Notes under the pieces: model-generated | The model's input: the letters and a program-made list of their open reading frames with translations, nothing else | What the model was told of the DNA's origin: nothing | Database searches by the model: none | Part shown: positions 1 to 64,000 of the stretch, piece by piece | Layout of the letters: each line of letters begins with the position of its first letter | Numbering within the stretch: position 1 is the stretch's first letter | NCBI GenBank assembly: GCA_963708015.1 | Contig: OY970185.1 | Location: 471,402 to 535,401 of the forward strand | Origin: an uncultured Chloroflexia bacterium | GTDB taxonomy: Bacteria > Chloroflexota > Limnocylindria > Limnocylindrales > CSP1-4 | Direction: 5' to 3' | DNA length: 64,000 nucleotides | Made by a program: the position numbers and the translations under genes

Positions 1-105
1 CTCGGCCGCCTGGCGCCGCTCATCCCCGTCGGGGCAGCCTGCCTGATCTTCGCCCTCGGGATGTGGCTGACGAGCCAGGCGATCCTGACCGGACCCGCCT
101 ACTGA
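1..105 (+). CDS. 3-prime end of an upstream CDS entering the window; hydrophobic C-terminus ...LIPVGAACLIFALGMWLTSQAILTGPAY, probable membrane protein
   Basis: Open frame from window edge to TGA at 103-105, overlapping the tldD start; hydrophobic composition only. Confidence 0.25.
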   Translation, partial: LGRLAPLIPVGAACLIFALGMWLTSQAILTGPAY

Positions 106-1580
106 GGGTCAGGCCTGCTATCGTGCCGCCGATGCCAGAGTTGACCGACCGCGCCCTGTCGACGGCCACGACCCGGGGAGCAACCTACGCCGATGTCCGG
201 ATCGTCCACCGAGTGGACGAGTCGATCAGCGTCAAGTCCGGCCGGGTCGAAGGGGTTGCCTCGGGCGAGAGCGAGGGCTTCGGCGTTCGGGTCCTGGTCG
301 ACGGGGCGTGGGGCTTCGCCTCGAGCCACCGGCTCGAGGCAGCCGAGGTCGATCGGGTCGCGGCCGAGGCCGTCCGGATCGCCCGCGCCTCGGCCACCGC
401 GCTCCGCAACCGGGTCCGGCTCGACGAGCGGCCGGCGGTCCGCGGCACGTTCGCGACGCCGGTCGGCGAAGACCCGTTCAAGGTCCCGCTCGAGACGAAG
501 ATCGGCGACCTGCTGGCGGCCGACGAGGCCGCTTCGGCCGTCGCCGGGATCGCCTTCACCGAGTCGATGTACGCGGCCCAGCGCGACCACACGATCTTTG
601 CCTCGACCGAGGGCAGCCAGACCGAGCAGACGATCACCCACGTCGGCACGGGACTCGAGACGAACGCGATCGAGGGCGACGAGCACCAGCGCCGGAGCTA
701 TCCGGATGCGGGCGGGGGCTGGCAGTCGGGCGGCTACGAGTACGTCCGGAGCCTGCGCCTGGTCGACCACGCCGAGGAGCTGTCCGAGGAAGCCGTCGCC
801 CTGCTGAGCGCGCCGCAATGCCCATCGGGCCGGATGACGATCATCCTCGACCCGTCCCAGCTCTATCTCCAGGTCCACGAGAGCTGCGGCCACCCGACCG
901 AGCTCGACCGGGTCTTCGGCACCGAGGCGTCCTATGCCGGGACAAGCTTTCTGACGACCGACAAGCTCGAGTCGGGCTTCCGCTACGGCTCGGACCTGAT
1001 CGACATCACGGCCGACGCCACCGCACCCGGCGGCCTGGGCACGTTCGGCTGGGACGACGAGGGGGTGCCGGCCCAGGCCGTGCCCCTGATCAAGGAAGGG
1101 ATCCTGGTCGGCTACCTCAGCAGCCGCGAGACCGCCCCACGGATCGGCCGTCGCTCCGGTGGCGCGATGCGGGCCGACGGCTGGAATCGGATCCCCCTGA
1201 TCCGGATGACGAACATCAACCTCCTGCCCAAGCCGGGGATGAGCCTCGACGAGATCGTGGCCGACACGGACGACGGCCTGTACCTCAGCTCGAACCGGAG
1301 CTGGTCGATCGATGACCGTCGGCTGAACTTCCAGTTCGCGACAGAAGTCGCCTACGAGGTCAAGGGCGGCCGCAAGGGCCGTCTGTTCAAGAACCCGACC
1401 TATACCGGGATCACCTACGAGTTCTGGCGTTCGTGCGATGCGGTCGGCGACGAGCGGAGCTACGTGATGCTCGGCACGCCCAACTGCGGCAAGGGTGAGC
1501 CGGGCCAGACCGGCCATGTTGGCCACGCCGTCCCTGGGGCCCGGTTCCGGAACGTTCAGGTCGGGGTCGGAAAATGGTGA
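63..1580 (+). CDS. tldD: TldD family zinc metalloprotease
   Basis: 505-aa ORF with GTG start; typical TldD N-terminus (YADVRIVH...ESEGFGVRVLVDGAWGFASS) and HESCGHPTELDR metal-binding motif; followed by pmbA. Confidence 0.85.
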   Translation: MADEPGDPDRTRLLRVRPAIVPPMPELTDRALSTATTRGATYADVRIVHRVDESISVKSGRVEGVASGESEGFGVRVLVDGAWGFASSHRLEAAEVDRVAAEAVRIARASATALRNRVRLDERPAVRGTFATPVGEDPFKVPLETKIGDLLAADEAASAVAGIAFTESMYAAQRDHTIFASTEGSQTEQTITHVGTGLETNAIEGDEHQRRSYPDAGGGWQSGGYEYVRSLRLVDHAEELSEEAVALLSAPQCPSGRMTIILDPSQLYLQVHESCGHPTELDRVFGTEASYAGTSFLTTDKLESGFRYGSDLIDITADATAPGGLGTFGWDDEGVPAQAVPLIKEGILVGYLSSRETAPRIGRRSGGAMRADGWNRIPLIRMTNINLLPKPGMSLDEIVADTDDGLYLSSNRSWSIDDRRLNFQFATEVAYEVKGGRKGRLFKNPTYTGITYEFWRSCDAVGDERSYVMLGTPNCGKGEPGQTGHVGHAVPGARFRNVQVGVGKW

Positions 1581-1587
1581 GCCGGTC

Positions 1588-2973
1588 GTGGGTCGCAGCA
1601 CGGTGAGCGATCTCATCGGTATGAAGGATCCGGCGGCCTGGCTTTCGATCGCCGAACAGGTCGTTGAGTTGGCGACCTCCGCCGGAGCCACCCAGGCCGA
1701 GGTCGTGATCCAGGCCGACGATGCGGCCCTGACCCGCTTCGCCAACAGCGAGATCCACCAGAACGTGGCCGAGTCCGACGCCCGGCTGAACCTGCGCTTC
1801 GTCAACGGCCAGCAGATCGGCGTGGCCGCGACCGGGCGATTCGACCGCGAGGGCCTGCGCGCCGTGGTCGAGGCGGCCGGGGCGATCGCCCGGAACGTCG
1901 CCCCGAACGAGGACTTCAGCTCGCTGCCCGGCCCCGGTCCGAGGCCGATCCCGGACCTGCCGGCCGCCTGGAGCCCGGCCACGGCCGAGGCGACCCCCGA
2001 GCTTCGGGCCGAGGGTGCGCGGTCGGTGATCGCCCGGGCCGATGAGGCCGGCGTCGTGGCTTACGGCTCATTCGCCACGACGAGCGAGTCGGTCACCGTC
2101 GCCAACTCGCTCGGCGTCCGGGCCAGCGGTCGGCGGACCTGGTCGCAGTTGATCACGGTCTCGATGGGTCCTGACGGTGGCTCGGGGTATGCCGAGGCAG
2201 CCAATGTCGACGCGACGGCGATCGATGCCGCGGCCATCGGGGCCGAAGCATCCGAGCGCGCTCGATCGATGGCCAACCCGGTCGCCGTCGAGGCCGGCGA
2301 CTACCCGGTCGTGCTCGACACCTATGCCGTCGTCGACGTCCTGGACATGCTGGGCTACCTCGGCTTCTCCGCCCTCGCCGTCCAGGAAGGCCGGTCGTTC
2401 GTCGAGCTGGGCAAGCGGGTCGGCAGCGAGCTCGTGACGATCCGGGACGACGGCTCGGATCCGGTCGGCCTGCCGATGGCGTTCGACTACGAGGGAGTCG
2501 AGAAGCAGCGAGTCGACCTGCTCGTCAAGGGCGTCTGCGCCGGGGTCGTGTACGACGCCCAGACTGCCGCCCGCGACGGTCGCCGGTCAACCGGCCACGG
2601 GCTTCCCGCGCCGAACCCGTGGGGACCGTTCCCGCTGAACATGGTCATGGAGGCCGGGACGGCCAGCCGCGAGGAGCTGATCGGCGGGCTCGAGCGAGGC
2701 CTGCTGGTGACCCGCTTCCACTACACGAACCCGGTCCATCCCAAGCTGGCGATCGTGACCGGGATGACCCGCGACGGGACGTTCCTGGTCGAGCACGGGA
2801 AAATCGTCGGTCCGGTCCGCAACCTCCGCTACACCCAGAGCTACCTCGACGCGATCGCCGGGATCAGCGCCGTGGGACGCGACCGGCGCTGCCTCAAGGG
2901 CTTTCTCGGCGGCGTCGTCGTGCCCGCCGTTCGGATCGACGGCTGGACCTTCACCGGCACGACCGAGCACTAG
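1588..2973 (+). CDS. pmbA: PmbA/TldE family metalloprotease partner
   Basis: TldD/PmbA-fold ORF immediately downstream of tldD; the track ORF start at 1495 would overlap tldD by 86 nt, so GTG at 1588 is preferred (ATG at 1621 is an alternative). Confidence 0.75.
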   Translation: MGRSTVSDLIGMKDPAAWLSIAEQVVELATSAGATQAEVVIQADDAALTRFANSEIHQNVAESDARLNLRFVNGQQIGVAATGRFDREGLRAVVEAAGAIARNVAPNEDFSSLPGPGPRPIPDLPAAWSPATAEATPELRAEGARSVIARADEAGVVAYGSFATTSESVTVANSLGVRASGRRTWSQLITVSMGPDGGSGYAEAANVDATAIDAAAIGAEASERARSMANPVAVEAGDYPVVLDTYAVVDVLDMLGYLGFSALAVQEGRSFVELGKRVGSELVTIRDDGSDPVGLPMAFDYEGVEKQRVDLLVKGVCAGVVYDAQTAARDGRRSTGHGLPAPNPWGPFPLNMVMEAGTASREELIGGLERGLLVTRFHYTNPVHPKLAIVTGMTRDGTFLVEHGKIVGPVRNLRYTQSYLDAIAGISAVGRDRRCLKGFLGGVVVPAVRIDGWTFTGTTEH

Positions 2974-2989
2974 CCCGCCGGTCCGAACC

Positions 2990-5305
2990 CTAGCGCCAGA
3001 TACGGGCCTGGTCGGGGTAGAGGCGCACCCGGCGGTAGGGCTCTCGGCCGCGCGAGCGGGAGACGAGGTTGGCCCGCTCCGCCATCTGGTGCTGGAGGCG
3101 GCGGATATAGGCGCTCTGGGGCGACAGCTCGACCGCCTCCGACCGCTGGATGACCATCCCGATCGCCTCCTCGGTCTCGCGCAGCGCAGCTTCGCGCGGG
3201 TCGAGGGCCAGCGAGAAGATCGAGGTCAGGCTGGCATGCATCTGGACGACGGTGTTGCTCTTCAGGACGTAGACCGGCATCCCCCGGTCCTCCGCCTCGC
3301 GGATGATCGGCGGCTTCGAGCGATATTCGCTGCGGAGAGTCATCACGACGTCTGCCTCGTCGATCGAGTGAGCCACGAAGACCGGCAGCTGCAGCTCCCG
3401 GATCGCCTGCTCGAGACGCTTCCGGCTGACCCCGAAGGGGAGCACCCGGAGCGTCGGCAGGAGCCCCTCGGTGACTTGCAGGATCTGGCCTGGACCCGAG
3501 TCCAAAGCACGCCCTGATTGATCGCCGTCGTCGTCAGGGTCATCGTCGAGCCCGGAGGCCAAGGCACCGGAAGCCGAGCCACCGGAGGCCGCTGGCCCAG
3601 AAGCCAAGGCCTCGGACGAGCCATCCCGTTGGGTGGATCTGCCCGAGCCCTCGTCATCGGTCCCAGAGCTGCCGTCGAGCTCCGGGGCGTTGACCGGGGC
3701 CGTTCCCTCATCGGCCTTGAGGGCGGTCAGGGCCCGGCTGGCCTGATCGCGCCAGGCAGCCTGGCGCCCGCGCTCGCGCAGCTCGCGGGCCGGAACGTCG
3801 GTCGGCAACGGAGCACCGCGCTCGAGCGGCCCGCGGTCGGCGATCTCGCCTGCAATGAACGGCAGGTCGGCCACCGGCCCAGCCGAGGACGAGGCCGGGC
3901 CGGACCCGGCGCCGCGCGGTCCGCCGAGGCTGCCCCGGCCGCCGGAGCCACCGCCGGGTCCGGCTCGGCCTGGTTCGACGGCAAAGCGCTCCCCCGGCAT
4001 CATCCCCGCTCCTGGATCACCCGGCCGGCCGGGCCCGCCTAATCGACCGCGCGGATTCGACTCGCGGGTCGTGCCACCTCGGGTCTGCCGCCAGCCGCCG
4101 CTCGCGCCCGGCCGGTAACCCGAGCGATAGCCACCCGCTCCGGCGCCCGCCCCAGCATCGCGATAGCCGCCACTCCGGTAGGTGCTCTCGCCCCGCCAGC
4201 CCGGCTCCACCCCCCATGGGCTGCCCGTTCCGATCAGCCCGGCGAAGCGTTCGCTGCCGAGCGTCTCGCGTGGAGACGGGCGCGGCCGCGACTGGGACCG
4301 GTGGACGCCCTCCTCGTCGCGCCAGCGCAGCTCGGGGGCGACCGGGTTGCCCCGGAGCATCTCATCGACCGTCTCGGCCACGTCGGCATGGACGATCACC
4401 CGCTCGCGGTCCTGGATCTCGATGATCACGTCGAAGGTGGGCGGCTGCTTGCGCTCGAGAACGCTCTTCTGTGAGCGCCGGCGGCGGGCTTCCTCGTCGC
4501 CCAGGGTGACGCTCTGGATCCCGCCGATCAGGTCGGACAGGGTCGGGTTCAGCATCAGGTTGTCGAGGTTGTTGCCGTGGGCCGTGCCGATCAGCTGGAC
4601 GCCCCGCTCGGCGATCGTGCGAGCCGCCTGGGCCTCCAGCTCGGTCCCGATCTCGTCGATCACGATGACCTGGGGCATGTGGTTCTCGACCGCCTCGATC
4701 ATCACCTCGTGCTGCAGCGACGGAGTCCTGACCTGCATCCGGCGGGCCTTGCCGATCGCCGGGTGGGGGATGTCGCCGTCGCCCGCGATCTCATTGCTCG
4801 TGTCCACGACGACGACCCGCTTGCCCATGTCGTCGGCCAGGACGCGGGCGGCTTCGCGCAGCATTGTCGTCTTGCCGATACCCGGCCGGCCCATGATCAG
4901 GATCGACTTCCCGCTCTCGACGAAGTCATTGATGATCTCGATCGTGCCGAAGACGGCCTTGCCGATCCGGCAGGTCAGGCCGACGATCTTGCCGCTCCGA
5001 TTGCGGATCGCGCTGATCCGGTGGAGCGTTCGCTCGATCCCTGCCCGGTTGTCGTCGCCGAACGTGCCGATGTGATCCACGACGTAGGCGATGTCCAATT
5101 CCCGGATCTCGCGCTCGAGCAGGGTCACCTCGCTGTTCGGGAAGCGCGCCTCGGGACGCCGACCGAGGTCGAGCACGACCTCGATCAGGCTCGACTGGTC
5201 GGTCAGGCCGTGGACCGCCTCGACCACCTCCGGCGGCAGGGCCGCGAGGAGCAACTCGAGGTCATCCATCGATTCGCGGTCAGGGCTGGCGGGCGATGAG
5301 GTCAC
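2990..5305 (-). CDS. AAA-family ATPase with C-terminal R3H-like motif (Ycf45/SpoIIIAA-like), carrying a roughly 250-aa Gly/Arg/Ser-rich low-complexity insert
   Basis: Walker [10 protein letters not shown], Walker B VIVIDEIG; C-terminal RRLQH (RxxxH) motif; long disordered G/R/S/P/D-rich segment between ATPase core and C-terminal domain. Confidence 0.65.
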
Positions 5306-5449
5306 GGAACCTCCTGGATCTGTGCGGCGAAGGCGGGGCAGGCGAGTCGGCCGGTGTCCGGGCCACGGCCCCGCTACGGGCCAGGGTCCCGGTGCGGGCC
5401 AGGGCCCCGGTACGGGCGGGTGCGAGAAGCGTAGCGAACGGCGCGGATT

Positions 5450-6487
5450 TCATCGAATGGCCGGGACCAGGGCGGGCTCGGCGACGCGGACCATCGCCTC
5501 GCGCAGGAGCAGGGTCACGCTCGACTCGAGCTCGAAGCCGGCCTCCTCGAACCGCCGATCGATCGGTGATTCGTAGGTTCGAACCGTCGAGATCACTCCG
5601 TGCTGGGCCTGCTGTCCGTTGCCCGTCCGGGCGGCGATCACTCCCAGCCCGTACTCGACCAGCGGGGCGACGTCCGATTCGGGCCGGGCCAGGATCCGGA
5701 TGTAGTGCGGCTGATCCTCCTTGGCGACCGCGACCTGGATCAGCGCCGACAGCTCCCGGGCATCACCACCGGCCCCGGCCGCCTGGTCCTGGACGAAGGC
5801 CTCGACGTCGGCGAAGCGCAGGATCGGGGTCAGGCTCGAGCGAGGCACCCGCCAGCCGGCGCCCTGGCGCTCCCAGTCCGGCAGGCGGTAGGCCTCAAGG
5901 CGCTGGACCGGCTGAGGGGTGACCGACGAGTAGAGCCGGGCCAGGGCGAGGGCGTCGAGCGGATCGGCCGGGCGGATCCCGCAGGCGCTCGTCTGCTCGT
6001 CGTCCCACGGCTCGGGCAGGCGTTCGACGGAATCGCGGAAGAGAATCTTCTCCTCGCCGTAGCGGGCGAAGCCGGCCTGCATGAACAGCTCGACGTTGCC
6101 GTCGGCATCGGCGCAGGCGACGTGGAAGCGGAGGGCGCCCCGCCGGGCACCGTCCCGCAGGAGATGCTGGACGAGGCGGAAGCGGATGTCGCCGGCGTCG
6201 ACCTGGCCGATCCCATCGAGCTCGACCACGGTCCACTCGTCGCGGTGGCTGTCGCGCTCGACCCGGAGCAAGCCGCTGATCCGGCGGTCTTCCTCGTAGA
6301 CGTACAGCAGGTCGTTCGGCTGGAACGCGCCGAGGGGCAGCCGGAACAGGCTGAACACGCCCATCCGGGGGCGGGTCACCGGCAGGCCGAGCGACCGGGC
6401 CGCGTCCGTCTGGGCCAGCCGGGACAGCTCGCCGAGCGGGGCGAGGTCGGTCAGGCGGGCCATCCGGACCTTGCCCGCGAGGCTCAT
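5450..6487 (-). CDS. hypothetical protein, possibly tandem GNAT-like fold
   Basis: 345-aa ORF co-directional and tightly spaced after pdxT; no confidently recognised motif. Confidence 0.45.
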   Translation of the reverse strand: MSLAGKVRMARLTDLAPLGELSRLAQTDAARSLGLPVTRPRMGVFSLFRLPLGAFQPNDLLYVYEEDRRISGLLRVERDSHRDEWTVVELDGIGQVDAGDIRFRLVQHLLRDGARRGALRFHVACADADGNVELFMQAGFARYGEEKILFRDSVERLPEPWDDEQTSACGIRPADPLDALALARLYSSVTPQPVQRLEAYRLPDWERQGAGWRVPRSSLTPILRFADVEAFVQDQAAGAGGDARELSALIQVAVAKEDQPHYIRILARPESDVAPLVEYGLGVIAARTGNGQQAQHGVISTVRTYESPIDRRFEEAGFELESSVTLLLREAMVRVAEPALVPAIR

Positions 6488-6511
6488 CGGGAACGGCTCA
6501 TCGAGCGGGCC

Positions 6512-7150
6512 TCATCGGGCCGTCCGCTCCCGGCGGACCGGATGGTGGCGCCGGCCGGAGCCCTCGCCCGGATCGTCGTGCTCGGCGGCCATCGTGGCCA
6601 CCAACCGGTGGAAACGGGTCTCGCCGGCCAGCTCGGGGTGGAAGGCCGTGGCGATCACGTTCTTCTCGCGGACCGCCACGATCCGGCCGTCATCGAGCCG
6701 GGCCATGACGTCGACCGAGGGACCGACCCGCTCGATGACCGGGGCCCGGATGAACACGCCGTGGACCGGCTCCGAGCCGAGCATGGGTACGTCCAGCTCA
6801 TCCTCGAAGGAGTCGAGCTGGCGGCCGAACGCATTCCGCCGGACGCTCACGTCGAGCAGGGGCAGGACGGGCGGCTCGCCGCCTTCGATCTCACGCGCGA
6901 CGAGGATCATCCCGGCGCACGTGCCAAAGATCGGGGCCCCGCTCTCGGCCAGGTCGAGGATCGGCTGGCGGAGGCCCCAGCGCTCGATCAGGCGGCGAAT
7001 CGCGGTGCTCTCGCCGCCGGGCAGGGTCAGCCCGCTGACCCCCTCCAGGTCCTCGGGCAGGCGGACCTCGACCACTTCGACACCGATCGAGCGGAAGGTG
7101 CGGACGTGCTCGACGAAGGCGCCCTGGAGGGCCAGGACCCCGATCTTCAT
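6512..7150 (-). CDS. pdxT: pyridoxal 5-phosphate synthase glutaminase subunit PdxT
   Basis: MKIGVLALQGAFVEH..., catalytic FGTCAGMIL, HPEL motif; start 20 nt after the pdxS stop. The track ORF 6512..7489 is an upstream extension in the same frame. Confidence 0.85.
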   Translation of the reverse strand: MKIGVLALQGAFVEHVRTFRSIGVEVVEVRLPEDLEGVSGLTLPGGESTAIRRLIERWGLRQPILDLAESGAPIFGTCAGMILVAREIEGGEPPVLPLLDVSVRRNAFGRQLDSFEDELDVPMLGSEPVHGVFIRAPVIERVGPSVDVMARLDDGRIVAVREKNVIATAFHPELAGETRFHRLVATMAAEHDDPGEGSGRRHHPVRRERTAR

Positions 7151-7169
7151 CGGTTCGACCGGCCTGGTG

Positions 7170-8057
<888 letters not shown>

Positions 8058-8277
8058 GTGCTGGCTCCGGTGTCTCGGGCGGTCCACGTCGGCCTGGGCT
8101 TGGCCCCGGGGAAACCCCCGATCGAGCGGGCCGGATCGTGTCGCGCCGGTTCGGATTATCGCATGACCCGCGACGGATCCCGGCAAGGAGTCGCCCTCCT
8201 CATGGGTGTTGGGCGCCCGCCTCGGGCCGCGGGCCTGAGCGAGCGCCGGAGCGTGCCGTCAGCGCCGGAGCGTGCCG

Positions 8278-9027
8278 TCAGCGCCGGACAGTTCGGATGA
8301 CCCCGCCCATCAGCTTGAGCGAGCGCCGGGCTGCCGTCGGCGACAGCTCGGACAAGGCGGTCACCAGGCCGAGCACCTCTTCATCGGGCAGCTGGCCGAG
8401 CAGGCGGACGAGCCTCAGGATCGTGTCGTCGGGGATCCGGGCGAGGAGGTCGATCAGGTGCTCGAGCTCGGCCGGCTGGAGCACCGGGACGAGGCCGATC
8501 GCCCGGTTGAACAGGCGCACGAACCAGAGGAACGTGGCAAGCCAGTCGCGCAGGTCGGCCAGCTCGGGATCGTCCGGGTACTCGGTCGCGGCCTGGACCG
8601 CGTCCGCCGCGGTTCGCTCGAGGACGTCGATGATCGGGTCGCCCTCGAGTGCCTTGCGGTGCTCGATCACCCGGCTGAACCAGCGGAAGTGGTCGCCGAC
8701 CGAGGCGTAGGCCGACCCGGCGGGTCCCCGCCGACCGACCCGCCGCGGCTCGTCGACCCGCTCGACCACGCCCCAGCTGATCGCCGCGTCCAGGGCGAGG
8801 CTGGCGGCCCGGTGGCTCAGCCCGAGCGCCTCACGCACCTCGCGCTCGGTCAGCGGCTCGCCCCGGGCCATCAGGTAGATGTGGACCCGGGCGATCGCCG
8901 GCGCGACGCCCCACGACGCGCCCATCTCGCCCCAGGCCTCGGCCAGGTCGCGCCGGATCCCCTCGGCTCGGGCAGCGGAATCCGAGCTCCGAGGCTCGTT
9001 CAGAGCAGGTGTCGCGGCGGTGCTCAC
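8278..9027 (-). CDS. MarR/GbsR-like HTH transcriptional regulator
   Basis: Winged-helix region [33 protein letters not shown]; GTG start at 9027 chosen inside a longer track ORF; divergent from the MCC cluster. Confidence 0.55.
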
Positions 9028-9343
9028 TTGTCCATGGACCGTAGCACGTTTCCGGGTCCATGGCCCGGGGTCCGACGAGCGTCGTCCGCGTCGCGCCGGG
9101 CCGCGCCCCCCGGGTCGCGTCGCGTCGCGCCGGGCGTACAGAACCAGGGAATCGAGCGAACCCCAGCCATCGCGGCGGTCCGGTTCGGCCGAAACGTTCG
9201 CACCCGGCGAACAAGCGCGACAAATGCGCCCCCATGCGCCTGCCGATCCCCGGCCTGACGCCATTCTGTTCGTCGCCAGCGACCGGGCCGGGCGGCGGCA
9301 GGGCTTCGCCTCCGGCGACCCGGCGCGCGACCCGCCCGGGGCT

Positions 9344-10972
9344 ATGATCGAGCCCATGACCGTGCTCCGCAGCCGGCTCGATCCGGCGAGTCCCGAAAGC
9401 CTGGCGAACCAGGCCGCGATGGAGGGGCTCGTCGCCGACCTCCGGTCCCGGCAGGCGCGGGTCAGCGCCAACGGGGCCGGCGGCGACCCGGCTGCGATCG
9501 AGAAGCATCGAGCCCGCGGCAAGTTGCCGGTCCGCGAGCGGATCGACCGCCTGCTCGACCCTGGCTCGGCCTTCCTCGAGCTGAGCCCGTTGGCCGCCGA
9601 CGGGGTCTATGGCCCGGATGGCCAGGATGCGCCGAGCGCCGGGATCGTGACCGGCCTCGGCCAGGTCGAGGGCGTGACCTGCGTGATCGTGGCCAACGAC
9701 GCGACCGTCAAGGGCGGGACGTACTACCCGCTGACGGTCAAGAAGCACCTCCGGGCGCAGGAGGTCGCCCTCGAGAACCGGCTGCCGTGCGTCTACCTGG
9801 TCGACTCGGGCGGGGCATTCCTGCCGCTCCAGGCCGACGTCTTTCCGGACCGCGAGCACTTCGGCCGGATCTTCTACAACCAGGCCCGCCTTTCCGCCGC
9901 GGCCGTTCCACAGGTCGCCCTGGTCATGGGCAGCAGCACGGCCGGCGGGGCCTACGTGCCCGCGATGAGTGACGAGACCGTGATCGTCAAGGGCACCGGG
10001 ACGATCTTCCTGGGCGGGCCGCCGCTGGTGAAGGCGGCGACCGGCGAGGACGTCAGCGCCGAGGACCTGGGCGGATCGAGCGTCCATGCCCGGGTCAGCG
10101 GCGTGGTCGATCACGAGGCCCTCGACGACGAGCACGCGATCGCGCTCGGACGCTCGATCGTGAGCAACCTGAATCGGAAGCCGCCGCCGCTGCCCTGGGA
10201 GCGCCGCCCGCCCGAGCCGCCGGCGGTCGCCCCGAATGGCTCGGCCCATCTCTACCAGGCGATCCCGGCCGACCTCCGCCGGCCACTGGCGATCCGCGAG
10301 GTGATCGCCCGGCTGGTTGACGGCAGCCGCTTCCACGAGTTCAAGCCGCTCTACGGCGAGACCCTGGTGTGCGGCTTCGCCCACCTCGACGGCTACCCGA
10401 TCGGGATCATCGCCAATGACGGGATCCTGTTCAGCCAGTCGGCCCTCAAGGGCGCCCATTTCATCGAGCTGGCCGCCCAGCGCCGGATCCCGCTCGTGTT
10501 CCTCCAGAACATCACCGGGTTCATGGTCGGCCGCGAGTACGAGGCGGGCGGGATCGCCAAGGACGGGGCGAAGATGGTCATGGCGGTCGCCTGCGCCGAG
10601 GTCCCGAAGTTCACCGTGCTCGTCGGCGGCAGCTTCGGGGCCGGCAACTACGCGATGTCCGGGCGGGCCTATTCGCCGCGCTTCCTGTGGTCCTGGCCGA
10701 ACAGCCGGATCAGCGTGATGGGCGGCCGGCAGGCAGCCCGGGTCCTGTCCACGGTCGGCGGGCCGTTCGCCTCGGACGAGGAGCGAGACGCATTCGAGGC
10801 CCCGATCCTCGACCGCTACGAGGCCGAGGGCAGCCCCTATTTTGCGAGCGCCCGGCTGTGGGACGACGGGGTGATCGATCCGCTCGATACCCGGCGGGTC
10901 CTGGCCCTGGGCCTGGCCGCCAGCCTCCACGCACCGATCCGCGAGACGCGCTTCGGCGTCTTCCGGATGTAG
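9344..10972 (+). CDS. mccB: methylcrotonyl-CoA carboxylase beta subunit (acyl-CoA carboxyltransferase, AccD1-like)
   Basis: Carboxyltransferase motifs ([32 protein letters not shown]); start at [10 protein letters not shown] inside a longer track ORF. Confidence 0.85.
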
Positions 10973-11271
10973 CGGCTAGCTGTGCTTCCCGGGTAGGTTG
11001 TTGACGGCGGAGCCCTCCCCCAGGCTCGGGGGTCAGTGGCCCGGTCTGTCAAACGGTTCGTTGAGGAAGGGTTATTCGGGGTTCGCGGCCCGAGCTCGGT
11101 TGCCGAGCGTCCGTCAAGCCCCGCTCGCGGTGCTCGGCCAGGCTCAGGTTGGGCAGCCCTCGAACGCCTCTGCCAGCAGGAGCCGCTCCGAGTCGACGTA
11201 AGGCGTCTTCCAGGAAGCGTTTGACCGGATCAGGCCTGACCGTCCTCATACAACGTCTCTGGGAATTACAG

Positions 11272-12072
11272 CTAGGCCGCTCGAAGCCGCCAGCGACAGC
11301 CGAGGATCCGTTCGTCCAGATCGATCGACGGCGAGGCCAGGCCGGGGCGGTTCCCCGAAGCCGGGACCCGCAGGTGGATCGTGGCGACAGGCCAGCCCGA
11401 TCCCGGGTCGGGCACGAACCGGACGGTGTGCGGCCCGAGCGCGGCATCGCGCGCGCCATGGCCGGCCAGGGATGGCCGGAACGGCCCGATCCCGACCGTG
11501 CGGAGGTAGCGATCCGTCGCCCGCCGGACGTCCGGCGCCGGGAGCTCGAGCGCTACCAGCCGAACCGGACCGCCGACGGGGTGACGCTGGGCCTCGCGCT
11601 CGGCTCGGTCGGCCGAGCTCCATTCGGCGGCGGCCGGGTCGTGCTCGATCAGGAACGGCGGCTCGAGCGGACCGAGCGGCAAGGCAACGGCCAGCGTCCA
11701 GCGGACGACCCGGCCGTCGGGCCGGACCCGCTCGCCGGCTCGCGGCTCCTGGATCAGGGAGCCTGCCGCTCGCAGGTCGGCGGCCTCATCCGCGATCCGG
11801 TTCGAGACGGCTGCCCAGGTCGCCAGACCCCCGCCGGCATCGGCCGCGGCCAGGACCGGGCGGCCAATCCAGCTCGCCTCGGCCAGCTTCCTGGCCTCGA
11901 CCCCGATCAGCTCGATGAAGGCGTCGCCGAGCCAGATCAGGCGGTTGAACGTGCCCAGGGCGGTGTGTCGGCCGCCCCCGGTCGCCTGCAGGCCGAGGCG
12001 GGCCTCGATCTCCTCCACGGCGGCGTCCGGGTCGGAGCAGGCGATCACGATGTGGTCGATCGCATCGGGCAT
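11272..12072 (-). CDS. VOC (glyoxalase/bleomycin-resistance/dioxygenase-like) family protein
   Basis: MPDAIDHIVIACSDPDAAVEEI... N-terminus typical of a VOC fold; start placed within the long track ORF 11272..12873. Confidence 0.55.
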   Translation of the reverse strand: MPDAIDHIVIACSDPDAAVEEIEARLGLQATGGGRHTALGTFNRLIWLGDAFIELIGVEARKLAEASWIGRPVLAAADAGGGLATWAAVSNRIADEAADLRAAGSLIQEPRAGERVRPDGRVVRWTLAVALPLGPLEPPFLIEHDPAAAEWSSADRAEREAQRHPVGGPVRLVALELPAPDVRRATDRYLRTVGIGPFRPSLAGHGARDAALGPHTVRFVPDPGSGWPVATIHLRVPASGNRPGLASPSIDLDERILGCRWRLRAA

Positions 12073-12130
12073 CGTCCGAGGGTAGCCCAGCCGTCCACGC
12101 CGGGTGGGGGCGGGCCGTACGATGATCGGG

Positions 12131-12949
12131 ATGACGGACCATGAGCCTCCCCTGCGGCTCGAGCGGACCGGCCACGACGGCGTCGTGGCCCACCTGACCC
12201 TGGCCCGCCCGGAGCGCCACAACGCGTTCGATGCGTCGCTGATCGCCCAGCTCCGAACGACCTTCGCCGGGCTGGCGAATGAGCCGCCGGAGCGCCTCCG
12301 GGTCGTCGTCCTGGCCGGCGACGGGCCGTCGTTCTGTGCCGGCGCCGACATCGCCTGGATGCGCGCCGCGCTCGAGCTCGAGCTCGAGGCAAACGAGCAG
12401 GACGCGATGGCGATGGCCGAGATGTTCGAGGCGATCGACACCTGTCCAGTCCCGGTTATCGCCCGGGTCCACGGCGCGGCGCTCGGGGGCGGAACCGGCC
12501 TGTGTGCGGTGAGCGACCTCGTGATCGCCGAGTCGGGCACCCGGTTTGGCTTCACCGAGACCCGGCTGGGCATCCTGCCCGCGGTCATCTCGCCCTTCGT
12601 CGTGGCCAAGATCGGCGAGAGCCAGGCCAGGGCGCTCTTCCCGCCCGGTCGCCGGTTCGGTGCCGTCCGGGCCGAGCGGATCGGGCTCGTCCACGAGCTG
12701 GCTGAGGGGGCCGATGCCCTCGATGCGGCCGTTGCCTCGGCCGTGAGCGATGTCCTCGCGGCCGGTCCCACGGCAGCTCGGGCGGCCAAGGCGGTCGTGC
12801 GCGAAGTCCGCGGCTTGCCCCACGGGTCGTCGAAATGGCACACGGCGAGGGTGATTGCCCGACAGCGCCGCACTCCCGAGGCCCAGGAGGGCCTCCGGGC
12901 ATTTGCCGAGAAGCGGCCGCCCAGCTGGACGAATCAGGGCGGCGAGTAG
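12131..12949 (+). CDS. enoyl-CoA hydratase/isomerase (crotonase) family, probably methylglutaconyl-CoA hydratase given context
   Basis: Crotonase fold with oxyanion-hole region FCAGADI and GAALGGG; lies within the MCC/HMGL cluster. Confidence 0.75.
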   Translation: MTDHEPPLRLERTGHDGVVAHLTLARPERHNAFDASLIAQLRTTFAGLANEPPERLRVVVLAGDGPSFCAGADIAWMRAALELELEANEQDAMAMAEMFEAIDTCPVPVIARVHGAALGGGTGLCAVSDLVIAESGTRFGFTETRLGILPAVISPFVVAKIGESQARALFPPGRRFGAVRAERIGLVHELAEGADALDAAVASAVSDVLAAGPTAARAAKAVVREVRGLPHGSSKWHTARVIARQRRTPEAQEGLRAFAEKRPPSWTNQGGE

Positions 12950-13027
12950 TTCCGGGCAGAAAGATTGAGTCGCTCCGGAGGTGCTCGCTCCCATAGTTGA
13001 CGAGCGTCATCTCCAGGTGACGCCGCG

Positions 13028-13588
13028 ATGGGTGGGCAGATGGATACCGACCTCGTGGTTCGGGCCCAGCACGGCGATGAAGAGGCCTTCGCGAACCTCG
13101 CCCTCGCCGCCAGTGGCCGGCTGCACGCGGTCTCGTACAGGATCCTGCGCGACGTCCACCTCGCCGAAGACGCGACGCAGCAGGCGCTGCTGAGCATCTG
13201 GCGAGACCTGCCCCAGCTCCGCGACCCGGCGCTGTTTGACGCCTGGTCGTACCGGCTCCTTGTGCGCGCCTGCTACGCCGAGGGTCGCCGGAGTCGCCAG
13301 GTCGGCGCGAATCTCCATCTTCTGAAGCTCGATGAACCGGGGGTCACCGGGGGCATGAGCGGGGTCGTCGATCGCGACGAGCTCGAGCGGGGGTTCCGGC
13401 GACTGTCAATCGAACATCGCGCCGTGGTCGTCCTGCATCACTACGCCGACCTGCCGGTGGACCAGGTCGCCGAGATCCTCGGCGTCCCGACCGGCACGGT
13501 CCGATCTCGTCTATTCCATGCGATGCGCGGGCTTCGCGCGGCCATCGAGGCCGACGCTCGGCCGGTCCTGCGGGAGGTCGCCCAGTGA
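13028..13588 (+). CDS. ECF (sigma-70 family) RNA polymerase sigma factor
   Basis: Region 2 (AEDATQQALLSIW) and region 4 (DQVAEILGVPTGTVRSRLFHAMRGL) signatures; stop overlaps the downstream start (ATGA). Confidence 0.85.
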   Translation: MGGQMDTDLVVRAQHGDEEAFANLALAASGRLHAVSYRILRDVHLAEDATQQALLSIWRDLPQLRDPALFDAWSYRLLVRACYAEGRRSRQVGANLHLLKLDEPGVTGGMSGVVDRDELERGFRRLSIEHRAVVVLHHYADLPVDQVAEILGVPTGTVRSRLFHAMRGLRAAIEADARPVLREVAQ

Positions 13589-14487
13589 GCACCGATCGCG
13601 AGGTCACCAGCATCGTCCGGTCGTGGCTGGAGGAGGGAGTGAACACGCTTCCGGACCGCGTCCTTGACAGCGTGCTCGACCAACTACCGGCGACGCCACA
13701 ACGCCGAGCCTGGTGGCCCGGGTGGAGGTTACCCAAGGTGAATCATCAAGTTCGGATCGCCGTCGGAGCGGTCGCCCTGCTTGTCCTCGCCCTCATCGCG
13801 TTCTCGTTCGGGCCGAAGGCGGGTGGGGTCGGAGGATCGACGTCGACGGCCAGTCCCAGCCCGAGCGTCCTGGTCGACTTCACCGGTCGATTGCCAGCCG
13901 GAACCTTTGTCGCGGGGGACCCATTCCCGATTCGGGTCACGTTCAGCGTGCCGGCTGGCTGGCAGGCCGAGATCCCGGGGCCCTATGCGGTGTTCCTGAC
14001 GAAACCCCAGGGACCAGCCTCGGTGAACTTCTCGATCTTCAGCGACGTGGACGCAAATCCATGTCACGCCCGGGGCCTGCTCACCCCACCACCCGGACCC
14101 ACCGTGGATGAGCTCGCGACCGCACTGGCGAATCTTCCCGGCCTGGTGCAAACGGCTCCCACTGCCGTCACCTTCGGTGGCTACTCCGGCAAGCAGCTGA
14201 CGCTCACTGCGCCGGCCACGTTCGGTCAGTGCATCTTGACCGCGGACGGAACGTTCGAGGTCTGGCGGCTCCCTCTGGAAGCGACGAATGACCTGACCCC
14301 CGGCGAAAGCGATCGGGTGTGGATCCTCGACGTTGCGGGCCAACGCCTCGTGATCGATGCGCCGCAGAGGCCAGGCGAGACCGCCCAGGATTCGGCCGAG
14401 GTCCAGAGTGTCCTGGACTCGATCCGGCTCGCGCCCCCACCCACGCCGTCCTCAGCACCGAGCTTGCCGGCCGGCACGACGCCATGA
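13585..14487 (+). CDS. putative anti-sigma factor, single-pass membrane protein with extracytoplasmic domain
   Basis: Translationally coupled to the ECF sigma; short cytoplasmic N-terminus, one TM helix (IAVGAVALLVLALIAF), Ser/Pro-rich linker, roughly 200-aa outside domain. Confidence 0.6.
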   Translation: MSTDREVTSIVRSWLEEGVNTLPDRVLDSVLDQLPATPQRRAWWPGWRLPKVNHQVRIAVGAVALLVLALIAFSFGPKAGGVGGSTSTASPSPSVLVDFTGRLPAGTFVAGDPFPIRVTFSVPAGWQAEIPGPYAVFLTKPQGPASVNFSIFSDVDANPCHARGLLTPPPGPTVDELATALANLPGLVQTAPTAVTFGGYSGKQLTLTAPATFGQCILTADGTFEVWRLPLEATNDLTPGESDRVWILDVAGQRLVIDAPQRPGETAQDSAEVQSVLDSIRLAPPPTPSSAPSLPAGTTP

Positions 14488-14566
14488 CCTGATCGGGGTC
14501 CCTGGCTTCGCGGGCACGGAAGGGTCGCTTGCCAGGTGTGGGCCGAAACACGACAATCGCGTCACG

Positions 14567-16654
14567 ATGCCCGATGAGCTGACGCCACGCCAGGCTGCCG
14601 AGCGCCTCGGGGCAACGACCCGTTCGGTTCAGCGCTGGATCGCCGACGGATCGCTGCCAGCCAGGCGGGTTGGCGGTCGATGGCGTGTCGCTTCTGGCGC
14701 GATTGACGCGTACGAACAGAGGACACCAGACTTCGAACGGCTCAAGGCTTCGCCGATCGATCCGATCCGGACTGTCTTCATCGCCAACCGGGGTGAGATC
14801 GCCGTCCGGATCCGGCGATCGGCCGAGGCCCTCGGGATCCGGGTCGTCGTGCCCGGGATGGGCGCCGCTCCGGCGGTGGACCTGCTCGACATCGAGGCGC
14901 TCGTGAGCGCGGCCCGGGCGGCCGGCGCTGACGCCGTTCACCCCGGGTTTGGCTTCCTGTCCGAGAACGCCGACTTCGCCGAGGCCGTCGAGCGGGCCGG
15001 GATCCGCTGGGTCGGGCCGCCCGGCAGCGCAATCCGGGCGATGGGCGACAAGGCGTCGGCCCGCCGGCTGGCTGCAAGCCTGGGGATTCCGGTCGTGCCC
15101 GGCTACGACGGCGACGACCAATCGGACGCGGGGCTGCTCGAAGCGGCCCGGCAGATCGCCGGGAGCAAGACCGGGCGCGACCAACGCGGGCACGCGGTCC
15201 TGATCAAGCCGGCGGCCGGGGGCGGCGGCAAGGGCATGCGGGTCGTGGATCGGCTCGACCCACCTGAACGGTTCATCGAGGCGCTCGAAACGGCCCGGCG
15301 AGAGGCGGCTGCCGCCTTCGGCGACGATCGCCTCATCCTCGAGCGCTTCCTGGACGGGCCCCGCCACGTCGAGATCCAGGTCCTGTTCGACGGGCTCGGC
15401 CTGGGCGTCCACCTCGGCGAGCGCGACTGCTCGCTCCAGCGGCGCCACCAGAAGGTCTTCGAGGAGAGTCCGTCGCCGGCGGTCGACGAGGACCTCCGGC
15501 AGCGCCTTGGGCAGGCTGCCCTGACCCTCGCCGGGTCGGTCGGCTATCGCTCGGCTGGGACCTGCGAGTTCCTGCTTGACGACGATGGCCGGTACCACTT
15601 CCTCGAGATGAATACCCGGCTCCAGGTCGAGCATCCGGTGACCGAGCTGATCACCGGCCGGGATCTCGTGGCCGACCAGCTCCGGATCGCCGCCGGCGAA
15701 CCTCTCGGCTTCGACCAGGCCGAGGCCGACGCGGCCCGGGCCGGCGGCGGTCACGCGATCGAGGTCCGGCTGTACGCCGAGGATCCCGACGCCGGCTTCC
15801 TGCCCTCGGTCGGTCGAATCGAGGCGCTCCGCTGGCCCGGGGCCGGCGTCCGGGTCGATTCGGGGATCGAGGCCGGCTCGGTCGTCGACCTGCGGTTCGA
15901 TCCGATGCTGGCCAAGGTGATCGTCGGCGGACCGACCCGAACCGAGGCCCTGGCCCGGCTCGAGCAGGCGCTGGACGAGACCGTCGTCCTGGGCGTGGTG
16001 ACGAACCTTCACTTCCTGCGCTGGCTGGCCACCCAACCGATCGTCCAGGCCGGCGAGGCGCGGATCGACACGCTCGAGCAGATCTGGCCACCAGCCGGCG
16101 AGGCATCGGCCGAGGGACCGAGCGAGATCGCCTGGGAGGCCGCCGCCTGCACCCTCGCAACGACCGGCGGAGACGGCTGGCGATTGAACGGGCCGGCCCG
16201 AATCCGGCTCGAATCGGGTGGGCTGGAACGCTCCGTCGAGCTCGACGGTCGCGCCGGACGCCTGCTGGCCGTCGTCGACGAGGCCGGCACCGTCTTCGTC
16301 GACGATGACGGCCGGAGCGTGGCGTTCCGGCTCGCGCCACCGCCAGACGTCGATCGAGCCGCCCGCGCTGCGGCCGGCCACGCGTCGGGCGGAGCGCTCG
16401 AGGTCCGCTCGCCGATGCCCGGCCGGGTGCTGGCCGTCCACGTCGGAGCCGGCGCGACCGTTGCGGCCGGCCAGCCGCTCGTGATGATCGAGGCGATGAA
16501 GATGGAGCACGTCGTGACGTCGCCGGCCGGCGGGACGATCGATGAGGTTCTCGTCGCGCGGGGCGAGCAGGTCAATCGCGGCCAGCCGCTGGTCGGCCTG
16601 ACCGCCGGGACGCGAGGCGCTACCGTAGTCGGGCAGATGGAGGAACAACCATGA
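14567..16654 (+). CDS. mccA: methylcrotonyl-CoA carboxylase alpha subunit (biotin carboxylase + BCCP) with N-terminal excisionase/MerR-type HTH extension
   Basis: BC domain (IANRGEIAVRI..., GGGGKGMRVV, EMNTRLQVEHPVTE), C-terminal biotinyl domain with EAMKME; the first roughly 55 aa (LTPRQAAERLGATTRSVQRWIADGSLPARRVGGRWRV) look like an HTH_17 DNA-binding domain fused in frame. Confidence 0.85.
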   Translation: MPDELTPRQAAERLGATTRSVQRWIADGSLPARRVGGRWRVASGAIDAYEQRTPDFERLKASPIDPIRTVFIANRGEIAVRIRRSAEALGIRVVVPGMGAAPAVDLLDIEALVSAARAAGADAVHPGFGFLSENADFAEAVERAGIRWVGPPGSAIRAMGDKASARRLAASLGIPVVPGYDGDDQSDAGLLEAARQIAGSKTGRDQRGHAVLIKPAAGGGGKGMRVVDRLDPPERFIEALETARREAAAAFGDDRLILERFLDGPRHVEIQVLFDGLGLGVHLGERDCSLQRRHQKVFEESPSPAVDEDLRQRLGQAALTLAGSVGYRSAGTCEFLLDDDGRYHFLEMNTRLQVEHPVTELITGRDLVADQLRIAAGEPLGFDQAEADAARAGGGHAIEVRLYAEDPDAGFLPSVGRIEALRWPGAGVRVDSGIEAGSVVDLRFDPMLAKVIVGGPTRTEALARLEQALDETVVLGVVTNLHFLRWLATQPIVQAGEARIDTLEQIWPPAGEASAEGPSEIAWEAAACTLATTGGDGWRLNGPARIRLESGGLERSVELDGRAGRLLAVVDEAGTVFVDDDGRSVAFRLAPPPDVDRAARAAAGHASGGALEVRSPMPGRVLAVHVGAGATVAAGQPLVMIEAMKMEHVVTSPAGGTIDEVLVARGEQVNRGQPLVGLTAGTRGATVVGQMEEQP

Positions 16655-16851
16655 CCGACGCCCTGCCCGCCACCCGGTCCGAGCTCCTGGCCCTCCACGC
16701 GGCGGCCCGCCGCCGGCGCGACGGCGCGAAGCTGGGCGGGCCGGAGTACCGGGCGGCCTGCGAGGAGGTCTCGGCGATCGAGGTCCAGATCGCCCGGATC
16801 GAGATCGGCGGCAACGCGGCCGGCAAGACCGCCGGCCCGACCGCCGGCTGA
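16651..16851 (+). CDS. small hypothetical protein (66 aa), translationally coupled to mccA
   Basis: ATGA overlap with the mccA stop; sits between mccA and the HMG-CoA lyase gene; no homology recognised. Confidence 0.3.
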   Translation: MTDALPATRSELLALHAAARRRRDGAKLGGPEYRAACEEVSAIEVQIARIEIGGNAAGKTAGPTAG

Positions 16852-16860
16852 GCCACGCCG

Positions 16861-17830
16861 ATGGCGGCCGCAGCCGACCCCGACCGAAGGGTCCGGATCT
16901 ACGAGGTCGGGCCGCGCGACGGCCTCCAGAACGAGGCCCGCCCGGTCGCCACAGCAGACAAGCTCCGCTTCATCGAGCTCCTGGCGGCGGCCGGGCTGAC
17001 CGAGATCGAGGCGACGAGCTTCGTCCGCCCCTCGGCGATCCCCCAGCTGGCCGACGCCGACGAGCTCCTCCGGGCGCTTGTTCGAGGGCCGGAGGGCGAG
17101 CCGCGCGGCCGAGCCGTCGTTCGCTACCCCGTCCTCGTCCCGAACGAGCGGGGCCTGGCCCGGGCAGAGGCGGCCGGGGCCGATGCGCTGGCCGTCTTCA
17201 CGGCGGCTTCGGACGCGTTCACGGAGCACAACATCGGGATGACGATCGACGAGTCGATCGAAGCGTTTCGACCGGTCCTGGCCCGGGCCAGCGCGCTGGG
17301 CTGGTGGCGGCGGGCCTACGTCTCGACCGCCTTTGGCTGCCCGTACGTCGGGGCGATCGAGCCGTCGGCTGCCGTGGAGGTTGCCCTGCGCCTGGCCGAG
17401 CTGGGCGTTGACGAGATCTGTTTCGGCGACACGATCGGAGTGGGCGTACCCGACCAGGTCGAAACGCTGACGGGGCTGGCGGTCGAGGCGGGTCTCGCGG
17501 TCGAGCAGATCGCCGTCCATTTCCACGACACCCGGGGCACCGCCCTGGCCAACGTTGCGGCCGGCCTGCGGGCGGGAATCCGGACGTTCGATGCCTCGGC
17601 CGGCGGCACCGGGGGCTGCCCCTATGCGCCCGGTGCTGCGGGCAACCTGGCCACCGAGGACCTCGTCTACTTCCTCGACGCGTCGGGCTGGCAGCCACGG
17701 CGTTCGCCTGGCCGGAGTGCTCGCGGCCGCCCGCTTCATCTCGGACTGCCTCGGACGGCCGCTGGCCTCGAAGGTCGGCCAGGCCGGCGGCTGGGATCCG
17801 GGCACCGGCGCCGCCACCGCGCGGCCCTGA
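16861..17830 (+). CDS. hydroxymethylglutaryl-CoA lyase, interrupted by a single frameshift near 17690
   Basis: DRE_TIM/HMGL sequence (VGPRDGLQNE, FHDTRGTALANV, GGCPYAPGAAGNLATEDLVYFLD). The conserved C-terminus (GVRLAGVLAAARFISDCLGRPLASKV) continues in a different frame (track ORF 17555..17830). Confidence 0.8.
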
Positions 17831-17843
17831 TAGCATCCGCCCC

Positions 17844-18359
17844 ATGGACGGTGCGGTCCTCGTGCTGAACCAGAATTACGAACCGCTCAACGTGTGCAAT
17901 CTGCCGCGCGCGTTCCGGCTCGTCTTCGGCGAGAAGGCCGAGGTGATCGAGTACGACCACCAGATGATCCGCACGCCCCGCCAGGAATTCCGGGCGCCGA
18001 GCGTCATCCGGCTCCAGCACCACATTCGCCGGCCGCGGCCGCGGGTCAAGCTGACCCGGCGCGAGATCTTCGCCCGGGACGGTCATCGCTGCCAGTACTG
18101 CGGGCGCCAGGCCAGCGACCTGACCCTCGACCACGTGATCCCCCGCCATCGGGGCGGCGCCCACAGCTGGGAGAACCTGGTGGCAGCGTGCAAAACGTGC
18201 AACCACCGCAAGGGCGGCAAGACGCTCGACGAAGCCCGTCTCCGGCTGGTCCATCCCCCGTTCGAGCCGCGCAGCGACGTCTATTCCCTGTTCACGCCGT
18301 ATCTCACCGATGAACGGAACGAGGCCTGGCGGGGCTACCTCTTCCTCGGCCGGAACTGA
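17844..18359 (+). CDS. HNH endonuclease family protein
   Basis: HNH motif region CQYCGRQASDLTLDHVIPRHRGGAHSWENLVAACKTCNHRKG. Confidence 0.8.
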   Translation: MDGAVLVLNQNYEPLNVCNLPRAFRLVFGEKAEVIEYDHQMIRTPRQEFRAPSVIRLQHHIRRPRPRVKLTRREIFARDGHRCQYCGRQASDLTLDHVIPRHRGGAHSWENLVAACKTCNHRKGGKTLDEARLRLVHPPFEPRSDVYSLFTPYLTDERNEAWRGYLFLGRN

Positions 18360-18484
18360 CGGCCGGTCCCGGGCCGCCCCAGCTGGTCACGAACGAAGCC
18401 GACGGTCCGCTGGCGGCCCGGATTCCGGCGCCTGTCCGGGAGATCCTGGCCAGCCTCGAGGCTGACGGGCGGGCCGGCTGGGTC

Positions 18485-19748
18485 GTGGGCGGCTCGCTCC
18501 GCGACCTGCTCCTCGGCCGGACGCCCCACGACTGGGACATGGCCACCGACGCCCGTCCGGAGCAGATCCAGGCGCTCTTCCCGAATGCCCGCTATGAGAA
18601 CGCCTTCGGAACGGTCGCCCTCGAGCGGGACGGCGTCGAGTACCAGATCACGACGTTCCGGCGGGACCACGACTACGCCGACTTCCGACGACCCCACCGG
18701 GTCGAGTTCGGGACGACGATCGAGGAGGACCTCGCCCGGCGCGACTTCACGGTCAACGCCCTGGCCTGGGGTGCCGTGCCCGGGGCCGGACCGAGCCTGG
18801 TCGATCCCTTCGGCGGCCGGGCCGACCTCGAGCGACGTCGCCTGGTTGCGGTCGGAGTGCCCGACGATCGCTTCGGCGAGGATGCCCTGCGGATGATCCG
18901 GGCCGTCCGGCTGGTCGCCCAGCTCGAGTTCACGATCGGCCCGACCACCCTCGCGGCGATCACCCGCCACGTCGAGCTAGTCAGGCACCTGTCGGGCGAG
19001 CGAATCGCGAGCGAGCTGGAGCGGCTCCTGACCGCCCAGCGGCCGTCGCTCGGCCTGCGCCTGCTGGAAGGGACCGGGCCTGCTCCGCCAGGTCTCGGTC
19101 GAGCTGGCCGACCAGCGCGGCGTGGCCCAGGCCAAGATCAGCGGTGACGACCTGTGGGATCACACCGTGCGAGCCGTCGATGCCGTACCGGCGCACCTCG
19201 GCGTCGTCCGCCTGGCCGCGCTCGTCCACGACATCGGCAAGCCGGCCACGGCCAGCGACGGCCACTTCATCGGCCACGACGCGGTCGGCGGCGATCTGGC
19301 CGAGGCACTCCTGACCCGGCTCCACTTCCCGCGGAAGGCTGTCGAGCGGGTCGGCCTGCTCGTCCGCAATCACATGTTCAACTACGAGCCGACCTGGAGC
19401 GACACGGCGGTCCGCCGGCTCATCGGCCGCCTCGGCCCGCCAGCCCTGGCCGAGCTGATCGCCCTGCGACGGGCGGACAACGTGGGCAGCGGGCTGCCGG
19501 CGGGGGCCGGCGATCTCGACGAGTTCGAGGCCCGGATCACCGAGCAGCTCCAGGCCCAGGCGGTCCTCGACCGGTCCGGCCTGGCGATCGACGGCGACGA
19601 CCTGATCCGCGAGCTCGGCCTGACCCAGGGACCTGCCCTCGGGATGATCCTCGACCGGTTAGTCGAGGTCGTGATCAACGATCCCGGTCAGAATGACGCT
19701 CCGACCCTGATGCTGCGGGCCCAGGCGATGCTCTCGGAGGATCGATGA
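18485..19748 (+). CDS. cca: CCA tRNA nucleotidyltransferase (head domain + HD domain), split by a frameshift near 19075; N-terminal start unclear
   Basis: GGSLRDLLLGR and DxD motifs in 18485..19147; HD-domain half (LAALVHDIGKP, GHD) in 19122..19748 in another frame. The conserved N-terminal region upstream of 18485 is open back to a stop at 18311 but has no ATG/GTG/TTG. Confidence 0.75.
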
Positions 19749-20134
19749 TCGAATTGATGGTCCAGGCCGAGCAGGCCCTCGACCTGGGGCTGGTGGACCA
19801 GGCGGACAAGATCTACCAGCAGGTCGCGTCGGCCGATCCTCACAACGCGATGGCGGTGGTCGGCCTGGCCCGGGTGCGGCTCGAACGGGGCGACCAGGCC
19901 GGTGCCCACGAGCTGGCCCTCCAGGCCCTGCTGATCGATCCCGAGAACAGCGCCGCCCTCAGGCTGGAGGCGCGCCTGCGCGAGGTGCTGGCCGGGGCGG
20001 GCCAGACGGTCGCCGGGCCGCCGGCGGTCGGCGCGGCCCCGACAAAACCGGGTCCCGCCCGGGAGACGTCAGGCGATCTCGTCGGCGCCGGCAAGCCGGG
20101 CCTCGTCGCGCGACTCTTCGGCCGCTCCCGATGA
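19745..20134 (+). CDS. TPR-repeat protein (small)
   Basis: Two TPR-like helical repeats; ATGA overlaps with the cca stop and galE start. Confidence 0.5.
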   Translation: MIELMVQAEQALDLGLVDQADKIYQQVASADPHNAMAVVGLARVRLERGDQAGAHELALQALLIDPENSAALRLEARLREVLAGAGQTVAGPPAVGAAPTKPGPARETSGDLVGAGKPGLVARLFGRSR

Positions 20135-21126
20135 GGATCCTCGTGAGCGGTGGGGCGGGCTACGTCGGCTCGGTTACCGTGGAGCGCCTGCTGGCCGAGG
20201 GCCACGCGGTGGGCGTCCTCGACGACTGCTCGACCGGGCATGCCGGGTCGGTCCCGGCCGAGGCCGCCTTCAGCCGATCGAGCTACGCCGACCAGGCGGC
20301 CGTCGAGCGACTCCTGCGCGACCAGGGAATCGAGGCGATCCTCCACTGCGCCGCCCGGTCGCTCGTGGGCGAGTCCATCCGGGACCCGGCGATCTACTAC
20401 CGGTCGAACATCGTGGGCGGCGTCGCCCTGCTCGAGGCAGCCCGGGCCGCCGGCGTGAACCGGTTCGTGTTCAGCTCGACCGCCGCCGTCTACGGCGTGC
20501 CCGAGACGATCCCGATCACCGAGTCGGCCCCGCTCGCTCCGATCAATCCCTACGGCGAGTCGAAGCGGACGTTCGAAGGGGCCCTCCGCTGGTACGGCAC
20601 GGCCTACGGCCTGCGCAGCATCGCCCTGCGCTACTTCAACGTGGCCGGGGCGACGGAGCGGAATGGCGAGTCGCACGATCCGGAGACGCATCTGATCCCG
20701 AACATCCTGGCCGCGGTCGAGTCGGGCCGGCCGGTGACCCTCTTCGGGGACGACTACCCGACCCCCGACGGCACCCCGATCCGGGACTACATCCACGTCG
20801 AGGACCTGGCCACGGCTCATCTCTCGGCCCTCGAGGCGACCGGCCCGGAGCCGTCGGACGGGGACCCGTACACGGCGCTCAACCTGGGCACCGGCACCGG
20901 CTTCAGCGTGCGCCAGGTGCTGGCGGCAGCCGAGACGGTCATCGGCCGGCCGATCGCCTCGACGATCGGCCCGCGCAGGCCCGGCGATCCGCCCGTCCTG
21001 GTGGCCGCCGCGGAGCGCGCCCGGGAGGTCCTCGCCTGGACGCCGCAGCAGGGCAGCCTGACCGAGATGATCGGCTCGGCCTGGGCCTGGCGCCGAGCGC
21101 ACCCCGACGGCTACCCGGACCGCTGA
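20131..21126 (+). CDS. galE: UDP-glucose 4-epimerase
   Basis: Rossmann GGAGYVGS, catalytic YGESK, SDR-extended epimerase sequence throughout. Confidence 0.85.
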   Translation: MRILVSGGAGYVGSVTVERLLAEGHAVGVLDDCSTGHAGSVPAEAAFSRSSYADQAAVERLLRDQGIEAILHCAARSLVGESIRDPAIYYRSNIVGGVALLEAARAAGVNRFVFSSTAAVYGVPETIPITESAPLAPINPYGESKRTFEGALRWYGTAYGLRSIALRYFNVAGATERNGESHDPETHLIPNILAAVESGRPVTLFGDDYPTPDGTPIRDYIHVEDLATAHLSALEATGPEPSDGDPYTALNLGTGTGFSVRQVLAAAETVIGRPIASTIGPRRPGDPPVLVAAAERAREVLAWTPQQGSLTEMIGSAWAWRRAHPDGYPDR

Positions 21127-21187
21127 CCCGACGACCGGCTGAGGGCCGGCCAATGGAGCGCCCGGCCGGGACGGGTATCCTTGGTCG

Positions 21188-21889
21188 ATGGATGCGATGG
21201 CGGAACCGGCTCGAAGCGACCTGCGCCCACAGCGCTTCGGTCGCCAGGACGGCCGGCGGGTCAAGGATCCCCTGATCGAGCCGATCTGGGCCGGCGAGCG
21301 CGTCCTGGCCCACGTCGAGCTGACCGGGCCGCGGGCCGCGGCCGGACCGTTCGTGGCGATCCAGGATGAGGAGGGCGAGCTGCTCGAGGGCTACCCCGAG
21401 GTTGCGGCAGCACTGGCCGAGGCGACCCTGGCCACCTCCCTCGTGCTCGACGGCTATCTCACCGACCGGGTCGAGCGCGGGCCCGAAGGGCTGGCCCTGA
21501 CCGCGGTCAAGACGCCCACCTCGAACGACATGATGCGCCAGCTCCTGATGGGCGGTGGGCGGCGCCACGACGAGCTCTACTCGGAGCCACGCCCGACCGT
21601 GGTCGAGCCGGCCGGCGTGACCGCCTTCGTGGCGATCGACCTCCTGGTCGTCGACGATGAGGAGATCCTCGATGTTCCGCTCCTCGAGCGAAAGCGCGTG
21701 CTCGAGAGCGTCCTCGAGGAGAACCGGCTCGTCCGGCGCGGGATCTACGTCCGTCCGCCGCTCGACGCCTGGCTGATCTCGTGGCGTTCGATCGGCTTCC
21801 AGACCGTCGCCTACAAGGCCGCCAACGGCCGCTACCAGCCGGGCCTCGACAACGACGGCTGGGCGACCGCGAAGATCCCGACCCGCTAG
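21188..21889 (+). CDS. ATP-dependent DNA ligase-like adenylation-domain protein with degenerate motif I (IWAGER instead of KxDGxR)
   Basis: Ligase motifs III-V recognisable (LVLDGYL, FVAIDLLVVD, EGLALTAVK) but the catalytic lysine position reads EPIWAGERV. Confidence 0.45.
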   Translation: MDAMAEPARSDLRPQRFGRQDGRRVKDPLIEPIWAGERVLAHVELTGPRAAAGPFVAIQDEEGELLEGYPEVAAALAEATLATSLVLDGYLTDRVERGPEGLALTAVKTPTSNDMMRQLLMGGGRRHDELYSEPRPTVVEPAGVTAFVAIDLLVVDDEEILDVPLLERKRVLESVLEENRLVRRGIYVRPPLDAWLISWRSIGFQTVAYKAANGRYQPGLDNDGWATAKIPTR

Positions 21890-23313
21890 TGGTGGACAGC
21901 GCGCTGACCGGTCCGATCGGCGAGCTGGTCGAACAGCTTGCCCCGGCCGACATCATGGTCGGTATCCCGAGCTTCAAGAATGCGGCCACGATCGGCTACG
22001 TCGTGCGAGCCGCCCAGGCCGGCCTCGTCCAGTACTTTCCGGACCTTCGGCCGGTCCTGGTCAACTCCGACGCCGGCTCGCCGGACGGGACCCAGCGGAT
22101 CGTGGCCGAGACGGAGCCGCCCGACTACATCGAGCGGATCCTGCTCGTCCGGCCTACCAACCGGCTCGAGAAGGTGACCCTGACCTATCCCGAGGTGAAC
22201 GGGGTCGGGGGCAAGGGGGCCGCCCTGCGGACGATCTTCGAGATGGCCGCCGCACTCAAGGTCAGCGCCCTCGTCGTCGTCGATTCGGACCTGCGCTCGA
22301 TCGTGCCCGAGTGGATCGAGCTGCTGGCCGGCCCCGTGCTCAAGGGCGGCTACGACTTCGTGGCCCCGCTCTATGCCCGCTACAAGTACGACGGGACGAT
22401 CACGAACACGGTCACCTATCCGCTCACCCGGGCCCTCTACGGCAACCGGATCCGCCAGCCGATCGGGGGTGACTTCGGGGTCTCGGGCGATCTCGTCCGG
22501 CACTATCTCGAGCTCGACAGCTGGGATGCCCAGGTGAGCCGCTTCGGGATCGACATCTGGATGACAACCGAGGCACTGGCCGGCGGCTATGCCGTGTGCC
22601 AGGCCCGGCTCGGAGCCAAGGTCCACGATCCGAAGGATCCCGGGGCGGACCTCGGGCCGATGTTCCGCCAGGTCGTGGCCACGATCCTCCGGCTGGCGGC
22701 CCGAAGCCCGGAGCGCTGGCTCCAGATCAAGGGGTCGCACGACGTGCCGGCCTACGGCTTCGAGCGGATCGTCGATCCACCGCCGCTCGAGGTGAACACC
22801 CTGCGCCTCGTTTCCGAGTTCAATCTCGGCTCGGTCGGGATGGCTGACACGTGGGCCGAGATGCTCGCCCCGGCGACTCTCGCGACGGTCCTCGAGCTGG
22901 CGGCCGAGGCGGGCCAGCGGTTCGACGACGCATCGCGCCGGCTGGGCGTCCACGGCGGGGATACCGGCGCGTCTGGGAGCGACGGCGCAAGTGGCGGCCC
23001 GAGCACCCACGAGATGGCCGATTCCCTGGCCGGCTTCCACTTCCCGGACGATGTCTGGGCCCGGGTGATCTACGACCTCGTCGTGACCACCGGCCGGCTC
23101 GAGCGAGCGACCGGCGAGGCAGCCGCCAAGGCGTCGGCGACCCTCGAGCGCTACGTGGCCGGGCTGGTGCCGATCTACTTCGGCCGGGTGGCCAGCTTCG
23201 TCGTCGAGAACCGGGACATCACGACCGATGAGACCGAGGAACGGGTGGAGCGCCAGGCCCGCGAGTTCGAGCTGCTCAAGCCCTATCTCGTCGAACGCTG
23301 GAACGCGCTTTGA
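21889..23313 (+). CDS. putative glycosyltransferase (GT-A fold), roughly 474 aa
   Basis: GTG start overlapping the upstream stop (TAGTG); N-terminus IMVGIPSFKNAATIGYVVRAAQAG typical of nucleotide-sugar glycosyltransferases; next to gpgS and glycerate kinase. Confidence 0.5.
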   Translation: MVDSALTGPIGELVEQLAPADIMVGIPSFKNAATIGYVVRAAQAGLVQYFPDLRPVLVNSDAGSPDGTQRIVAETEPPDYIERILLVRPTNRLEKVTLTYPEVNGVGGKGAALRTIFEMAAALKVSALVVVDSDLRSIVPEWIELLAGPVLKGGYDFVAPLYARYKYDGTITNTVTYPLTRALYGNRIRQPIGGDFGVSGDLVRHYLELDSWDAQVSRFGIDIWMTTEALAGGYAVCQARLGAKVHDPKDPGADLGPMFRQVVATILRLAARSPERWLQIKGSHDVPAYGFERIVDPPPLEVNTLRLVSEFNLGSVGMADTWAEMLAPATLATVLELAAEAGQRFDDASRRLGVHGGDTGASGSDGASGGPSTHEMADSLAGFHFPDDVWARVIYDLVVTTGRLERATGEAAAKASATLERYVAGLVPIYFGRVASFVVENRDITTDETEERVERQAREFELLKPYLVERWNAL

Positions 23314-24180
23314 ACCGGACCCCGCTGCCGGTCCGGATCCTGATCCCCGTCGCCAACCCGGGCACGGCCGGCGAGCTCGTCCGGATCGGCGCGGCGCTGC
23401 TCGAGCCGCGGGCCGGCGAGCTGCGGGCGCTGGGCATCGTCGAGGTGCCCGAGGGAATGCCCCTGTCCGAGGGCGCGACCCGCGCCCGCCACGCCCGGCG
23501 GCTCCTCCAGCGGGTCCTCGACTACGCCCCGGAAGGCGTGCCGATCCATCCGATCGTCCGGATCGCCCGACACGCCGCCGAGGGGATCGTCGAGGCGGCC
23601 GTCGAGGAGGAGGCCGACCTGCTCGTGTTCGGCTGGGGTGGCCGGCACACGATCCATGTCAACGACACGCCGGCCGACGGGAACTCGCCGGCGGGGCCGG
23701 TCGGGCAGTGAGCCGAGCTCGGTCGTCTCGCCGACGATCGACCAGGTCGTCCGGGCGGCGCCGTGCGACATCGCCGTCGTCAAGCAGCGCGGCTCGACCG
23801 AGATCCGGCGGATCCTCGTACCGGTCCGGGGCGGGCCCCATGCCGAGCTCGCCCTGACCTTCGCCGACGCCCTCGGGACCTACCACGGCGCGACCGTCAC
23901 GGTCCTCCACGTCGTCCCGGCGGGGATCACCAGGGCCGTCCGGGCCCAGGCCGAGCGAGCCCTGGCGGCCTTCGTCAAGCAGCACGTCCAGGGCGCGGCC
24001 GAGCCGCTCGTGCGCGAGGCGGCCAACGTCAGGACGGCGATCCTGCGCGAGGCCGAACGGGCCGACGTCGTGGTCGTCGGCGCCTCGGCCTCGCCGGCCG
24101 AAGGCGGCGCGCGAGGCGCACCTGTTCGGCGCCCTGCCCGAGGCGATCGCCACCCGCGCCCGGCCGACCGTCGTCGTGGT
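23310..24180 (+). pseudogene. tandem universal stress protein (UspA x2), disrupted by at least two frameshifts; 3-prime boundary approximate
   Basis: USP motifs ILIPV...DLLVFGW in frame 0 and RILVPVRGG...ADVVVVG in frame 1; C-terminus (HLFGALPEAIATRARPTVVVVK) in frame 2. Confidence 0.6.
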
Positions 24181-25275
24181 CAAGACCCGCGAGACGATCG
24201 GCCGGAAGACGTTCGAGAAGCTGGCCGAGCGGGCCGAGACGCTGGCCGCGGCCGATCGGGCGGCCGAGGAGAACCGGGCCGATCCCGACCCGGGTCGAGC
24301 GCTGGTTCGGCGAATCAAACTTCCACCATGCCGAGTTCGCCGACCTGCGTCGGCTGGTCCAGCTCAAGGAGAAGCAGGGCCTGACGATCAGCCTGGTCCT
24401 GCCCAGCCTGAACGAGGAGGAGACGATCGGGCCGATCGTCGGCCGGGCGATCCGCGAGATGATGGGCCGGGTTCCGCTGCTCGACGAGGTCCTCGTGATC
24501 GACTCCGCCTCGACCGACCGGACCCGCGAGATCGCCGAGGCCGAAGGTGCCCGGGTCGTCGAGCCATCCCGACGTGCTCGAGCGCTACGGCAGCTTCGTG
24601 GGCAAGGGCGAGGCGCTCTGGAAGAGCCTCTACGAGACGAGCGGCGACCTGATCGTATGGGCCGACACGGACGTCCGGAACTGGCACCCGCGGATGGTCT
24701 ACGGCACGCTCGGGCCGCTCCTGACCGAGCCACGCCTGCAGTACGTCAAGGGCTACTACCAGCGCCCGATCGTCGAGGGCGGCGTGCTCAAGGAAGGCGG
24801 CGGCGGGCGGGTCACCGAGCTCGTGGCGCGGCCCCTGATCAACCTGTTCTACCCGGAGCTGTCGGGCTTCATCCAGCCGCTCGCGGGCGAGTACGCGGGG
24901 CGCCGGTCGCTGCTCGAGACCGATGCCCGTTCTTCACCGGCTACGCGGTCGAGATCGGCCACCTGATCGACGCCGCCGAGCGGATCGGCCTCGAGGGCCT
25001 CGGCCAGGTCGACCTGGAGCGGCGGATCCACCGCAACCAGGAGCTCGAGGGGCTCAGCCGGATGAGCTTCGTGATCCTCCAGGCCGTCATGAAGCGGCTC
25101 GAGGAACGGCGCAAGGCGCGCCTGTTCGCCGAGCTCGGCTCGACGATGAAGCTGCCCCGATCCGGCCACGGCCGGCTCGGCCTCGAGGTGATCGAGCTGG
25201 CCGACCAGGAACGGCCGCCGATGATCCGGATCCCGGAGTACCTCGAGAAGCGGGCGGGCGAGACCGAGCGAGTGA
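24176..25275 (+). pseudogene. gpgS: glucosyl-3-phosphoglycerate synthase (GpgS, GT81), disrupted by about 3 frameshifts; boundaries approximate
   Basis: ISLVLPSLNEEETIGPIV...LVIDSASTDRTREIAEAEGARVVE (frame 0), ...GKGEALWKSLYETSGDLIVWADTD...GGGRVTELVARPLINLFYPELSGFIQPLAGEYAGRRSLLE (frame 1), ...FFTGYAVEIGHLIDAAERIGLEGLGQVDLERRIHRNQELEGLSRMSFVILQAV (frame 0); closely resembles mycobacterial GpgS. Confidence 0.7.
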
Positions 25276-26420
25276 CGACGGTCCTGTTCGCACCGGACTC
25301 GTTCAAGGGCTCGCTCACGTCCGTCGAGGTGGCCCAGGCGCTGGCCGAGGGCTGGCAGCGGGCCCGGCCGGCCGACGAGCTCCTCCTCGCGCCGCTGGCC
25401 GACGGCGGCGAGGGGACCCTGGCCGCGATCGCCGCGAGCGGCGGCTGGAGCTCGAGCGAATCGCGCCGACCGTCGATCCGATCGGCCGTCCGATCGACGC
25501 GCCGTGGCTGCGCTCGAACGATGGCGCGGCGCCGTCGTCGAGATGGCCGCGGCGTCGGGCCTGTCGCGCCTGACCCTGGCCGAACGCGACCCACTCGGGG
25601 CGACCACGGCGGGCACCGGCCTGATCCTGCGGGCCGTCCTCGACGCCGGCGTCCGCCGGATCGTCCTCGGGATCGGCGGCAGCGCGACGACCGACGGCGG
25701 GGCCGGGATCCTCGACGCGCTCGGCGCCTGGGTCGACGGTGATCGAATCGACCTCGCCGGCCTCGACCCCCGCCTGGCCGCGCTCGAGCTGCTCGTCGCC
25801 TGCGACGTGACCAATCCGCTCCTGGGCCCGACCGGCGCCGCCGCAACGTATGGTCCCCAGAAGGGCGCGACACCGGCCGACGTCGCGCTTCTCGACGAGC
25901 GGCTCGGCCACTACGCCGACCTGCTCGAGGCGGCCACCGGGCGCCGCGAGCGCGACACCCCCGGCGCCGGTGCCGCCGGCGGCGTCGGCTTCGGCCTGCT
26001 CTGCCTGACCGACCGCTGCTCCGGCTCGTCGCTCGAACCCGGGCGTCGACCTGGTCGCCGGCGAGGTGGACCTCGACGGCACGCTCGGCACAGGCGGACC
26101 TGGTGATCACCGGCGAGGGTCGGATCGACGCCCAGACGGCCTTCGGCAAGACGGCCCTCGGGGTCGCCCGGCGAGCCCACGCCGCCGGCGTCCGCTGCAT
26201 CGCCGTCGGCGGCGGAGTCGAGGCCGCGGGCGTGGCCGCGCTGGCGCCGCTCGGGGTCGAGGTCGTGGCCGTGAACGAGCGCGACGTTCCGGTGGCCGAG
26301 GCGATGGCGGCCGGGGCGGCGCCGGTCGTGGCCTGCGGCGAGCGGCTGGCCCGGGCGCGCCACCTGGCTCGCCGCATGACGCCGGAAGCCAGCCCGGCGC
26401 CAGCGGCCACGCTACGCGCT
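25272..26420 (+). pseudogene. glycerate kinase (GarK/GlxK family), disrupted by about 4 frameshifts; 3-prime end approximate
   Basis: VLFAPDSFKGSLTSVEVAQALAEGW...LADGGEGT (frame 0), VVEMAAASGL...GTGLILRAVLDAGVRRIVLGIGGSATTDGGAGILDALG (frame 1), VDLDGTLGT (frame 2), ITGEGRIDAQTAFGKTALGVARRA (frame 0). Confidence 0.7.
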
Positions 26421-26489
26421 GCGACCGCCCCGCGGGGCACGGCCAAGCCGCGGCGCAGGCGGCGAAAGCCGGCCAGACCCGGCCCGAAC

Positions 26490-27250
26490 CTGGGCCCGCC
26501 GCCTCGAGCCGGACCCGGCCCGGCCTCGTCCCGTACGTCCTCGACGGGCTCGCCGCGATCTACGGCCAGCCGACCTGGCGGCGCCGCCTCGGGCCGACGA
26601 GCGAGCTGATCCTGACGATCCTCACCCAGAACAGCGCCGACATGAATGCCGAGCGGGCGTTCGAGTCGCTCGCGCGGCCTTCCCTTCGACCGAGCCCGTC
26701 GAGAGCACACTGGGCCGGCCACGGCTGGGGCGGCGATCGGCCTGGCCGACGGCGCCCCGCCGGACTGGCTGGCCGTCGAAGCAGGCGCCGATCGAGGAGC
26801 TGATCGAGGCGATCCGGCCGGGCGGCCTGGCCCGCAGAAGGCGCCCCGGATCCAGGCCGCCCTGCGGCTGATCCGGGAGGAGCGCGGCGACCACTCGCTC
26901 GAGTTCCTGGGCGACATGCCGGCGCTCGAGGCCCGCGACTGGCTGACCCGGATCGACGGGATCGGCCGGAAGACGGCCTCGGTGCTGCTGATGTTCTCGT
27001 TCGGGATGCCGCTCATGCCGGTCGACCGGCACGTCGAGCGGGTCAGCAAGCGGGTCGGCCTGATCCCGCGACAAGGCGAACGCCGACGACGCCCACGAGC
27101 TCTACCTGGCGCTGCTCGAGCCCGACCAGATGTACGAGGCCCACGTCAACCTGATCACCCACGGCCGGAAGCTGTGCCACGCCCGCAAGCCCGACTGCGG
27201 CCGACTGCCCGATCGCCCCGCGCTGCCGCTTCGTCGATCGCAAGGCCCCC
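26490..27250 (+). pseudogene. HhH-GPD base-excision DNA glycosylase (endonuclease III-like), at least 5 frameshifts; boundaries approximate
   Basis: [22 protein letters not shown]; [17 protein letters not shown] / [15 protein letters not shown]; [37 protein letters not shown]; C-terminal [25 protein letters not shown] in yet another frame. Confidence 0.6.
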
Positions 27251-27340
27251 TGAGCCCAGCCAAGCTCAAGCCCGGACGTTCGGGGCGTTTCGGGGAGCGA
27301 TTCGGCGCTGCTATGCTCGGGCGATGCTGAGCGTGGATCG

Positions 27341-28074
27341 ATGCTGAGCGTCGGCCCGAACGGTCCGGCGGCGGCGCCCCGCATCCTCGTCGTCGACGAC
27401 GATCCAAACCTGCTCGTCGTGCTCGCCGAGCAGCTCCGGGCGGACGGCTACGAGGTCGCCACCGCCCGGGACGGCGTCGAGGCGCTGCGGCGGCTCGATC
27501 ACGCCTGGCCGGACCTCCTCGTGATCGACATGATGATGCCCCGGATGGACGGCCTGACCCTGGCCCGCGAGGTCAAGGGCCGGGCCGACCTGCCGATCAT
27601 CGTCCTGTCCGCGATCGACACCGGCGACAACAAGGCCGACCTGCTCGACGAGGTCGCCGAGGACTACGTCACCAAGCCGTACCACTACCCGGAGCTGCGG
27701 GCCCGGATCAACCGGGTCCTGCGGCGGCTCGGGCGACAAGGTCCCTCGCCAGAGCCTCGTCCTCGGGCCCCAGCTGACCCTCGAGCTCCATCGCCGCGAG
27801 GCGGTCGTGGCCGGCAAGCCCGTGCCACTGACGCCGACCGAGTCGCGGCTGCTCTACGCCCTGGCCGCCAACCTCGGCAAGACGGTGACGACCGAGACGC
27901 TCCTCGCCCGGGGCTGGGCCGAGACCGAGGATGCCGATCCGTCCTACGTCTGGGTGACGATGCGCCGGCTGCGCCAGAAGGTCGAGCTCGACCCGAACCA
28001 TCCGACCCACCTGCTGACGGTCCGCGGCGATCGGCTACCGGCTGGTCGCCCAGGAGGCCGGCAGGGCCGAATGA
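27341..28074 (+). pseudogene. OmpR-family two-component response regulator, at least 2 frameshifts
   Basis: Receiver domain (ILVVDDDPNLL...LLVIDMMMPRMDG...YVTKPYHYPELRARI) in frame 2; winged-helix output (VAGKPVPLTPTESRLLYALAANLGKTVT...YVWVTMRRLRQKVE...LLTVRG) in frame 0; terminal GYRLVAQEAGRAE restored by removing one base. Confidence 0.7.
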
Positions 28075-29608
28075 CGGCCCAGGCGAGCCCGGGTCAGCCG
28101 CGACCGCAGACCGAGACCGCCACCGATCCGGTCCCCGATCGATCCGGAACCGGGCGCGGCGCCGAGGTGCCCTTCCACGATCGGACGATCCCCCGCCGAT
28201 CGGTCGGCGGCGGGATCGGCTTTCGGACCCGGCTGACGTTCGCCCTGATCGCCGCGGCCGTCATTCCGCTGGCCGTCTTCGGGCTCCTGCTCGTGGCCGC
28301 GCGTCCGGTTGCCCGATCCGCTCTCGACCGTGCCCCGCCTGCTCCTCCTGTTCGTGGCCCTCGTCGCCCTGATCGCCGGTCCTCGTGGCCTACCTCCTGG
28401 CCGCCGACCTGACCGCGCCGCTGCGGGCGATCGCCGCCGCCGTCGACCGGGTCTCGGCCGGCGACCTGTCCACGCCGATCGTCGTCGCCGGCGACGACGA
28501 GCTGGCGCGCCTGGCCGAGAGCCACAACCGGCTGGCCGGCGGCGCTCGAGCGGCGCAACCGCGAGCTCGGCCGGATCCTGTCGGCGATCGAGCACGCCTC
28601 GCCCCGCGACGGCGTCGAGTTCCTCGTCGGGCGGGCCTCGAACGACGCCCGGATCGTCTTCGGGATGATCGACAACGCTGATCCTGCTGGTCGATCCGAC
28701 GACCAGGTCGAGGAAGAAGAGGCCGATCCCCGGCGATCCCCGGCCGGTCCGGGCGGAGCTGCGGGCCGGCGACGAGCGGCTCGGCCTGATCGTCGGCCAC
28801 CTGCCGGCCACCCGGGCCTGGGAGCCGGCCGACCAGGACCTGCTCGAGCTGTTCGCCAGCGAGGTCGGCGTCGCCATCCGCAACGCCCAGCTGTTCGCGC
28901 GGGTCGACGACCAGAACGCGCAGCTGCTCGAGCTCGACGCGGCCAAGGACGACTTCCTGCGCGGGGTCAGCCACAACCTCCAGACGCCGCTGACCAGCAT
29001 CCGGGCCTTCGCCGAGCAGCTCGGCGACGAGCACGCCGGACCGGCGCCTGGCGATCATCACCGAGCAGTCGGAGCGGCTGTCCCGGATGGTCCGCCAGCT
29101 GCTGACCGTGACCCGGCTCGAGTCCGGGGCGCTCCGGCCGCAGGCCGAGGTCGTCGGCCTCGGCCCGCGCGTCCGGCGGGCCTGGGAGGCGCTGGCCGTC
29201 GACGACGTGGCCTTCGCGATCGACGACCGGTCCGGCGGCTGGCTGGCCGTGGCCGACGCCGACCAGCTCGACCAGGTCCTGTGGGCGCTCCTCGACAACG
29301 CCGTGAAGTACGGCCGGCACCGCCGATCGAGGTGGAGATCGTCGATCGACCCGAGCCCGTCGGCCGGCTCTCGATGACGATCGTCGACCACGGCCCGGGC
29401 GTGGCCGACCAGGATCGGCCCCACCTCTTCGAGCGCTTCAGCCGGGGCAGCCGGCGCGAACGCCGAGGACGGCAGCGGACTCGGCCTGTACGTCTCGCGC
29501 GAGCTGTGCCGGGCGATGGACGGCGACCTCGTGATCGAGCCGTTCCAACCCGGCCAGGGAGCCGCCTTCACGGTGTCACTGCCGGGCGAGGCACCACTCG
29601 AGAGCTAG
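28071..29608 (+). pseudogene. sensor histidine kinase (TM-HAMP-HisKA-HATPase_c), many frameshifts
   Basis: TM segment, HAMP (LRAIAAAVDRVSAGDLSTPIVVAGDDELARLAESHNRLA), HisKA H-box (DDFLRGVSHNLQTPLTSIRAFAEQL), N-box (LWALLDNAVKYG), G-boxes (IVDHGPGV...GSGLGLYVSRELCRAMDGDL) spread over at least 5 frames. Confidence 0.65.
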
Positions 29609-29817
29609 CCGCGCCGAGACCCCGGCCGCGTCACCGGGTCCGTCCTTCGGCGGCGTCGCAGTGGGCGGTCCTTCGGCGGCGTCGTCGTGGGCGAACAAAA
29701 CGACCGGATGGGCCATGAACACGGCGCTCGACGAGGCCATTCGACGATTCGTCGCCGGGCACGAACGATCGCGGCAAATCGGCCCGATCGGACGATCGCG
29801 ATCGGGTCGATCGGTCG

Positions 29818-30723
29818 TTGTCGCTCAGGCGCACCGGATCGGGGACGGGATGTGGCATCCTCAGGGATGACCCGTCTCGTGTCGCCGCGGTCCAGCTCGA
29901 CGCCGGCGACGATCCGGAGGCGAACGTCCGGGCGGCGGTCCGGCTCGCGGACCAGGCTGCGGCCGAGGCGCACGACTCGTCGCCCTGCCCGAGTACCTCC
30001 AGTTCCGCGGCTCGGACGACGGGCTATCGCGCATCTGCCCGGCCGATCCCCGGACCGTTCAGCGACGCCTTCGCGGCCGTCGCCCGAGAGCACGGCGTGT
30101 GGATCCTGGCCGGCACGCTGGCCGAGTCGGGGCCGGCCGGCCGGCCGTACAACACGAGCGTCCTGATCGACCCGAGCGGCACGATCACGGCCACCTATCG
30201 CAAGATCCACCTGTTCGACGTCGAGCTCGAGGATGGCCCATCCGACCGGGAATCGGATCGGGTCACACCGGGCGACCGGGCCGTGATCGGCGACGTGGAC
30301 GGGGCGAAGGTCGGCCTGACGATCTGCTACGACCTGCGCTTTCCCGAGCTGTATCGCGCGCTGGCGGTCGCCGGGGCCGAGATCCTGGCCGTGCCGGCCA
30401 ACTTCCTCGAGCGGACCGGGCGCGATCATTGGGACGTCCTGCTCCGGGCCCGGGCGATCGAGAACGGCGCCTACGTCATCGCCCCGGCCCAGATCGGGAA
30501 TGCCGGCGGGGTACGGTCCCACGGCCGCTCGATGATCATCGATCCGTGGGGCACGGTGATGGCCCAGGCGGCGGACGAGGTGGCGATCATCCAGGCCGAG
30601 CTCGACCTCGACCGGGTCGCCTCGATCCGCCGCCAGATCCCGGTCCTGGCCAACCGCCGTCCGGGCGCGATCCGGTTCGAGGATCCGGCGCCCGGTCCGG
30701 CAGCGGGCGGGCGGCAGGCGTGA
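29818..30723 (+). CDS. carbon-nitrogen hydrolase (nitrilase superfamily), with a pair of compensating 1-nt indels near 29960-30030 and an unclear start
   Basis: Nit fold; the track ORF is continuous, but residues AHDSSPCPSTSSSAARTTG replace the expected conserved ...GARLVALPEYLQFRGSDDG found in the +1 frame. Confidence 0.7.
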   Translation: MSLRRTGSGTGCGILRDDPSRVAAVQLDAGDDPEANVRAAVRLADQAAAEAHDSSPCPSTSSSAARTTGYRASARPIPGPFSDAFAAVAREHGVWILAGTLAESGPAGRPYNTSVLIDPSGTITATYRKIHLFDVELEDGPSDRESDRVTPGDRAVIGDVDGAKVGLTICYDLRFPELYRALAVAGAEILAVPANFLERTGRDHWDVLLRARAIENGAYVIAPAQIGNAGGVRSHGRSMIIDPWGTVMAQAADEVAIIQAELDLDRVASIRRQIPVLANRRPGAIRFEDPAPGPAAGGRQA

Positions 30724-31148
30724 GCGCGTTCAGCCCGGCCGAGCTCGAGTACCTCGCCAGCCAGCGCCTGGGGCGCCTGGCGACGGTCGGCCCGGACGGG
30801 GCCCCGCACGTCGTACCGGTCAGCTATCGGTACAACCCCGACACCGACACGATCGACATCGGCGGGCACGAGCTCGGGGCCACCAAGAAGTGGCGGGACA
30901 TCGGCCTCGATCCGCGGGTGGCCTTCGTCGTCGACGACGTCCTGCCGCCCTGGCAGCCGCGCCTGATCGAGATCCGGGGCGAGGCGGTCCGCCGCGAGGC
31001 CGGCGGCGACGAGCTGAGTCGCGGCTTCAGCGGGGAGCTGATCCGGATCTCGCCGAGGCACGTCGTGGCCTATGGCATCGACGAAATTGAGCGGCGCTGG
31101 AAGGTCGGCGGTCGCGACGTCGATCCCGCAGCGCCGGTCCGATCATGA
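30720..31148 (+). CDS. PPOX-class (pyridoxamine 5-phosphate oxidase-like), probably F420-dependent, family protein
   Basis: GRLATVGPDGAPHVVPVSYRY...AFVVDD...IEIRGEA split-barrel signature; GTGA overlap with the nitrilase stop. Confidence 0.7.
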   Translation: MSAFSPAELEYLASQRLGRLATVGPDGAPHVVPVSYRYNPDTDTIDIGGHELGATKKWRDIGLDPRVAFVVDDVLPPWQPRLIEIRGEAVRREAGGDELSRGFSGELIRISPRHVVAYGIDEIERRWKVGGRDVDPAAPVRS

Positions 31149-32134
31149 GCCTCGGGTTCGGGCTGACGCCCCATGCGGGTTCGGCGCCGTCGCCCTTCGA
31201 CGCCCTCAATGGGGGTCGCCTGGCCGGGCCGGAGGGCAGCCATCCGCTCCAGGACGTCGGACCGAACGACCTCGTCCGACCGAGCGACGGGGGTCCGCTC
31301 AGCGGCACGATCGGCGTTGACCAGCCGGCCGTGGTCGGCGAAACGATCACGGGCTCGATCGTGCTCAAGGCCAGCGAGGCGGTGCGGGCCCGCTCGGCGG
31401 TCCTGCGGCTCGTCGGTCTGCGGCTCGATGAGCGACGCGAATCGACCACTCACGATGACGGTCGGGGGCACGTGACGAACACGGAATCGTGGGTCGAGTG
31501 CCACGGCAGCCTGTTTGCCACGGATGCCTTCAGCGAGCCGGAGATCCCCGCGACCTTCGAGGTTGGGGCGACCTGGCAGGGCACGTTCTCGATCCCGGCT
31601 CCGCCCCTCGGACCACCCACCGCGCACCTCGGCGAGTCGATCGTGGCCTGGGCAATCGACATCCGCTGGGACATCCCGATGGGCGCAGACCACTTCGTGG
31701 CGCTGCCGCTGCCGGTGGCCCAGAACCCTGACCTGCTCCGTGCCGGCGTCGGTAAGCAGGGCGGCGAGAGCCTGCTCGCCAGCGTGTCGATCGGCGATGG
31801 GACGATCGATGTCGCATCGCCCCTGCCGGCCCCGGCCGGGTCCACCCTGGTCGTCCGGACGAGCTGGCCATCGGCCCCCCACGGCGGCTCCGCTCGACTG
31901 GAGCTGCACCGCCGGACGAATGCCCCGAACGGGGCCGAGGCGATCCTCGCCACGGTGCCCGTCGACCCGGGATCCCTGGCCGCCGGTACGGGCGACATCT
32001 CGCTGGTCATTCCCGCCGGGTCATCGCCTTCGTTCGACGGGGCAGGCCTGGAGATCGACTACATCATCCGGGTCCTGGTCGATCGCTCCTTCCTGCCCGA
32101 CGCGGCGATCGAGCGACCGGTCGGGATCTACTGA
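31145..32134 (+). CDS. hypothetical protein (329 aa), possibly arrestin/Spo0M-like beta-sandwich; translationally coupled to the PPOX gene
   Basis: ATGA overlap with the upstream stop; no confident family assignment. Confidence 0.45.
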   Translation: MSLGFGLTPHAGSAPSPFDALNGGRLAGPEGSHPLQDVGPNDLVRPSDGGPLSGTIGVDQPAVVGETITGSIVLKASEAVRARSAVLRLVGLRLDERRESTTHDDGRGHVTNTESWVECHGSLFATDAFSEPEIPATFEVGATWQGTFSIPAPPLGPPTAHLGESIVAWAIDIRWDIPMGADHFVALPLPVAQNPDLLRAGVGKQGGESLLASVSIGDGTIDVASPLPAPAGSTLVVRTSWPSAPHGGSARLELHRRTNAPNGAEAILATVPVDPGSLAAGTGDISLVIPAGSSPSFDGAGLEIDYIIRVLVDRSFLPDAAIERPVGIY

Positions 32135-32199
32135 GCCGGCCTCTCCGATCGACCGGAGCCGGGCTGCCGTCAAGACCGGGCTGGTAGACTCTCAGCCGC

Positions 32200-32274
32200 G
32201 CCGACATAGCTCAGCGGTAGAGCAGCTGTTTCGTAAACAGCAGGTCCTCGGTTCAAATCCGAGTGTCGGCTCCA
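32200..32274 (+). tRNA. tRNA-Thr (anticodon CGT), CCA encoded
   Basis: Cloverleaf folds by eye: acceptor GCCGACA/TGTCGGC, D-stem GCTC/GAGC, anticodon stem GCTGT/ACAGC with loop TTCGTAA, T-stem CTCGG/CCGAG, then TCCA. Confidence 0.85.
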
Positions 32275-32294
32275 CTCGCTCCCCGTGCCAGTGG

Positions 32295-33812
32295 CTACGC
32301 CGCGGAGGGCGGTCCGAACCAGGTCGTGAGGGCCTCCGCCAACCCCGCCTCCTGATCAGTTCCGACCCAGGCCACGTACCCGTCGGGTCGAACGAGAACC
32401 GCGGACGGTGCGGCGATCACGCCGAGCACCGGCAGCTCCCAAATGCCCTGATACCTCGCGTCGACGAGCTGAACCCGGTCCGCCCACCGGGCGATATCGA
32501 GGCGACCGGGCTGGCCAAGGTTGAACAGCACCGGTCGGGCAGCGTGGAGCAGGGTAAAGACGCGCTCGGAACCGTCAGTGGTGACCAGGTCGAGATCAGG
32601 CATCCGGCGCCCCAGGAGCGGATGGCCGTCGCCAAGGTTGGACTGGCCAAGGTCGTAGTGGATGTCCAGGCCGGACATCATCCCGCCGAAGCGTCGACGT
32701 GGCTCGTCCATGCCCAGGAGGTCCGAAACGCTGTCGCGCAGCGCCTCGACCCGATCGTCGACTCGCAGGAGCGCGACCTGGGCCATCGTGGTCCGGAGAA
32801 CCCGGGTACCGACCGGGTGGCGCTCGTCGTGGTACGTGTCGAGCAGGCTGTCCGGCGATGTGCCCTTGACCACCTGGGCCAGCTTCCAGCCCAGGTTCAG
32901 GGCATCCTGGACGCCCGTGTTGAGGCCCTGTCCGCCGACCGGCGAGTGGACGTGGGCGGCGTCGCCGGCGAGCAGGATCCGGCCGTTGCGGTAGGCGACG
33001 GCCTGCCGGCTCACGTCGGTGAACCTGGTGATCCAGGTCGGGCTGTGGATCCCGTAGTCGGTGCCGTAGACGGCGATGAGCCTCTCCCTCAGGTCGCCCA
33101 GGGTGGGCTCACCCGTGCCGACCTCCGGCTCAGTCAGCATGACCCCGACCTTGCCGCCCGGCTCGTAGACGACCGCCCCGTCCTTGACCTGGTAGTCGAC
33201 CTTTCCCAGGGCGTGCGTACCCGTGGGGGTGCGGCGAACGCCGAGTTCCGGTTCCTCGGTCATCTCGACCTCGGCGAGCAGAGAGCTCGTCGTTGCGTCC
33301 CAGCCGGCGAAGTCGATCCCGGCGACCTTGCGAACCAGGCTGCGTCCGCCGTCGCAACCGACGAGGTAGTCCGCCCGGACCCGCCGGCCGTCGGACAGCT
33401 CGATGACCACGCCCCTGTGGTCCTGGGCATACCCGGTCAGCTCGATGCCGTAGCGGATCGGCACGTGCAGCTCGCTGACCCAGCCGGCGAGGATCCGCTC
33501 GATGTGCTTCTGCCACAGCCCGAGCCCATGGGGATGCCGGGTCGGGAAGTCGCTGATGTCGAGGCGGATCATGGCGAAGCCGGCGACCTGGGCAACCTGG
33601 CCCTCGGCCAGGAATCGATCGGCGATGCCACGCTGATCGAAGACCTCGATCGTCCGGGACTGCAGGCCGCCTGCTCGCGAGCCTGGGAGATCCTGGTTCG
33701 GGCGCCGCTCGACGACGACGACGTCGACGCCGGCCAGACCCAGCTCGCCGGCCAGCATCAGTCCCGTCGGGCCGGCTCCAGCGATCACCACCGAATGCCT
33801 GGTCAGCGCCAT
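32295..33812 (-). CDS. FAD-dependent aromatic-ring monooxygenase (PheA/TfdB-type flavoprotein hydroxylase)
   Basis: GAGPTGL dinucleotide-binding motif, DG motif (CDGGRSLVR), GDAAH...GQG motif; intact 505-aa ORF. Confidence 0.8.
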   Translation of the reverse strand: MALTRHSVVIAGAGPTGLMLAGELGLAGVDVVVVERRPNQDLPGSRAGGLQSRTIEVFDQRGIADRFLAEGQVAQVAGFAMIRLDISDFPTRHPHGLGLWQKHIERILAGWVSELHVPIRYGIELTGYAQDHRGVVIELSDGRRVRADYLVGCDGGRSLVRKVAGIDFAGWDATTSSLLAEVEMTEEPELGVRRTPTGTHALGKVDYQVKDGAVVYEPGGKVGVMLTEPEVGTGEPTLGDLRERLIAVYGTDYGIHSPTWITRFTDVSRQAVAYRNGRILLAGDAAHVHSPVGGQGLNTGVQDALNLGWKLAQVVKGTSPDSLLDTYHDERHPVGTRVLRTTMAQVALLRVDDRVEALRDSVSDLLGMDEPRRRFGGMMSGLDIHYDLGQSNLGDGHPLLGRRMPDLDLVTTDGSERVFTLLHAARPVLFNLGQPGRLDIARWADRVQLVDARYQGIWELPVLGVIAAPSAVLVRPDGYVAWVGTDQEAGLAEALTTWFGPPSAA

Positions 33813-33825
33813 CCCGGGTCGCGCC

Positions 33826-34338
33826 TCAGAGCTCGCGCTCGAAGAAGCGGATCCTCGACCTCAGCTCGGCGGACAGGTCCAGGTACGGCTCGATCGGACG
33901 AAAGCCCATCGACCGGTACAGCGACTGGGCCCCCTCCATGAACGCGAGCGTGTCGAGCCGGATCGCCCGGTAGCCCAACAGGCGGGCCTGCTCAAGGCAC
34001 GCCTCGGCCAGCTTGCGCCCGGCACCCGAACCGCGAAATTCCGGTCGGACAAAGAGCGTCCGCATCTCGCAGATCACGTCAGTCAACCTGCCCAGGGCGA
34101 TGCAGCCACAGGTCAGGCCGTCCTGCCGGGCAATCAGCAGGCAGCCGTCCGGGGGCACGTGGTTCCCCGGGAACTTCTGGCCAAGGTCGTCATAGGTGTG
34201 CTCGGCCGCGAACTCTTCCCGGTCGAGTTCGGGGTATCGCTGGCGAACCTCGCCGAGCATCCAGGCCACGTACTCCCGGGCCAGCCCGATCATGTCCGCC
34301 AGCGCTTCGCCGGATTGAGCCGGGCTGATCTCGATCAT
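33826..34338 (-). CDS. GNAT family N-acetyltransferase
   Basis: Motif A region RGSGAGRKLAEA, roughly 170 aa. Confidence 0.75.
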   Translation of the reverse strand: MIEISPAQSGEALADMIGLAREYVAWMLGEVRQRYPELDREEFAAEHTYDDLGQKFPGNHVPPDGCLLIARQDGLTCGCIALGRLTDVICEMRTLFVRPEFRGSGAGRKLAEACLEQARLLGYRAIRLDTLAFMEGAQSLYRSMGFRPIEPYLDLSAELRSRIRFFEREL

Positions 34339-34388
34339 CGCCTGAAGGATACGTGCGGACCTGTTGGACGCGGCGCTACGCTCTGGCC

Positions 34389-34952
34389 ATGCGACCGCTG
34401 CGCTATTCGATCAACGTCACCCTGGACGGATGCTGCGATCACCGGGAGGGGATCGCCGACGAGGAGCTCCATCGCCACGCGGCCGAGAACCTCGCCAGCG
34501 CCGACGCTCTGCTGTTCGGCCGGGTGACGTACGAGATGATGGAGTCCGCCTGGCGTCAATCTATCCCCGTGGACACACCGCCCGACTGGATGGAATCCTG
34601 GATGAAGCCGTTCGCCCTGACGATCGACGCGGCCAGGAAGTACGTCGTGTCGAGCACCCTCGATCAAGTCGATTGGAACGCCGAGCTCCTGCGGGGTGAC
34701 CTCGAGACGGCCGTTCGGGCGCTCAAGGACGAACCGGGCAAGGGCTTGCTCACGGGCGGCCTCACGCTCCCGCTCGCGTTGGCCGAGCTCGGCCTGATCG
34801 ATGAATACGAGTTCGTCGTCCACCCCAGGGTGGCGGGCCATGGTCCGACCCTGTTCGCCGGCCTGTCGAAGCCGCTCGACCTCAGGCTCGTCGGCCGCCA
34901 GGAATTTGGCTCTGGGGCCGTGGCGATGCGCTACGTGCCGACCGTGCGCTGA
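34389..34952 (+). CDS. dihydrofolate reductase family protein (RibD C-terminal domain-like)
   Basis: RYSINVTLDG...LLFGRVTYE...LLTGGLTL pattern of the DHFR-like family; start at MRPLRY inside a longer track ORF. Confidence 0.65.
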   Translation: MRPLRYSINVTLDGCCDHREGIADEELHRHAAENLASADALLFGRVTYEMMESAWRQSIPVDTPPDWMESWMKPFALTIDAARKYVVSSTLDQVDWNAELLRGDLETAVRALKDEPGKGLLTGGLTLPLALAELGLIDEYEFVVHPRVAGHGPTLFAGLSKPLDLRLVGRQEFGSGAVAMRYVPTVR

Positions 34953-35467
34953 TGATCCTGAGCGACGTCCGAGACCCGCGGCTGATCACCGTCCGCCGGG
35001 GCGGGACCCTCGAGGACGCCGACCATCACCGGCTCGCCGTCTGGGCGGCCGACTGCGCCGAGCACGTCCTGGACCACTTCGAGGCGATCCGTCCTCAGGA
35101 CGCTCGGCCGCGGCGGGCGATCGAGCTTGCCCGGGCCTGGGCTCGCGGTGAGGTCACGATGACCGAGTCCCGAACAGCGGCCGGCCACGCCAACGCCGCG
35201 GCGCGCGACCTGACCGGTGCCGCACGATACGCGGCCTACGCTGCTGCCCAGGCCGCCGCCGTCGCCCACGTCGCCGCCCACGAGCTCGGCGCGGCCGCCT
35301 ATGCGATCAAGGCGGCTCGGGCAACTGCTCTGGGAGACAACGCAACCGGGCCAGGCCGAGACGAGTGCCGCTGGCAGCGCGACCAGCTCCCCGAGGCGAT
35401 CCGGGCGCTGGTGCTCGACGACGAGCGAGTGCGCAACGACATCTGCTGGTTTGCCTTCGACTGCTGA
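34952..35467 (+). CDS. hypothetical Ala-rich helical protein, possibly Imm-5-like putative immunity protein
   Basis: ATGA overlap with the upstream stop; repeated AHAAARDLTGAARYAAYAAAQAAAVAHVAAHELGAAAYA pattern recalled from putative-immunity-protein families; assignment tentative. Confidence 0.4.
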   Translation: MILSDVRDPRLITVRRGGTLEDADHHRLAVWAADCAEHVLDHFEAIRPQDARPRRAIELARAWARGEVTMTESRTAAGHANAAARDLTGAARYAAYAAAQAAAVAHVAAHELGAAAYAIKAARATALGDNATGPGRDECRWQRDQLPEAIRALVLDDERVRNDICWFAFDC

Positions 35468-35499
35468 TTGGGCGGGCCGGCGGAGCCTCGAAGTCGTGC

Positions 35500-36480
35500 T
35501 CAGGCCGGGCTGACGAACCGGACGATCGCGTCGACGAACCCTTCCGCGAGCGGGTGGCCCTCGTCGTTGTAGGTCGCCACGATCTCGGCCTGGCTGATCG
35601 TCGACGGCGCCCGTGCCTCCGACTTGTAGACATGATTCGCGTCTGCGATCGTCACTCGCTCCTTGTCGCCTGCCGCGCTCCCGAGGGCTCCGAAGATCGC
35701 GTCCGCGTCGGCCCCGGGCACCTGGGCGTCGTTGGCGGCCGAGACGACCAGGGCCCGGCGGCGGTAGGCGGCCAGCGCGGCCAGCGGATCGAGGAACATC
35801 AACTCGCGCACGACGACCTGCTGGAACGGCGCATGAGCGGCTTGCCAGAGGGCGGTGGCCTCGGGCAGACCGCTGAGATCCGGCTGCGCTGCGTCCGGGT
35901 CCAGCATCGCCGAGCGAAAGGCCTCGAGCGATTCGTCGACGACCGTCGCGTCGCTGCCCGCCTTGAGGTGGATCGCCCGGATCTGCCCGATCGCCGTATC
36001 GAGGATCGAGCGGGCCGGGCCGGAGAGGCTGATCAGTCCGCCGAAGCGTTCGTCCGCCTGCTTCGAGATCGCTGCCGACGAGGCGTGAATCGATCCCTCG
36101 CTGTGCCCGAGCAGGTAGATCGGGCCGCACTGGGGCCGCCCGGCGAGCTCGTCGAACGCGGCGACGGCTTCGTCGAGGTAGTGGGCGAGGGACAGGACCT
36201 CGAGCATCTTCAGGTCATCCGGCGCGCTGCTCTTCGGCATGTTGGCCCCGGAGCCCACCTTGTCGAACCGGATCGAGCCGACCCCGCGGGCCTCCAGGGC
36301 CCGGGCCAGCTGCCCGCCGCTGCCGTTCCTGCCCGGCAGGAGCGGCGAGTTCCAATCGCGGTCGGTCGGGCCACTCCCGGCGAACAGGACGACGCAGGGC
36401 ACCGGCCTGTCGGTCGCCGGCAGCGAGACCGTCGCGGGCAGGCTGTAGCCCGGCCGGCTGATGACGACGTCCTCGTCCAT
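35500..36480 (-). CDS. alpha/beta hydrolase (serine hydrolase)
   Basis: Nucleophile elbow GHSEGS, roughly 326 aa; start at MDEDVVIS within the longer track ORF 35500..36741. Confidence 0.7.
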   Translation of the reverse strand: MDEDVVISRPGYSLPATVSLPATDRPVPCVVLFAGSGPTDRDWNSPLLPGRNGSGGQLARALEARGVGSIRFDKVGSGANMPKSSAPDDLKMLEVLSLAHYLDEAVAAFDELAGRPQCGPIYLLGHSEGSIHASSAAISKQADERFGGLISLSGPARSILDTAIGQIRAIHLKAGSDATVVDESLEAFRSAMLDPDAAQPDLSGLPEATALWQAAHAPFQQVVVRELMFLDPLAALAAYRRRALVVSAANDAQVPGADADAIFGALGSAAGDKERVTIADANHVYKSEARAPSTISQAEIVATYNDEGHPLAEGFVDAIVRFVSPA

Positions 36481-36491
36481 CGCTGGATCGG

Positions 36492-37922
36492 TCAGGGCTG
36501 GGGCTGGTAGGCCGAGCTCGCGGTCATCAGCCCCACGACCGCGATCTTGACCCGGTAGGTCGGATCCGCGGCCATCCCGGTCGTCCGGATCACGACCGTG
36601 CCGGCCGTCCCGACGTCGACCAGGCACGAGAAGCTCGACATGCCGGTCGTGATCCCAGGGCTGTCGACGAGGGCCACAGCGTCGATGCAGGTCCCGTTTG
36701 TTCCGCCGATCGACGAGCCGCCCTGCCGGGTCACCGTCCACTTCGCCGGATCGGTGGCAGCGGTCACGGCGTCCGCGAAGGCCTGGGTCGAGATCGAAAC
36801 CATGACCGCCGTCTGGAGCGTGGTCGGGTCGGTCGGGACGGTGATCGGCTGCGGGTCGAAATAGCGGCAGACGAGATCAGCCGGCTCGGCCAGGGTATAC
36901 CAGCCGCCCGGATACACGATCTTGGCGACGGTGGGACCGCCGTTCGGGACGGCCAGGTCGCAGGTCGCCGAGGGTGGAACCGGCGAGGACGAGGCGGATG
37001 GCGCCTGGCTGGGCACGGTCGTCGGAGCTTGGGTCGGGGTCGCGGTCGGCGCCGGCGTCGGGGCCGCGGTCGCGCTTGCGGCCGGACTCGGCGTGACGTT
37101 GGCGCTCGGCGAGGCGGTGGGAGCTGCGGCCGGGGACCCGGACGGCGATGCCTCGGGCTGTGGCTGGACGAGGGCGACCTGGATTCGATTGTTGCGATCC
37201 TCGAGCAGGACGGTCGAACCCTGGTAGTCGATGAACGCGACGCCCTGGAGCGCAGTCAGGAAGGCCAATTCCTGATCCATCACGTCCTGGGGACAGGCGA
37301 TTCGGGTCGAAGCCAGGCCGCCGATCCGCACGACATTCCCGTTCGTCGAGTACGTCCCGCTGAACGAGTTGCAGCCGGAGAAGCCACTGACGTTGAGCAG
37401 GCCGAAGGTCACCTCGAGGGAGGTCCCCGCGATCGGGACCGAGACCGAGCCGGACGGGGTCGCGAACGAATTGACCTGCCATCGACCGAGGAGCGGGTTC
37501 CGCGGTGCGGCATCGAAGACGAGGACATTGGTCCGATCGGCGTTCCAGACCGTTAGCGTGTCACGCTGGACCCCGTAGAACCGACTCGACTGGAGCAGGG
37601 TCAGGAACGTCTGCTCGAAGTCCATTGTGGCCTGATCGCAGGCCATCAGGGTGACGCTCGGGTTGCCGACGATGAGCGTTCGGCCGCCGGCCTGGTAGAG
37701 CGCCTTGTAGGAGTTGCAGCCGGATGAGCCGCTGACCTGGTAGTTGGCGAACTGGGCGTCGGCGAAGACCGTGTCGGGGACGATTGTCAGGGTGCCGGCC
37801 TGATCGTACGAGCGGAGGACCCACTGGATGCCTTCGATCTCGCCGCCCGTGCCGGGGCCGGCCGTGCAGGCGGCAACCAGGCCCACGAGGGCGACGAGGG
37901 CGGCCAGCCGTCGAGCGATCAT
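36492..37922 (-). CDS. lipoprotein with two META (HslJ-like, DUF306) domains and a Pro/Thr/Ala/Ser-rich linker
   Basis: Signal peptide with lipobox LVAAC; two repeats of the GSSGCNSY / GFSGCNSFSGTY META-domain pattern; PT-rich linker; extra C-terminal domain. Confidence 0.6.
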   Translation of the reverse strand: MIARRLAALVALVGLVAACTAGPGTGGEIEGIQWVLRSYDQAGTLTIVPDTVFADAQFANYQVSGSSGCNSYKALYQAGGRTLIVGNPSVTLMACDQATMDFEQTFLTLLQSSRFYGVQRDTLTVWNADRTNVLVFDAAPRNPLLGRWQVNSFATPSGSVSVPIAGTSLEVTFGLLNVSGFSGCNSFSGTYSTNGNVVRIGGLASTRIACPQDVMDQELAFLTALQGVAFIDYQGSTVLLEDRNNRIQVALVQPQPEASPSGSPAAAPTASPSANVTPSPAASATAAPTPAPTATPTQAPTTVPSQAPSASSSPVPPSATCDLAVPNGGPTVAKIVYPGGWYTLAEPADLVCRYFDPQPITVPTDPTTLQTAVMVSISTQAFADAVTAATDPAKWTVTRQGGSSIGGTNGTCIDAVALVDSPGITTGMSSFSCLVDVGTAGTVVIRTTGMAADPTYRVKIAVVGLMTASSAYQPQP

Positions 37923-37940
37923 CGTGCCTCCGCCGGTGAG

Positions 37941-38204
37941 CTACTGGGACTTGCCGGCGATGTACAGGGCAAGCAGCCGCATCGCGTAGCCGAGGCCGGC
38001 CACGAGGAACGCGGCGAAGATCGGCAGGCCGACGGCTGAGGCCGAGATCGCGAACGCCTCGATGAAGTTGAAGGCCGCGCGCTGGGCCAGGTCGATCCAC
38101 CAGATCGCTCCGGCGATGAGCGCATAGATCACCGCGACCCAGCCCACGACGATGAAGAAGGTGCCGATCATCGCGAGTCGGCGAGCGTCGTTCATGATGT
38201 CCAT
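37941..38204 (-). CDS. small integral membrane protein (87 aa), hypothetical
   Basis: Two predicted TM helices; compact spacing downstream of the lipoprotein gene. Confidence 0.4.
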   Translation of the reverse strand: MDIMNDARRLAMIGTFFIVVGWVAVIYALIAGAIWWIDLAQRAAFNFIEAFAISASAVGLPIFAAFLVAGLGYAMRLLALYIAGKSQ

Positions 38205-38306
38205 GGCTCCTCCATCGAGTCGATCCGGTCCGGTCCGGCCACTCTAGCACCGGCCCCCCGGCCGCTCGCGCTCGTTCGGCCAGGGTCGTCCGCCTACAAT
38301 GCCCGC

Positions 38307-39503
38307 GTGCAGCGGCCGACAACGTCGATCTGGGATGTCGTCTCGCGACGCGAGGCCCGGGTGGTCTTCTGGCTGGTCGTCCTGGCTCTGGCCTCGGTCG
38401 TCATCAGCTTCTCCTCCGACTTCTTCGCCCTGCTGCGCTGGCCGGCCCTGATCCTGTTCATCGCCTGGCTGACGTCGTATGTGCTCGAACCTCCGATCGG
38501 CTGGCTCCAGGTGCACCTGCCCCCGCATTCCCGGGGCCTGTCGGCGGCAATCGTGTACGTGTTCGTGATCGTCGTCGCCTTCGTCGTGATCTGTGCCGCC
38601 GCCATCGCGATCTTCAACGCCGCGGTCGCGTTCATCGATCGGCTGCCCGAGATCCTGGCCAGGATTCGGACCTTGCTCCAACCGATCCTCGACGCCGGCG
38701 ACATCCATCTGCCGGGCGGCACCGATCCGATCGATCGGATCAACGACTTCATCCAGGGCTATGGGCAGGAGCTGGGCGATGCGCTCGGCACGGTCGTCCG
38801 GAATGTCGCGGCGGTCATGGGGGGCCTGTTCACCGCGGTGATCATCTCGGTCGGCCTGGCCGCCGGCCAGGTGACCCTGCTCGGCTGGCTCCGGCCATTC
38901 CTGCCGATGTCCACCTATAGCGACCTGACCGGTCTCGAGAAGGCAATCGCGGTCTCATTCGGCGGCTTCGTCCGGGGCCGGCTGCTGATCGGGCTGATCT
39001 TCGGCGGGATCGTCTGGATCGCGGCGTTCGTGCTCGGCATCCCGCTGGGGGCCCTGATCGGGATCATCGCCGGCCTGATCATCTTCATCCCGTGGATCGG
39101 GCCGCTGATCGCCTGGGCCGTCCTGCCGGCCTTCGCTCTCGTGCTGGCCCCCGACGCGGTCGGCCCGGCCCTGGCCGTCAGCCTGGTCGCCGCGATCCTC
39201 GTCCAGGTGGTCATCACCCAGCTGGTGATGGGTGCCGCGGTCAAGCTGAAGCCGGTTGCCGTGTTCGCGGTCGTGATCGTCGGCTCGGCCCTGGCCGGCA
39301 TCGCCGGGGCGATCTTCGCGATCCCGACCGCGGCGGCGATCCTGGCGGTCGCGACCTACCTGCGCGAACGCGACCTGCTGCTGCGAGCCGGCCCGCCCGA
39401 AGCTCCGGTCGAGGGGGAAGCCGCGCCCGCCGAGGACGAAGCCGCGCCCGCCGAGGACGAAGCCGCGCCCGCCGAGGGCGAAGTCGCGCCGGCCGAGGCC
39501 TGA
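38307..39503 (+). CDS. AI-2E family transporter (PerM/YhhT-like)
   Basis: 8-TM topology and characteristic AI-2E pattern; acidic Ala/Pro/Glu-rich repetitive C-terminal tail. Confidence 0.8.
   Translation: MQRPTTSIWDVVSRREARVVFWLVVLALASVVISFSSDFFALLRWPALILFIAWLTSYVLEPPIGWLQVHLPPHSRGLSAAIVYVFVIVVAFVVICAAAIAIFNAAVAFIDRLPEILARIRTLLQPILDAGDIHLPGGTDPIDRINDFIQGYGQELGDALGTVVRNVAAVMGGLFTAVIISVGLAAGQVTLLGWLRPFLPMSTYSDLTGLEKAIAVSFGGFVRGRLLIGLIFGGIVWIAAFVLGIPLGALIGIIAGLIIFIPWIGPLIAWAVLPAFALVLAPDAVGPALAVSLVAAILVQVVITQLVMGAAVKLKPVAVFAVVIVGSALAGIAGAIFAIPTAAAILAVATYLRERDLLLRAGPPEAPVEGEAAPAEDEAAPAEDEAAPAEGEVAPAEA
39417..39500 (+). repeat. tandem 21-nt repeat (four units, last degenerate) encoding (EAAPAED)n at the AI-2E transporter C-terminus
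   Basis: gaagccgcgcccgccgaggac repeated head-to-tail within the coding sequence. Confidence 0.7.
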
Positions 39504-39549
39504 CCGCCCGTCGGGCCGCCCTACGCCCAGGTCGCCTCAGGCCGCCCGC

Positions 39550-40413
39550 TCAGAACGGCTCGGGGATCTCCTTCAAGGGGAGGTTCGGGTCCTTGTACTT
39601 GCCGGCGGCCTGGCGCTTGGGCAGCTTGATGTCGCGCGGCTCGAGCGGCTCGTACGGGATCCGGCTCAACAGGTGGCTGATGATGTTCAGCCGGCCCCGC
39701 TTCTTGTCGTTCGTGTGGGCGACGTACCACGGCGCCCAGGGCGTGTCGGACGCCTCGAACATCCCGTCGCGCGCCCGAGAGTAGTCGTACCAGTGCTGGT
39801 ACGAGCGCAGGTCCATGTCGGTCAGCTTCCAGACCTTGCGCGGGTCGTTGATCCGGCCCTCGAGCCGCCGGGTCTGCTCGTCCGCGCTGACCTCCAGCCA
39901 GTACTTGAGCAGGAGGATCCCGTTGTCGACCATCGCCTTCTCGACGGCCGGGACCTGCTCCAGGAACCGGTCGCTCTCCTCCGGTGTGCAGAAGCCCATC
40001 ACCCGTTCGACGCCGGCCCGGTTGTACCAGCTCCGATCGAAGATGATCACCTCGCCGGCGGCGGGGAAGTGGGTCACGTAGCGCTGGATGTACATCTGCG
40101 ACTTCTCGCGCTCGGTCGGCGCGGACAGGGCCACCACCTTGAACACGCGCGGGCTGACCCGCTCCGTGATCCGCTTGATCACGCCGCCCTTGCCGGCCGT
40201 GTCCCGTCCCTCGAACACGATGCAGACCTTGGCCCCGGTGTCCTTGACCCATTCCTGCATCGCCACGAGCTCGCCATGGAGCCGGCGCATCTCGCGCTCG
40301 TACTCCTTCGTGTTCATCCTGGCCTTGGGCTCGCCGTCGGCCGCCGCGGCCTCGGGCGTCACTGCCTTCGCTGGCCTGGCGGCCTTGCCACCCTTGCCCT
40401 GCTTCTTCGCCAC
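39550..40413 (-). CDS. ppk2: polyphosphate kinase 2
   Basis: Walker A GRDTAGKGG, PPK2 lid and Walker B regions; GTG start at 40413 preceded by GGGAGG at roughly 9-nt spacing, so the track ORF 5-prime extension to 40656 is rejected. Confidence 0.85.
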   Translation of the reverse strand: MAKKQGKGGKAARPAKAVTPEAAAADGEPKARMNTKEYEREMRRLHGELVAMQEWVKDTGAKVCIVFEGRDTAGKGGVIKRITERVSPRVFKVVALSAPTEREKSQMYIQRYVTHFPAAGEVIIFDRSWYNRAGVERVMGFCTPEESDRFLEQVPAVEKAMVDNGILLLKYWLEVSADEQTRRLEGRINDPRKVWKLTDMDLRSYQHWYDYSRARDGMFEASDTPWAPWYVAHTNDKKRGRLNIISHLLSRIPYEPLEPRDIKLPKRQAAGKYKDPNLPLKEIPEPF

Positions 40414-40435
40414 GATCCTGTGCCTCCCATCCCGA

Positions 40436-42165
40436 TCACTGACTGTCGCGCGTGTCCGAATTCTCGTCGAGGTAGGCGGCCAGCGCCTCCCGGATCGACC
40501 GGTACGAGCGCGCTCCGGCCGCCGTGCTGGACCCACGGTACCGCACGACCCAGTCGCGGACCGGGGACTGGACCTCGGCAAAGGCCAGGACGATCCCGCT
40601 GGCCGCCAGCTCCTCGTCGAGATCGACCAGCATCGCGTCCGCTGTGACGTCGACATCGGTGATCGGCTCGGCGGCGATCAGGACCCAGCGAGCGGGCGGC
40701 TCGGCGGCCGCCACGAGCTCCCGGATCCGGTCCCGGAACTGGTTCGCGTTGGCGAAGAACAGTGGCGCCGACCAGCGCACGATCAAGAGCCCGGGGATCT
40801 GCTCGGCCTCGGGGATGCGACTGACGTCGTGGTATCCGCCGCCGCCGGGTGCCGCCCCCAGGACGGCCGAGTAGGGCGCCCAGACCCGCTTGAAGATATA
40901 GACCATCGACAGCCCGACCGCGATCACGATCCCCTGCAGGACGCCCACGAAGGCGACGCCCAGCAGCGCAGGCCATCGCCAGCAGGAACTCGGCCGGGCG
41001 CACGCGAGCGAGGCGGCGCAGCTCGGCGACGTCGAACAGGCTGATCGAGGCGGCGATGACGACCGCGGCGAGGACGGGCTGGGGCATGTTCTGGACGAGA
41101 CCCGGCAGGAACACGAGCATGACCAGGACGAGGACCGCGGCCACGATCCCGGTCAGCTGGGTCTTCGCGCCGGATTGGACGGCCACGGCCGTCCGCGAGC
41201 CGCTCGTGCTGACCGGGAACCCGCTGAACAGGCCGGCGGCGAGGTTGGCCGAGCCGATCCCGGCGAGCTCCTGGTTCGAGTCGACCTCGTAGCCGCCCCG
41301 GGTCGCAAACGCCGCCCGAGGTCGAGATCGTGTCGCCGATCGCGACGAGCGAGATCCCGACGGCCGCGGCCAGGAGCGGCGGGATGTCGCTGGCCGAGAC
41401 CAATGGGATCGTCGGGCTCGGGAAGCCCTGGGGCAGGACTCCGATCACGTCGACGCCGCGCGCCGCGAGATCGAGCGCGACCGAGGCCGCGATCGACACG
41501 ACGACCGCCACGAGGATCCCCGGGGTCCGGGGCGAGAAACGCTTCAGGCCGAGGATCGATGACCAGGCTGACCAGCCCGATCCCGAGCGCCCAGGCGTTC
41601 GTCTGGTCGAGGTTCTGGACGAACGCGATCACCTCGCCGACGAGGCCGTTCGCGTCGGTCGAGAAGCCGAACAGCTTGGGCAGCTGGCCGATGAAGATCG
41701 ATGACCGCGAGGCCGGCCAGGTAGCCGGTCCGGACCGGGTTCGACAGGAGGTCGGCCACGAACCCGAGCCGGGCCAGGCCGGCTCCGACCGTGATCGCTC
41801 CGACGAGCAGGGCGAGCATCCCGGCGAGCGCGATCGCCTGGGCCTCGTTGCCCGCCGCCAGGGGCAGGATCGTCGCCGCGATCATCGGCCCGAGCGCTGA
41901 ATCCGGGCCGAGGACGAGGACCGGCGAGGGGCCGACGAGGGCGATACGCGACGAGGCACACGACGGTCGTGTACAGCCCGGTGATCGGCGGCAGGCCGGC
42001 GATCTCGGCGTAGGCCATCCCCTGGGGGACGAGCAGGGTCACGAGGACGAGCCCGGCGATCAGGTCGTGCGGCAGCCAGGCCCGCTGGTACGTCCGGAAG
42101 ACCCGGATGCCGGGCATCCAGCGCTCGACCCGACGCTCCTTCGTGCTCGGCGTCGCCGCGGTCAT
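40436..42165 (-). pseudogene. SulP family sulfate permease with STAS domain, at least 5 frameshifts; paralog of the intact downstream gene
   Basis: SulP N-terminus ([39 protein letters not shown]), core TM segments and C-terminal STAS (LIVRWSAPLFFANANQFRDRI...) distributed over six overlapping track ORFs in different frames. Confidence 0.7.
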
Positions 42166-44015
42166 GACTCGGTGCCCCCGACGGACGCCCCGGGGGGTGG
42201 GCTCGCGTCCGAGGCCCCGCCGACCGGAGCCGTTCCCCGGGCCGGTCCGGCCTGATCCTCGGCCAGCTGGGCCTCGACCGCCCGGTGGACGTTGCCGTGG
42301 ACATGGTCGTTTCCGATCCGGTCGATCAGCCCCTCCGACCGCAGGACGAGCAGGACTCGCGGCTTGACCCGGGCAAGCCGCAGGCCCACGCCCTCGGCCT
42401 CGGCCAGGTCGAGGACCTCGCTCAGCTTGGCCGCGCCCTGCGAGTCGATGAAGCCGACCCCCTCGAGGTCGAGCACGAGTGCTCGGAGCGCCTGATCGCC
42501 GGCCATGACCTGGCGGACCCGCTCGTCGAAGGCCTCCGCCGTGGCGAAGAACAGGCCACCGTCGAACCGGAGGACGACGATCCCCGGGAACGTCTCGTCG
42601 GCCGGGTTCAGCTCGATATCGCGGTAGACCTGGGTGCCGGGCTCCCGTCCGAGGAGGACCATCGCCGGCCGGGTGGCCACGTAGATCAGCCAGACGATCG
42701 AGAGCCCCACCCCGATCACGATCCCGAACAGGACCCCGGCCAGGAGCACCCCGGCGACTGCCGCCAGGGCCACCCCGAGGTCGAACCGGGAGACCCGCCC
42801 GAGGCGGCGAAATTCGGCCAGGTCGATCATTCCGAAGAGCACGGCGTCGATGATGATCGCTCCGAGGACGGCCTTGGGCAGCTCCGAGAAGAGCGGCGCG
42901 AGCAGGATCAGGGTCAGCACGACGAGGAGGCCGGTGACCAGCGATGCGAGCGGCGTCCGGGCCCCGGCCGACTCGTTCAGCGAGCTGGCCGACAGGCTGG
43001 TCGAGACGGGCATCCCCTGGAAGAGCCCGGCCCCCACATTGGCCATTCCCTGGGCGACCGACTCCTGGTTCACGTCGATCCGGTAATGGTGGCGGGTCGC
43101 GAAGGCGCGGGCGTCGCCGGCGGTCTGCGAGAAGCCGATCAGGACGAGGGCAACCGAGGCGATCGCGATCTCGGGCACGTGCTGGGCGACGAGCTGCAAG
43201 CCTGGAATCTCGGGCAGCGGCAGGCCGCTCGGGACAGGTCCGACGAGGGCCACCCCGCGGGCGTCAAGGTTGAACAGGTAGGAGGCAAGCAGCCCAACAA
43301 CGACCAGGACGAGGGCGCCCGGAACCTTCGGCGCGAGGAACCGCAGGCCGAGGATCGCGCCCAGGGCCGCAACGGCCACGACGAGCGTGGCGGGCTGGAT
43401 CGCCCCGAGCCCGCCGAGCCACGAGACGAACTCGGCCAGGACGTTCGAGCCATCGGCCGAGGTCCCGGTCAGCTTCGGCAGCTCGCCCACGATCACGTCG
43501 ATCGCGGCCCCGGCGAGGAAGCCGGTTACCACGGCCTTCGACAGGAACTGGGCGATCCAGCCCAGGCGGAGGGCCGACATCAGCAGGAACAGCAGCCCGG
43601 TGACCAGGGCGATCGCTGCCACGAGCTGGGCCGCGCCCTCGCCGGCCAGGCCGGTCACGATCACCGCCCCGCCGGCCACCGTGGCCAGGGACGAGCTCGG
43701 CCCGGTCGAGATGTGGCGCGAGGTGCAGAACAGGGCGTAGATGATCGCCCCGGCCGCCGCCGCGTACAGCCCGTTCTGGACCGGTACGCCCGCGATCTCG
43801 GCATAGCCCAGGTTCTTGGGCACGATCATCGCCGTGACCGCGATCCCGGCGATCACGTCGGCCCGCAGCCAGGCCCGATCGTACCGGGGCAGCCACGTCG
43901 CGATCGGGAGGAGCCCCCGAGGGCTGGCTACGGCGATGACATCCGCCGAACCGCTGCCACCGGGCGGGAGCTGCCTGCTGCCCACCCCATTCTCAGCCGG
44001 CTGCCGCCGGGGCAC
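42162..44015 (-). CDS. SulP family sulfate/anion permease with C-terminal STAS domain (intact)
   Basis: 617-aa uninterrupted ORF; SulP signature region [22 protein letters not shown]; [21 protein letters not shown]; stop overlaps the start of the broken paralog. Confidence 0.85.
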
Positions 44016-44145
44016 AGTTAGTAGCGGTCATGAAACCTCGTCTTTCTGGCGTCGGCCCGGGTCCCGGCCCGGCTCGCCCGGGCTAACGAGCGAGCGGGCG
44101 CACATCACTGTGCGCCCGCCCTGCTTGTCAGGTTCGTCCAGCGAT

Positions 44146-44553
44146 TCAGACAGCCGCCGGTGGCTCTCCCTCGCCGAAGGCCGCCTTGACCTCGGCCGTG
44201 TTCATGTACCAGAAGATCAGGGCCGGCAGGAGGGCCATCGAGAAGCCGACCCCGGTGCCCGGGAACTGGAAGAAGGCGAGCGCCGCCTCGAACAGGCCGA
44301 AGCCGGCCATGATCAGGGCGAAGACGCGGGCCCACGGCTGGAGCGCCCACAGGCCACCCGCGGCCATGAGCCAGATCACCCCGGTGATGATCGCGAGCCA
44401 GCCCCACAGGCCGACGTGCTCGAGGGCCGGCAGGTCGCCGAAGATGCCGAACCAGTCGAAGCCGATGGCGCGGAAGCCGAAGAAGATGAACTCGAAGCCG
44501 GCCAGGGCGGCAAAGAAGCCGATGACCGAGACCAGGATGGGCGGGTTCTTCAT
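44146..44553 (-). CDS. small hydrophobic membrane protein (135 aa), hypothetical
   Basis: Four predicted TM helices, Phe/Gly-rich. Confidence 0.45.
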   Translation of the reverse strand: MKNPPILVSVIGFFAALAGFEFIFFGFRAIGFDWFGIFGDLPALEHVGLWGWLAIITGVIWLMAAGGLWALQPWARVFALIMAGFGLFEAALAFFQFPGTGVGFSMALLPALIFWYMNTAEVKAAFGEGEPPAAV

Positions 44554-44812
44554 TGAGATTCCTCGTGTACGAGATGGCCTTGAGCAGTGGCGAACTGAGC
44601 ACGGTGCAAGTTCGTCAGGCGATCGTCACTCTCCTCCCGGCGGGCCGAAATACCGGACCGAAGCACCACTGTGCCACATCCTTGTTTCGAAAACTACACC
44701 TCGAGACCCGCTGGCGGGACGGGTCGCGAGCGACTGCCGGGGTCCCCGAGAAGCGCCCGACAGCCGGCGAGGAGCGCCTGCCGGCAGGCTCCTGAGCGGC
44801 GAGAATGGCCCG

Positions 44813-45355
44813 ATGGAAGGAGGTCCGACCGTCAGCCTGCCCGTCGATGAGCTCCTCCTCCGACCATGGTGGCCGACCGACGCCGAGGCGGTCTTCACGA
44901 TCTGCCAGGACCCTGAGATTGCCCGCTGGGTCGCCATCCCCCAGCCGTTCCTGGCGGCCGACGCCGAGGCCTTCATCGAGGCCGCCCGGGCGATGTGGCG
45001 GGACGGGACAGGCGCGCCGTTCGCCATCACCGAGGCAACCGGCGGCCGGGTCCTTGGGGCCGTGACCCGGTTCGGGCCGGACGGGCACCAGGCAACCCTG
45101 GGTCTCTGGCTGGCTCCCGAGGCGCGCGGCCGGGGCGTCGGATCGCGAGCGCTCCGGCTGGTGACCGACTGGACGTTCGCCACGACCGAGGTCATCCGGA
45201 TCGACACGTTCATCACGGTCGGCAACGAGCGCTCCGATCGGATGGTCGAGCGGGCTGGATTCCGGCGCGAGGGCATCCTCCGATCCTGGGACCTGCAGCA
45301 CGACGGCCGGCCGGTGGACTGCGTGGTGTACTCGCGGCTGCGGAGCGACCCGTGA
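44813..45355 (+). CDS. GNAT family N-acetyltransferase (RimJ/RimL-like)
   Basis: LRPWWPTDAEAVF...GLWLAPEARGRGVGSRAL pattern; ATG at 44813 chosen inside a longer track ORF. Confidence 0.7.
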   Translation: MEGGPTVSLPVDELLLRPWWPTDAEAVFTICQDPEIARWVAIPQPFLAADAEAFIEAARAMWRDGTGAPFAITEATGGRVLGAVTRFGPDGHQATLGLWLAPEARGRGVGSRALRLVTDWTFATTEVIRIDTFITVGNERSDRMVERAGFRREGILRSWDLQHDGRPVDCVVYSRLRSDP

Positions 45356-46032
45356 CCCCGCCTGGTCGCGGGCCATCGCCGGCTCGATCGGCCGCGCGCT
45401 GGGCCTGGCTGGCGGTGGCGGCGATCGTCGCCTTCGCGATCCTCGCCCTCGTCGTGAACCGGCAGGGTGCGGTCTGGTTCGACCAACCGGTGATCGCCTT
45501 CGTCAAGGGCCTGCCGATCTCGATCGACACGTGGACCATGATCACCGCGGCCGGTGGTGCGATCCTCGTCCCGATCGGGGTCGGGCTCGTGATCGCCCTG
45601 TTGGTGCTCCATCGCCGGCGCCTCGCTGCGATCTACGGGGTGACCCTGGCCGCGGCGTCAGCCTGGACCTACCTGGTCAAGATCACGATTGCCCGCGAGC
45701 GCCCGCCGGGGTCCCTGGTCGTTGCCCCGGGCTTCAGCTTTCCCTCCGGCCACTCGCTGAACAGCACCGTGACCTACGGCCTGATCGCGCTGCTGATCTG
45801 GCGGACGCGTTGGCCGGCCTGGCTACGAATCGCCCTGGCGATTGCGCTCGGTGCCCTGATCGGGTTGATCGGCCTGTCCCGGATCGCCCTGGGGGCGCAC
45901 TACCCGAGCGACGTCCTTGGCGGCTGGCTGGCCGGGATCGCGATCGTGGCGACCGTTGCGGCGTTCACCCAGCCGGATCCCGACTCGGCCCTCGACTTGG
46001 CCCCGGACGAGCCGCCGGCTGGGCGAGCCTAG
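45352..46032 (+). CDS. PAP2 (phosphatidic acid phosphatase type 2) family membrane phosphatase
   Basis: KxxxxxxRP-like (ARERPP), SFPSGHS and SRIALGAHYPSDV motifs; GTGA overlap with the GNAT stop. Confidence 0.75.
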   Translation: MTPPGRGPSPARSAARWAWLAVAAIVAFAILALVVNRQGAVWFDQPVIAFVKGLPISIDTWTMITAAGGAILVPIGVGLVIALLVLHRRRLAAIYGVTLAAASAWTYLVKITIARERPPGSLVVAPGFSFPSGHSLNSTVTYGLIALLIWRTRWPAWLRIALAIALGALIGLIGLSRIALGAHYPSDVLGGWLAGIAIVATVAAFTQPDPDSALDLAPDEPPAGRA

Positions 46033-46322
46033 GCGTCCCGGTAGTTCGAGATCGTCTTGCGGTTGCCCAGGATCCCGCCGCCCCAGGTGCCCAGGTCGCA
46101 CAGGACCGCACCGGCCAGGAAGATCCAGTTCAGGAGGCTCAATCCGTTCTGCTGGACGAGGCCGTAAATCAGGGTCGTCCAGGGCAGGAACAGGAAACCC
46201 AGGCCGAGCCAGATCTGCGAGCCGAACACGTTGTTCCAGTAGGCCTGGTCGTTGACCCAGCCGGCGAGCAGGGCGAAGCGCGGCAGGATCATCCCGAAGA
46301 TCGCGACGATGCAACCCATCAT
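46029..46322 (-). CDS. small membrane protein (97 aa), hypothetical
   Basis: Three hydrophobic segments; convergent with the PAP2 gene, 4-nt overlap. Confidence 0.35.
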   Translation of the reverse strand: MMGCIVAIFGMILPRFALLAGWVNDQAYWNNVFGSQIWLGLGFLFLPWTTLIYGLVQQNGLSLLNWIFLAGAVLCDLGTWGGGILGNRKTISNYRDA

Positions 46323-46527
46323 CCACTCCCTCTCGTACTCGTGAGACAGCCGCGGACCCTCAACGGCCGGCGGGCCGAACCGTAGAGTACCCCCCGCGGG
46401 CCACCCGAATCGAGGCGGATCCGGCCGGCGAACGCTCAGCCCGAGCGGTCCTGCCCGCCCCCTGACCCTCGCCCCGGCCGAGGTGGATCGTGTTGGCGGC
46501 TTCGCCTAGACTGTCCGGGCGTCCTGA

Positions 46528-46557
46528 TGCCCGCGGTCACGCGGGGGCCCGCGTCAC
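46528..46557. promoter_or_regulatory. palindromic/direct-repeat element GCCCGCGGTCACGCGGG GGCCCGCGTCACG upstream of the MFS transporter gene; possible operator
   Basis: Perfect 6-bp stem CCCGCG/CGCGGG with a GTCA loop, then a second GCCCGCG-TCACG half copy, about 55-85 nt upstream of the 46613 start and near a TAGACT -10-like hexamer. Confidence 0.3.
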
Positions 46558-46612
46558 GTCGTCCGACACCGTCGGTCGCCGGCCGAATCGGCGCTGGTGA
46601 GGGAGCGACGAG

Positions 46613-48238
46613 ATGTCCGAACAGGCTGCAGCCGACATTGACCTGAGCGCTCGACAGCGCCTGGAGATCCTCGGGGCAATCCTGCTCGCCCTGTTCCTGT
46701 TCGCCCTCGACCAGACCGTCGTCGGCACGGCCCTGCCGGTCATCGTGACCGACCTGAACGGCAACAACCTGTACGTCTGGGTCGTCACGATCTACCTGCT
46801 GACGTCGACGATCAGCGGCCCGATCTACGGCAAGCTGTCGGACCTGTTCGGGCGGCGCCCGATCATCATCTTCGCGGTCAGCCTGTTCCTGGTCTCGTCG
46901 GTCCTGTCCGGGCTCAGCCAGTCGATGGAGCAGCTGATCCTGTTCCGCGGCCTCCAGGGCCTGGGCGGAGGGGCGATCTTCCCGGTCGCCCTGGCCGTTG
47001 TCGCCGACCTGTACACGCCCTCCGAGCGAGGCAAGTACCTCGGCCTGTTCGGGGCCGTCTTCGGGGTCTCGTTCCTGATCGGGCCGGCGATCGGCGGGGT
47101 GATCACCGACACGGTCGGCTGGCACTGGATCTTCTTCGTCAACGTGCCGATCGGCCTGGTCTCGCTGGTCATCATCTGGCGGCTCCTGCCGGCGATCAAG
47201 CGGCCGGACGCGGCTCGCAACATCGACTACCTGGGGGCGGCCGTCTTCGCCGCGGCAATCACCCTGATCCTGATCGGCCTGACCAACAAGGGCACCGGCG
47301 ACTGGACCGACCCGTCGGTCGGCGGCCTGATCGTGGCCGGCCTCCTGATCACGGCCGTGTTCATCTGGGTCGAGTCGAGGGCAGCGGATCCGATCGTGCC
47401 GCTCGGCCTGTTCCGGATCCGCAACTTCTCGGTCTCGGTCACGGCGATGTTTTTCGCCGCCTTCGGCTTCTTCGGGGCGGTCATCTTCCTGCCGCGCTGG
47501 TTCCAGACGGTCGGCGGGGCGAGCGCCACGATCTCGGGCTACAACCTCCTGCCCCTGGTCGGCGGCCTGATCGTGAGTGCCACGATGTCGGGCCAGATCG
47601 TGGCCCGAACCGGGAAGTACAAGATCCTGATGCTCGTCTCCCTGGTCATGCTCGCGGCCGGCCTCATCCTCATGACCCAACTGACCGCCGAGACGCCCCG
47701 GCCGGCGCTCTGGTTCTGGATGGTGATCGCCGGCCTGGGCATCGGTCCGTCATTCGCCGTCTTCACCCTGGTCGTCCAGAACTCGGTCAATGCCGCCCGG
47801 ATCGGGGTGGCCACGGCCAGCCTGACGTTCTTCCAGCAGATCGGCGGCACGATCGGGCTGACCCTCGCCGGGTCGCTCCTGGCGACCCGGCTGGTGACCG
47901 AGATCCCGAAGCAGCTCGTGGCGGCCGGCGTGCCTCAGCAGGTCGTGGACGGGTTCGCGGGCGGCGGCGCCGTGGACCTGACCGGGACCGGCGACCTTGG
48001 CCAGCGGATCCTGGCCAGTGTCCCGCCCGCCCAGCAGCCCCAGATCGCGCCGCTCATCCCGGCCATCGTCGAGGGCATCCACGAGGCGTTCTCGATCGCG
48101 ATCGCGGCCACCTTCTGGGTTGGTGTCGTGGGCGCGGTCATCGCGGTCATCGCGGTTGCCTTCATGCACGAGGAGCCGATGCGCACGACGTTCGAGTTCG
48201 AGCCGACAGGCGAGGTCGCCCCAGCGCCGGACGCCTGA
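46613..48238 (+). CDS. MFS transporter, DHA2 (14-TMS drug:H+ antiporter, EmrB/QacA) family
   Basis: Motif A GKLSDLFGRRP, 14 hydrophobic segments, 541 aa intact. Confidence 0.85.
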   Translation: MSEQAAADIDLSARQRLEILGAILLALFLFALDQTVVGTALPVIVTDLNGNNLYVWVVTIYLLTSTISGPIYGKLSDLFGRRPIIIFAVSLFLVSSVLSGLSQSMEQLILFRGLQGLGGGAIFPVALAVVADLYTPSERGKYLGLFGAVFGVSFLIGPAIGGVITDTVGWHWIFFVNVPIGLVSLVIIWRLLPAIKRPDAARNIDYLGAAVFAAAITLILIGLTNKGTGDWTDPSVGGLIVAGLLITAVFIWVESRAADPIVPLGLFRIRNFSVSVTAMFFAAFGFFGAVIFLPRWFQTVGGASATISGYNLLPLVGGLIVSATMSGQIVARTGKYKILMLVSLVMLAAGLILMTQLTAETPRPALWFWMVIAGLGIGPSFAVFTLVVQNSVNAARIGVATASLTFFQQIGGTIGLTLAGSLLATRLVTEIPKQLVAAGVPQQVVDGFAGGGAVDLTGTGDLGQRILASVPPAQQPQIAPLIPAIVEGIHEAFSIAIAATFWVGVVGAVIAVIAVAFMHEEPMRTTFEFEPTGEVAPAPDA

Positions 48239-48305
48239 GTGATCGAGCCGCGCGGCCCGATCGAGCTCCGAGGCGAGCGCTGCGACCACGTTTCGATCGC
48301 CCGGC

Positions 48306-49130
48306 TCAGCTCCGCGGCGGGCGATCGTACAGCCTGAGAGACCAGACCCAACCGACTGCCGCGATCAGGACACACCAGCCCACCGCCAGCAGGCCGTTGG
48401 CCCCCAGGCTCGTGCCGGGGCCCGTTCCCAGGAGCAGGCCTCGGATCGATTCGATGATCGGCGTGAACGGCTGGTTTTCGGCGAAGAAGGCCAGGGGGCC
48501 GGGCATCGATCCGGTCGGCACGAAACCAGAGCTCAGGAACGGCAGCAGGATCAGGAACATCGGCAGGTTGCTGGCGGTCTCGACGCTGTTGGCGGCCATC
48601 CCCAGGGCGACTGACAGCCAGCTGATCGCCACGGCCGTCAGGCCGAGGATCCCGGCGGCCGCGACCCAGGCGAGGGGGCCGGTCGTCGGGCGGAAGCCGA
48701 TGATCAGCCCGGCGACCATGACCACGGCGAGGGCCAGGCCGGTCTGGATGACGCTGCCGATGACATGGCCGGTGAGGACCGACGATCGAGCCACGGCCAT
48801 CGTCCGGAAGCGGGCGATGATCCCCTCCTGCATGTCCATGGCGATCGCGATCGCCGTGCCCTGGGCGGCAGCGGTGATCGTCAGGACCAGGATGCCGGGC
48901 ATCACGTACGCGACGTAGGCGTCCCGCCCGGCACCCGGAATTCCGAGCCCGGCCCCGAGCGTCCCGCCGAAGACGTACACGAACAGGAGCAGGAGCACGA
49001 CCGGCGTCCCGGCCACGAAGATCGTCAGCGACGGGTAACGGCGCATCCGGCGAAGGTTCCGGCGGAGCATCGTCGCGGAGTCGCCCACGAAGTGGGACCG
49101 GCTGGAGGTTGGGCTTGTCAGGACGGTCAT
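48306..49130 (-). CDS. ABC-2 type transporter permease (DrrB-like exporter)
   Basis: 6-TM ABC-2 topology; start overlaps the upstream ATPase stop (ATGA). Confidence 0.75.
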   Translation of the reverse strand: MTVLTSPTSSRSHFVGDSATMLRRNLRRMRRYPSLTIFVAGTPVVLLLLFVYVFGGTLGAGLGIPGAGRDAYVAYVMPGILVLTITAAAQGTAIAIAMDMQEGIIARFRTMAVARSSVLTGHVIGSVIQTGLALAVVMVAGLIIGFRPTTGPLAWVAAAGILGLTAVAISWLSVALGMAANSVETASNLPMFLILLPFLSSGFVPTGSMPGPLAFFAENQPFTPIIESIRGLLLGTGPGTSLGANGLLAVGWCVLIAAVGWVWSLRLYDRPPRS

Positions 49131-50128
49131 CGGGCGGCTCCTGTCGGTTCGGTGACCTGGGCGGGGGCGGTCTCGCTCTCGATCTCGCCGGCGGCCACCG
49201 GACGCTCGGTAAGGGCCAGGAAGACATCGTCGAGGTCCGGCGTCCGGACCGACAGCCCGTCGACCGCGATCGAGCTGGCGTCCAGCCGATCGAGCACGGC
49301 CCGCAGCGCATCGATCCCTCCCCCGGGAATTTGCAGGGCCAGGTCATCGTCGCTGCGCGTCGGGTCGCCGAGGGCGGCGGCGGCCCGCTCGAGGGCTTCG
49401 AGGTCGGCGAATTCCAGCCGGATCTGGCCGCCCGGCACGAGGCGCTTGAGCTCGGCCGGCGTCCCCTCCGCCACGATCCGGCCGTGGTCGAGGAAGGCGA
49501 TCCGGTCGGCCAGGCGGTCGGCCTCGTCGAGGTACTGGGTCGTCAGCAGGATCGTCACCCCCCGGCCGGCCAGGTCGCGGATCGTGTCCCACATCGCCCG
49601 GCGGCTGCGCGGATCGAGGCCCGCCGTCGGCTCGTCGAGGAAGATGATCCGGGGCTCGCCCACGAGGGTCATCGCCAGGTCGAGCCGGCGGCGCATCCCG
49701 CCCGAATACGTGGCGACGGGGCGCCCGGCCGCCTCGACCAGGTCGAACCGTTCGAGCAGCTCCTCGACCCGGCTGCGGCCGGCCTCCCGGCCGAGGTGGC
49801 GCAGGTCGGCCATCAGGCGCAGGTTCTCCCGGCCGCTGAACAGCTGGTCGACGGCCGAGAACTGGCCGGTCAGGCCGATCACGGCCCGGACCGCGCCCGG
49901 CTCCGTCCGAAGGTCATGGCCACCGATCCTGATCGCGCCGTCGTCCGGCGCGATCAGGGTGGAGAGGATGTTGACGATCGTCGTCTTGCCGGCCCCGTTC
50001 GGGCCGAGCAGGGCGAAGACGCTGCCGGAGGCGACATCGAGGTCGATTCGGTCGAGGACGACGTGGTCGCCGAAGGCCTTGCGGAGGCCGCGCAGAGAGA
50101 TCGCCGGAGGGACCTGGGTCGGGCTCAT
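49127..50128 (-). CDS. ABC transporter ATP-binding protein (DrrA-like)
   Basis: Walker A GPNGAGKTT, signature YSGGMRRR, Walker B IIFLDEPTAGLD, H-loop. ATG at 50128 is one choice; GTG at 50161 is the alternative. Confidence 0.85.
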   Translation of the reverse strand: MSPTQVPPAISLRGLRKAFGDHVVLDRIDLDVASGSVFALLGPNGAGKTTIVNILSTLIAPDDGAIRIGGHDLRTEPGAVRAVIGLTGQFSAVDQLFSGRENLRLMADLRHLGREAGRSRVEELLERFDLVEAAGRPVATYSGGMRRRLDLAMTLVGEPRIIFLDEPTAGLDPRSRRAMWDTIRDLAGRGVTILLTTQYLDEADRLADRIAFLDHGRIVAEGTPAELKRLVPGGQIRLEFADLEALERAAAALGDPTRSDDDLALQIPGGGIDALRAVLDRLDASSIAVDGLSVRTPDLDDVFLALTERPVAAGEIESETAPAQVTEPTGAAR

Positions 50129-50200
50129 GGCCGGGCCCCCAATCGCTCGAGCCCGAGCCACGCTGGCGGATGGGTCAGGGCCGCCCAGGCCCCCGAAACG

Positions 50201-50719
50201 CTAGATGTCGAGGTCTTCGACGGGCGGCTGGCGAGCGATCGAGCCGACCATCTCGAACAGCTCGGGCGGGATCTTCTCGCGCAGCTCATCGACGGTCGCG
50301 ACGACGTCCAGGGTGGCCTCACGGGCAGTCGAACCGTATCGGACGTCACCGATCCCGAGATGGCCCCGCCAACCCGCCGGCTTGCCTTCGGCGTTCTGCA
50401 TCGTCCATTCGGGACTGCGCTCCGTGTGGACGGCGAACTTGCCCGTCCGCGTCCGGTAGACCCGGTAGTGGTCCCAGCGGCCAGAGTTCGAAGCGGCCCA
50501 CTCGCCGAGCAGGACCCCGCTGAACCGGACCTTGCGCCCGGCCCCCGGTCCGACGCGAAGGGTGATCTCGTCGAAGCCCTGGGTCCGGGCCTCTTCGACG
50601 TCGACGTAGCGACGGAGCGCGCTGGCGATGGCTGCCGAGAGGTTGCCCCCGGCCAGCTCCTGGGCCCGCCGGAAGAGGGATTGGTCGCCTTCGGAAACGT
50701 AGATCGTCTTGTTTGGCAC
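50201..50719 (-). CDS. EXLDI family protein (conserved hypothetical)
   Basis: 172-aa protein ending ...PPVEDLDI, matching the C-terminal signature the EXLDI family is named for. Confidence 0.5.
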   Translation of the reverse strand: MPNKTIYVSEGDQSLFRRAQELAGGNLSAAIASALRRYVDVEEARTQGFDEITLRVGPGAGRKVRFSGVLLGEWAASNSGRWDHYRVYRTRTGKFAVHTERSPEWTMQNAEGKPAGWRGHLGIGDVRYGSTAREATLDVVATVDELREKIPPELFEMVGSIARQPPVEDLDI

Positions 50720-50858
50720 GTCGGCATCGTAACTCCCCGGGTCATTCGTGAGCGGTATACGCAGCAGTATACGTATATTTCGCAGATTGGCAAGTCCCTA
50801 TTGGGGCGAAGGCGGAATGGCCAGCCGAACCCCGGCCGGCGCGTCAGACTGGCGCGTG

Positions 50859-51293
50859 ATGACGACAACAATCCGGGCGCTCGGGCCAGGCGACGCCGAG
50901 CTGGTCGTAGCCGCCGCCAACCTGTTCGATCACTCGCCCGAGCTGCCAGTCGCTGAGCGATTCCTGCGCTCGCCGGGCCACCACCTCCTGATGGCCTTCG
51001 AAGGCGACGTTGCGACCGGCTTCGTCAGCGGGATCGAGATGACCCATCCGGACAAGGGCACCGAGATGTTCCTCTACGAGCTCGCCGTCGGAGAGGCATT
51101 CCGCCGGCGCGGGATCGGCCGGGCGCTGGTCCAGACCCTGCTCGAGACTGCCCGTGCCCGGGGTTGCTACGACATGTGGGTCTTGACCGACGACGACAAC
51201 GAAGCTGCCCTCGGCACCTACCGAACGACCGGCGCGACCGACGAATCTGCGCACGTGATGCTGACCTGGGACCTGGGCGGGAGCCAGGGATGA
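50859..51293 (+). CDS. GNAT family N-acetyltransferase
   Basis: Acetyl-CoA binding region RRRGIGRALV; start at MTTTIRALG; stop overlaps the next start (ATGA). Confidence 0.7.
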   Translation: MTTTIRALGPGDAELVVAAANLFDHSPELPVAERFLRSPGHHLLMAFEGDVATGFVSGIEMTHPDKGTEMFLYELAVGEAFRRRGIGRALVQTLLETARARGCYDMWVLTDDDNEAALGTYRTTGATDESAHVMLTWDLGGSQG

Positions 51294-52165
51294 CCGATCC
51301 CATCCGGGTCGCCGGTGTCCAGATGGCGATGGGCCCCGACCGCACAGCCAATCTCCTGCGGGCGATCAGCTCGATCGAACGGGCGGCGGTTCAGGGCGCC
51401 CAGCTGATCGCCCTGCCGGAGCTGTTCAGCGCAGCCTACTTTCCGCAGCTGCCCCACAGGCCGGAGTTCCTCGACTGGGCGGAACCGCTGCCAGGGCCCA
51501 CGACCGACGCTCTGGCCGAGGTTGCCGGACGTCTGCACGTCGCCGTGATCGGCTCCGTCTACGAACGGGCGATGGCCGGGCTCTGTTACAACACCGCGGT
51601 CGTCGTGGGACCCGACGGCAGCCTCGTCGGCACGAGCCGCAAGGCGCACATCCCGGACTCGGCCGGCTATGCCGAGAAGTTCTACTTCGCGCCGGGTGAC
51701 TCGGGCTACCCGGTCTTCGAGGTTCCCGTCGGCGGCGCCCGCCTGAGCCTCGGGCTGGCCACCTGCTGGGATCAGTGGTTCCCGGAGGTGGCCCGGATCC
51801 TCGCCCTGAAAGGCGCGGAGCTCATCGTCTACCCGACCGCGATCGGATCCGAGCCGGCCACCCCGGACCTCGAGACCCACGACGCCTGGCGGACGGTCAT
51901 GCGGGGCCATGCCGTGGCCAACGCCCTGTACGTCCTGGCGGTGAACCGGGTGGGGGTCGAGGCGGACATCACGTTCTACGGCGGCTCCTTCCTGGCCGGT
52001 CCACTCGGCGCCGTACTGGCCGAATCCGGCCCCGGGGAAACCCTGCTCGAAGGCGCGATCGACCTTGATGCGATCGCCCGGACGCGCTCGGTCCAGACGT
52101 TCTTCCGTGATCGCCGACCCGAGACGTACGGCACGCTCCTCGGCCGAGGCGGGCGATCCGGCTGA
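51290..52165 (+). CDS. carbon-nitrogen hydrolase family amidase (N-carbamoylputrescine amidase/AguB-like)
   Basis: Glu-Lys-Cys triad context: LPELF, RKAHIP, LATCWDQWFPE. Confidence 0.8.
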   Translation: MTDPIRVAGVQMAMGPDRTANLLRAISSIERAAVQGAQLIALPELFSAAYFPQLPHRPEFLDWAEPLPGPTTDALAEVAGRLHVAVIGSVYERAMAGLCYNTAVVVGPDGSLVGTSRKAHIPDSAGYAEKFYFAPGDSGYPVFEVPVGGARLSLGLATCWDQWFPEVARILALKGAELIVYPTAIGSEPATPDLETHDAWRTVMRGHAVANALYVLAVNRVGVEADITFYGGSFLAGPLGAVLAESGPGETLLEGAIDLDAIARTRSVQTFFRDRRPETYGTLLGRGGRSG

Positions 52166-52213
52166 CCGCTGCCCAGCGGACCCTCGATCGACGAAAGTCC
52201 GGGGGTATTGTTG

Positions 52214-53719
52214 ATGGTCCAACCAGGGAGCGAGGATCGCCGGACAGATGGGGCAACCGAGATGACGCGAAGCCCGGATCGGGGCTCGAAGACCGCCACC
52301 AGTGTGGAGGAGGCCTGGGCCGTTGAAGCGGCCGCGGGGGTGACCTGGACCGCTCGCCCCTGGGTGGATCCGGCGAACCGGGCCGAAGCCGGCAAGGCAG
52401 CCCGCAAGCGCGTGCCCCGGGACAGCCACGCCACCTTCGAACCGGCCCCGGGACGCGATCCGATCGCGATCCTCAACGCCCAGGAGTCGAGCCGCTGGCC
52501 CGACCTCGTGGCCCTCCGCCACAGCCGAATGGCCGCGTCGCCGTTTGCCTATTACCGGGGAACGCCCGCGGTCATGGCCTTCGATCTGTCCACGACCCCG
52601 CGCACCGACATCCTGGTCCAGGCCAGCGGAGACTCCCATCTCTCGAACTTCGGGTTGTTCGGCTCGCCCGAGCGGAGTCTGGTCTTCGACGCGAACGACT
52701 TTGACGAGACGCTGCCCGGCCCCTGGGAGTGGGACGTCAAGCGGCTGGCCGCGAGCTTCGTCGTGGCGGGTCGCGAGAACGGCTTCAGCGCCCAGCACAG
52801 CCGGACCGCCGCGATGACTGCCGTCCGCGGATATCGCGAGTGGATGGCCCGCTACGCCGAAATGCGCCTGATCGACATCTGGTATTCGAAGATCACCGAC
52901 ATCGATATCCTGGCCGCCCTCGATGACTGGCCCGGGAACACCGGCTCCGCCTCGGTCAAGCGCCGCCGCGGGATCGACCAGATCTTCGCCAAGGCCCGCT
53001 CGCGCGACGGGCTGAGGGCCTTCGAGTCGCTCACGACGGTCCTCGACGGCCGACGGGTCATCGTCGAAGACCCGCCGGTCCTCACCCACGACCCCAGGGT
53101 TGGCACGCCCGATCAACTGGCCGGCGTGTTCGCGGAGTACCGGGCCTCGATGGCCGACGACCGGCGGTCCTTCCTCGAACGCTACCGCTTCGTCGATGGC
53201 GCCCGCAAGGTCGTCGGGGTGGGCAGCGTCGGGACCCGCTGCTTCGTGATCGTGCTCGAGGGCCGGGACCAGAACGATCCCTTGATCCTCCAGGCCAAGG
53301 AGGCAACCGAATCGGTCCTCGAGCCCTACTTCGAGCACAGCCATCACGAGAACCACGGCGAGCGCGTCGTGACCGGCCAGCGCCTGATGCAGAGCACGTC
53401 TGACATCTTCCTGGGCTGGACCCACGGCGCCTTCGGCCAGGACTTCTATATCCGCCAGCTGTGGGACATGAAAGGCTCCGTCGATACGACCGCGATGCAG
53501 CCGCTCGGCCTCCACTTCTACGGGTCGATCTGCGGCTGGTCCCTGGCCAGGGCCCACGCCCGGACGGGCGATGCGGTCGCAATCGCCTCGTACCTCGGTT
53601 CGGGTGACGTGTTCGACAGCGCAGTGGCCGACTTCGCCGAGGCCTGCGCCGACCAGAACGGGCGTGACCACCGGGCCTACGAGGCGGCCATCGCCGACGG
53701 ACGGCTCGGCACGATCTAG
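52214..53719 (+). CDS. DUF2252 domain-containing protein
   Basis: Roughly 500-aa conserved hypothetical family pattern; start could also be TTG at 52208. Confidence 0.65.
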   Translation: MVQPGSEDRRTDGATEMTRSPDRGSKTATSVEEAWAVEAAAGVTWTARPWVDPANRAEAGKAARKRVPRDSHATFEPAPGRDPIAILNAQESSRWPDLVALRHSRMAASPFAYYRGTPAVMAFDLSTTPRTDILVQASGDSHLSNFGLFGSPERSLVFDANDFDETLPGPWEWDVKRLAASFVVAGRENGFSAQHSRTAAMTAVRGYREWMARYAEMRLIDIWYSKITDIDILAALDDWPGNTGSASVKRRRGIDQIFAKARSRDGLRAFESLTTVLDGRRVIVEDPPVLTHDPRVGTPDQLAGVFAEYRASMADDRRSFLERYRFVDGARKVVGVGSVGTRCFVIVLEGRDQNDPLILQAKEATESVLEPYFEHSHHENHGERVVTGQRLMQSTSDIFLGWTHGAFGQDFYIRQLWDMKGSVDTTAMQPLGLHFYGSICGWSLARAHARTGDAVAIASYLGSGDVFDSAVADFAEACADQNGRDHRAYEAAIADGRLGTI

Positions 53720-56016
53720 CCGGTCGTCTCCCCGGCTGCCGGGTCACCGGTCGCCGCCGCCGCGTCGGGCTCGAGCCTGCTCGGCCACCAGTTCCAGCGA
53801 CCGAGCAGGACCACGATCGAGGGGACCAGCAACGATCGGACCAGGAAGGTATCCATCAGGATCCCGGCGGCCACCCCGTAGCCGATCTGCTGGATTTGCC
53901 CGCCCCCCGCGGAGCCGCCCGCGATCGCCAGGACGGCGAACGTCCCGGCCAGGATGACCCCGGCCGTGGTGACCGTGCTGCCGGTGCGGCCGATCGCCCG
54001 GGTCACTGCCTCGCGCAGGGGCAGGCCATGGGCCTCCTCCCGGATCCGGCTCATGACCAGGATGTTGTAGTCCGAGCCGAGGGCCATCAGGAACACGAAC
54101 ATCAGGAACGGCAGGATGAAGTTCAGGCCGTCCTGGCCGCCGAGCTTGACGAAGATCAGGGCCGTCACGCCAAGCGCGGCGAAGTAGGACAGGACGATGC
54201 TCGCCACGAGATAGAGCGGGGCGATCAGGCTGCGCAGGACGAGCGCCAGCAGGATAGCGATCAGGATCGCCACGATTGGAATGATCCGGTTCAGGTCCTG
54301 GCTCGAGATATGGCTCACGTCGTAGGCGAAGGCAACCTGTCCAAAGAAGCCGCTGTCGACCGCGCCGGCGGCCGTGGCCGCGCTGGTCACGTTCGCCCGA
54401 GCCGCGGGAACCGCGGCCAGGGCTGCCGGGTCCGACGAGTCGCCGTTGGCGAACTCGACCGAATACTGGATCGTCTTGCCGTCGACGCTGATCAGCTGGC
54501 CGGTCGTCCGGTAGGCGTTGTACAGCTCATTGGGCACCTCGGTCGTGACCGGCACCGGAGGCAGTGCCTGAGCTGGGCCGAGCTTGGCATGCAGCTGGCT
54601 GAGCTGGTCGGGGGTGAGGCTGATCCCGTTCGGATTGAGCGGCCCGACGACGCCCGTGAACTCGGGAAACGTCCCGAGCTGGTCCTGGGCGACCTGGAGA
54701 ACCGAGGGATCCTCCCAGACCGACGTCGAGAAGGCCATCAGGACGGAGCTACGGCCGGCCGTCGATGACGGGAAGTGCGCCTCGATCAGGGCGGTGCCCT
54801 TGGCCGAGTCGGATCCGTCCGGGCTGCTCGTCGCCGCGCCGAAGCCGGCGGTGGGCGTGGTGAAGGCGAAGATGCTGAGCGCCCCGAACAGGATCAGGCC
54901 GGCCCCCAGGGTCACTCCCGGCCGGCGGGTCGTCGCCCGCGAGACACGCTCCCAGACGCCCGGGGTCGGGTTCTCGACCACTGTCGGACGGGTCGGCCAG
55001 AAGATCGCCCGGCCGAGGATCGCCAGGAGAGCAGGCAGCAAGGTCAGGCCGGCCAGGAGCATCAGGCCGATGCCGATCGCCAGGGCCGGCCCGAGGCTCT
55101 GGTAGAACGCGAACTCGGCCAGGACCAGGGTGAGCAGGGCGGCGATCACGGTGAAGGCCGAGAAGGTGATCGACTCACCCACCCGGCTGACGGACTGTCG
55201 GACCGCGTCGTGGGAGCTCAGGCCATTGCGCAGCTCCTCGCGGAAGCGGAAGACGAGGAACACCCCGTAGTCGGTCCCGGCGCCGAGGATCAGGACGACG
55301 AGCAGGAGCTGGGTGATCGACGAGACCTGGACGCCAAAGCGGGTCGACCAGGCGATCACCGGCCCGGCCAGGACCAGGACGAGGGCGGCCGGGATGAGGG
55401 TGACGAGCGGGGCCAGGGCCGCCCGGAAAGCGAGCAGGAGGAGGACGATGATGAACAGGAACGACAGGCGCTGGGTGTCGTTCTGCGACTGGCCGCTGGC
55501 GGCTGCCGTGTCGACGATCGTGGCCAGCTCGCCGGTCAGGTGGACCTGGAGCCCGGCCGGGGCGCCGACCTGGTCGAACAGGGCCCGGATGTCATCGACG
55601 ACGCCCTGGGCCTCGGGTCCGCCGCTAAACGAGATCACGTCGGCTTCGATCAGGGCCTGGCGGGCTGCCCCGTCGGCCGAGATGCCCAGGTCGAGCACGG
55701 TCTTGACCCGGCCGACCTTCCTGATGTCGGCCTCGAGCGAGTCGATCGCGGCGTTGTCGGCGGCCGTCAGGCCGCCGTCCCGGGCGGCCACCAGGGTGGC
55801 CGCGGCGAGGGAGGCGTTCTGGAACGGCGCGGCGAGGGCCGCCGCCTGCATGCTCGGCGCCGTGGCGGGCAGGAAGCCGCTGGTCGTGTCCTTGGCCACG
55901 TCGCCCAGGGACGGCAAGGTCTTGACGGCAAGGATCGGGACGATGATCCAGGCGATGACGATCAGGAACCGGAACCGGACCGTGGCGTGCCCAAGGGCAG
56001 TGAAGAAGCCGTGCAT
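53716..56016 (-). CDS. MMPL family RND-type membrane transporter
   Basis: Two 6-TM bundles with two large extracytoplasmic domains, MMPL patterns (LGAGTDYGVFLVFRFREE, LGSDYNILVMSRIREE); start at MHGFFTALG inside the longer track ORF 53716..56427. Confidence 0.85.
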   Translation of the reverse strand: MHGFFTALGHATVRFRFLIVIAWIIVPILAVKTLPSLGDVAKDTTSGFLPATAPSMQAAALAAPFQNASLAAATLVAARDGGLTAADNAAIDSLEADIRKVGRVKTVLDLGISADGAARQALIEADVISFSGGPEAQGVVDDIRALFDQVGAPAGLQVHLTGELATIVDTAAASGQSQNDTQRLSFLFIIVLLLLAFRAALAPLVTLIPAALVLVLAGPVIAWSTRFGVQVSSITQLLLVVLILGAGTDYGVFLVFRFREELRNGLSSHDAVRQSVSRVGESITFSAFTVIAALLTLVLAEFAFYQSLGPALAIGIGLMLLAGLTLLPALLAILGRAIFWPTRPTVVENPTPGVWERVSRATTRRPGVTLGAGLILFGALSIFAFTTPTAGFGAATSSPDGSDSAKGTALIEAHFPSSTAGRSSVLMAFSTSVWEDPSVLQVAQDQLGTFPEFTGVVGPLNPNGISLTPDQLSQLHAKLGPAQALPPVPVTTEVPNELYNAYRTTGQLISVDGKTIQYSVEFANGDSSDPAALAAVPAARANVTSAATAAGAVDSGFFGQVAFAYDVSHISSQDLNRIIPIVAILIAILLALVLRSLIAPLYLVASIVLSYFAALGVTALIFVKLGGQDGLNFILPFLMFVFLMALGSDYNILVMSRIREEAHGLPLREAVTRAIGRTGSTVTTAGVILAGTFAVLAIAGGSAGGGQIQQIGYGVAAGILMDTFLVRSLLVPSIVVLLGRWNWWPSRLEPDAAAATGDPAAGETTG

Positions 56017-56173
56017 CGTCTCTCTTTCATGAAGGCTGCCCGGACGCCTGCTGGCGGAATCGGACCTCGTCGCAGGTTGTGGCACGATTGCCGGAAGGTT
56101 TCCGCTATCTTGACACTCGGTGACGTTTGTTAGATGGTTTCCTAAATATGCGTTAGAGAGGGTCCCAGACCGG
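56017..56173. promoter_or_regulatory. divergent intergenic region between the MmpL gene and the ROK regulator gene; comparatively AT-rich, sigma-70-like TTGACA-15nt-TAGATG and repeated GGTTTCC motifs
   Basis: Only markedly lower-GC stretch in the window, between two divergent starts; cttgacactcggtgacgtttgttagatgg. Confidence 0.3.
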
Positions 56174-57502
56174 ATGGCGCTCTCAGGCGACCTGATCGGA
56201 CAGCGCAGCGAGACGGTCCGCCGTGCCAATTTGAGCACGATCCTGCGTGAGCTGCACCTTGCCGGCCCGCTCTCGCGGTCCGACCTCGTGGCGCATAGCG
56301 GCCTGACCCGGACGGGCATCAAGAGCCTGACCGCGGAGCTCGCCGCCGCCGGCCTCGTCTCGGAGGAGCGGGCCTCGCCGGACGGGAGTCCCGGCCGGCC
56401 GTCGGCCGTGGTTTCGCCCAACCCCACGACGGCTGCGGTCCTGGCCCTCGAGGTGGCCGTCGATTCGATCGCCGCGGCCGTCGTCGGCCTCGGCGGGACC
56501 GTTCATCAGCTGACCCGGATCGACCGACCGCCCGGGCGTTCCTCGATCGAGGCGACCGTAGCCGACCTGGTCGGGCTGGCCCGAACCGTCCGGATCCAGT
56601 CGGGCCTGCCCGATGCGATCGTCGGTGTCGGCGTGGCGGTCGTGGGCACGACCCGGCGCTCTGACGGCTTCGTCTCGTTCGCCCCGAACCTGGGCTGGCA
56701 CGACGTGTCCCTGGGCAACCGGCTGGCCGCTTCCCTGGGCCTGCCCGAACCGATCGCGGTGGCCAATGACGCCGACCTGGGCGTGCTCGCCGAGCACCGC
56801 CGGGGCGCCGCGATCGGGGCCGACAATGTCCTCCTGATCTGGGGCGAGGTCGGGATCGGCGGCGGGCTGATCATCGACGGCCGGCCAATGACCGGGGCAG
56901 CCGGCTATGGCGGCGAGGTTGGCCACATCCCGGTCAATGCCGACGGTCGCCCGTGCCAGTGCGGCTCGGTTGGCTGCTGGGAGACCGAGATCGGCGAAGG
57001 CGCCCTGCTCCTGCGGGCCGGTCGCTCAGCCGACGGTGGACGCGAGGAGGTCGAGCAGGTCCTGGCCGAGGCGGCGGCCGGTTCGCCGGCAGCCCTGGCG
57101 GCCCTGGATGATGTCGGGCGCTGGCTCGGATTCGGGCTGGCCGGGCTGGTCAACGTGCTCAATCCGCAGCTGGTGGTGCTCGGCGGACTGTTCGGACGCG
57201 CCTACCAGTATGCTGCGCAGGCGATGCTGACCGAATTGGAACGGCGCGCCCTGCCAGCCTCACGGTCGATGGTTCAGATCGTGCCGGCGACCCTGGGAAT
57301 CAATGCTCCGCTGCTCGGCGCGGCGGAGCTCGCATTTGAGCCGCTCCTGGCCGATCCGGCCGCCTGGATGGTTCGGGCGGCCTTCGCTCCGTCTGGCCGG
57401 CGCAGACCGCCCAACCGGACCGCCCCTCCACCTGTCACCCCTTACCCCCTGAACCCAATACCGCTCGCTCGCGCGCGCAAGGAGGTGCATCGACATCACT
57501 GA
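56174..57502 (+). CDS. ROK family transcriptional regulator (NagC/XylR-like)
   Basis: N-terminal wHTH (RANLSTILRELHLAGPLSRSDLVAHSGLTRTGIKSLTAEL), ROK sugar-kinase-like core with zinc motif HIPVNADGRPCQCGSVGCWE; intact. Confidence 0.8.
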   Translation: MALSGDLIGQRSETVRRANLSTILRELHLAGPLSRSDLVAHSGLTRTGIKSLTAELAAAGLVSEERASPDGSPGRPSAVVSPNPTTAAVLALEVAVDSIAAAVVGLGGTVHQLTRIDRPPGRSSIEATVADLVGLARTVRIQSGLPDAIVGVGVAVVGTTRRSDGFVSFAPNLGWHDVSLGNRLAASLGLPEPIAVANDADLGVLAEHRRGAAIGADNVLLIWGEVGIGGGLIIDGRPMTGAAGYGGEVGHIPVNADGRPCQCGSVGCWETEIGEGALLLRAGRSADGGREEVEQVLAEAAAGSPAALAALDDVGRWLGFGLAGLVNVLNPQLVVLGGLFGRAYQYAAQAMLTELERRALPASRSMVQIVPATLGINAPLLGAAELAFEPLLADPAAWMVRAAFAPSGRRRPPNRTAPPPVTPYPLNPIPLARARKEVHRHH

Positions 57503-57609
57503 GGTTGACACCGACGAATTCGCCTATGGAGAATGCCGGCCGGCTGGACGCCTGACGGAAGCGCGAGTCCGGTTCGAGCAATTCCAATTTCCTGAGGAGG
57601 AGTTTCGAC

Positions 57610-58916
57610 TTGCACACGAAGAAAACTGCGGCAGCGATTGTTGCAGTGGCCGCGATCCTCGCGGGCTGCTCATCGACCGCCACCACGGCGCCGGCCACGG
57701 CCGCGCCGACCACTGCTCCGACGGCGGCACCTGCCTCGTCTGCACCGGGCTCGGCTGCACCGAGCGCGGCCGCCTCGGGCGGCAGCTCGAGCATGACCCC
57801 GGGCAGCTTCGATTCCAGCTTCTCGGCGATGGCCCTGCTGAAGCCGATCACCTCGGCGGGCACTGGGCTCGTCGGCGTGGTCATGCCTGACACGACGTCG
57901 TCGACCCGCTGGGTCAACTTCGACGCCCCGTATCTCATGCAGGCGTTCACGGCCGCCGGCTATTCGGCCAGCCGACTTCAAGATCGACAACGCCGAGGGC
58001 GTCGACTGCGATTGAGCTGTCGCATGGCCCAGGCCGACATCACCAACGGCGCCAAGGTCCTGATCATGGCCCCGAACAGCAGCACGGTCGGCGATCAGAT
58101 CCAGGCCTACGCCGCCGCCCACGACGTCGCGATGATCAGCTACGACCGGGCAACGTTCCAGGGCACCAACACTTACTACGTCAGCTTCGACAACGTCCAG
58201 GTTGGCGAGCTGATCGGCAAGGGCTTCGATGCAGTGCGTCTGACCGACTGGGGCGTTTCGAGCCCGAAGGTCTTCACGGTCGACGGTGGCCAGGACACCG
58301 ACCCGAACGCGATCGACTTCGCCAAGGGCTACAACGACGCGGTCTGGGGCCAGAAGGTCGCGCAGGTCGCGGCCGGCGCCACCAACACCGCCGGGCATCA
58401 CCCTCGTCGGCGAGCAGCTCGCCCCGGGTTGGGACAATGCCAAGGGCGGCACGATCTTCCAGCAGGCCTTCACGGCCCATCCGGAGATCAACGCCACGAT
58501 CGAGGCCAATGACGGTCTCGCCAACGCCGTGATCACCGACCTCAAGGACGGCCGGCGTTCCGGCCAAGAAGATCCCGACGACCGGCCAGGATGCCACCCT
58601 GCAGGGCATGGAGTACGTCCTCCAGAACTTCCAGTGCGGATCGGTCTACAAGGCGATCTACCTCGAGGCCCAGGACGCTGTCGCGATGGCGACCTTCCTG
58701 CGCGCCGGCCAGCACGCCGCCCGCGAGCCTCATGAATGGCACGACCACCGATCCGAAGGACGCCACGGTCACCGAGCCCGCGTCGCTGCTGACCCCGATA
58801 CTGGGTCAACACCGCGAACATGGAGCAGACGGTCATCAAGGACAACTTCGTCAAGGCCTCGGACCTGTGCGCCGCCGTCGGCGCCAGCCGTCTGCACGGC
58901 CGCCGGCATCCAGTAA
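57610..58916 (+). pseudogene. sugar ABC transporter periplasmic substrate-binding lipoprotein (xylose/ribose-type PBP), at least 6 frameshifts
   Basis: Lipobox LAGC; PBP type-1 segments (GLVGVVMPDTTSSTRWVNFDAPYLMQAF, ADITNGAKVLIMAPNSS, GEQLAPGWDNAKGGTIFQQAFTAHPEINATIEANDGLANAVI, YVLQNFQCGSVYKAIYLEAQDAV) across several frames; three 1-nt insertions can be pinpointed near 57975-58050. Confidence 0.65.
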
Positions 58917-59075
58917 CCGCTCGATGAACCGTCACGAACGCCGGGCGACTCGCGCCTGACGCTCGCGGCTCCGACGCCGTGCCGCAGCCGCGTCCACATG
59001 CGGCTGCGACACGGCGTTTACCATGCACCGGGGATCGAGGGGGATCGAACCGAGATCCGGGATGGGGAGTCGACG

Positions 59076-59900
59076 TCCGTGACAGTGATCGGCAATGCCG
59101 CGAGCGAACCGGCGGGCCCAGCGCCGGCGGCAGCGACCGACGCCGCTGCTCACGCTGCGCGGCGTCAGCAAGCACTTCGGGGCCGTCCAGGCGCTGTTCG
59201 GCGTCGACCTCGACCTGTTCGGCGGGCAAGGTGACGGCGCTGTGCGGCGACAACGGCGCCGGCAAGTCGTCCCTGACCAAGGCGATCGCCGGGATCTACC
59301 AGCCCGATGAGGGCGAGATCTTCTGGGAGGGCCAGCCGGTCCACATCCGGTCACCCGAAGGACGCCGGCGGCCCTCGGGATCGAGACGGTCTACCAGGAC
59401 CTGGCCCTGGCCGACAACCTCGACATCGTCCAGAACATGTTCCTCGGCCGGGAGCGCCACGGTCCGGGCTCTTCCTCGATGAGGACGAGCATGGAGCGCG
59501 CCGCCGCCGAGACGCTGGCCGGCCTGCACGTGACGACCGTGCGCTCGATCCGCCAGCCGGTGGCGACGCTGTCGGGCGGCCAGCGCCAGGCCGTGGCGGT
59601 GGCCAAGGCCGTGATGTGGAACTCCAAGCTGGTCCTGCTCGACGAGCCGACGGCGGCCCTGGGCGTGGCCCAGACCCAGATGGTCCTTGACCTGATCAGG
59701 CGCCTGAAGGACCACGGCCTGGCCGTGATGCTCATCTCGCACAACCTGAATGACGTCTTCGAGGTGGCCGACCGGATCGCGGTCCTGCATCTCGGCCGGA
59801 TGGTCGCCCAGGATCGACGTCGCGGCCTTCGACCGCGAGCGGGTCGTGGACTTCATGACCAGCGGCGGATCGAGCCGGGCCCTGGCCGCAGCCGCCGGCG
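59076..59900 (+). pseudogene. sugar ABC transporter ATP-binding protein (single NBD), at least 4 frameshifts; boundaries approximate
   Basis: [23 protein letters not shown] / [15 protein letters not shown] / LSGGQRQAVAVAKAV...LVLLDEPTAALGV...AVMLISHNL in different frames. Confidence 0.6.
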
Positions 59901-61275
59901 AGCCAGGGGGTGGCCTGCGATGGCAGGAGCCGACGACCTCCCGGTCGACCCGAGCCGATTGCCACCGCGATCGAGGCCGAGACCGGGCCTGACCTCACGG
60001 CGGCGGCCGTCGACGTCGTGCCGCCGGCGCTCGTCGCCCAGTCTCTCGGCGAGTACCTGCGCGGTTGGTGGGCCCGGGTCAGGGGCGGTGACGTCGGCGT
60101 CCTGCCAGTCGTCCTGGCCCTGGTCATCGTGACCGTCGTCTTCCAGCTGGTCAGCCCGAGCGGCCGCTTCCTGTCGCCGGCCAACATGGTCAACCTGTTC
60201 GTCCAGAGCTCGGTCTTCATCGTCCTGGCGATGGCCGAGGGCTTCGTCCTGCTCCTCGGCGAGATCGACCTGTCGGTCGGCTACGTCGGGGCGATCGGCG
60301 GAATCATCGCCGGCAACATGGTCCAGCCCGGGACTCGACCTGCCCTGGTGGTTCGCGATCACCTGCGGACTGGCCTGTGACGGCCGGGATCGGCTTGATC
60401 CACGGCCTGATCATCACGAAGCTGCGCCTGCCGGCCTTCGTCGTGACCCTGGCCGGCTACCTGCTCTGGTTCGGGGTGATGATCATCCTGCTCGGAGCTG
60501 GCGGCAGCGTCCCGATCTCGAGCACGGTCCTCAAGCAACCAGCAGGTCCTGTACGGGATCGTCAATAGCAACATCGAGCCGATCGTCGCCTGGATCGGCC
60601 TGGCCGTGATCGTCGTCGGGCTCGGGAGCCTGATGTGGATCCGTGACAACCGCCGGCGCAGGAGCGGGCTCGTTGCCCCGCCAGTCGGCCTGACCGTGGC
60701 CAAGATCGTGTTCATGGCCGCTGGCCGGGATCGTCGTCGTGGCGATCTGCAATGTGAACCGGGGCACGTTCCTGGTGATCCAGGGCGTGCCCTGGGTCCT
60801 GCCGATCGTGCTCGTCGTCCTCGGGGCCTGGACCCTGCTCCTCGAGCGGAGCCAGTTCGGGCTCCACGTCTACGCCGTGGGCGGCAACCCCGAAGCGGCC
60901 CGGCGGGCCGGGATCAGTGTTCCCAACGTGCGCACCTGGGGCTTCATCCTGTGCTCGTTCACGGGCGGCATCGGCGGGATCATCTACCTGTCCTGGCAGG
61001 GCGGGATCAGCACGAACATCAACGGCGGGCAGCTCGTCCTGTACGCGGTGGCCGCGGCGGTCATCGGCGGCACGAGCCTGTTCGGCGGACGCGGTCGGCC
61101 GATCCACGGCCTGCTCGGCGGCCTGGTGATCGGCGCGATCTACAACGGCCTGTACCTGCTCGGCCTGCCGATCCAGTGGCAGCTGATCGCCACGGGCCTC
61201 GTCCTGCTGGCCGCCGTGACCGTCGACTCGCTCTCCCGGGCGAACTCCCGGAGTGGCGTCCTGACCCGCGGCTGA
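59900..61275 (+). pseudogene. sugar ABC transporter permease (BPD_transp_2, xylose/ribose-type), at least 4 frameshifts; boundaries approximate
   Basis: Hydrophobic permease segments split across track ORFs 59910..60380, 60377..60568, 60739..61275. Confidence 0.6.
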
Positions 61276-61314
61276 CGTCATCGTCCGGCAACAAGTCAGG
61301 CGTACCGTGAGCGC

Positions 61315-61740
61315 ATGAGCACTCCCAAGACGGCCAACGCCGATGGTTCCATTCAGATGAAGTCCGACAGCCAGTGGCGGGCCGAGCTGACCCCCGAGCA
61401 GTACCACGTGCTGCGTCAGAAGGGCACCGAGCGGGCCTTCACCGGCGCGCTCTGGAACGAGCACCGGGACGGCGTCTATCGCTGCGCCGGGTGTGGGGCT
61501 GAGCTGTTCAGCTCGGACACGAAGTTCGAGTCCGGCACCGGCTGGCCGAGCTTCTACGCTCCGGCCAGCAGCGACGCCGTGGCCACCCAGACCGATCGGG
61601 CGTTCTTCATGACCCGGACGGAAGCGGCCTGCGCGGCGTGCGGCGGGCATCTCGGCCACGTCTTCGACGACGGACCGAACCCGACCGGCCAGCGCTACTG
61701 CATCAACTCGGCCGCGCTCAGGCTCGAACCCCGGGGCTGA
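61315..61740 (+). CDS. msrB: peptide-methionine (R)-S-oxide reductase MsrB
   Basis: Two CxxC pairs ([25 protein letters not shown]) and catalytic RYCINSAAL. Confidence 0.9.
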
Positions 61741-61798
61741 CCGCCGGCCGGCCAAAACGGTTCTCGGCCGGCTCCCGTCGCAGGCACGACGGCATCGC

Positions 61799-63487
61799 TC
61801 AGCGCTGCACGTCGCGACGGCTCATGCCCCACGCGCCGAGCAGCACCCCGCCAACCGCCAGGACGAGGCAGGCCAGGATCCCGGGCACGTCCCACTGGCC
61901 GATCATCGGCTGGCCGAGGTGCGCGGTAAGGGCCAGCTGGTGGAACCAGTCGGGCAGCTTGAGCGGCGGCGCCAGCAGGTCGATGAGATAGGTCACGACC
62001 ACCGCCAGGGCGGCGATCTCCGCGGCGATCGAAGTCCGCCACAGGCCGCCGACGGCGATGCCGACCCCGACGACCGCTGCACCGTAAAGGCCGATGGCGG
62101 CCGAACCGAGCAGGGCATCGCCGGCCGTCGCGCCGCCGGCCGCCGCCCCGAGGGCGATCCCCAGGGCGAAGATCGCCGTCATCAGGACCACCGAGCTGAT
62201 CGCCCCGATCCCCCCGGCGATCACCCAGCGCGCCCCCGTCAGCGGGCTGGCGAGGATTTCTTCCAGCCGGCCATCGGTCTCGTCCGAGGCCCACTTGGAG
62301 ACGAATGTCGCGGCGGCCAGGCCGGCCGCGATGTACAGGATCGCCAGGTACAGCTGAAGCCACCCGCCGGCCGAACCAAAGTCGAAGCCGGGGAAGATCG
62401 TGGCGAAGATCTTGACCAGGCCCGCGTCGCTCCCGATCTCCTTGGCGAACGAGCCGACCAGCGACGCCAGCAGGGCGCCCATCAGGCCCATGCCCAGGCC
62501 CCACGCGAGCGCTCGCGGCAGCTGCTCGCCGAAGGCCCGGGCGATCGGTCCGCGGACCCCCAGGACCCCGCCCGGTAGGGCCGGCAGCGAGACGTTTGCC
62601 GTAACGCCCAGGTCCCGGCGACTGAAGAGCTCGACGCCGGCCGCGAGCAGGACGAGCCCGAGCACGAGGACCGCGACCATGCCCGGCCAGTCGTAGAAGC
62701 CGGCCAACGGGACGTGGTTGACGGTCCAGTAGAACGGGCTCAGGTTGACGAGCGGACCACCCACGTCGAGGCCGCTCACGACCCACATGACCATCATCAC
62801 GAGGCCGGCGATGGCGGCCGATCCGGCTCGCCCGAGGAGCGGCGCGAGGGCGAAGGCCAGGCCGCCGAAGCACATCGCCAGGAAGCCGGCCCAGAGCGCG
62901 AACGAGATCGCGCCGCCGAGCGGGATGTCATCGCCCAGAGCCGCGTCGCCGAAGGCATTCGAGCTGGTGAAGATCATGATCGCCACGAAGCCCATTGCCA
63001 GCCACAGCATCGTCAGGTGCGCGGCCAGCTTCTCGAGGGCAATCCGGCGCTTCCCGAATGGCCCGGCCGCGACAAAGTCGAGGCTGCCTCGGCTGACTTC
63101 GCCGGCGAGCGTCCCGGACAGGGCGAGGATCGACCAGAGGGCTGTGCCCAGGCCGAACAGCGCGCCGTACTTCCAGCTCATGTAGCCACCCAGGGTGCCG
63201 AGCTTCGGGCCGAGCAGGGTGGCATTGCCGAACAGGTTGACCATCGACGGGGGCATGCTCCCGATGAGCTTGTTGACCTCAAGGCGCGACTCGGGGGTGG
63301 GGAAGACCGTCCCGATCGCCGCACCCATGACGAGCGAGATGCCGCCCAGCAACCCCGCCGCGACGATGAAGGCGAGGCGCGAGTCGCGGACCGTCTTGCC
63401 GTAGATGCTGCCAAAGCCATACAGCCGCCGTCGGAGCGGGATCGGCGAGGCCTGGCGAAGCGTCGCGCTGCCTGGGCTAGCTGCCAT
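61799..63487 (-). CDS. ABC-2 family exporter permease (large, about 12 TM)
   Basis: 562-aa polytopic membrane protein; start overlaps the stop of the upstream ABC ATPase. Confidence 0.65.
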   Translation of the reverse strand: MAASPGSATLRQASPIPLRRRLYGFGSIYGKTVRDSRLAFIVAAGLLGGISLVMGAAIGTVFPTPESRLEVNKLIGSMPPSMVNLFGNATLLGPKLGTLGGYMSWKYGALFGLGTALWSILALSGTLAGEVSRGSLDFVAAGPFGKRRIALEKLAAHLTMLWLAMGFVAIMIFTSSNAFGDAALGDDIPLGGAISFALWAGFLAMCFGGLAFALAPLLGRAGSAAIAGLVMMVMWVVSGLDVGGPLVNLSPFYWTVNHVPLAGFYDWPGMVAVLVLGLVLLAAGVELFSRRDLGVTANVSLPALPGGVLGVRGPIARAFGEQLPRALAWGLGMGLMGALLASLVGSFAKEIGSDAGLVKIFATIFPGFDFGSAGGWLQLYLAILYIAAGLAAATFVSKWASDETDGRLEEILASPLTGARWVIAGGIGAISSVVLMTAIFALGIALGAAAGGATAGDALLGSAAIGLYGAAVVGVGIAVGGLWRTSIAAEIAALAVVVTYLIDLLAPPLKLPDWFHQLALTAHLGQPMIGQWDVPGILACLVLAVGGVLLGAWGMSRRDVQR

Positions 63488-64000
63488 CGCTCGGGCCCTC
63501 CCCGGCTGGCGTCCCGTGGCCGTATTCGGCCAGGAACGTCTCCTCGAGGCTCGGTTCGCGACTGACGAAGTCGAGGAGCTCGAATTTCGCCGCGGCCTGG
63601 ACGACCGGCGAGATCGGGCCGGCCACGCGCAGCCGCAGGACGTGATCCTCGGCGCTGACGTCGCTGACTCCCGGCAGGTGCTCGAACGCCTCGGCCGGCA
63701 CGGTCCCGGCGAAGCGCAGCTCGACCTGGTGATGGGCCAGGTCGCGCAGCGCGTCGACCCGGTCCACCCGGACCAGCCGGCCGTCGCGGATGATCGCGAC
63801 CCGATCGCAGGTCTTCTCGACCTCGGACAGGACGTGGCTCGACAGGAACACGGTGTGCCCCTCGGCCACGGTCTCGCGCAGCACGGCGAAGAACGTCTGC
63901 TGGACGAGCGGATCGAGGCCGGAGGTCGGCTCGTCGAGCAGGAGCAGTTCGGGCTTGTGCTGGAGGGCAGCGACCAGGCCGACCTTCTGCTTGTTGCCCT
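63477..64000 (-). CDS. ABC transporter ATP-binding protein, 3-prime part only (N-terminus lies beyond the window end)
   Basis: Reverse translation of 63900-64000 gives ABC signature/Walker B (LLLDEPTSGLDP) and H-loop (FLSSHVLSEV); open frame runs off the window. Confidence 0.75.
   Translation of the reverse strand, partial: GNKQKVGLVAALQHKPELLLLDEPTSGLDPLVQQTFFAVLRETVAEGHTVFLSSHVLSEVEKTCDRVAIIRDGRLVRVDRVDALRDLAHHQVELRFAGTVPAEAFEHLPGVSDVSAEDHVLRLRVAGPISPVVQAAAKFELLDFVSREPSLEETFLAEYGHGTPAGEGPSDGS

Follow-up and report, generated by a model that had tools for sequence, protein, structure and literature searches.

A winged helix-turn-helix domain fused to an MCC-alpha-like carboxylase subunit of Limnocylindria, with candidate operators over and inside its own gene

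The locus described here raises the question of why a subunit of a biotin-dependent carboxylase should open with a DNA-binding type of domain, and which DNA that domain might read. Few enzymes also serve as transcription factors; a search of the open-access literature yielded none among the biotin-dependent carboxylases, and no report of an HTH fused to a carboxylase. The gene lies in a 64-kb stretch of DNA, analysed as a whole and called the window below, from the Limnocylindria, which are abundant, uncultured soil and freshwater Chloroflexota. Our favoured answer, held with a probability of about 60%, is that the protein is an autoregulatory "trigger enzyme" that would bind DNA like BldC or Xis.

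The gene (14567..16654, forward strand) encodes 695 amino acids plus a stop codon, without an internal stop in translation. The protein opens MPDELTPRQAAERLGATTRSVQRWIADGSLPARRVGGRWRVASGAIDAY...IRTVFIANRGEIAVRI, and its AF2 model has a mean pLDDT of 89.8. The ATG at 14567 had been taken as the start, and both the M-x-D/E-E-L start shared by homologues and a conserved promoter-like element ending 2-6 nt upstream speak for it. A longer in-frame ORF from the ATG at 14357 was discarded, as it overlaps the upstream gene and its extra upstream part is unconserved. In some homologues, gene callers have read the promoter element as protein ('...CDNRDT M...'). Pfam recognises Biotin_carb_N, CPSase_L_D2, Biotin_carb_C and Biotin_lipoyl in the HTH-bearing protein; the biotin carboxylase (BC) domain spans residues 67-506 (14765..16084, +) and the biotinyl domain (BCCP) residues 612-676 (16400..16594, +; Biotin_lipoyl 65.1 bits). 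The GGGGKG glycine loop, EMNTRLQVEHP and R401 of the HAxExRxYAED-type motif are invariant in A2. The biotinyl-lysine, K645 (nt 16499-16501), sits in EAMKME, where A643-M644-K645-M646 are invariant. With BC, BT-like and BCCP domains, catalytic motifs and a biotinyl-lysine, the protein has the make-up of an MCC alpha subunit. The MCC alpha subunits of P. aeruginosa (3u9s), human (8j4z) and Leishmania (8f41) share this BC-BT-BCCP architecture and are among the best PDB matches for the BC N-terminal region. Unlike them, the present protein carries the extra HTH and lacks about 20 residues of the BC N-terminal subdomain, a clade-specific loss located against residues 51-70 of 4mv1 and 78-97 of human MCC-alpha. 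The 'helix-turn-helix' described in a Legionella MCC preprint has no relation to this domain; there the term denotes a structural motif of the beta subunit.

The surroundings bear out the leucine-catabolic setting proposed in the initial annotation, since a carboxyltransferase, a hydratase and an HMG-CoA lyase are encoded nearby. The MCC-beta-like carboxyltransferase gene lies at 9356..10972 (+; Carboxyl_trans 486.7 bits), and downstream of the alpha gene on the same strand, and presumably co-transcribed with it, follows the HMG-CoA lyase gene (16861..17868, +; NF004283 326 bits, cut-off 246). Gene order is the same in the relatives L001, L002 and L083. An enoyl-CoA hydratase, an HNH protein and a CCA-adding enzyme are further neighbours. 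MCC-beta, methylglutaconyl-CoA hydratase and HMG-CoA lyase, the genes expected beside MCC alpha, thus all accompany it here. The hydratase has a further likeness to gamma-carboxygeranoyl-CoA hydratase (204.8 bits, under the cut-off), and no NCBIfam equivalog reaches its cut-off for the alpha or beta subunit. By its domains and neighbours, the product is best described as MCC-alpha-like, the presumed alpha subunit of a leucine-breakdown carboxylase.

The N-terminal domain itself (residues 5-52; 14579..14722, +) is an HTH_17/excisionase-type winged HTH. Pfam HTH_17 (PF12728) scores 42.6 bits over these residues against a gathering score of 27, and 47.8 bits on the isolated 68-residue N-terminus; the NCBIfam model TIGR01764 ('excisionase family DNA-binding'; cut-off 28.8) gives 39.6 bits. 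With both cut-offs exceeded, the initial proposal of an HTH_17/MerR-like module in frame with BC-BCCP is upheld. AF2 models the domain with a pLDDT of 85-91, and of 85.8 where its elements were assigned, as a helix at residues 7-14, a recognition helix at 18-27, a wing at 32-42 (strands 33-35 and 38-42) and a helix at 43-52, which gives the strand, two helices, beta-hairpin wing and C-terminal helix of a winged-helix fold. The closest solved relative by sequence and fold is Xis gp37 of mycobacteriophage Pukovnik (4j2n; E 5e-10, Foldseek TM 0.78-0.81). BldC-DNA complexes (6ama/6amk) reach TM 0.76-0.83 and are followed by RacA, RdfS and MerR N-terminal domains; in PDB profile matches, RacA (1.5e-6) and BldC (1e-3) come after Xis. 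The HTH core is the best-conserved segment of the protein (top-residue frequency 0.87), under stronger constraint than the catalytic domains. The invariant residues R19, V21, Q22, R23, W24, R34 and R38 belong to the recognition helix and wing, and R23 of the SVQRW motif aligns with the base-contacting Arg30 of BldC. These conserved residues, along with the co-conserved cis-elements described below, suggest that the domain binds DNA. It is tethered to BC by a variable linker (residues 53-66; 14723..14764, +; pLDDT ~57) with a top-residue frequency of 0.27 and a length of 9-48 residues across 67 homologues.

Pfam MerR and MerR_1 score under their cut-offs, and a disordered linker and then BC follow the HTH instead of the coiled-coil dimerisation helix or effector domain of a classical MerR protein. 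An excisionase or recombination directionality factor is not indicated, as there is no integrase among the neighbours and synteny is conserved. BldC family membership fails because the HTH does not stand alone but heads an enzyme of 630 residues, and NF033787 (cut-off 77) yields just 17.4 bits. As in the trigger enzymes, enzyme and DNA-binding domain share one polypeptide; a conserved candidate operator overlies the alpha gene's own promoter, where binding may be modulated by the state of the enzyme.

The fusion is conserved among relatives. When sought in orthologous genes, it was found in frame in 110 of the 120 best homologues, and it occurs in two diverged subfamilies. A pattern for the HTH matched 421 stretches in a one-genome-per-species collection, and in all 80 that were examined the HTH stood directly ahead of a BC gene. 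Across these 80 loci from species-representative genomes, the HTH ran in frame into ANRGE in 46/46 assemblies outside Microflora Danica (MFD) and in 27/34 MFD nanopore assemblies; frame breaks occurred only in nanopore MAGs, in which a single gene has several indels. One such case is L001 (91% amino acid identity), with HTH and BC in different frames and a second break before BCCP. The notion that a local sequence error had merged two genes is contradicted by these data, because HTH and BC are separated in relatives only by 1-nt indels in error-prone long-read contigs. The idea of a recent gene fusion likewise had to be given up, given conservation across two diverged subfamilies and an HTH core that is the best-conserved part. 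The second subfamily is not actinobacterial but likewise belongs to the Limnocylindria/Chloroflexota; its members share the liu synteny and turn up as short fragments owing to frameshifts and contig ends. Nanopore MAGs split HTH-BC genes into pieces, and annotations either name the product 'excisionase family DNA binding protein' or truncate the gene at internal starts.

Immediately upstream of the gene lies a predicted sigma-70-type promoter. A -35-like hexamer TTGCCA (14529..14534, +) stands 17 nt upstream of the -10 hexamer GACAAT (14552-14557); this TTGCCA-17 nt-GACAAT arrangement matches 9/12 positions, and none was found in 50 shuffles. The transcription start is predicted at the A at 14564, 3 nt before the ATG, so that the promoter would be near-leaderless. 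In the O1-anchored loci, T/G/C at -21/-19/-18 are enriched (50-61/83), and the rest have TATGCGACAAT, an extended -10 TG. Superimposed on the promoter is the element O1 (14547..14564, +), made of two head-to-tail 9-bp units, AACACGACA and ATCGCGTCA, which cover the -10. The unit consensus AWCGCGWCA applies to O1 and to O2 below. The pattern [GA]CGAC[AGC][AC]TC[GA]CG occurs 16-26 nt before the start codon in 83/83 loci with unconserved flanks, and positions outside the search pattern are equally fixed (+13 C in 83/83, +14 A in 82/83). With a PWM score of 30.0 bits, O1 ranks top in the window, and the second subfamily also carries it. Promoter function could be part of the cause of this invariance. 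Because each CGCG core is its own complement, a direct reading of the units is not fully separable from an inverted one; the direct-repeat fit is the better one (8/9 vs 5/6 positions). The element differs from a classical MerR operator in its spacer of 17 bp vs 19-20 bp and in lying over the -10 and start site. An ECF-sigma promoter was also rejected, as GAAC...CGTC, with ~12 nt between them, are too closely spaced and adjacency of the sigma gene is inconsistent. To our knowledge, Limnocylindria promoter architecture and regulatory sites are practically unknown, and the leaderless promoter patterns seen here should therefore be useful for annotation.

A second copy, O2 (14686..14712, reverse strand), lies inside HTH codons 40-49 (R-V-A-S-G-A-I-D-A-Y), inverted relative to O1 and ~149 bp downstream of it. 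Its three head-to-tail 9-bp units, GTACGCGTC, AATCGCGCC and AGAAGCGAC, correspond to a clade consensus of GAACGCGTC, AATCGCGTC and AGACGCGAC. The PWM score of 28.8 bits is the second highest in the window, where the next best is 14.8. O2 is carried by rare codons: Ile is ATT in 41/41 cases against a background of 4.6%, and Leu is TTA, TTG or CTT in 39/39 against a combined background of 6.4% (CTC+CTG 93%). At codon 43 the third base is T in 78/80 loci whatever the amino acid, R40 is CGT in 72/79 and D47 is GAC in 79/79. Four-fold degenerate positions in the rest of the HTH show saturation, at 1.5-2.0 bits. Judged from these codon statistics, O2 is selected at the DNA level: rare codons maintain it, and at codon 43 the third base stays fixed while the amino acid varies. 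The second subfamily retains the O2 core GAGCGACGAACGCGACA, 137 bp downstream, even though its peptide reads VSRSSL at this place and not DAIDAF. The O1/O2 repeats are under purifying selection across proteins only ~60% identical. An antisense promoter or internal -35 at O2 would account only for the ATT/CTT variants, not for TTA/TTG.

The two elements are specific to this gene within the sequences compared. A strict 17-mer gave 130 matches in 0.97 Mb of loci, every one at O1 or O2, and in each of the two subfamilies the elements are found together with the HTH. MCC-beta promoters in the 46 loci compared are of the plain TATCAT/TATGAT leaderless type without the element, as is the TATGAT promoter of the carboxyltransferase gene in the window; an HTH-less BC paralogue (L086) is also without it. 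A third operator before MCC-beta (9213-9231, 14.8 bits) was considered and rejected, as it is not conserved in 46 other loci. The regulation suggested by the initial annotation therefore divides in two. Autoregulation gains indirect support for the gene itself from the conserved element at its own promoter, within 14488-14566, and from the second copy in the coding sequence. Control of the whole cluster through 9027-9344 is not borne out, since that region holds only the weak match, 14.8 vs about 29-30 bits, which is not conserved elsewhere.

The combination of a conserved HTH with matching sites on its own promoter and coding sequence makes it probable that the gene is repressed by the enzyme it encodes. 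The product is predicted to be an MCC-alpha-type subunit (BC-BT-BCCP) that is catalytically competent and bears an Xis/BldC-type winged helix on a flexible linker, and this HTH would bind arrays of the 9-bp direct repeat, about AWCGCGWCA. Two O1 units would cover the -10 hexamer, the discriminator and the predicted start of the near-leaderless promoter, and their occupation would exclude RNA polymerase; the three O2 units sit in the sequence for the last HTH helix. MCC is an alpha6-beta6 enzyme with alpha trimers at each end, and so the HTH-carboxylase is expected to be multimeric, which would make cooperative binding of head-to-tail units possible. A multimer bridging O1 and O2 may then form a repression loop or roadblock, and how much alpha subunit is present, or in what state, would govern its own synthesis and probably that of HMG-CoA lyase. 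The assignment of the HTH as the reader of O1/O2, repression as the sign, looping and any metabolic signal are all put forward conditionally. A bolder version, which we regard as rather doubtful, has the ~750-kDa alpha6-beta6 holoenzyme or free alpha trimers acting as a looping repressor whose HTHs polymerise head-to-tail on the 2 promoter and 3 inverted intragenic units; the operator would have shaped the sequence and codons of its own binding domain, and occupancy would report assembly or catalytic state. If true, the biotin-dependent carboxylases would include trigger enzymes of a new class.

Several known systems resemble parts of this arrangement. Biotin-dependent carboxylase subunits of E. 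coli feed back on their own expression and balance subunit levels: accBC is autoregulated by AccB, and the AccA/AccD carboxyltransferase binds mRNA. These proteins are not known to have a dedicated DNA-binding domain, whereas a canonical wHTH is fused to the present enzyme. BirA, also of biotin metabolism, PutA, RbkR and NadR are bifunctional enzyme-repressors; they differ in fold (BirA has another wHTH, PutA a ribbon-helix-helix), and unlike them the enzyme here is the biotin-dependent carboxylase subunit of a large heteromer, with one candidate operator inside the coding sequence of its DNA-binding domain. The Streptomyces regulator BldC shares the winged-HTH fold and the conserved base-contacting Arg in the recognition helix. 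It binds 9-bp AATTxxxxC repeats as head-to-tail multimers, on arrays that vary in repeat number and in which each unit starts A/T-rich and then has a fixed C-G (PMC5859096). The candidate sites described here, 2 and 3 AWCGCGWCA units with a 9-bp period, are comparable. BldC, however, is a free 68-residue pleiotropic developmental regulator, while the HTH-carboxylase seems limited to a single target locus and its repeat core is GC-rich (CGCG). Xis and RdfS (8dgl) are excisionases or recombination directionality factors that also oligomerise on repeated sites; in contrast to their settings, the present locus has neither an integrase nor an att site or mobile element, and the 86 related loci examined show a syntenic catabolic cluster.

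Other explanations have to be weighed against autoregulation by the fused domain. O1 and O2 may be real regulatory sites read by a separately encoded regulator, with the fused HTH having another target or role. This is unlikely, even though proteobacterial leucine/isovalerate utilisation genes are controlled by LiuR, a stand-alone MerR-family regulator, and though inspection covered ~12 kb per genome and one 64-kb window. The elements accompany the HTH in both subfamilies, one of them within its coding sequence, and the 9-bp head-to-tail layout suits its Xis/BldC fold. Further, no conserved regulator gene stands beside the locus in the window or in the L001, L002, L083 and L084 neighbourhoods; a pair of ECF sigma genes adjoins it in the window and L001, lies farther off in L002 and is absent near L083 and L084. 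Less probable again is that the HTH has lost DNA binding and become a protein-protein, assembly or allosteric module, O1 being a specialised promoter and O2 an unrelated constraint. Domains of the Xis/BldC type also mediate oligomerisation, and the extra domain might compensate for the ~20-residue BC deletion in the same clade. However, the invariant residues are those of the recognition helix and wing, both the length and the sequence of the linker are hypervariable, unlike those of a docked domain, and the repetition of the O1 unit in O2 with rare codons would be left unexplained.

The inverted relation of O1 and O2 could alternatively reflect an RNA stem in a read-through transcript that hides the translation start or, as a variant, an antisense promoter at O2. 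We consider this improbable. Although 17/18 positions could pair in ATT-type loci, position +3 is an A-A mismatch in 79/79 loci, and the pairing frequency at each variable column equals the expectation under independence, which means that there is no covariation. The Leu-codon variants (TAA/CAA/AAG in the O2 reverse complement) keep an A-rich triplet and break the pairing, the predicted start site leaves O1 untranscribed, and no Rfam match was obtained; the stem was dropped for these reasons. The antisense variant draws on the -10-like GTCAAT in the O2 reverse complement, but the Leu-codon variants remove the -10 T in about half of the loci. Finally, it is hardly credible that the gene is an artefact, be it two genes merged by sequencing error or a recently inserted mobile excisionase cassette. 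The frames of the close relative L001, the 'excisionase' family name and the inverted repeats bracketing the HTH would fit; against this, frame breaks are confined to nanopore MAGs, the other 46 assemblies are in frame, no integrase is present, and the metabolic synteny and the repeats have been conserved, the latter by purifying selection. An invertible segment or MITE between the elements was also dismissed, as no inverted state occurs in 83 loci, a recombinase is absent and selection has acted on the repeats over the long term.

Autoregulation by the fused HTH names precise candidate DNA targets, five 9-bp units at defined coordinates, and the intragenic element would be a DNA signal that overrides codon preference, and even peptide sequence, in the gene of its presumed reader. 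A metagenome-wide scan for AYGCGACAATCGCGNCA returned at least 120 stretches; among the matches listed, only 8 are HTH-BC loci and 103 are chance occurrences in unrelated sequences, from organisms with 34-73% GC, so that the scan does not inform on a wider regulon. The chance matches often have N=G, whereas real O1 elements never do.

The open reading frame at 14567-16654 (+) encodes 695 residues without an internal stop. Residues 5-52 match Pfam HTH_17 (42.6 bits against a gathering score of 27) and the NCBIfam family TIGR01764, 'excisionase family DNA-binding' (39.6 bits against a cut-off of 28.8), which places this segment in the HTH_17/excisionase domain family, and the C-terminal remainder matches Biotin_carb_N, CPSase_L_D2, Biotin_carb_C and Biotin_lipoyl. 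An alignment of 67 homologues shows no variation in the GGGGKG loop, EMNTRLQVEHP, R401 or the biotinyl-lysine K645 of EAMKME. Its neighbours, in a window of ~71% G+C, are a carboxyltransferase gene (MCC-beta, 9356-10972), a crotonase of the methylglutaconyl/carboxygeranoyl-CoA hydratase type (about 12104-12949) and an HMG-CoA lyase (16861-17868) exceeding its NCBIfam cut-off. Based on domains, catalytic motifs and neighbours, the gene is assigned as the alpha subunit of an MCC-type carboxylase within a leucine/isovalerate-type cluster. The initial annotation had described an in-frame HTH on such a gene, in a leucine-catabolic setting, and both descriptions hold.

A 66-residue reading frame (MTDALPATRSELLALHAAARRRRDG..., 16651-16851, +) separates the alpha gene from the HMG-CoA lyase; it has no family match in profile searches, a gene of 67-70 residues is also called at this site in the related loci L001 and L002, and by analogy it could be a small accessory subunit comparable to the epsilon subunits of actinobacterial acyl-CoA carboxylases. 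Directly upstream of the alpha-gene promoter (13028-14487, +) lie an ECF-type sigma factor of 186 residues and an overlapping 300-residue protein, possibly an anti-sigma, for which profile searches gave no family match. This pair is also found in L001, occurs at another place in L002, and is not near loci L083 and L084. A 171-residue HNH endonuclease gene (17844-18359, +; L001 9059-9574; L002 13299-13814) overlaps and directly follows the HMG-CoA lyase and is in turn followed by a CCA-adding enzyme, an odd yet stable gene order.

The initial annotation had allowed for a recent fusion or a local error merging two genes, and had proposed looking for the same fusion in orthologues. Among the 120 database proteins most similar to it (61-99% identity), 110 have the same N-terminal HTH; the other ten are shorter gene calls that begin within the HTH or linker. 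An HTH-alignment pattern, run on a collection with a single genome for each species, gave 421 confirmed stretches, the best 80 of which come from Chloroflexota/'Candidatus Limnocylindrales'-type MAGs, except for four MAGs with other phylum labels. Among these 80, the HTH continues without a frame change to the BC start (ANRGE) in 46/46 loci from outside the Microflora Danica (MFD) nanopore assemblies and in 27/34 from within them. L001, the closest relative with a break (91% amino-acid identity), has a 1-nt indel in the linker and a second break before BCCP, while in other MFD loci the gene lies in three pieces. On this evidence the breaks are read as assembly errors rather than separate genes. 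Further, a second, more divergent subfamily, again in Limnocylindria, shares the synteny and carries an HTH about 55-60% identical ('...ELGVTVRTVQRWIADGRLPATRVGGRVRVSRSSL...'). In the alignment of 67 homologues the HTH core is the most conserved segment (top-residue frequency 0.87 vs 0.77-0.81 for the BC subdomains), and the linker, 9-48 residues long, is hypervariable (0.27). In-frame relatives, breaks confined to MFD loci and the existence of two subfamilies thus rule out a recent fusion or sequencing error, and sequence conservation points to an old fusion maintained by selection.

In MFD nanopore MAGs (contigs named contig_N), 1-nt indels often divide the gene into two or three called genes, as in L001 5870-8066, L083 8001-10131, L085 and L086 and in seven of the 34 MFD loci. 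The results are spurious 'stand-alone HTH' and 'HTH-less BC' proteins and many odd cluster representatives whose HTH runs on into '...DPDPxHRQPGRDR', IDPIRTLFIANRGEI read in the wrong frame. Another database protein, P0212 (203 residues, from a 969-bp contig), joins the HTH and BC N-terminal part up to HPGYGFLAENAAFA to an enoyl-CoA hydratase C terminus (...EGLSAFLEKRPPSW), either through a deletion fusing neighbouring genes or as an assembly chimera.

AF2 models the HTH confidently as strand-helix-helix-wing-helix (pLDDT 85-91 in the full-length model, 85.8 for the domain alone), with low values for the linker (about 57). A sequence-profile search of the PDB places the HTH closest to mycobacteriophage Pukovnik Xis (4j2n, E 5e-10), RacA and BldC, and a fold comparison closest to Pukovnik Xis (TM 0.78-0.81), BldC-DNA complexes (0.76-0.83), RacA-DNA, the excisionase RdfS and MerR N-terminal domains, all of them DNA-binding. 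BldC forms head-to-tail multimers on 9-bp direct repeats, AATTxxxxC, in which an arginine of the recognition helix reads a G (PMC5859096). In the PDB profile alignment this arginine aligns with the invariant R23 of the HTH. Both integrase and mobile element are absent, ruling out an excisionase in function; fusion to an enzyme and a score below the BldC model cut-off rule out a BldC-family protein; and the lack of a coiled coil and an effector domain, together with a 17-bp promoter spacer, rules out a classical MerR regulator. Many database proteins of 400-560 residues with 2-8 tandem HTH_17 repeats (P0121, P0122, P0124, P0128 and others) score highly against this HTH; they have no relation to the carboxylase, and direct-repeat arrays would be their natural targets.

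When the 150 nt before the start codon are aligned over about 80 loci, the sequences are unrelated save for one block, O1, ending 2-6 nt 5' of the ATG, with the consensus (A)YGCGAC[A/G]ATC[G/A]CG[A/C/T]CA (in the window AACACGACAATCGCGTCA, 14547-14564, +). A relaxed O1 pattern is present in 83/83 loci, and beyond it +13 C (83/83) and +14 A (82/83) are fixed. O1 includes a -10-like GACAAT, preceded 17 nt upstream by TTGC(C) in about 60% of loci and in the others by TATGCGACAAT, an extended -10; a promoter scan of the window called TTGCCA-17-GACAAT, which occurred in none of 50 shuffles. The invariant A of O1 lies 7 nt past the -10 and 3-4 nt ahead of the ATG, coinciding in the second subfamily with the first base of the start codon, so the alpha-gene mRNA is predicted to have no leader or almost none. 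In 46 loci MCC-beta has a TATCAT or TATGAT hexamer 7 nt 5' of the ATG (cTATCATCGnnnCATG; window 9338-9358) with variable flanks, no Shine-Dalgarno sequence and no O1-type block. This suggests that leaderless transcripts are common in the lineage; the long invariant block, by contrast, is peculiar to the alpha gene. In locus L056 (5956-5998) the O1 core is tandemly duplicated upstream of the gene (GATGCGCGACAATCGCGGCGCCACGCGATGCGCGACAATCGCGCCACCTGATG). The window also has a weak O-like match (9213-9231, +, AAGCGCGACAAATGCGCCC, 14.8 bits), which precedes an ATG and a 37-codon reading frame about 120 nt ahead of MCC-beta; other loci do not conserve it.

A second copy, O2 (14686-14712, -), lies within the HTH-coding sequence. 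On the minus strand, codons 40-49 (R-V-A-x-D-A-I/L-D-A-F) give GAACGCGTC|AATCGCGTC|AGACGCGAC, three 9-bp units in tandem, of the type that makes up the O1 pair nAYGCGACA|ATCGCGnCA. Ile46 is encoded by ATT in 41/41 cases, against a background of 4.6%, and leucine at this residue by TTA (18), TTG (14) or CTT (7) and never by CTC/CTG, whose background is 93%. Codon 43, whether for S, I, T, F, N, P or R, ends in T in 78/80 loci, and R40 is CGT in 72/79, V41 GTC in 77/79 and D47 GAC in 79/79, with A45 and A48 mostly GCG. Elsewhere in the HTH, four-fold degenerate positions of invariant residues show saturation (third-base entropy 1.5-2.0 bits). The second subfamily has the peptide V-S-R-S-S-L at O2, yet its minus-strand DNA is GAGCGACGAACGCGACA, 137 bp past O1. 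Fixed rare codons, fixed third bases and DNA kept under another peptide argue that O2 is selected as DNA, beyond protein coding alone. The strict 17-mer A[CT]GCG[AT]CNAN[CT][GA]CGNCA occurs 130 times in the 0.97 Mb of fetched loci, each time at O1 or O2, which lie 147-151 bp apart centre to centre (mode 149). A PWM scan of the 64-kb window scored O1 at 30.0 bits, O2 at 28.8 and the third-best site at 14.8; among the matches listed, a metagenome scan with the 17-mer gave for the most part chance matches.

Being inverted copies, O1 and O2 might conceivably base-pair within a read-through transcript. However, an A-A mismatch at position +3 persists in 79/79 loci, the pairable fraction at each variable column is that expected for independent columns, and the leucine-codon variants keep the A-rich triplet rather than complementarity. 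Further, O1 would be untranscribed given the predicted start site, and an Rfam search gave no match. O1 and O2 thus look like independently maintained double-stranded DNA sites sharing one consensus. A separate regulator may read them; the scans covered the fetched loci and the 64-kb window. We propose the alpha-subunit HTH as the reader of these candidate sites because HTH and elements co-occur in two subfamilies, O2 sits within HTH-coding DNA, the site architecture matches the fold family, and the controls, namely the beta promoters and an HTH-less BC paralogue in L086, lack the element.

Autoregulation of the alpha gene's own promoter is therefore likely as judged from sequence; the cluster-wide control that the initial annotation had considered is not supported, the MCC-beta promoters lacking the element. 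The HTH would bind the 9-bp units head-to-tail in the manner of BldC/Xis-type proteins. At O1, over the -10 and start site, it would repress; at O2, early in the transcribed region, it would form a roadblock or provide a multimeric enzyme with a second loop anchor. Synthesis of the alpha subunit, and probably of the co-directional HMG-CoA lyase, would be self-limiting. Since the beta gene is served by a separate promoter that looks unregulated, a plausible purpose is to balance alpha against beta; that substrate or biotinylation state also feeds in is possible, though pure conjecture. The proposed likeness to BldC/Xis-type proteins is cooperative binding on 9-bp direct repeats, and that to BirA, PutA and RbkR is a bifunctional enzyme-repressor. 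No description of the HTH-carboxylase architecture turned up in the open-access papers searched. The domain combination is already visible in databases, because automated annotation labels such proteins 'excisionase family DNA binding protein'; what looks novel is the conserved putative operator pair with its interpretation.

The BC part itself has an unusual feature. At 14860-14880 (residues ~98 to ~105) its N-terminal subdomain is about 20 residues shorter than in all solved BCs, the absent residues matching 51-70 of H. influenzae BC and 78-97 of human MCC-alpha, and the canonical 'YSxADxxxxHVxxADEAxxIG' is replaced by 'PGMGAAPAVDLLD'. This deletion is common to the entire HTH-bearing clade, with a shorter one in the second subfamily.

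Follow-up and report, generated by a model that had tools for sequence, protein, structure and literature searches.

Clustered single-base frameshifts in a Chloroflexota metagenome contig very probably reflect long-read consensus errors rather than gene decay

Introduction

When several neighbouring bacterial genes are broken by many single-base frameshifts while the genes beside them are intact, is the genome decaying or is the sequence wrong? This question is raised by a stretch of 64,000 nucleotides (hereafter the window, 70% GC) from a member of the Chloroflexota (Ca. Limnocylindrales). The arrangement resembles the pseudogene clusters of reductive evolution, in which adjacent genes with multiple frameshifts lie next to intact neighbours. 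Real decay, as in Mycobacterium leprae or recent host-restricted pathogens, is accompanied by relaxed constraint, stop codons, deletions, a deletion bias and sharing among conspecifics. Spontaneous bacterial indels are biased towards deletion and slippage, and for raw Nanopore reads the usual expectation is a bias towards deletions and homopolymers.

The proteins of the window are found on a single 3,116,973-bp contig in NCBI/ENA, which is therefore very probably a long-read assembly, and relatives of the window are Nanopore-only MFD assemblies. The MFD metagenome-assembled genomes (MAGs) related to the window were produced with Flye --meta and one Medaka round, with no short-read polishing (PMC12313526). 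That the window itself has a Nanopore, Flye/Medaka origin rests on the size of its contig and on an error signature common to the MFD MAGs.

Materials and Methods

Reading frames were followed along the whole window with a Viterbi tracker based on codon usage, which replaced an ORF listing and a min/max GC3 frame plot because these were too noisy at 70% GC. A tblastn search with all ORFs of the related contig L011 was dropped because the six frames cross-match at 92% DNA identity; references from Illumina MAGs and DNA alignments were used in its place. The GC3 gene caller was kept out of the conclusions because it mixed in antisense ORFs. Indels were catalogued by DNA alignment against 11 related loci, covering 61,145 of the 64,000 bases, and a frameshifting indel was retained when at least two independent references backed it.

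Results

Frameshifts are concentrated in four patches

The catalogue contains 82 frameshifting indels, namely 63 one-base insertions, 6 two-base insertions and 13 one-base deletions. As many as 76 of them fall inside four patches that add up to about 9.8 kb, or 16% of the compared sequence (binomial p = 2.6e-52). The strong clustering proposed by an earlier, sequence-only reading of this DNA is thus borne out, although its count of over 40 indels in about 13 kb was too low (about 82–85). The patches, the isolated lesions and two stretches used as clean controls are as follows.

24,108–30,020, forward strand: patch 1, with 39 private frameshifting indels, about one per 155 nt.
40,967–41,945, reverse strand: patch 2, in the second SulP paralog, with five +1 insertions (40,967, 41,312, 41,559, 41,701 and 41,945).
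46,395–46,536, no strand assigned: mini-patch upstream of an MFS gene, with two to four single-base insertions relative to L163 and L164.
57,972–60,720, forward strand: patch 3, with 30 private indels, about one per 95 nt.
17,695–17,696, forward strand: isolated extra C in the HMGL-like gene (gcagCcacgg); the eight aligned relatives (8/8) have a single C.
19,072–19,079, forward strand: isolated extra base in the gene of the CCA-adding enzyme, shifting frame 2 to frame 3.
30,021–40,966, no strand assigned: clean control, with zero 1–2 nt gaps relative to L162 (96–97% identity).
1–12,985, no strand assigned: clean control, compared with the same-species contig L167 (97.5% identity).

Over most of the window the Viterbi tracker stayed in long single-frame runs, and it switched frame rapidly at 23.3–29.9 kb, 40.4–42.2 kb and 57.5–60.7 kb. 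Single switches were placed at 17,688 in the HMGL gene and at 19,077 in the CCA gene, in agreement with the one frameshift that had been read in each. Near the latter lesion, L011 has separate extra bases of its own. Inside the patches, the spacing of the indels is Poisson-like (CV 0.90–0.96), with about one indel per 100–150 nt. In the first control stretch, the only differences of this kind from L167 were one intergenic 1-nt gap and two in-frame 3-nt indels.

The earlier limits of the shredded regions have to be redrawn, while the shredding itself is confirmed in the three of them. The first had been drawn from 23.6 to 30.1 kb and covers 24,108–30,020, since a frame change at about 23.7 kb is common to two relatives and is real; the SulP paralog is affected at 40,967–41,945 and not throughout 40.4–42.2 kb, and the sugar ABC operon at 57,972–60,720 instead of 57.6–61.3 kb. 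Likewise, the lesions given as examples exist at slightly different positions (+C at 57,972, an extra base at 58,008–58,011 and a missing base at about 26,833). The statement that the other 50 kb or so held no lesion was slightly wrong, given the mini-patch, where a 96-aa ORF is called in relatives, and an intergenic +A at 57,517, outside the patches.

Some other candidates were discarded. A compensated pair at 17,078/17,091 is a real or neutral lineage difference. At 20,880 the multi-genome alignment showed an apparent private deletion, but the epimerase ORF of the window is intact, and the gap is put down to a difference in the relatives or to an alignment effect. The apparent coincidence of the end of a relative's contig with the start of patch 3 was rejected after its orientation had been worked out.

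Frame-corrected genes are stop-free and constrained

Patch 1 covers USP/GT2 (GpgS-like), glycerate kinase, HhH-GPD (Nth-like), response regulator and histidine kinase genes and the 5′ end of a nitrilase gene. Patch 3 covers a xylose-type ABC operon, composed of a sugar-binding protein, an ATPase and a permease, and its indels are 22 one-base insertions, 4 two-base insertions and 4 one-base deletions. Once the frame was corrected, no stop codons were left in the patch genes, and single Pfam domains ran across the junctions (Gly_kinase 1–369 of 372, Sulfate_transp 2–380 of 380, together with Peripla_BP_4, ABC_tran, BPD_transp_2, Response_reg and HisKA), as expected from the claim that the corrected fragments are stop-free with recognisable family motifs. 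Pfam also bears out the naming of HMGL, USP/GT2, glycerate kinase, response regulator, histidine kinase, nitrilase, SulP, sugar ABC, MmpL, MFS and ROK proteins.

In patch 1, divergence from L011 at codon positions 1, 2 and 3 was 2.7, 2.8 and 15.1%, compared with 4.3, 3.1 and 15.0% in the left flank, and patches 2 and 3 behaved in the same way. By this measure, the shredded genes are still under purifying selection.

Patch lesions are private to the window

All catalogued patch lesions are private to the window. The near-conspecific contigs L162 and L163 (95–97% identity) do not carry them, and comparison with these two contigs recovered the five patch-2 insertions (5/5) and nearly all catalogued lesions of patches 1 and 3; those of patch 1 are nearly all backed by L011, L046 and L162. 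The Illumina relatives L001 and L009 change frame only at gene boundaries in the region corresponding to patch 1. An intact 574-aa SulP orthologue (P0001) is encoded on the JGI contig L161, with 92% identity to the frame-corrected translation of the window, and intact patch-3 ORFs are present on the independent JGI contigs L091, L165 and L166 (binding protein 432 aa, ATPase 293 aa and permease 450 aa). The comparison with orthologous loci of close relatives, which had been proposed as a check, therefore finds the patch lesions absent from near-conspecific and from independent assemblies.

Do related assemblies contain lesions of their own? No private 1-nt indels were found in the Illumina MAG L009. 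By contrast, such indels are numerous in Nanopore-only MFD MAGs, where they share the insertion and CpG bias of the window and lie in patches at other loci: L002 has 33 insertions, 27 of them in CpG context, and 7 deletions, and L006 has 12 insertions and 3 deletions. In L164, about 35 indels shred the MmpL and DUF2252 genes, both of which are intact in the window. In total, patches or fragmented gene calls of their own were seen in L006, L002, L046, L011/L164/L169 and L162/L163.

The indels have an unusual spectrum

Insertions outnumber deletions about fivefold (69:13). Extension of homopolymers is depleted (16 observed versus 27.9 ± 3.4 expected), and insertions are strongly associated with CpG context (43 of 52 versus 26.3 ± 3.4 expected; 0 of 5,000 simulations reached 43). 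Half of the insertions (21 of 42) lie at the codon 3|1 boundary, and the window typically has CG where the references have one wobble C or G. This spectrum is unlike natural mutation.

No 4-mer, GATC included, was convincingly enriched at the indels, which lends no support to GATC or another methylation motif as a cause, although the CpG dinucleotide context is strongly enriched. Programmed frameshifting or transcriptional slippage was rejected, given that the patch lesions are conserved in no relative examined and that no inserted base makes a run longer than 2. The idea that the indels adjoin SNP-like differences did not hold either, since 26 of the 148 private substitutions of patch 1 lie within 10 nt of an indel, about as many as expected by chance.

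Private substitutions are in excess inside the patches

Window-private versus sister-private substitutions were 148:60 in patch 1, 21:13 in patch 2 and 48:9 in patch 3, whereas the same ratio was balanced in five clean stretches between 42.2 and 57.9 kb (59:67, 110:95, 48:52, 24:17 and 9:6). The excess begins and ends at the patch edges. The window-private substitutions in the patches, about twofold relative to the sister, are biased to the third codon position and have a natural substitution spectrum; the patch excess relative to L162 has the same codon bias. This suggests that inside the patches the contig represents a minor haplotype that is divergent and backed by very few reads.

Discussion

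We hold with high confidence that the frameshifts described here are an artefact of some kind. More specifically, comparison of the sequences indicates that the indels are very probably consensus errors in patches of a long-read (Nanopore-type) metagenome contig and not mutations in a living genome. About the mechanism we are less firm: we lean towards low read support combined with a minor-haplotype path, both of which we infer. In the four patches, the contig would track a rare co-occurring haplotype that is slightly more divergent and is supported by very few reads, possibly one, and therefore raw-read-level indel noise of about 1% would survive polishing. Outside the patches an adequate depth would keep the contig clean, and gene callers would then shred all the genes of the patches. 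Two features sit uneasily with this scheme. The fivefold excess of insertions and their link to CpG are not explained by a simple model of a raw read left unpolished, and a polisher should normally have overwritten the minor haplotype if reads of the abundant strain map at 97% identity.

Could the errors have arisen with no minor-haplotype path at all? A mixed-strain read pile-up, or a chance dip in depth, might lead a neural polisher to a garbled consensus, and one possibility is that both alleles of C/G wobble polymorphisms were kept and are seen as an inserted base. The insertions at the codon 3|1 boundary (21/42), with CG in place of a single wobble C or G, would fit this, as would the locally raised divergence of the patches, and mixed-strain assembly problems are documented in the literature. 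However, C precedes G in every case, an order not predicted by allele doubling; private substitutions are not enriched beside the indels (26/148 within 10 nt) and they resemble one coherent, more divergent haplotype rather than a mosaic. We regard this alternative as rather unlikely, though it is the one to be taken most seriously. Another technical origin, such as hybrid gap-filling with unpolished long reads, short-read polishing that skipped regions or homopolymer-type platform error, would fit the sharp patch edges and error-free flanks, which resemble the bridges of hybrid assemblies, and the highest-GC stretch of the window (0.757) lies in patch 1, where Illumina coverage can drop. Yet GC is ordinary in patches 2 and 3 (0.68–0.71), and high GC with Illumina dropout was rejected as the cause since it fits patch 1 only; moreover, homopolymer extension is depleted, MAGs known to come from Nanopore data alone, with no short-read step, carry an identical signature, and the doubled, natural-looking divergence of the patches would be left unexplained. 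Such an origin is improbable.

Genuine, very recent pseudogenes, in which real mutations inactivated four blocks of neighbouring genes, are more improbable still. It is true that the indels are physically present in the deposited sequence and that all the references are other assemblies, not reads of the same population. Nevertheless, about 40 frameshifts in 5.9 kb have come with unrelaxed constraint, no stops after correction and no larger deletions, and the spectrum, 5:1 in favour of insertions, avoiding homopolymers and linked to CpG, is opposite to that expected of spontaneous bacterial indels. A 96–97% identical genome has none of these patch lesions. Sister long-read MAGs are affected in different genes, and no such damage is seen in the Illumina MAG L009. 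Indeed, none of the hallmarks of decay examined in the window (relaxed constraint, stop codons, deletion bias and sharing with 95–97% identical contigs) was present. The lesions had been called recent or artefactual; their privacy, the purifying-selection pattern and the patches found elsewhere in sister Nanopore-only MAGs favour the second term. Least probable of all is a reading in which the patches faithfully represent a rare co-occurring strain, where a localised, insertion-prone and CpG-associated mutational process, such as tracts of error-prone repair synthesis, struck stretches of kilobase length. The indels would then be genuine and of very recent origin.

How do long-read consensus errors of this kind compare with those already described? 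Trigodet et al. (bioRxiv 10.1101/2025.04.22.649783) report contigs that can hold regions of a minor subpopulation backed by one or few reads, and metaFlye indels without any read support that corrupt ORFs. The patches of the window are similar in being local minor-subpopulation stretches with ORF-corrupting indels; they are kilobase-scale, with sharp edges, doubled private divergence and about 1% indels. The insertion and CpG bias is a feature of the window that the available text of Trigodet et al. does not describe; the work reported there used PacBio HiFi data and read mapping, whereas the window was diagnosed by comparative genomics alone, without reads. The patches are also like the IDEEL-type truncation of Nanopore assemblies, in which frameshifts fragment predicted proteins and which is worst in soil metagenomes and lower-coverage MAGs (PMC13087279, PMC9262707, PMC12313526); in an ONT soil assembly made with metaFlye, 56.8% of the proteins were full length (PMC13087279). 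IDEEL-type errors are, however, classically genome-wide and located in long homopolymers, whereas those of the window are patchy and avoid homopolymers. The clustered frameshifts are almost certainly an artefact of a published class and not gene decay.

The frameshift patches have essentially no biological value in themselves. Patches of this kind will lead public MAG catalogues to count too many pseudogenes and to underestimate coding density and completeness. Four tests can separate patchy consensus errors of long-read MAGs from gene decay without reads, namely privacy relative to near-conspecific contigs, divergence by codon position, the indel spectrum and polarised substitution counts. 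The insertion-biased, CpG-linked and homopolymer-avoiding error signature of high-GC Nanopore MAGs is possibly undocumented, and polishing tools could target it. When metabolism is inferred from this MAG, the GpgS-like GT2, the glycerate kinase, the two-component system, SulP and the xylose-type ABC transporter are to be counted as intact genes and not as pseudogenes. The actinobacterial-sounding names of genes in the window are misleading, because the genome belongs to the Chloroflexota.

Results

The window has a GC content of 70%, and the best relatives of a mid-window protein are MAGs of Chloroflexota/'Candidatus Limnocylindrales', not actinobacteria. Twelve intact window ORFs all lie on a single contig of 3,116,973 bp, which points to a long-read assembly as the source. 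Many of the relatives are MFD...bin genomes of the Microflora Danica long-read project, for which Nanopore reads alone were assembled with Flye (--meta --nano-hq), followed by a single Medaka round and no short-read polishing (PMC12313526). As references we used 11 related loci covering 61,145 of the 64,000 window bases: three from a single sister MAG at ~92% identity (L011, L164 and L169; ERZ25039457 contig_3813, MFD00031.bin.2.175), three essentially conspecific contigs of one ENA metagenome assembly at 95–97.5% (L162, L163 and L167), four independent JGI metagenome contigs at ~91–93% (L091, L161, L165 and L166) and a further locus, L046.

Because ORF lists are uninformative at this GC content, reading frames were followed with a Viterbi tracker based on codon usage, with six coding frames and a non-coding state, trained on long Pfam-supported genes. 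Most of the window consists of long single-frame runs. Frame switches gather at 23.3–29.9 kb (~18), 40.4–42.2 kb (6) and 57.5–60.7 kb (~10), with lone switches at 17,688 and 19,077. The path-stitched translations are stop-free and single Pfam domains cross the junctions (Gly_kinase, 1–369 of 372; Sulfate_transp, 2–380 of 380 over ~5 junctions; also Peripla_BP_4, ABC_tran, BPD_transp_2, Response_reg/Trans_reg_C and HAMP/HisKA), in agreement with the sequence-only reading, which had found the corrected fragments stop-free and their families recognisable. When an indel was counted only if at least two references backed it, the alignment of the 11 loci yielded 82 frameshifting indels in the 61,145 bases compared (63 one-base insertions, 6 two-base insertions and 13 one-base deletions), 76 of which are concentrated in 16% of that length (binomial p = 2.6e-52).

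Frameshift patches and single lesions in the window
17,696: HMGL lesion, one extra C, missing in 8 of 8 aligned relatives
~19,076–19,079: CCA lesion, a single extra base
24,108–30,020: patch 1, 39 indels
40,967–41,945: patch 2, 5 indels
46,395–46,536: mini-patch, 2 indels (up to 4), single-base insertions upstream of an MFS transporter gene
57,972–60,720: patch 3, 30 indels

The clustering proposed from the sequence alone is thus borne out, with about twice as many lesions as the 'over 40' claimed. The limits of the affected stretches are tighter, and the mini-patch, on which that reading was silent, has to be added; relatives have a 96-aa ORF called there. One frameshift each had rightly been assigned to HMGL and CCA. 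A frame change at ~23.7 kb is common to the window, L011 and L162 and falls within a hypervariable linker (~23,640–23,730) of the USP-domain gene, so it is probably genuine; all three share the sequence 'gtgagc' there. More distant relatives lack the frame change and have USP and GT2 in one frame; the change is probably a lineage-specific split or restart. Beyond the patches, 30,021–40,966 shows zero small gaps against L162, 1–12,985 has a single intergenic 1-nt gap against L167, and the differences at 42.2–57.5 kb are limited to the mini-patch and a few intergenic ones.

Comparison with orthologous loci of close relatives, the check suggested by the earlier reading, found the patch lesions absent from the conspecific contigs, and intact ORFs on the JGI contigs: SulP (574 aa, P0001, 92% identical to the frame-corrected window translation), the binding protein (432 aa), the ATPase (293 aa) and the permease (450 aa, P0174, 95% identical). 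Codon positions 1/2/3 of patch 1 differ from L011 by 2.7/2.8/15.1%, and those of its intact left flank by 4.3/3.1/15.0%; the values for patch 2 (4.7/2.9/16.4%) resemble those of the intact SulP1 next to it (4.4/3.1/15.8%), and patch 3 shows 5.5/2.9/16.6%. Accumulated decay is incompatible with such unchanged constraint at one frameshift per 100–150 nt.

Mismatches against a conspecific contig are more frequent in the patches (4.9% and 4.2% versus 1.9–3.1%). When private substitutions were polarised with an outgroup, window-private to sister-private changes numbered 148:60, 21:13 and 48:9 in patches 1, 2 and 3, versus 59:67, 110:95, 48:52, 24:17 and 9:6 in five clean stretches of 42.2–57.9 kb. 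In 500-nt bins the window-private excess stops sharply at 30,000 and sets in just as sharply at 58,000, coinciding with the indel patch edges. The excess substitutions favour the third codon position (24/28/85). C<->G changes make up 43% of them, against 44% among the changes private to the sister in these regions and 39% in natural divergence from the outgroup, so that the spectra match; hence the patch substitutions are real variants, not base errors. The patch haplotype is about twice as divergent (3.1% versus 1.5% private divergence). L164's own patch is likewise more divergent (9.2% versus 4.9–6.5%).

Spontaneous bacterial indels are biased towards deletions and slippage, and the patch spectrum is unlike them. 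There are five insertions for every deletion; extension of a homopolymer by the inserted base is rarer than chance would give (16 versus 27.9 ± 3.4 expected), with no resulting run longer than 2; and 43 of 52 insertions lie in a CpG context (26.3 ± 3.4 expected; 0 of 5000 simulations reach 43). Within patches the spacing is Poisson-like (CV 0.90–0.96), and no 4-mer motif was enriched at the lesions.

In an 8-genome alignment of the 12–32.6 kb block, the window carries 27 private 1-nt insertions and 9 deletions and the Illumina MAG L009 none. For the Nanopore MAGs the counts are 33/7 in L002 and 12/3 in L006, and the CpG bias recurs in both (27 of 33 and 9 of 12 insertions). Across the orthologous stretch of patch 1, Illumina relatives show gene-boundary switches only; long-read relatives show switch clusters at other loci. 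Most tellingly, the part of L164 equivalent to 52.0–55.9 kb contains ~35 indels, mostly insertions, and its deposited calls there break MmpL into pieces of 83/190/74/65 aa and DUF2252 into 97/98 aa, both whole in the window. L169 has further patches of this kind. Altogether, the sister MAG's patches break MmpL, DUF2252, ROK, PmbA/TldD, SNO and a carboxyltransferase, all intact in the window.

Discussion

What produced the clustered frameshifts? We are highly confident that they are an artefact, a property of the deposited sequence and not of the organism. The lesions are private and randomly spaced, constraint is kept, the spectrum is unnatural, the haplotype switches at the patches, and the pattern recurs across long-read assemblies. 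Genuine pseudogenisation, programmed frameshifting and homopolymer-type errors each fail on defining features that were tested. Cross-mapping between the two tandem SulP/STAS paralogs at 40,441–44,015 is an unlikely cause, since they share only ~57% nucleotide identity over the aligned stretch and the error patch affects the downstream copy alone.

We somewhat favour a minor haplotype with low read support. In the patches the assembler path would have passed onto a rare, more divergent co-occurring strain backed by one or few reads, and with such scant support ~1% raw-read indel noise would outlive polishing. Errors in minor-strain or few-read regions of long-read metagenome assemblies are a documented class (bioRxiv 10.1101/2025.04.22.649783). 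The closest known cases are these published haplotyping and unsupported-region errors, together with Nanopore MAG indel truncation in general. The rare-strain mechanism leaves the insertion excess and the CpG link unexplained. Allele doubling in a mixed read pile-up could make the extra bases, as half of the insertions fall at a codon 3|1 boundary, where the window reads 'CG' and the references a single wobble C or G; however, the order is fixed, always C then G, which points rather to a context bias of the basecaller or polisher. What is mildly new is this CpG-linked, homopolymer-avoiding insertion signature, common to several high-GC Nanopore MAGs of the clade.

Other differences between the window and its relatives

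A biotin carboxylase ORF (MCC/ACC alpha-like; 14,357–16,654) is extended at its N-terminus, and the extension matches Pfam HTH_17 (aa 75–122); it is either an unusual fusion or a small upstream gene in the same frame. In the Illumina relative L001 an ORF is about as long overall (713 aa), and its match to the window begins downstream of the HTH segment. In L164 a gene for a 924-aa P-type cation ATPase (L164 15,144–17,918) lies between the points that correspond to window ~44,025 and 44,083; the window and the conspecific L163 lack it, a genuine gene-content difference. The conspecific L167 differs structurally, with ~1.8 kb extra between window positions 2973 and 2990.
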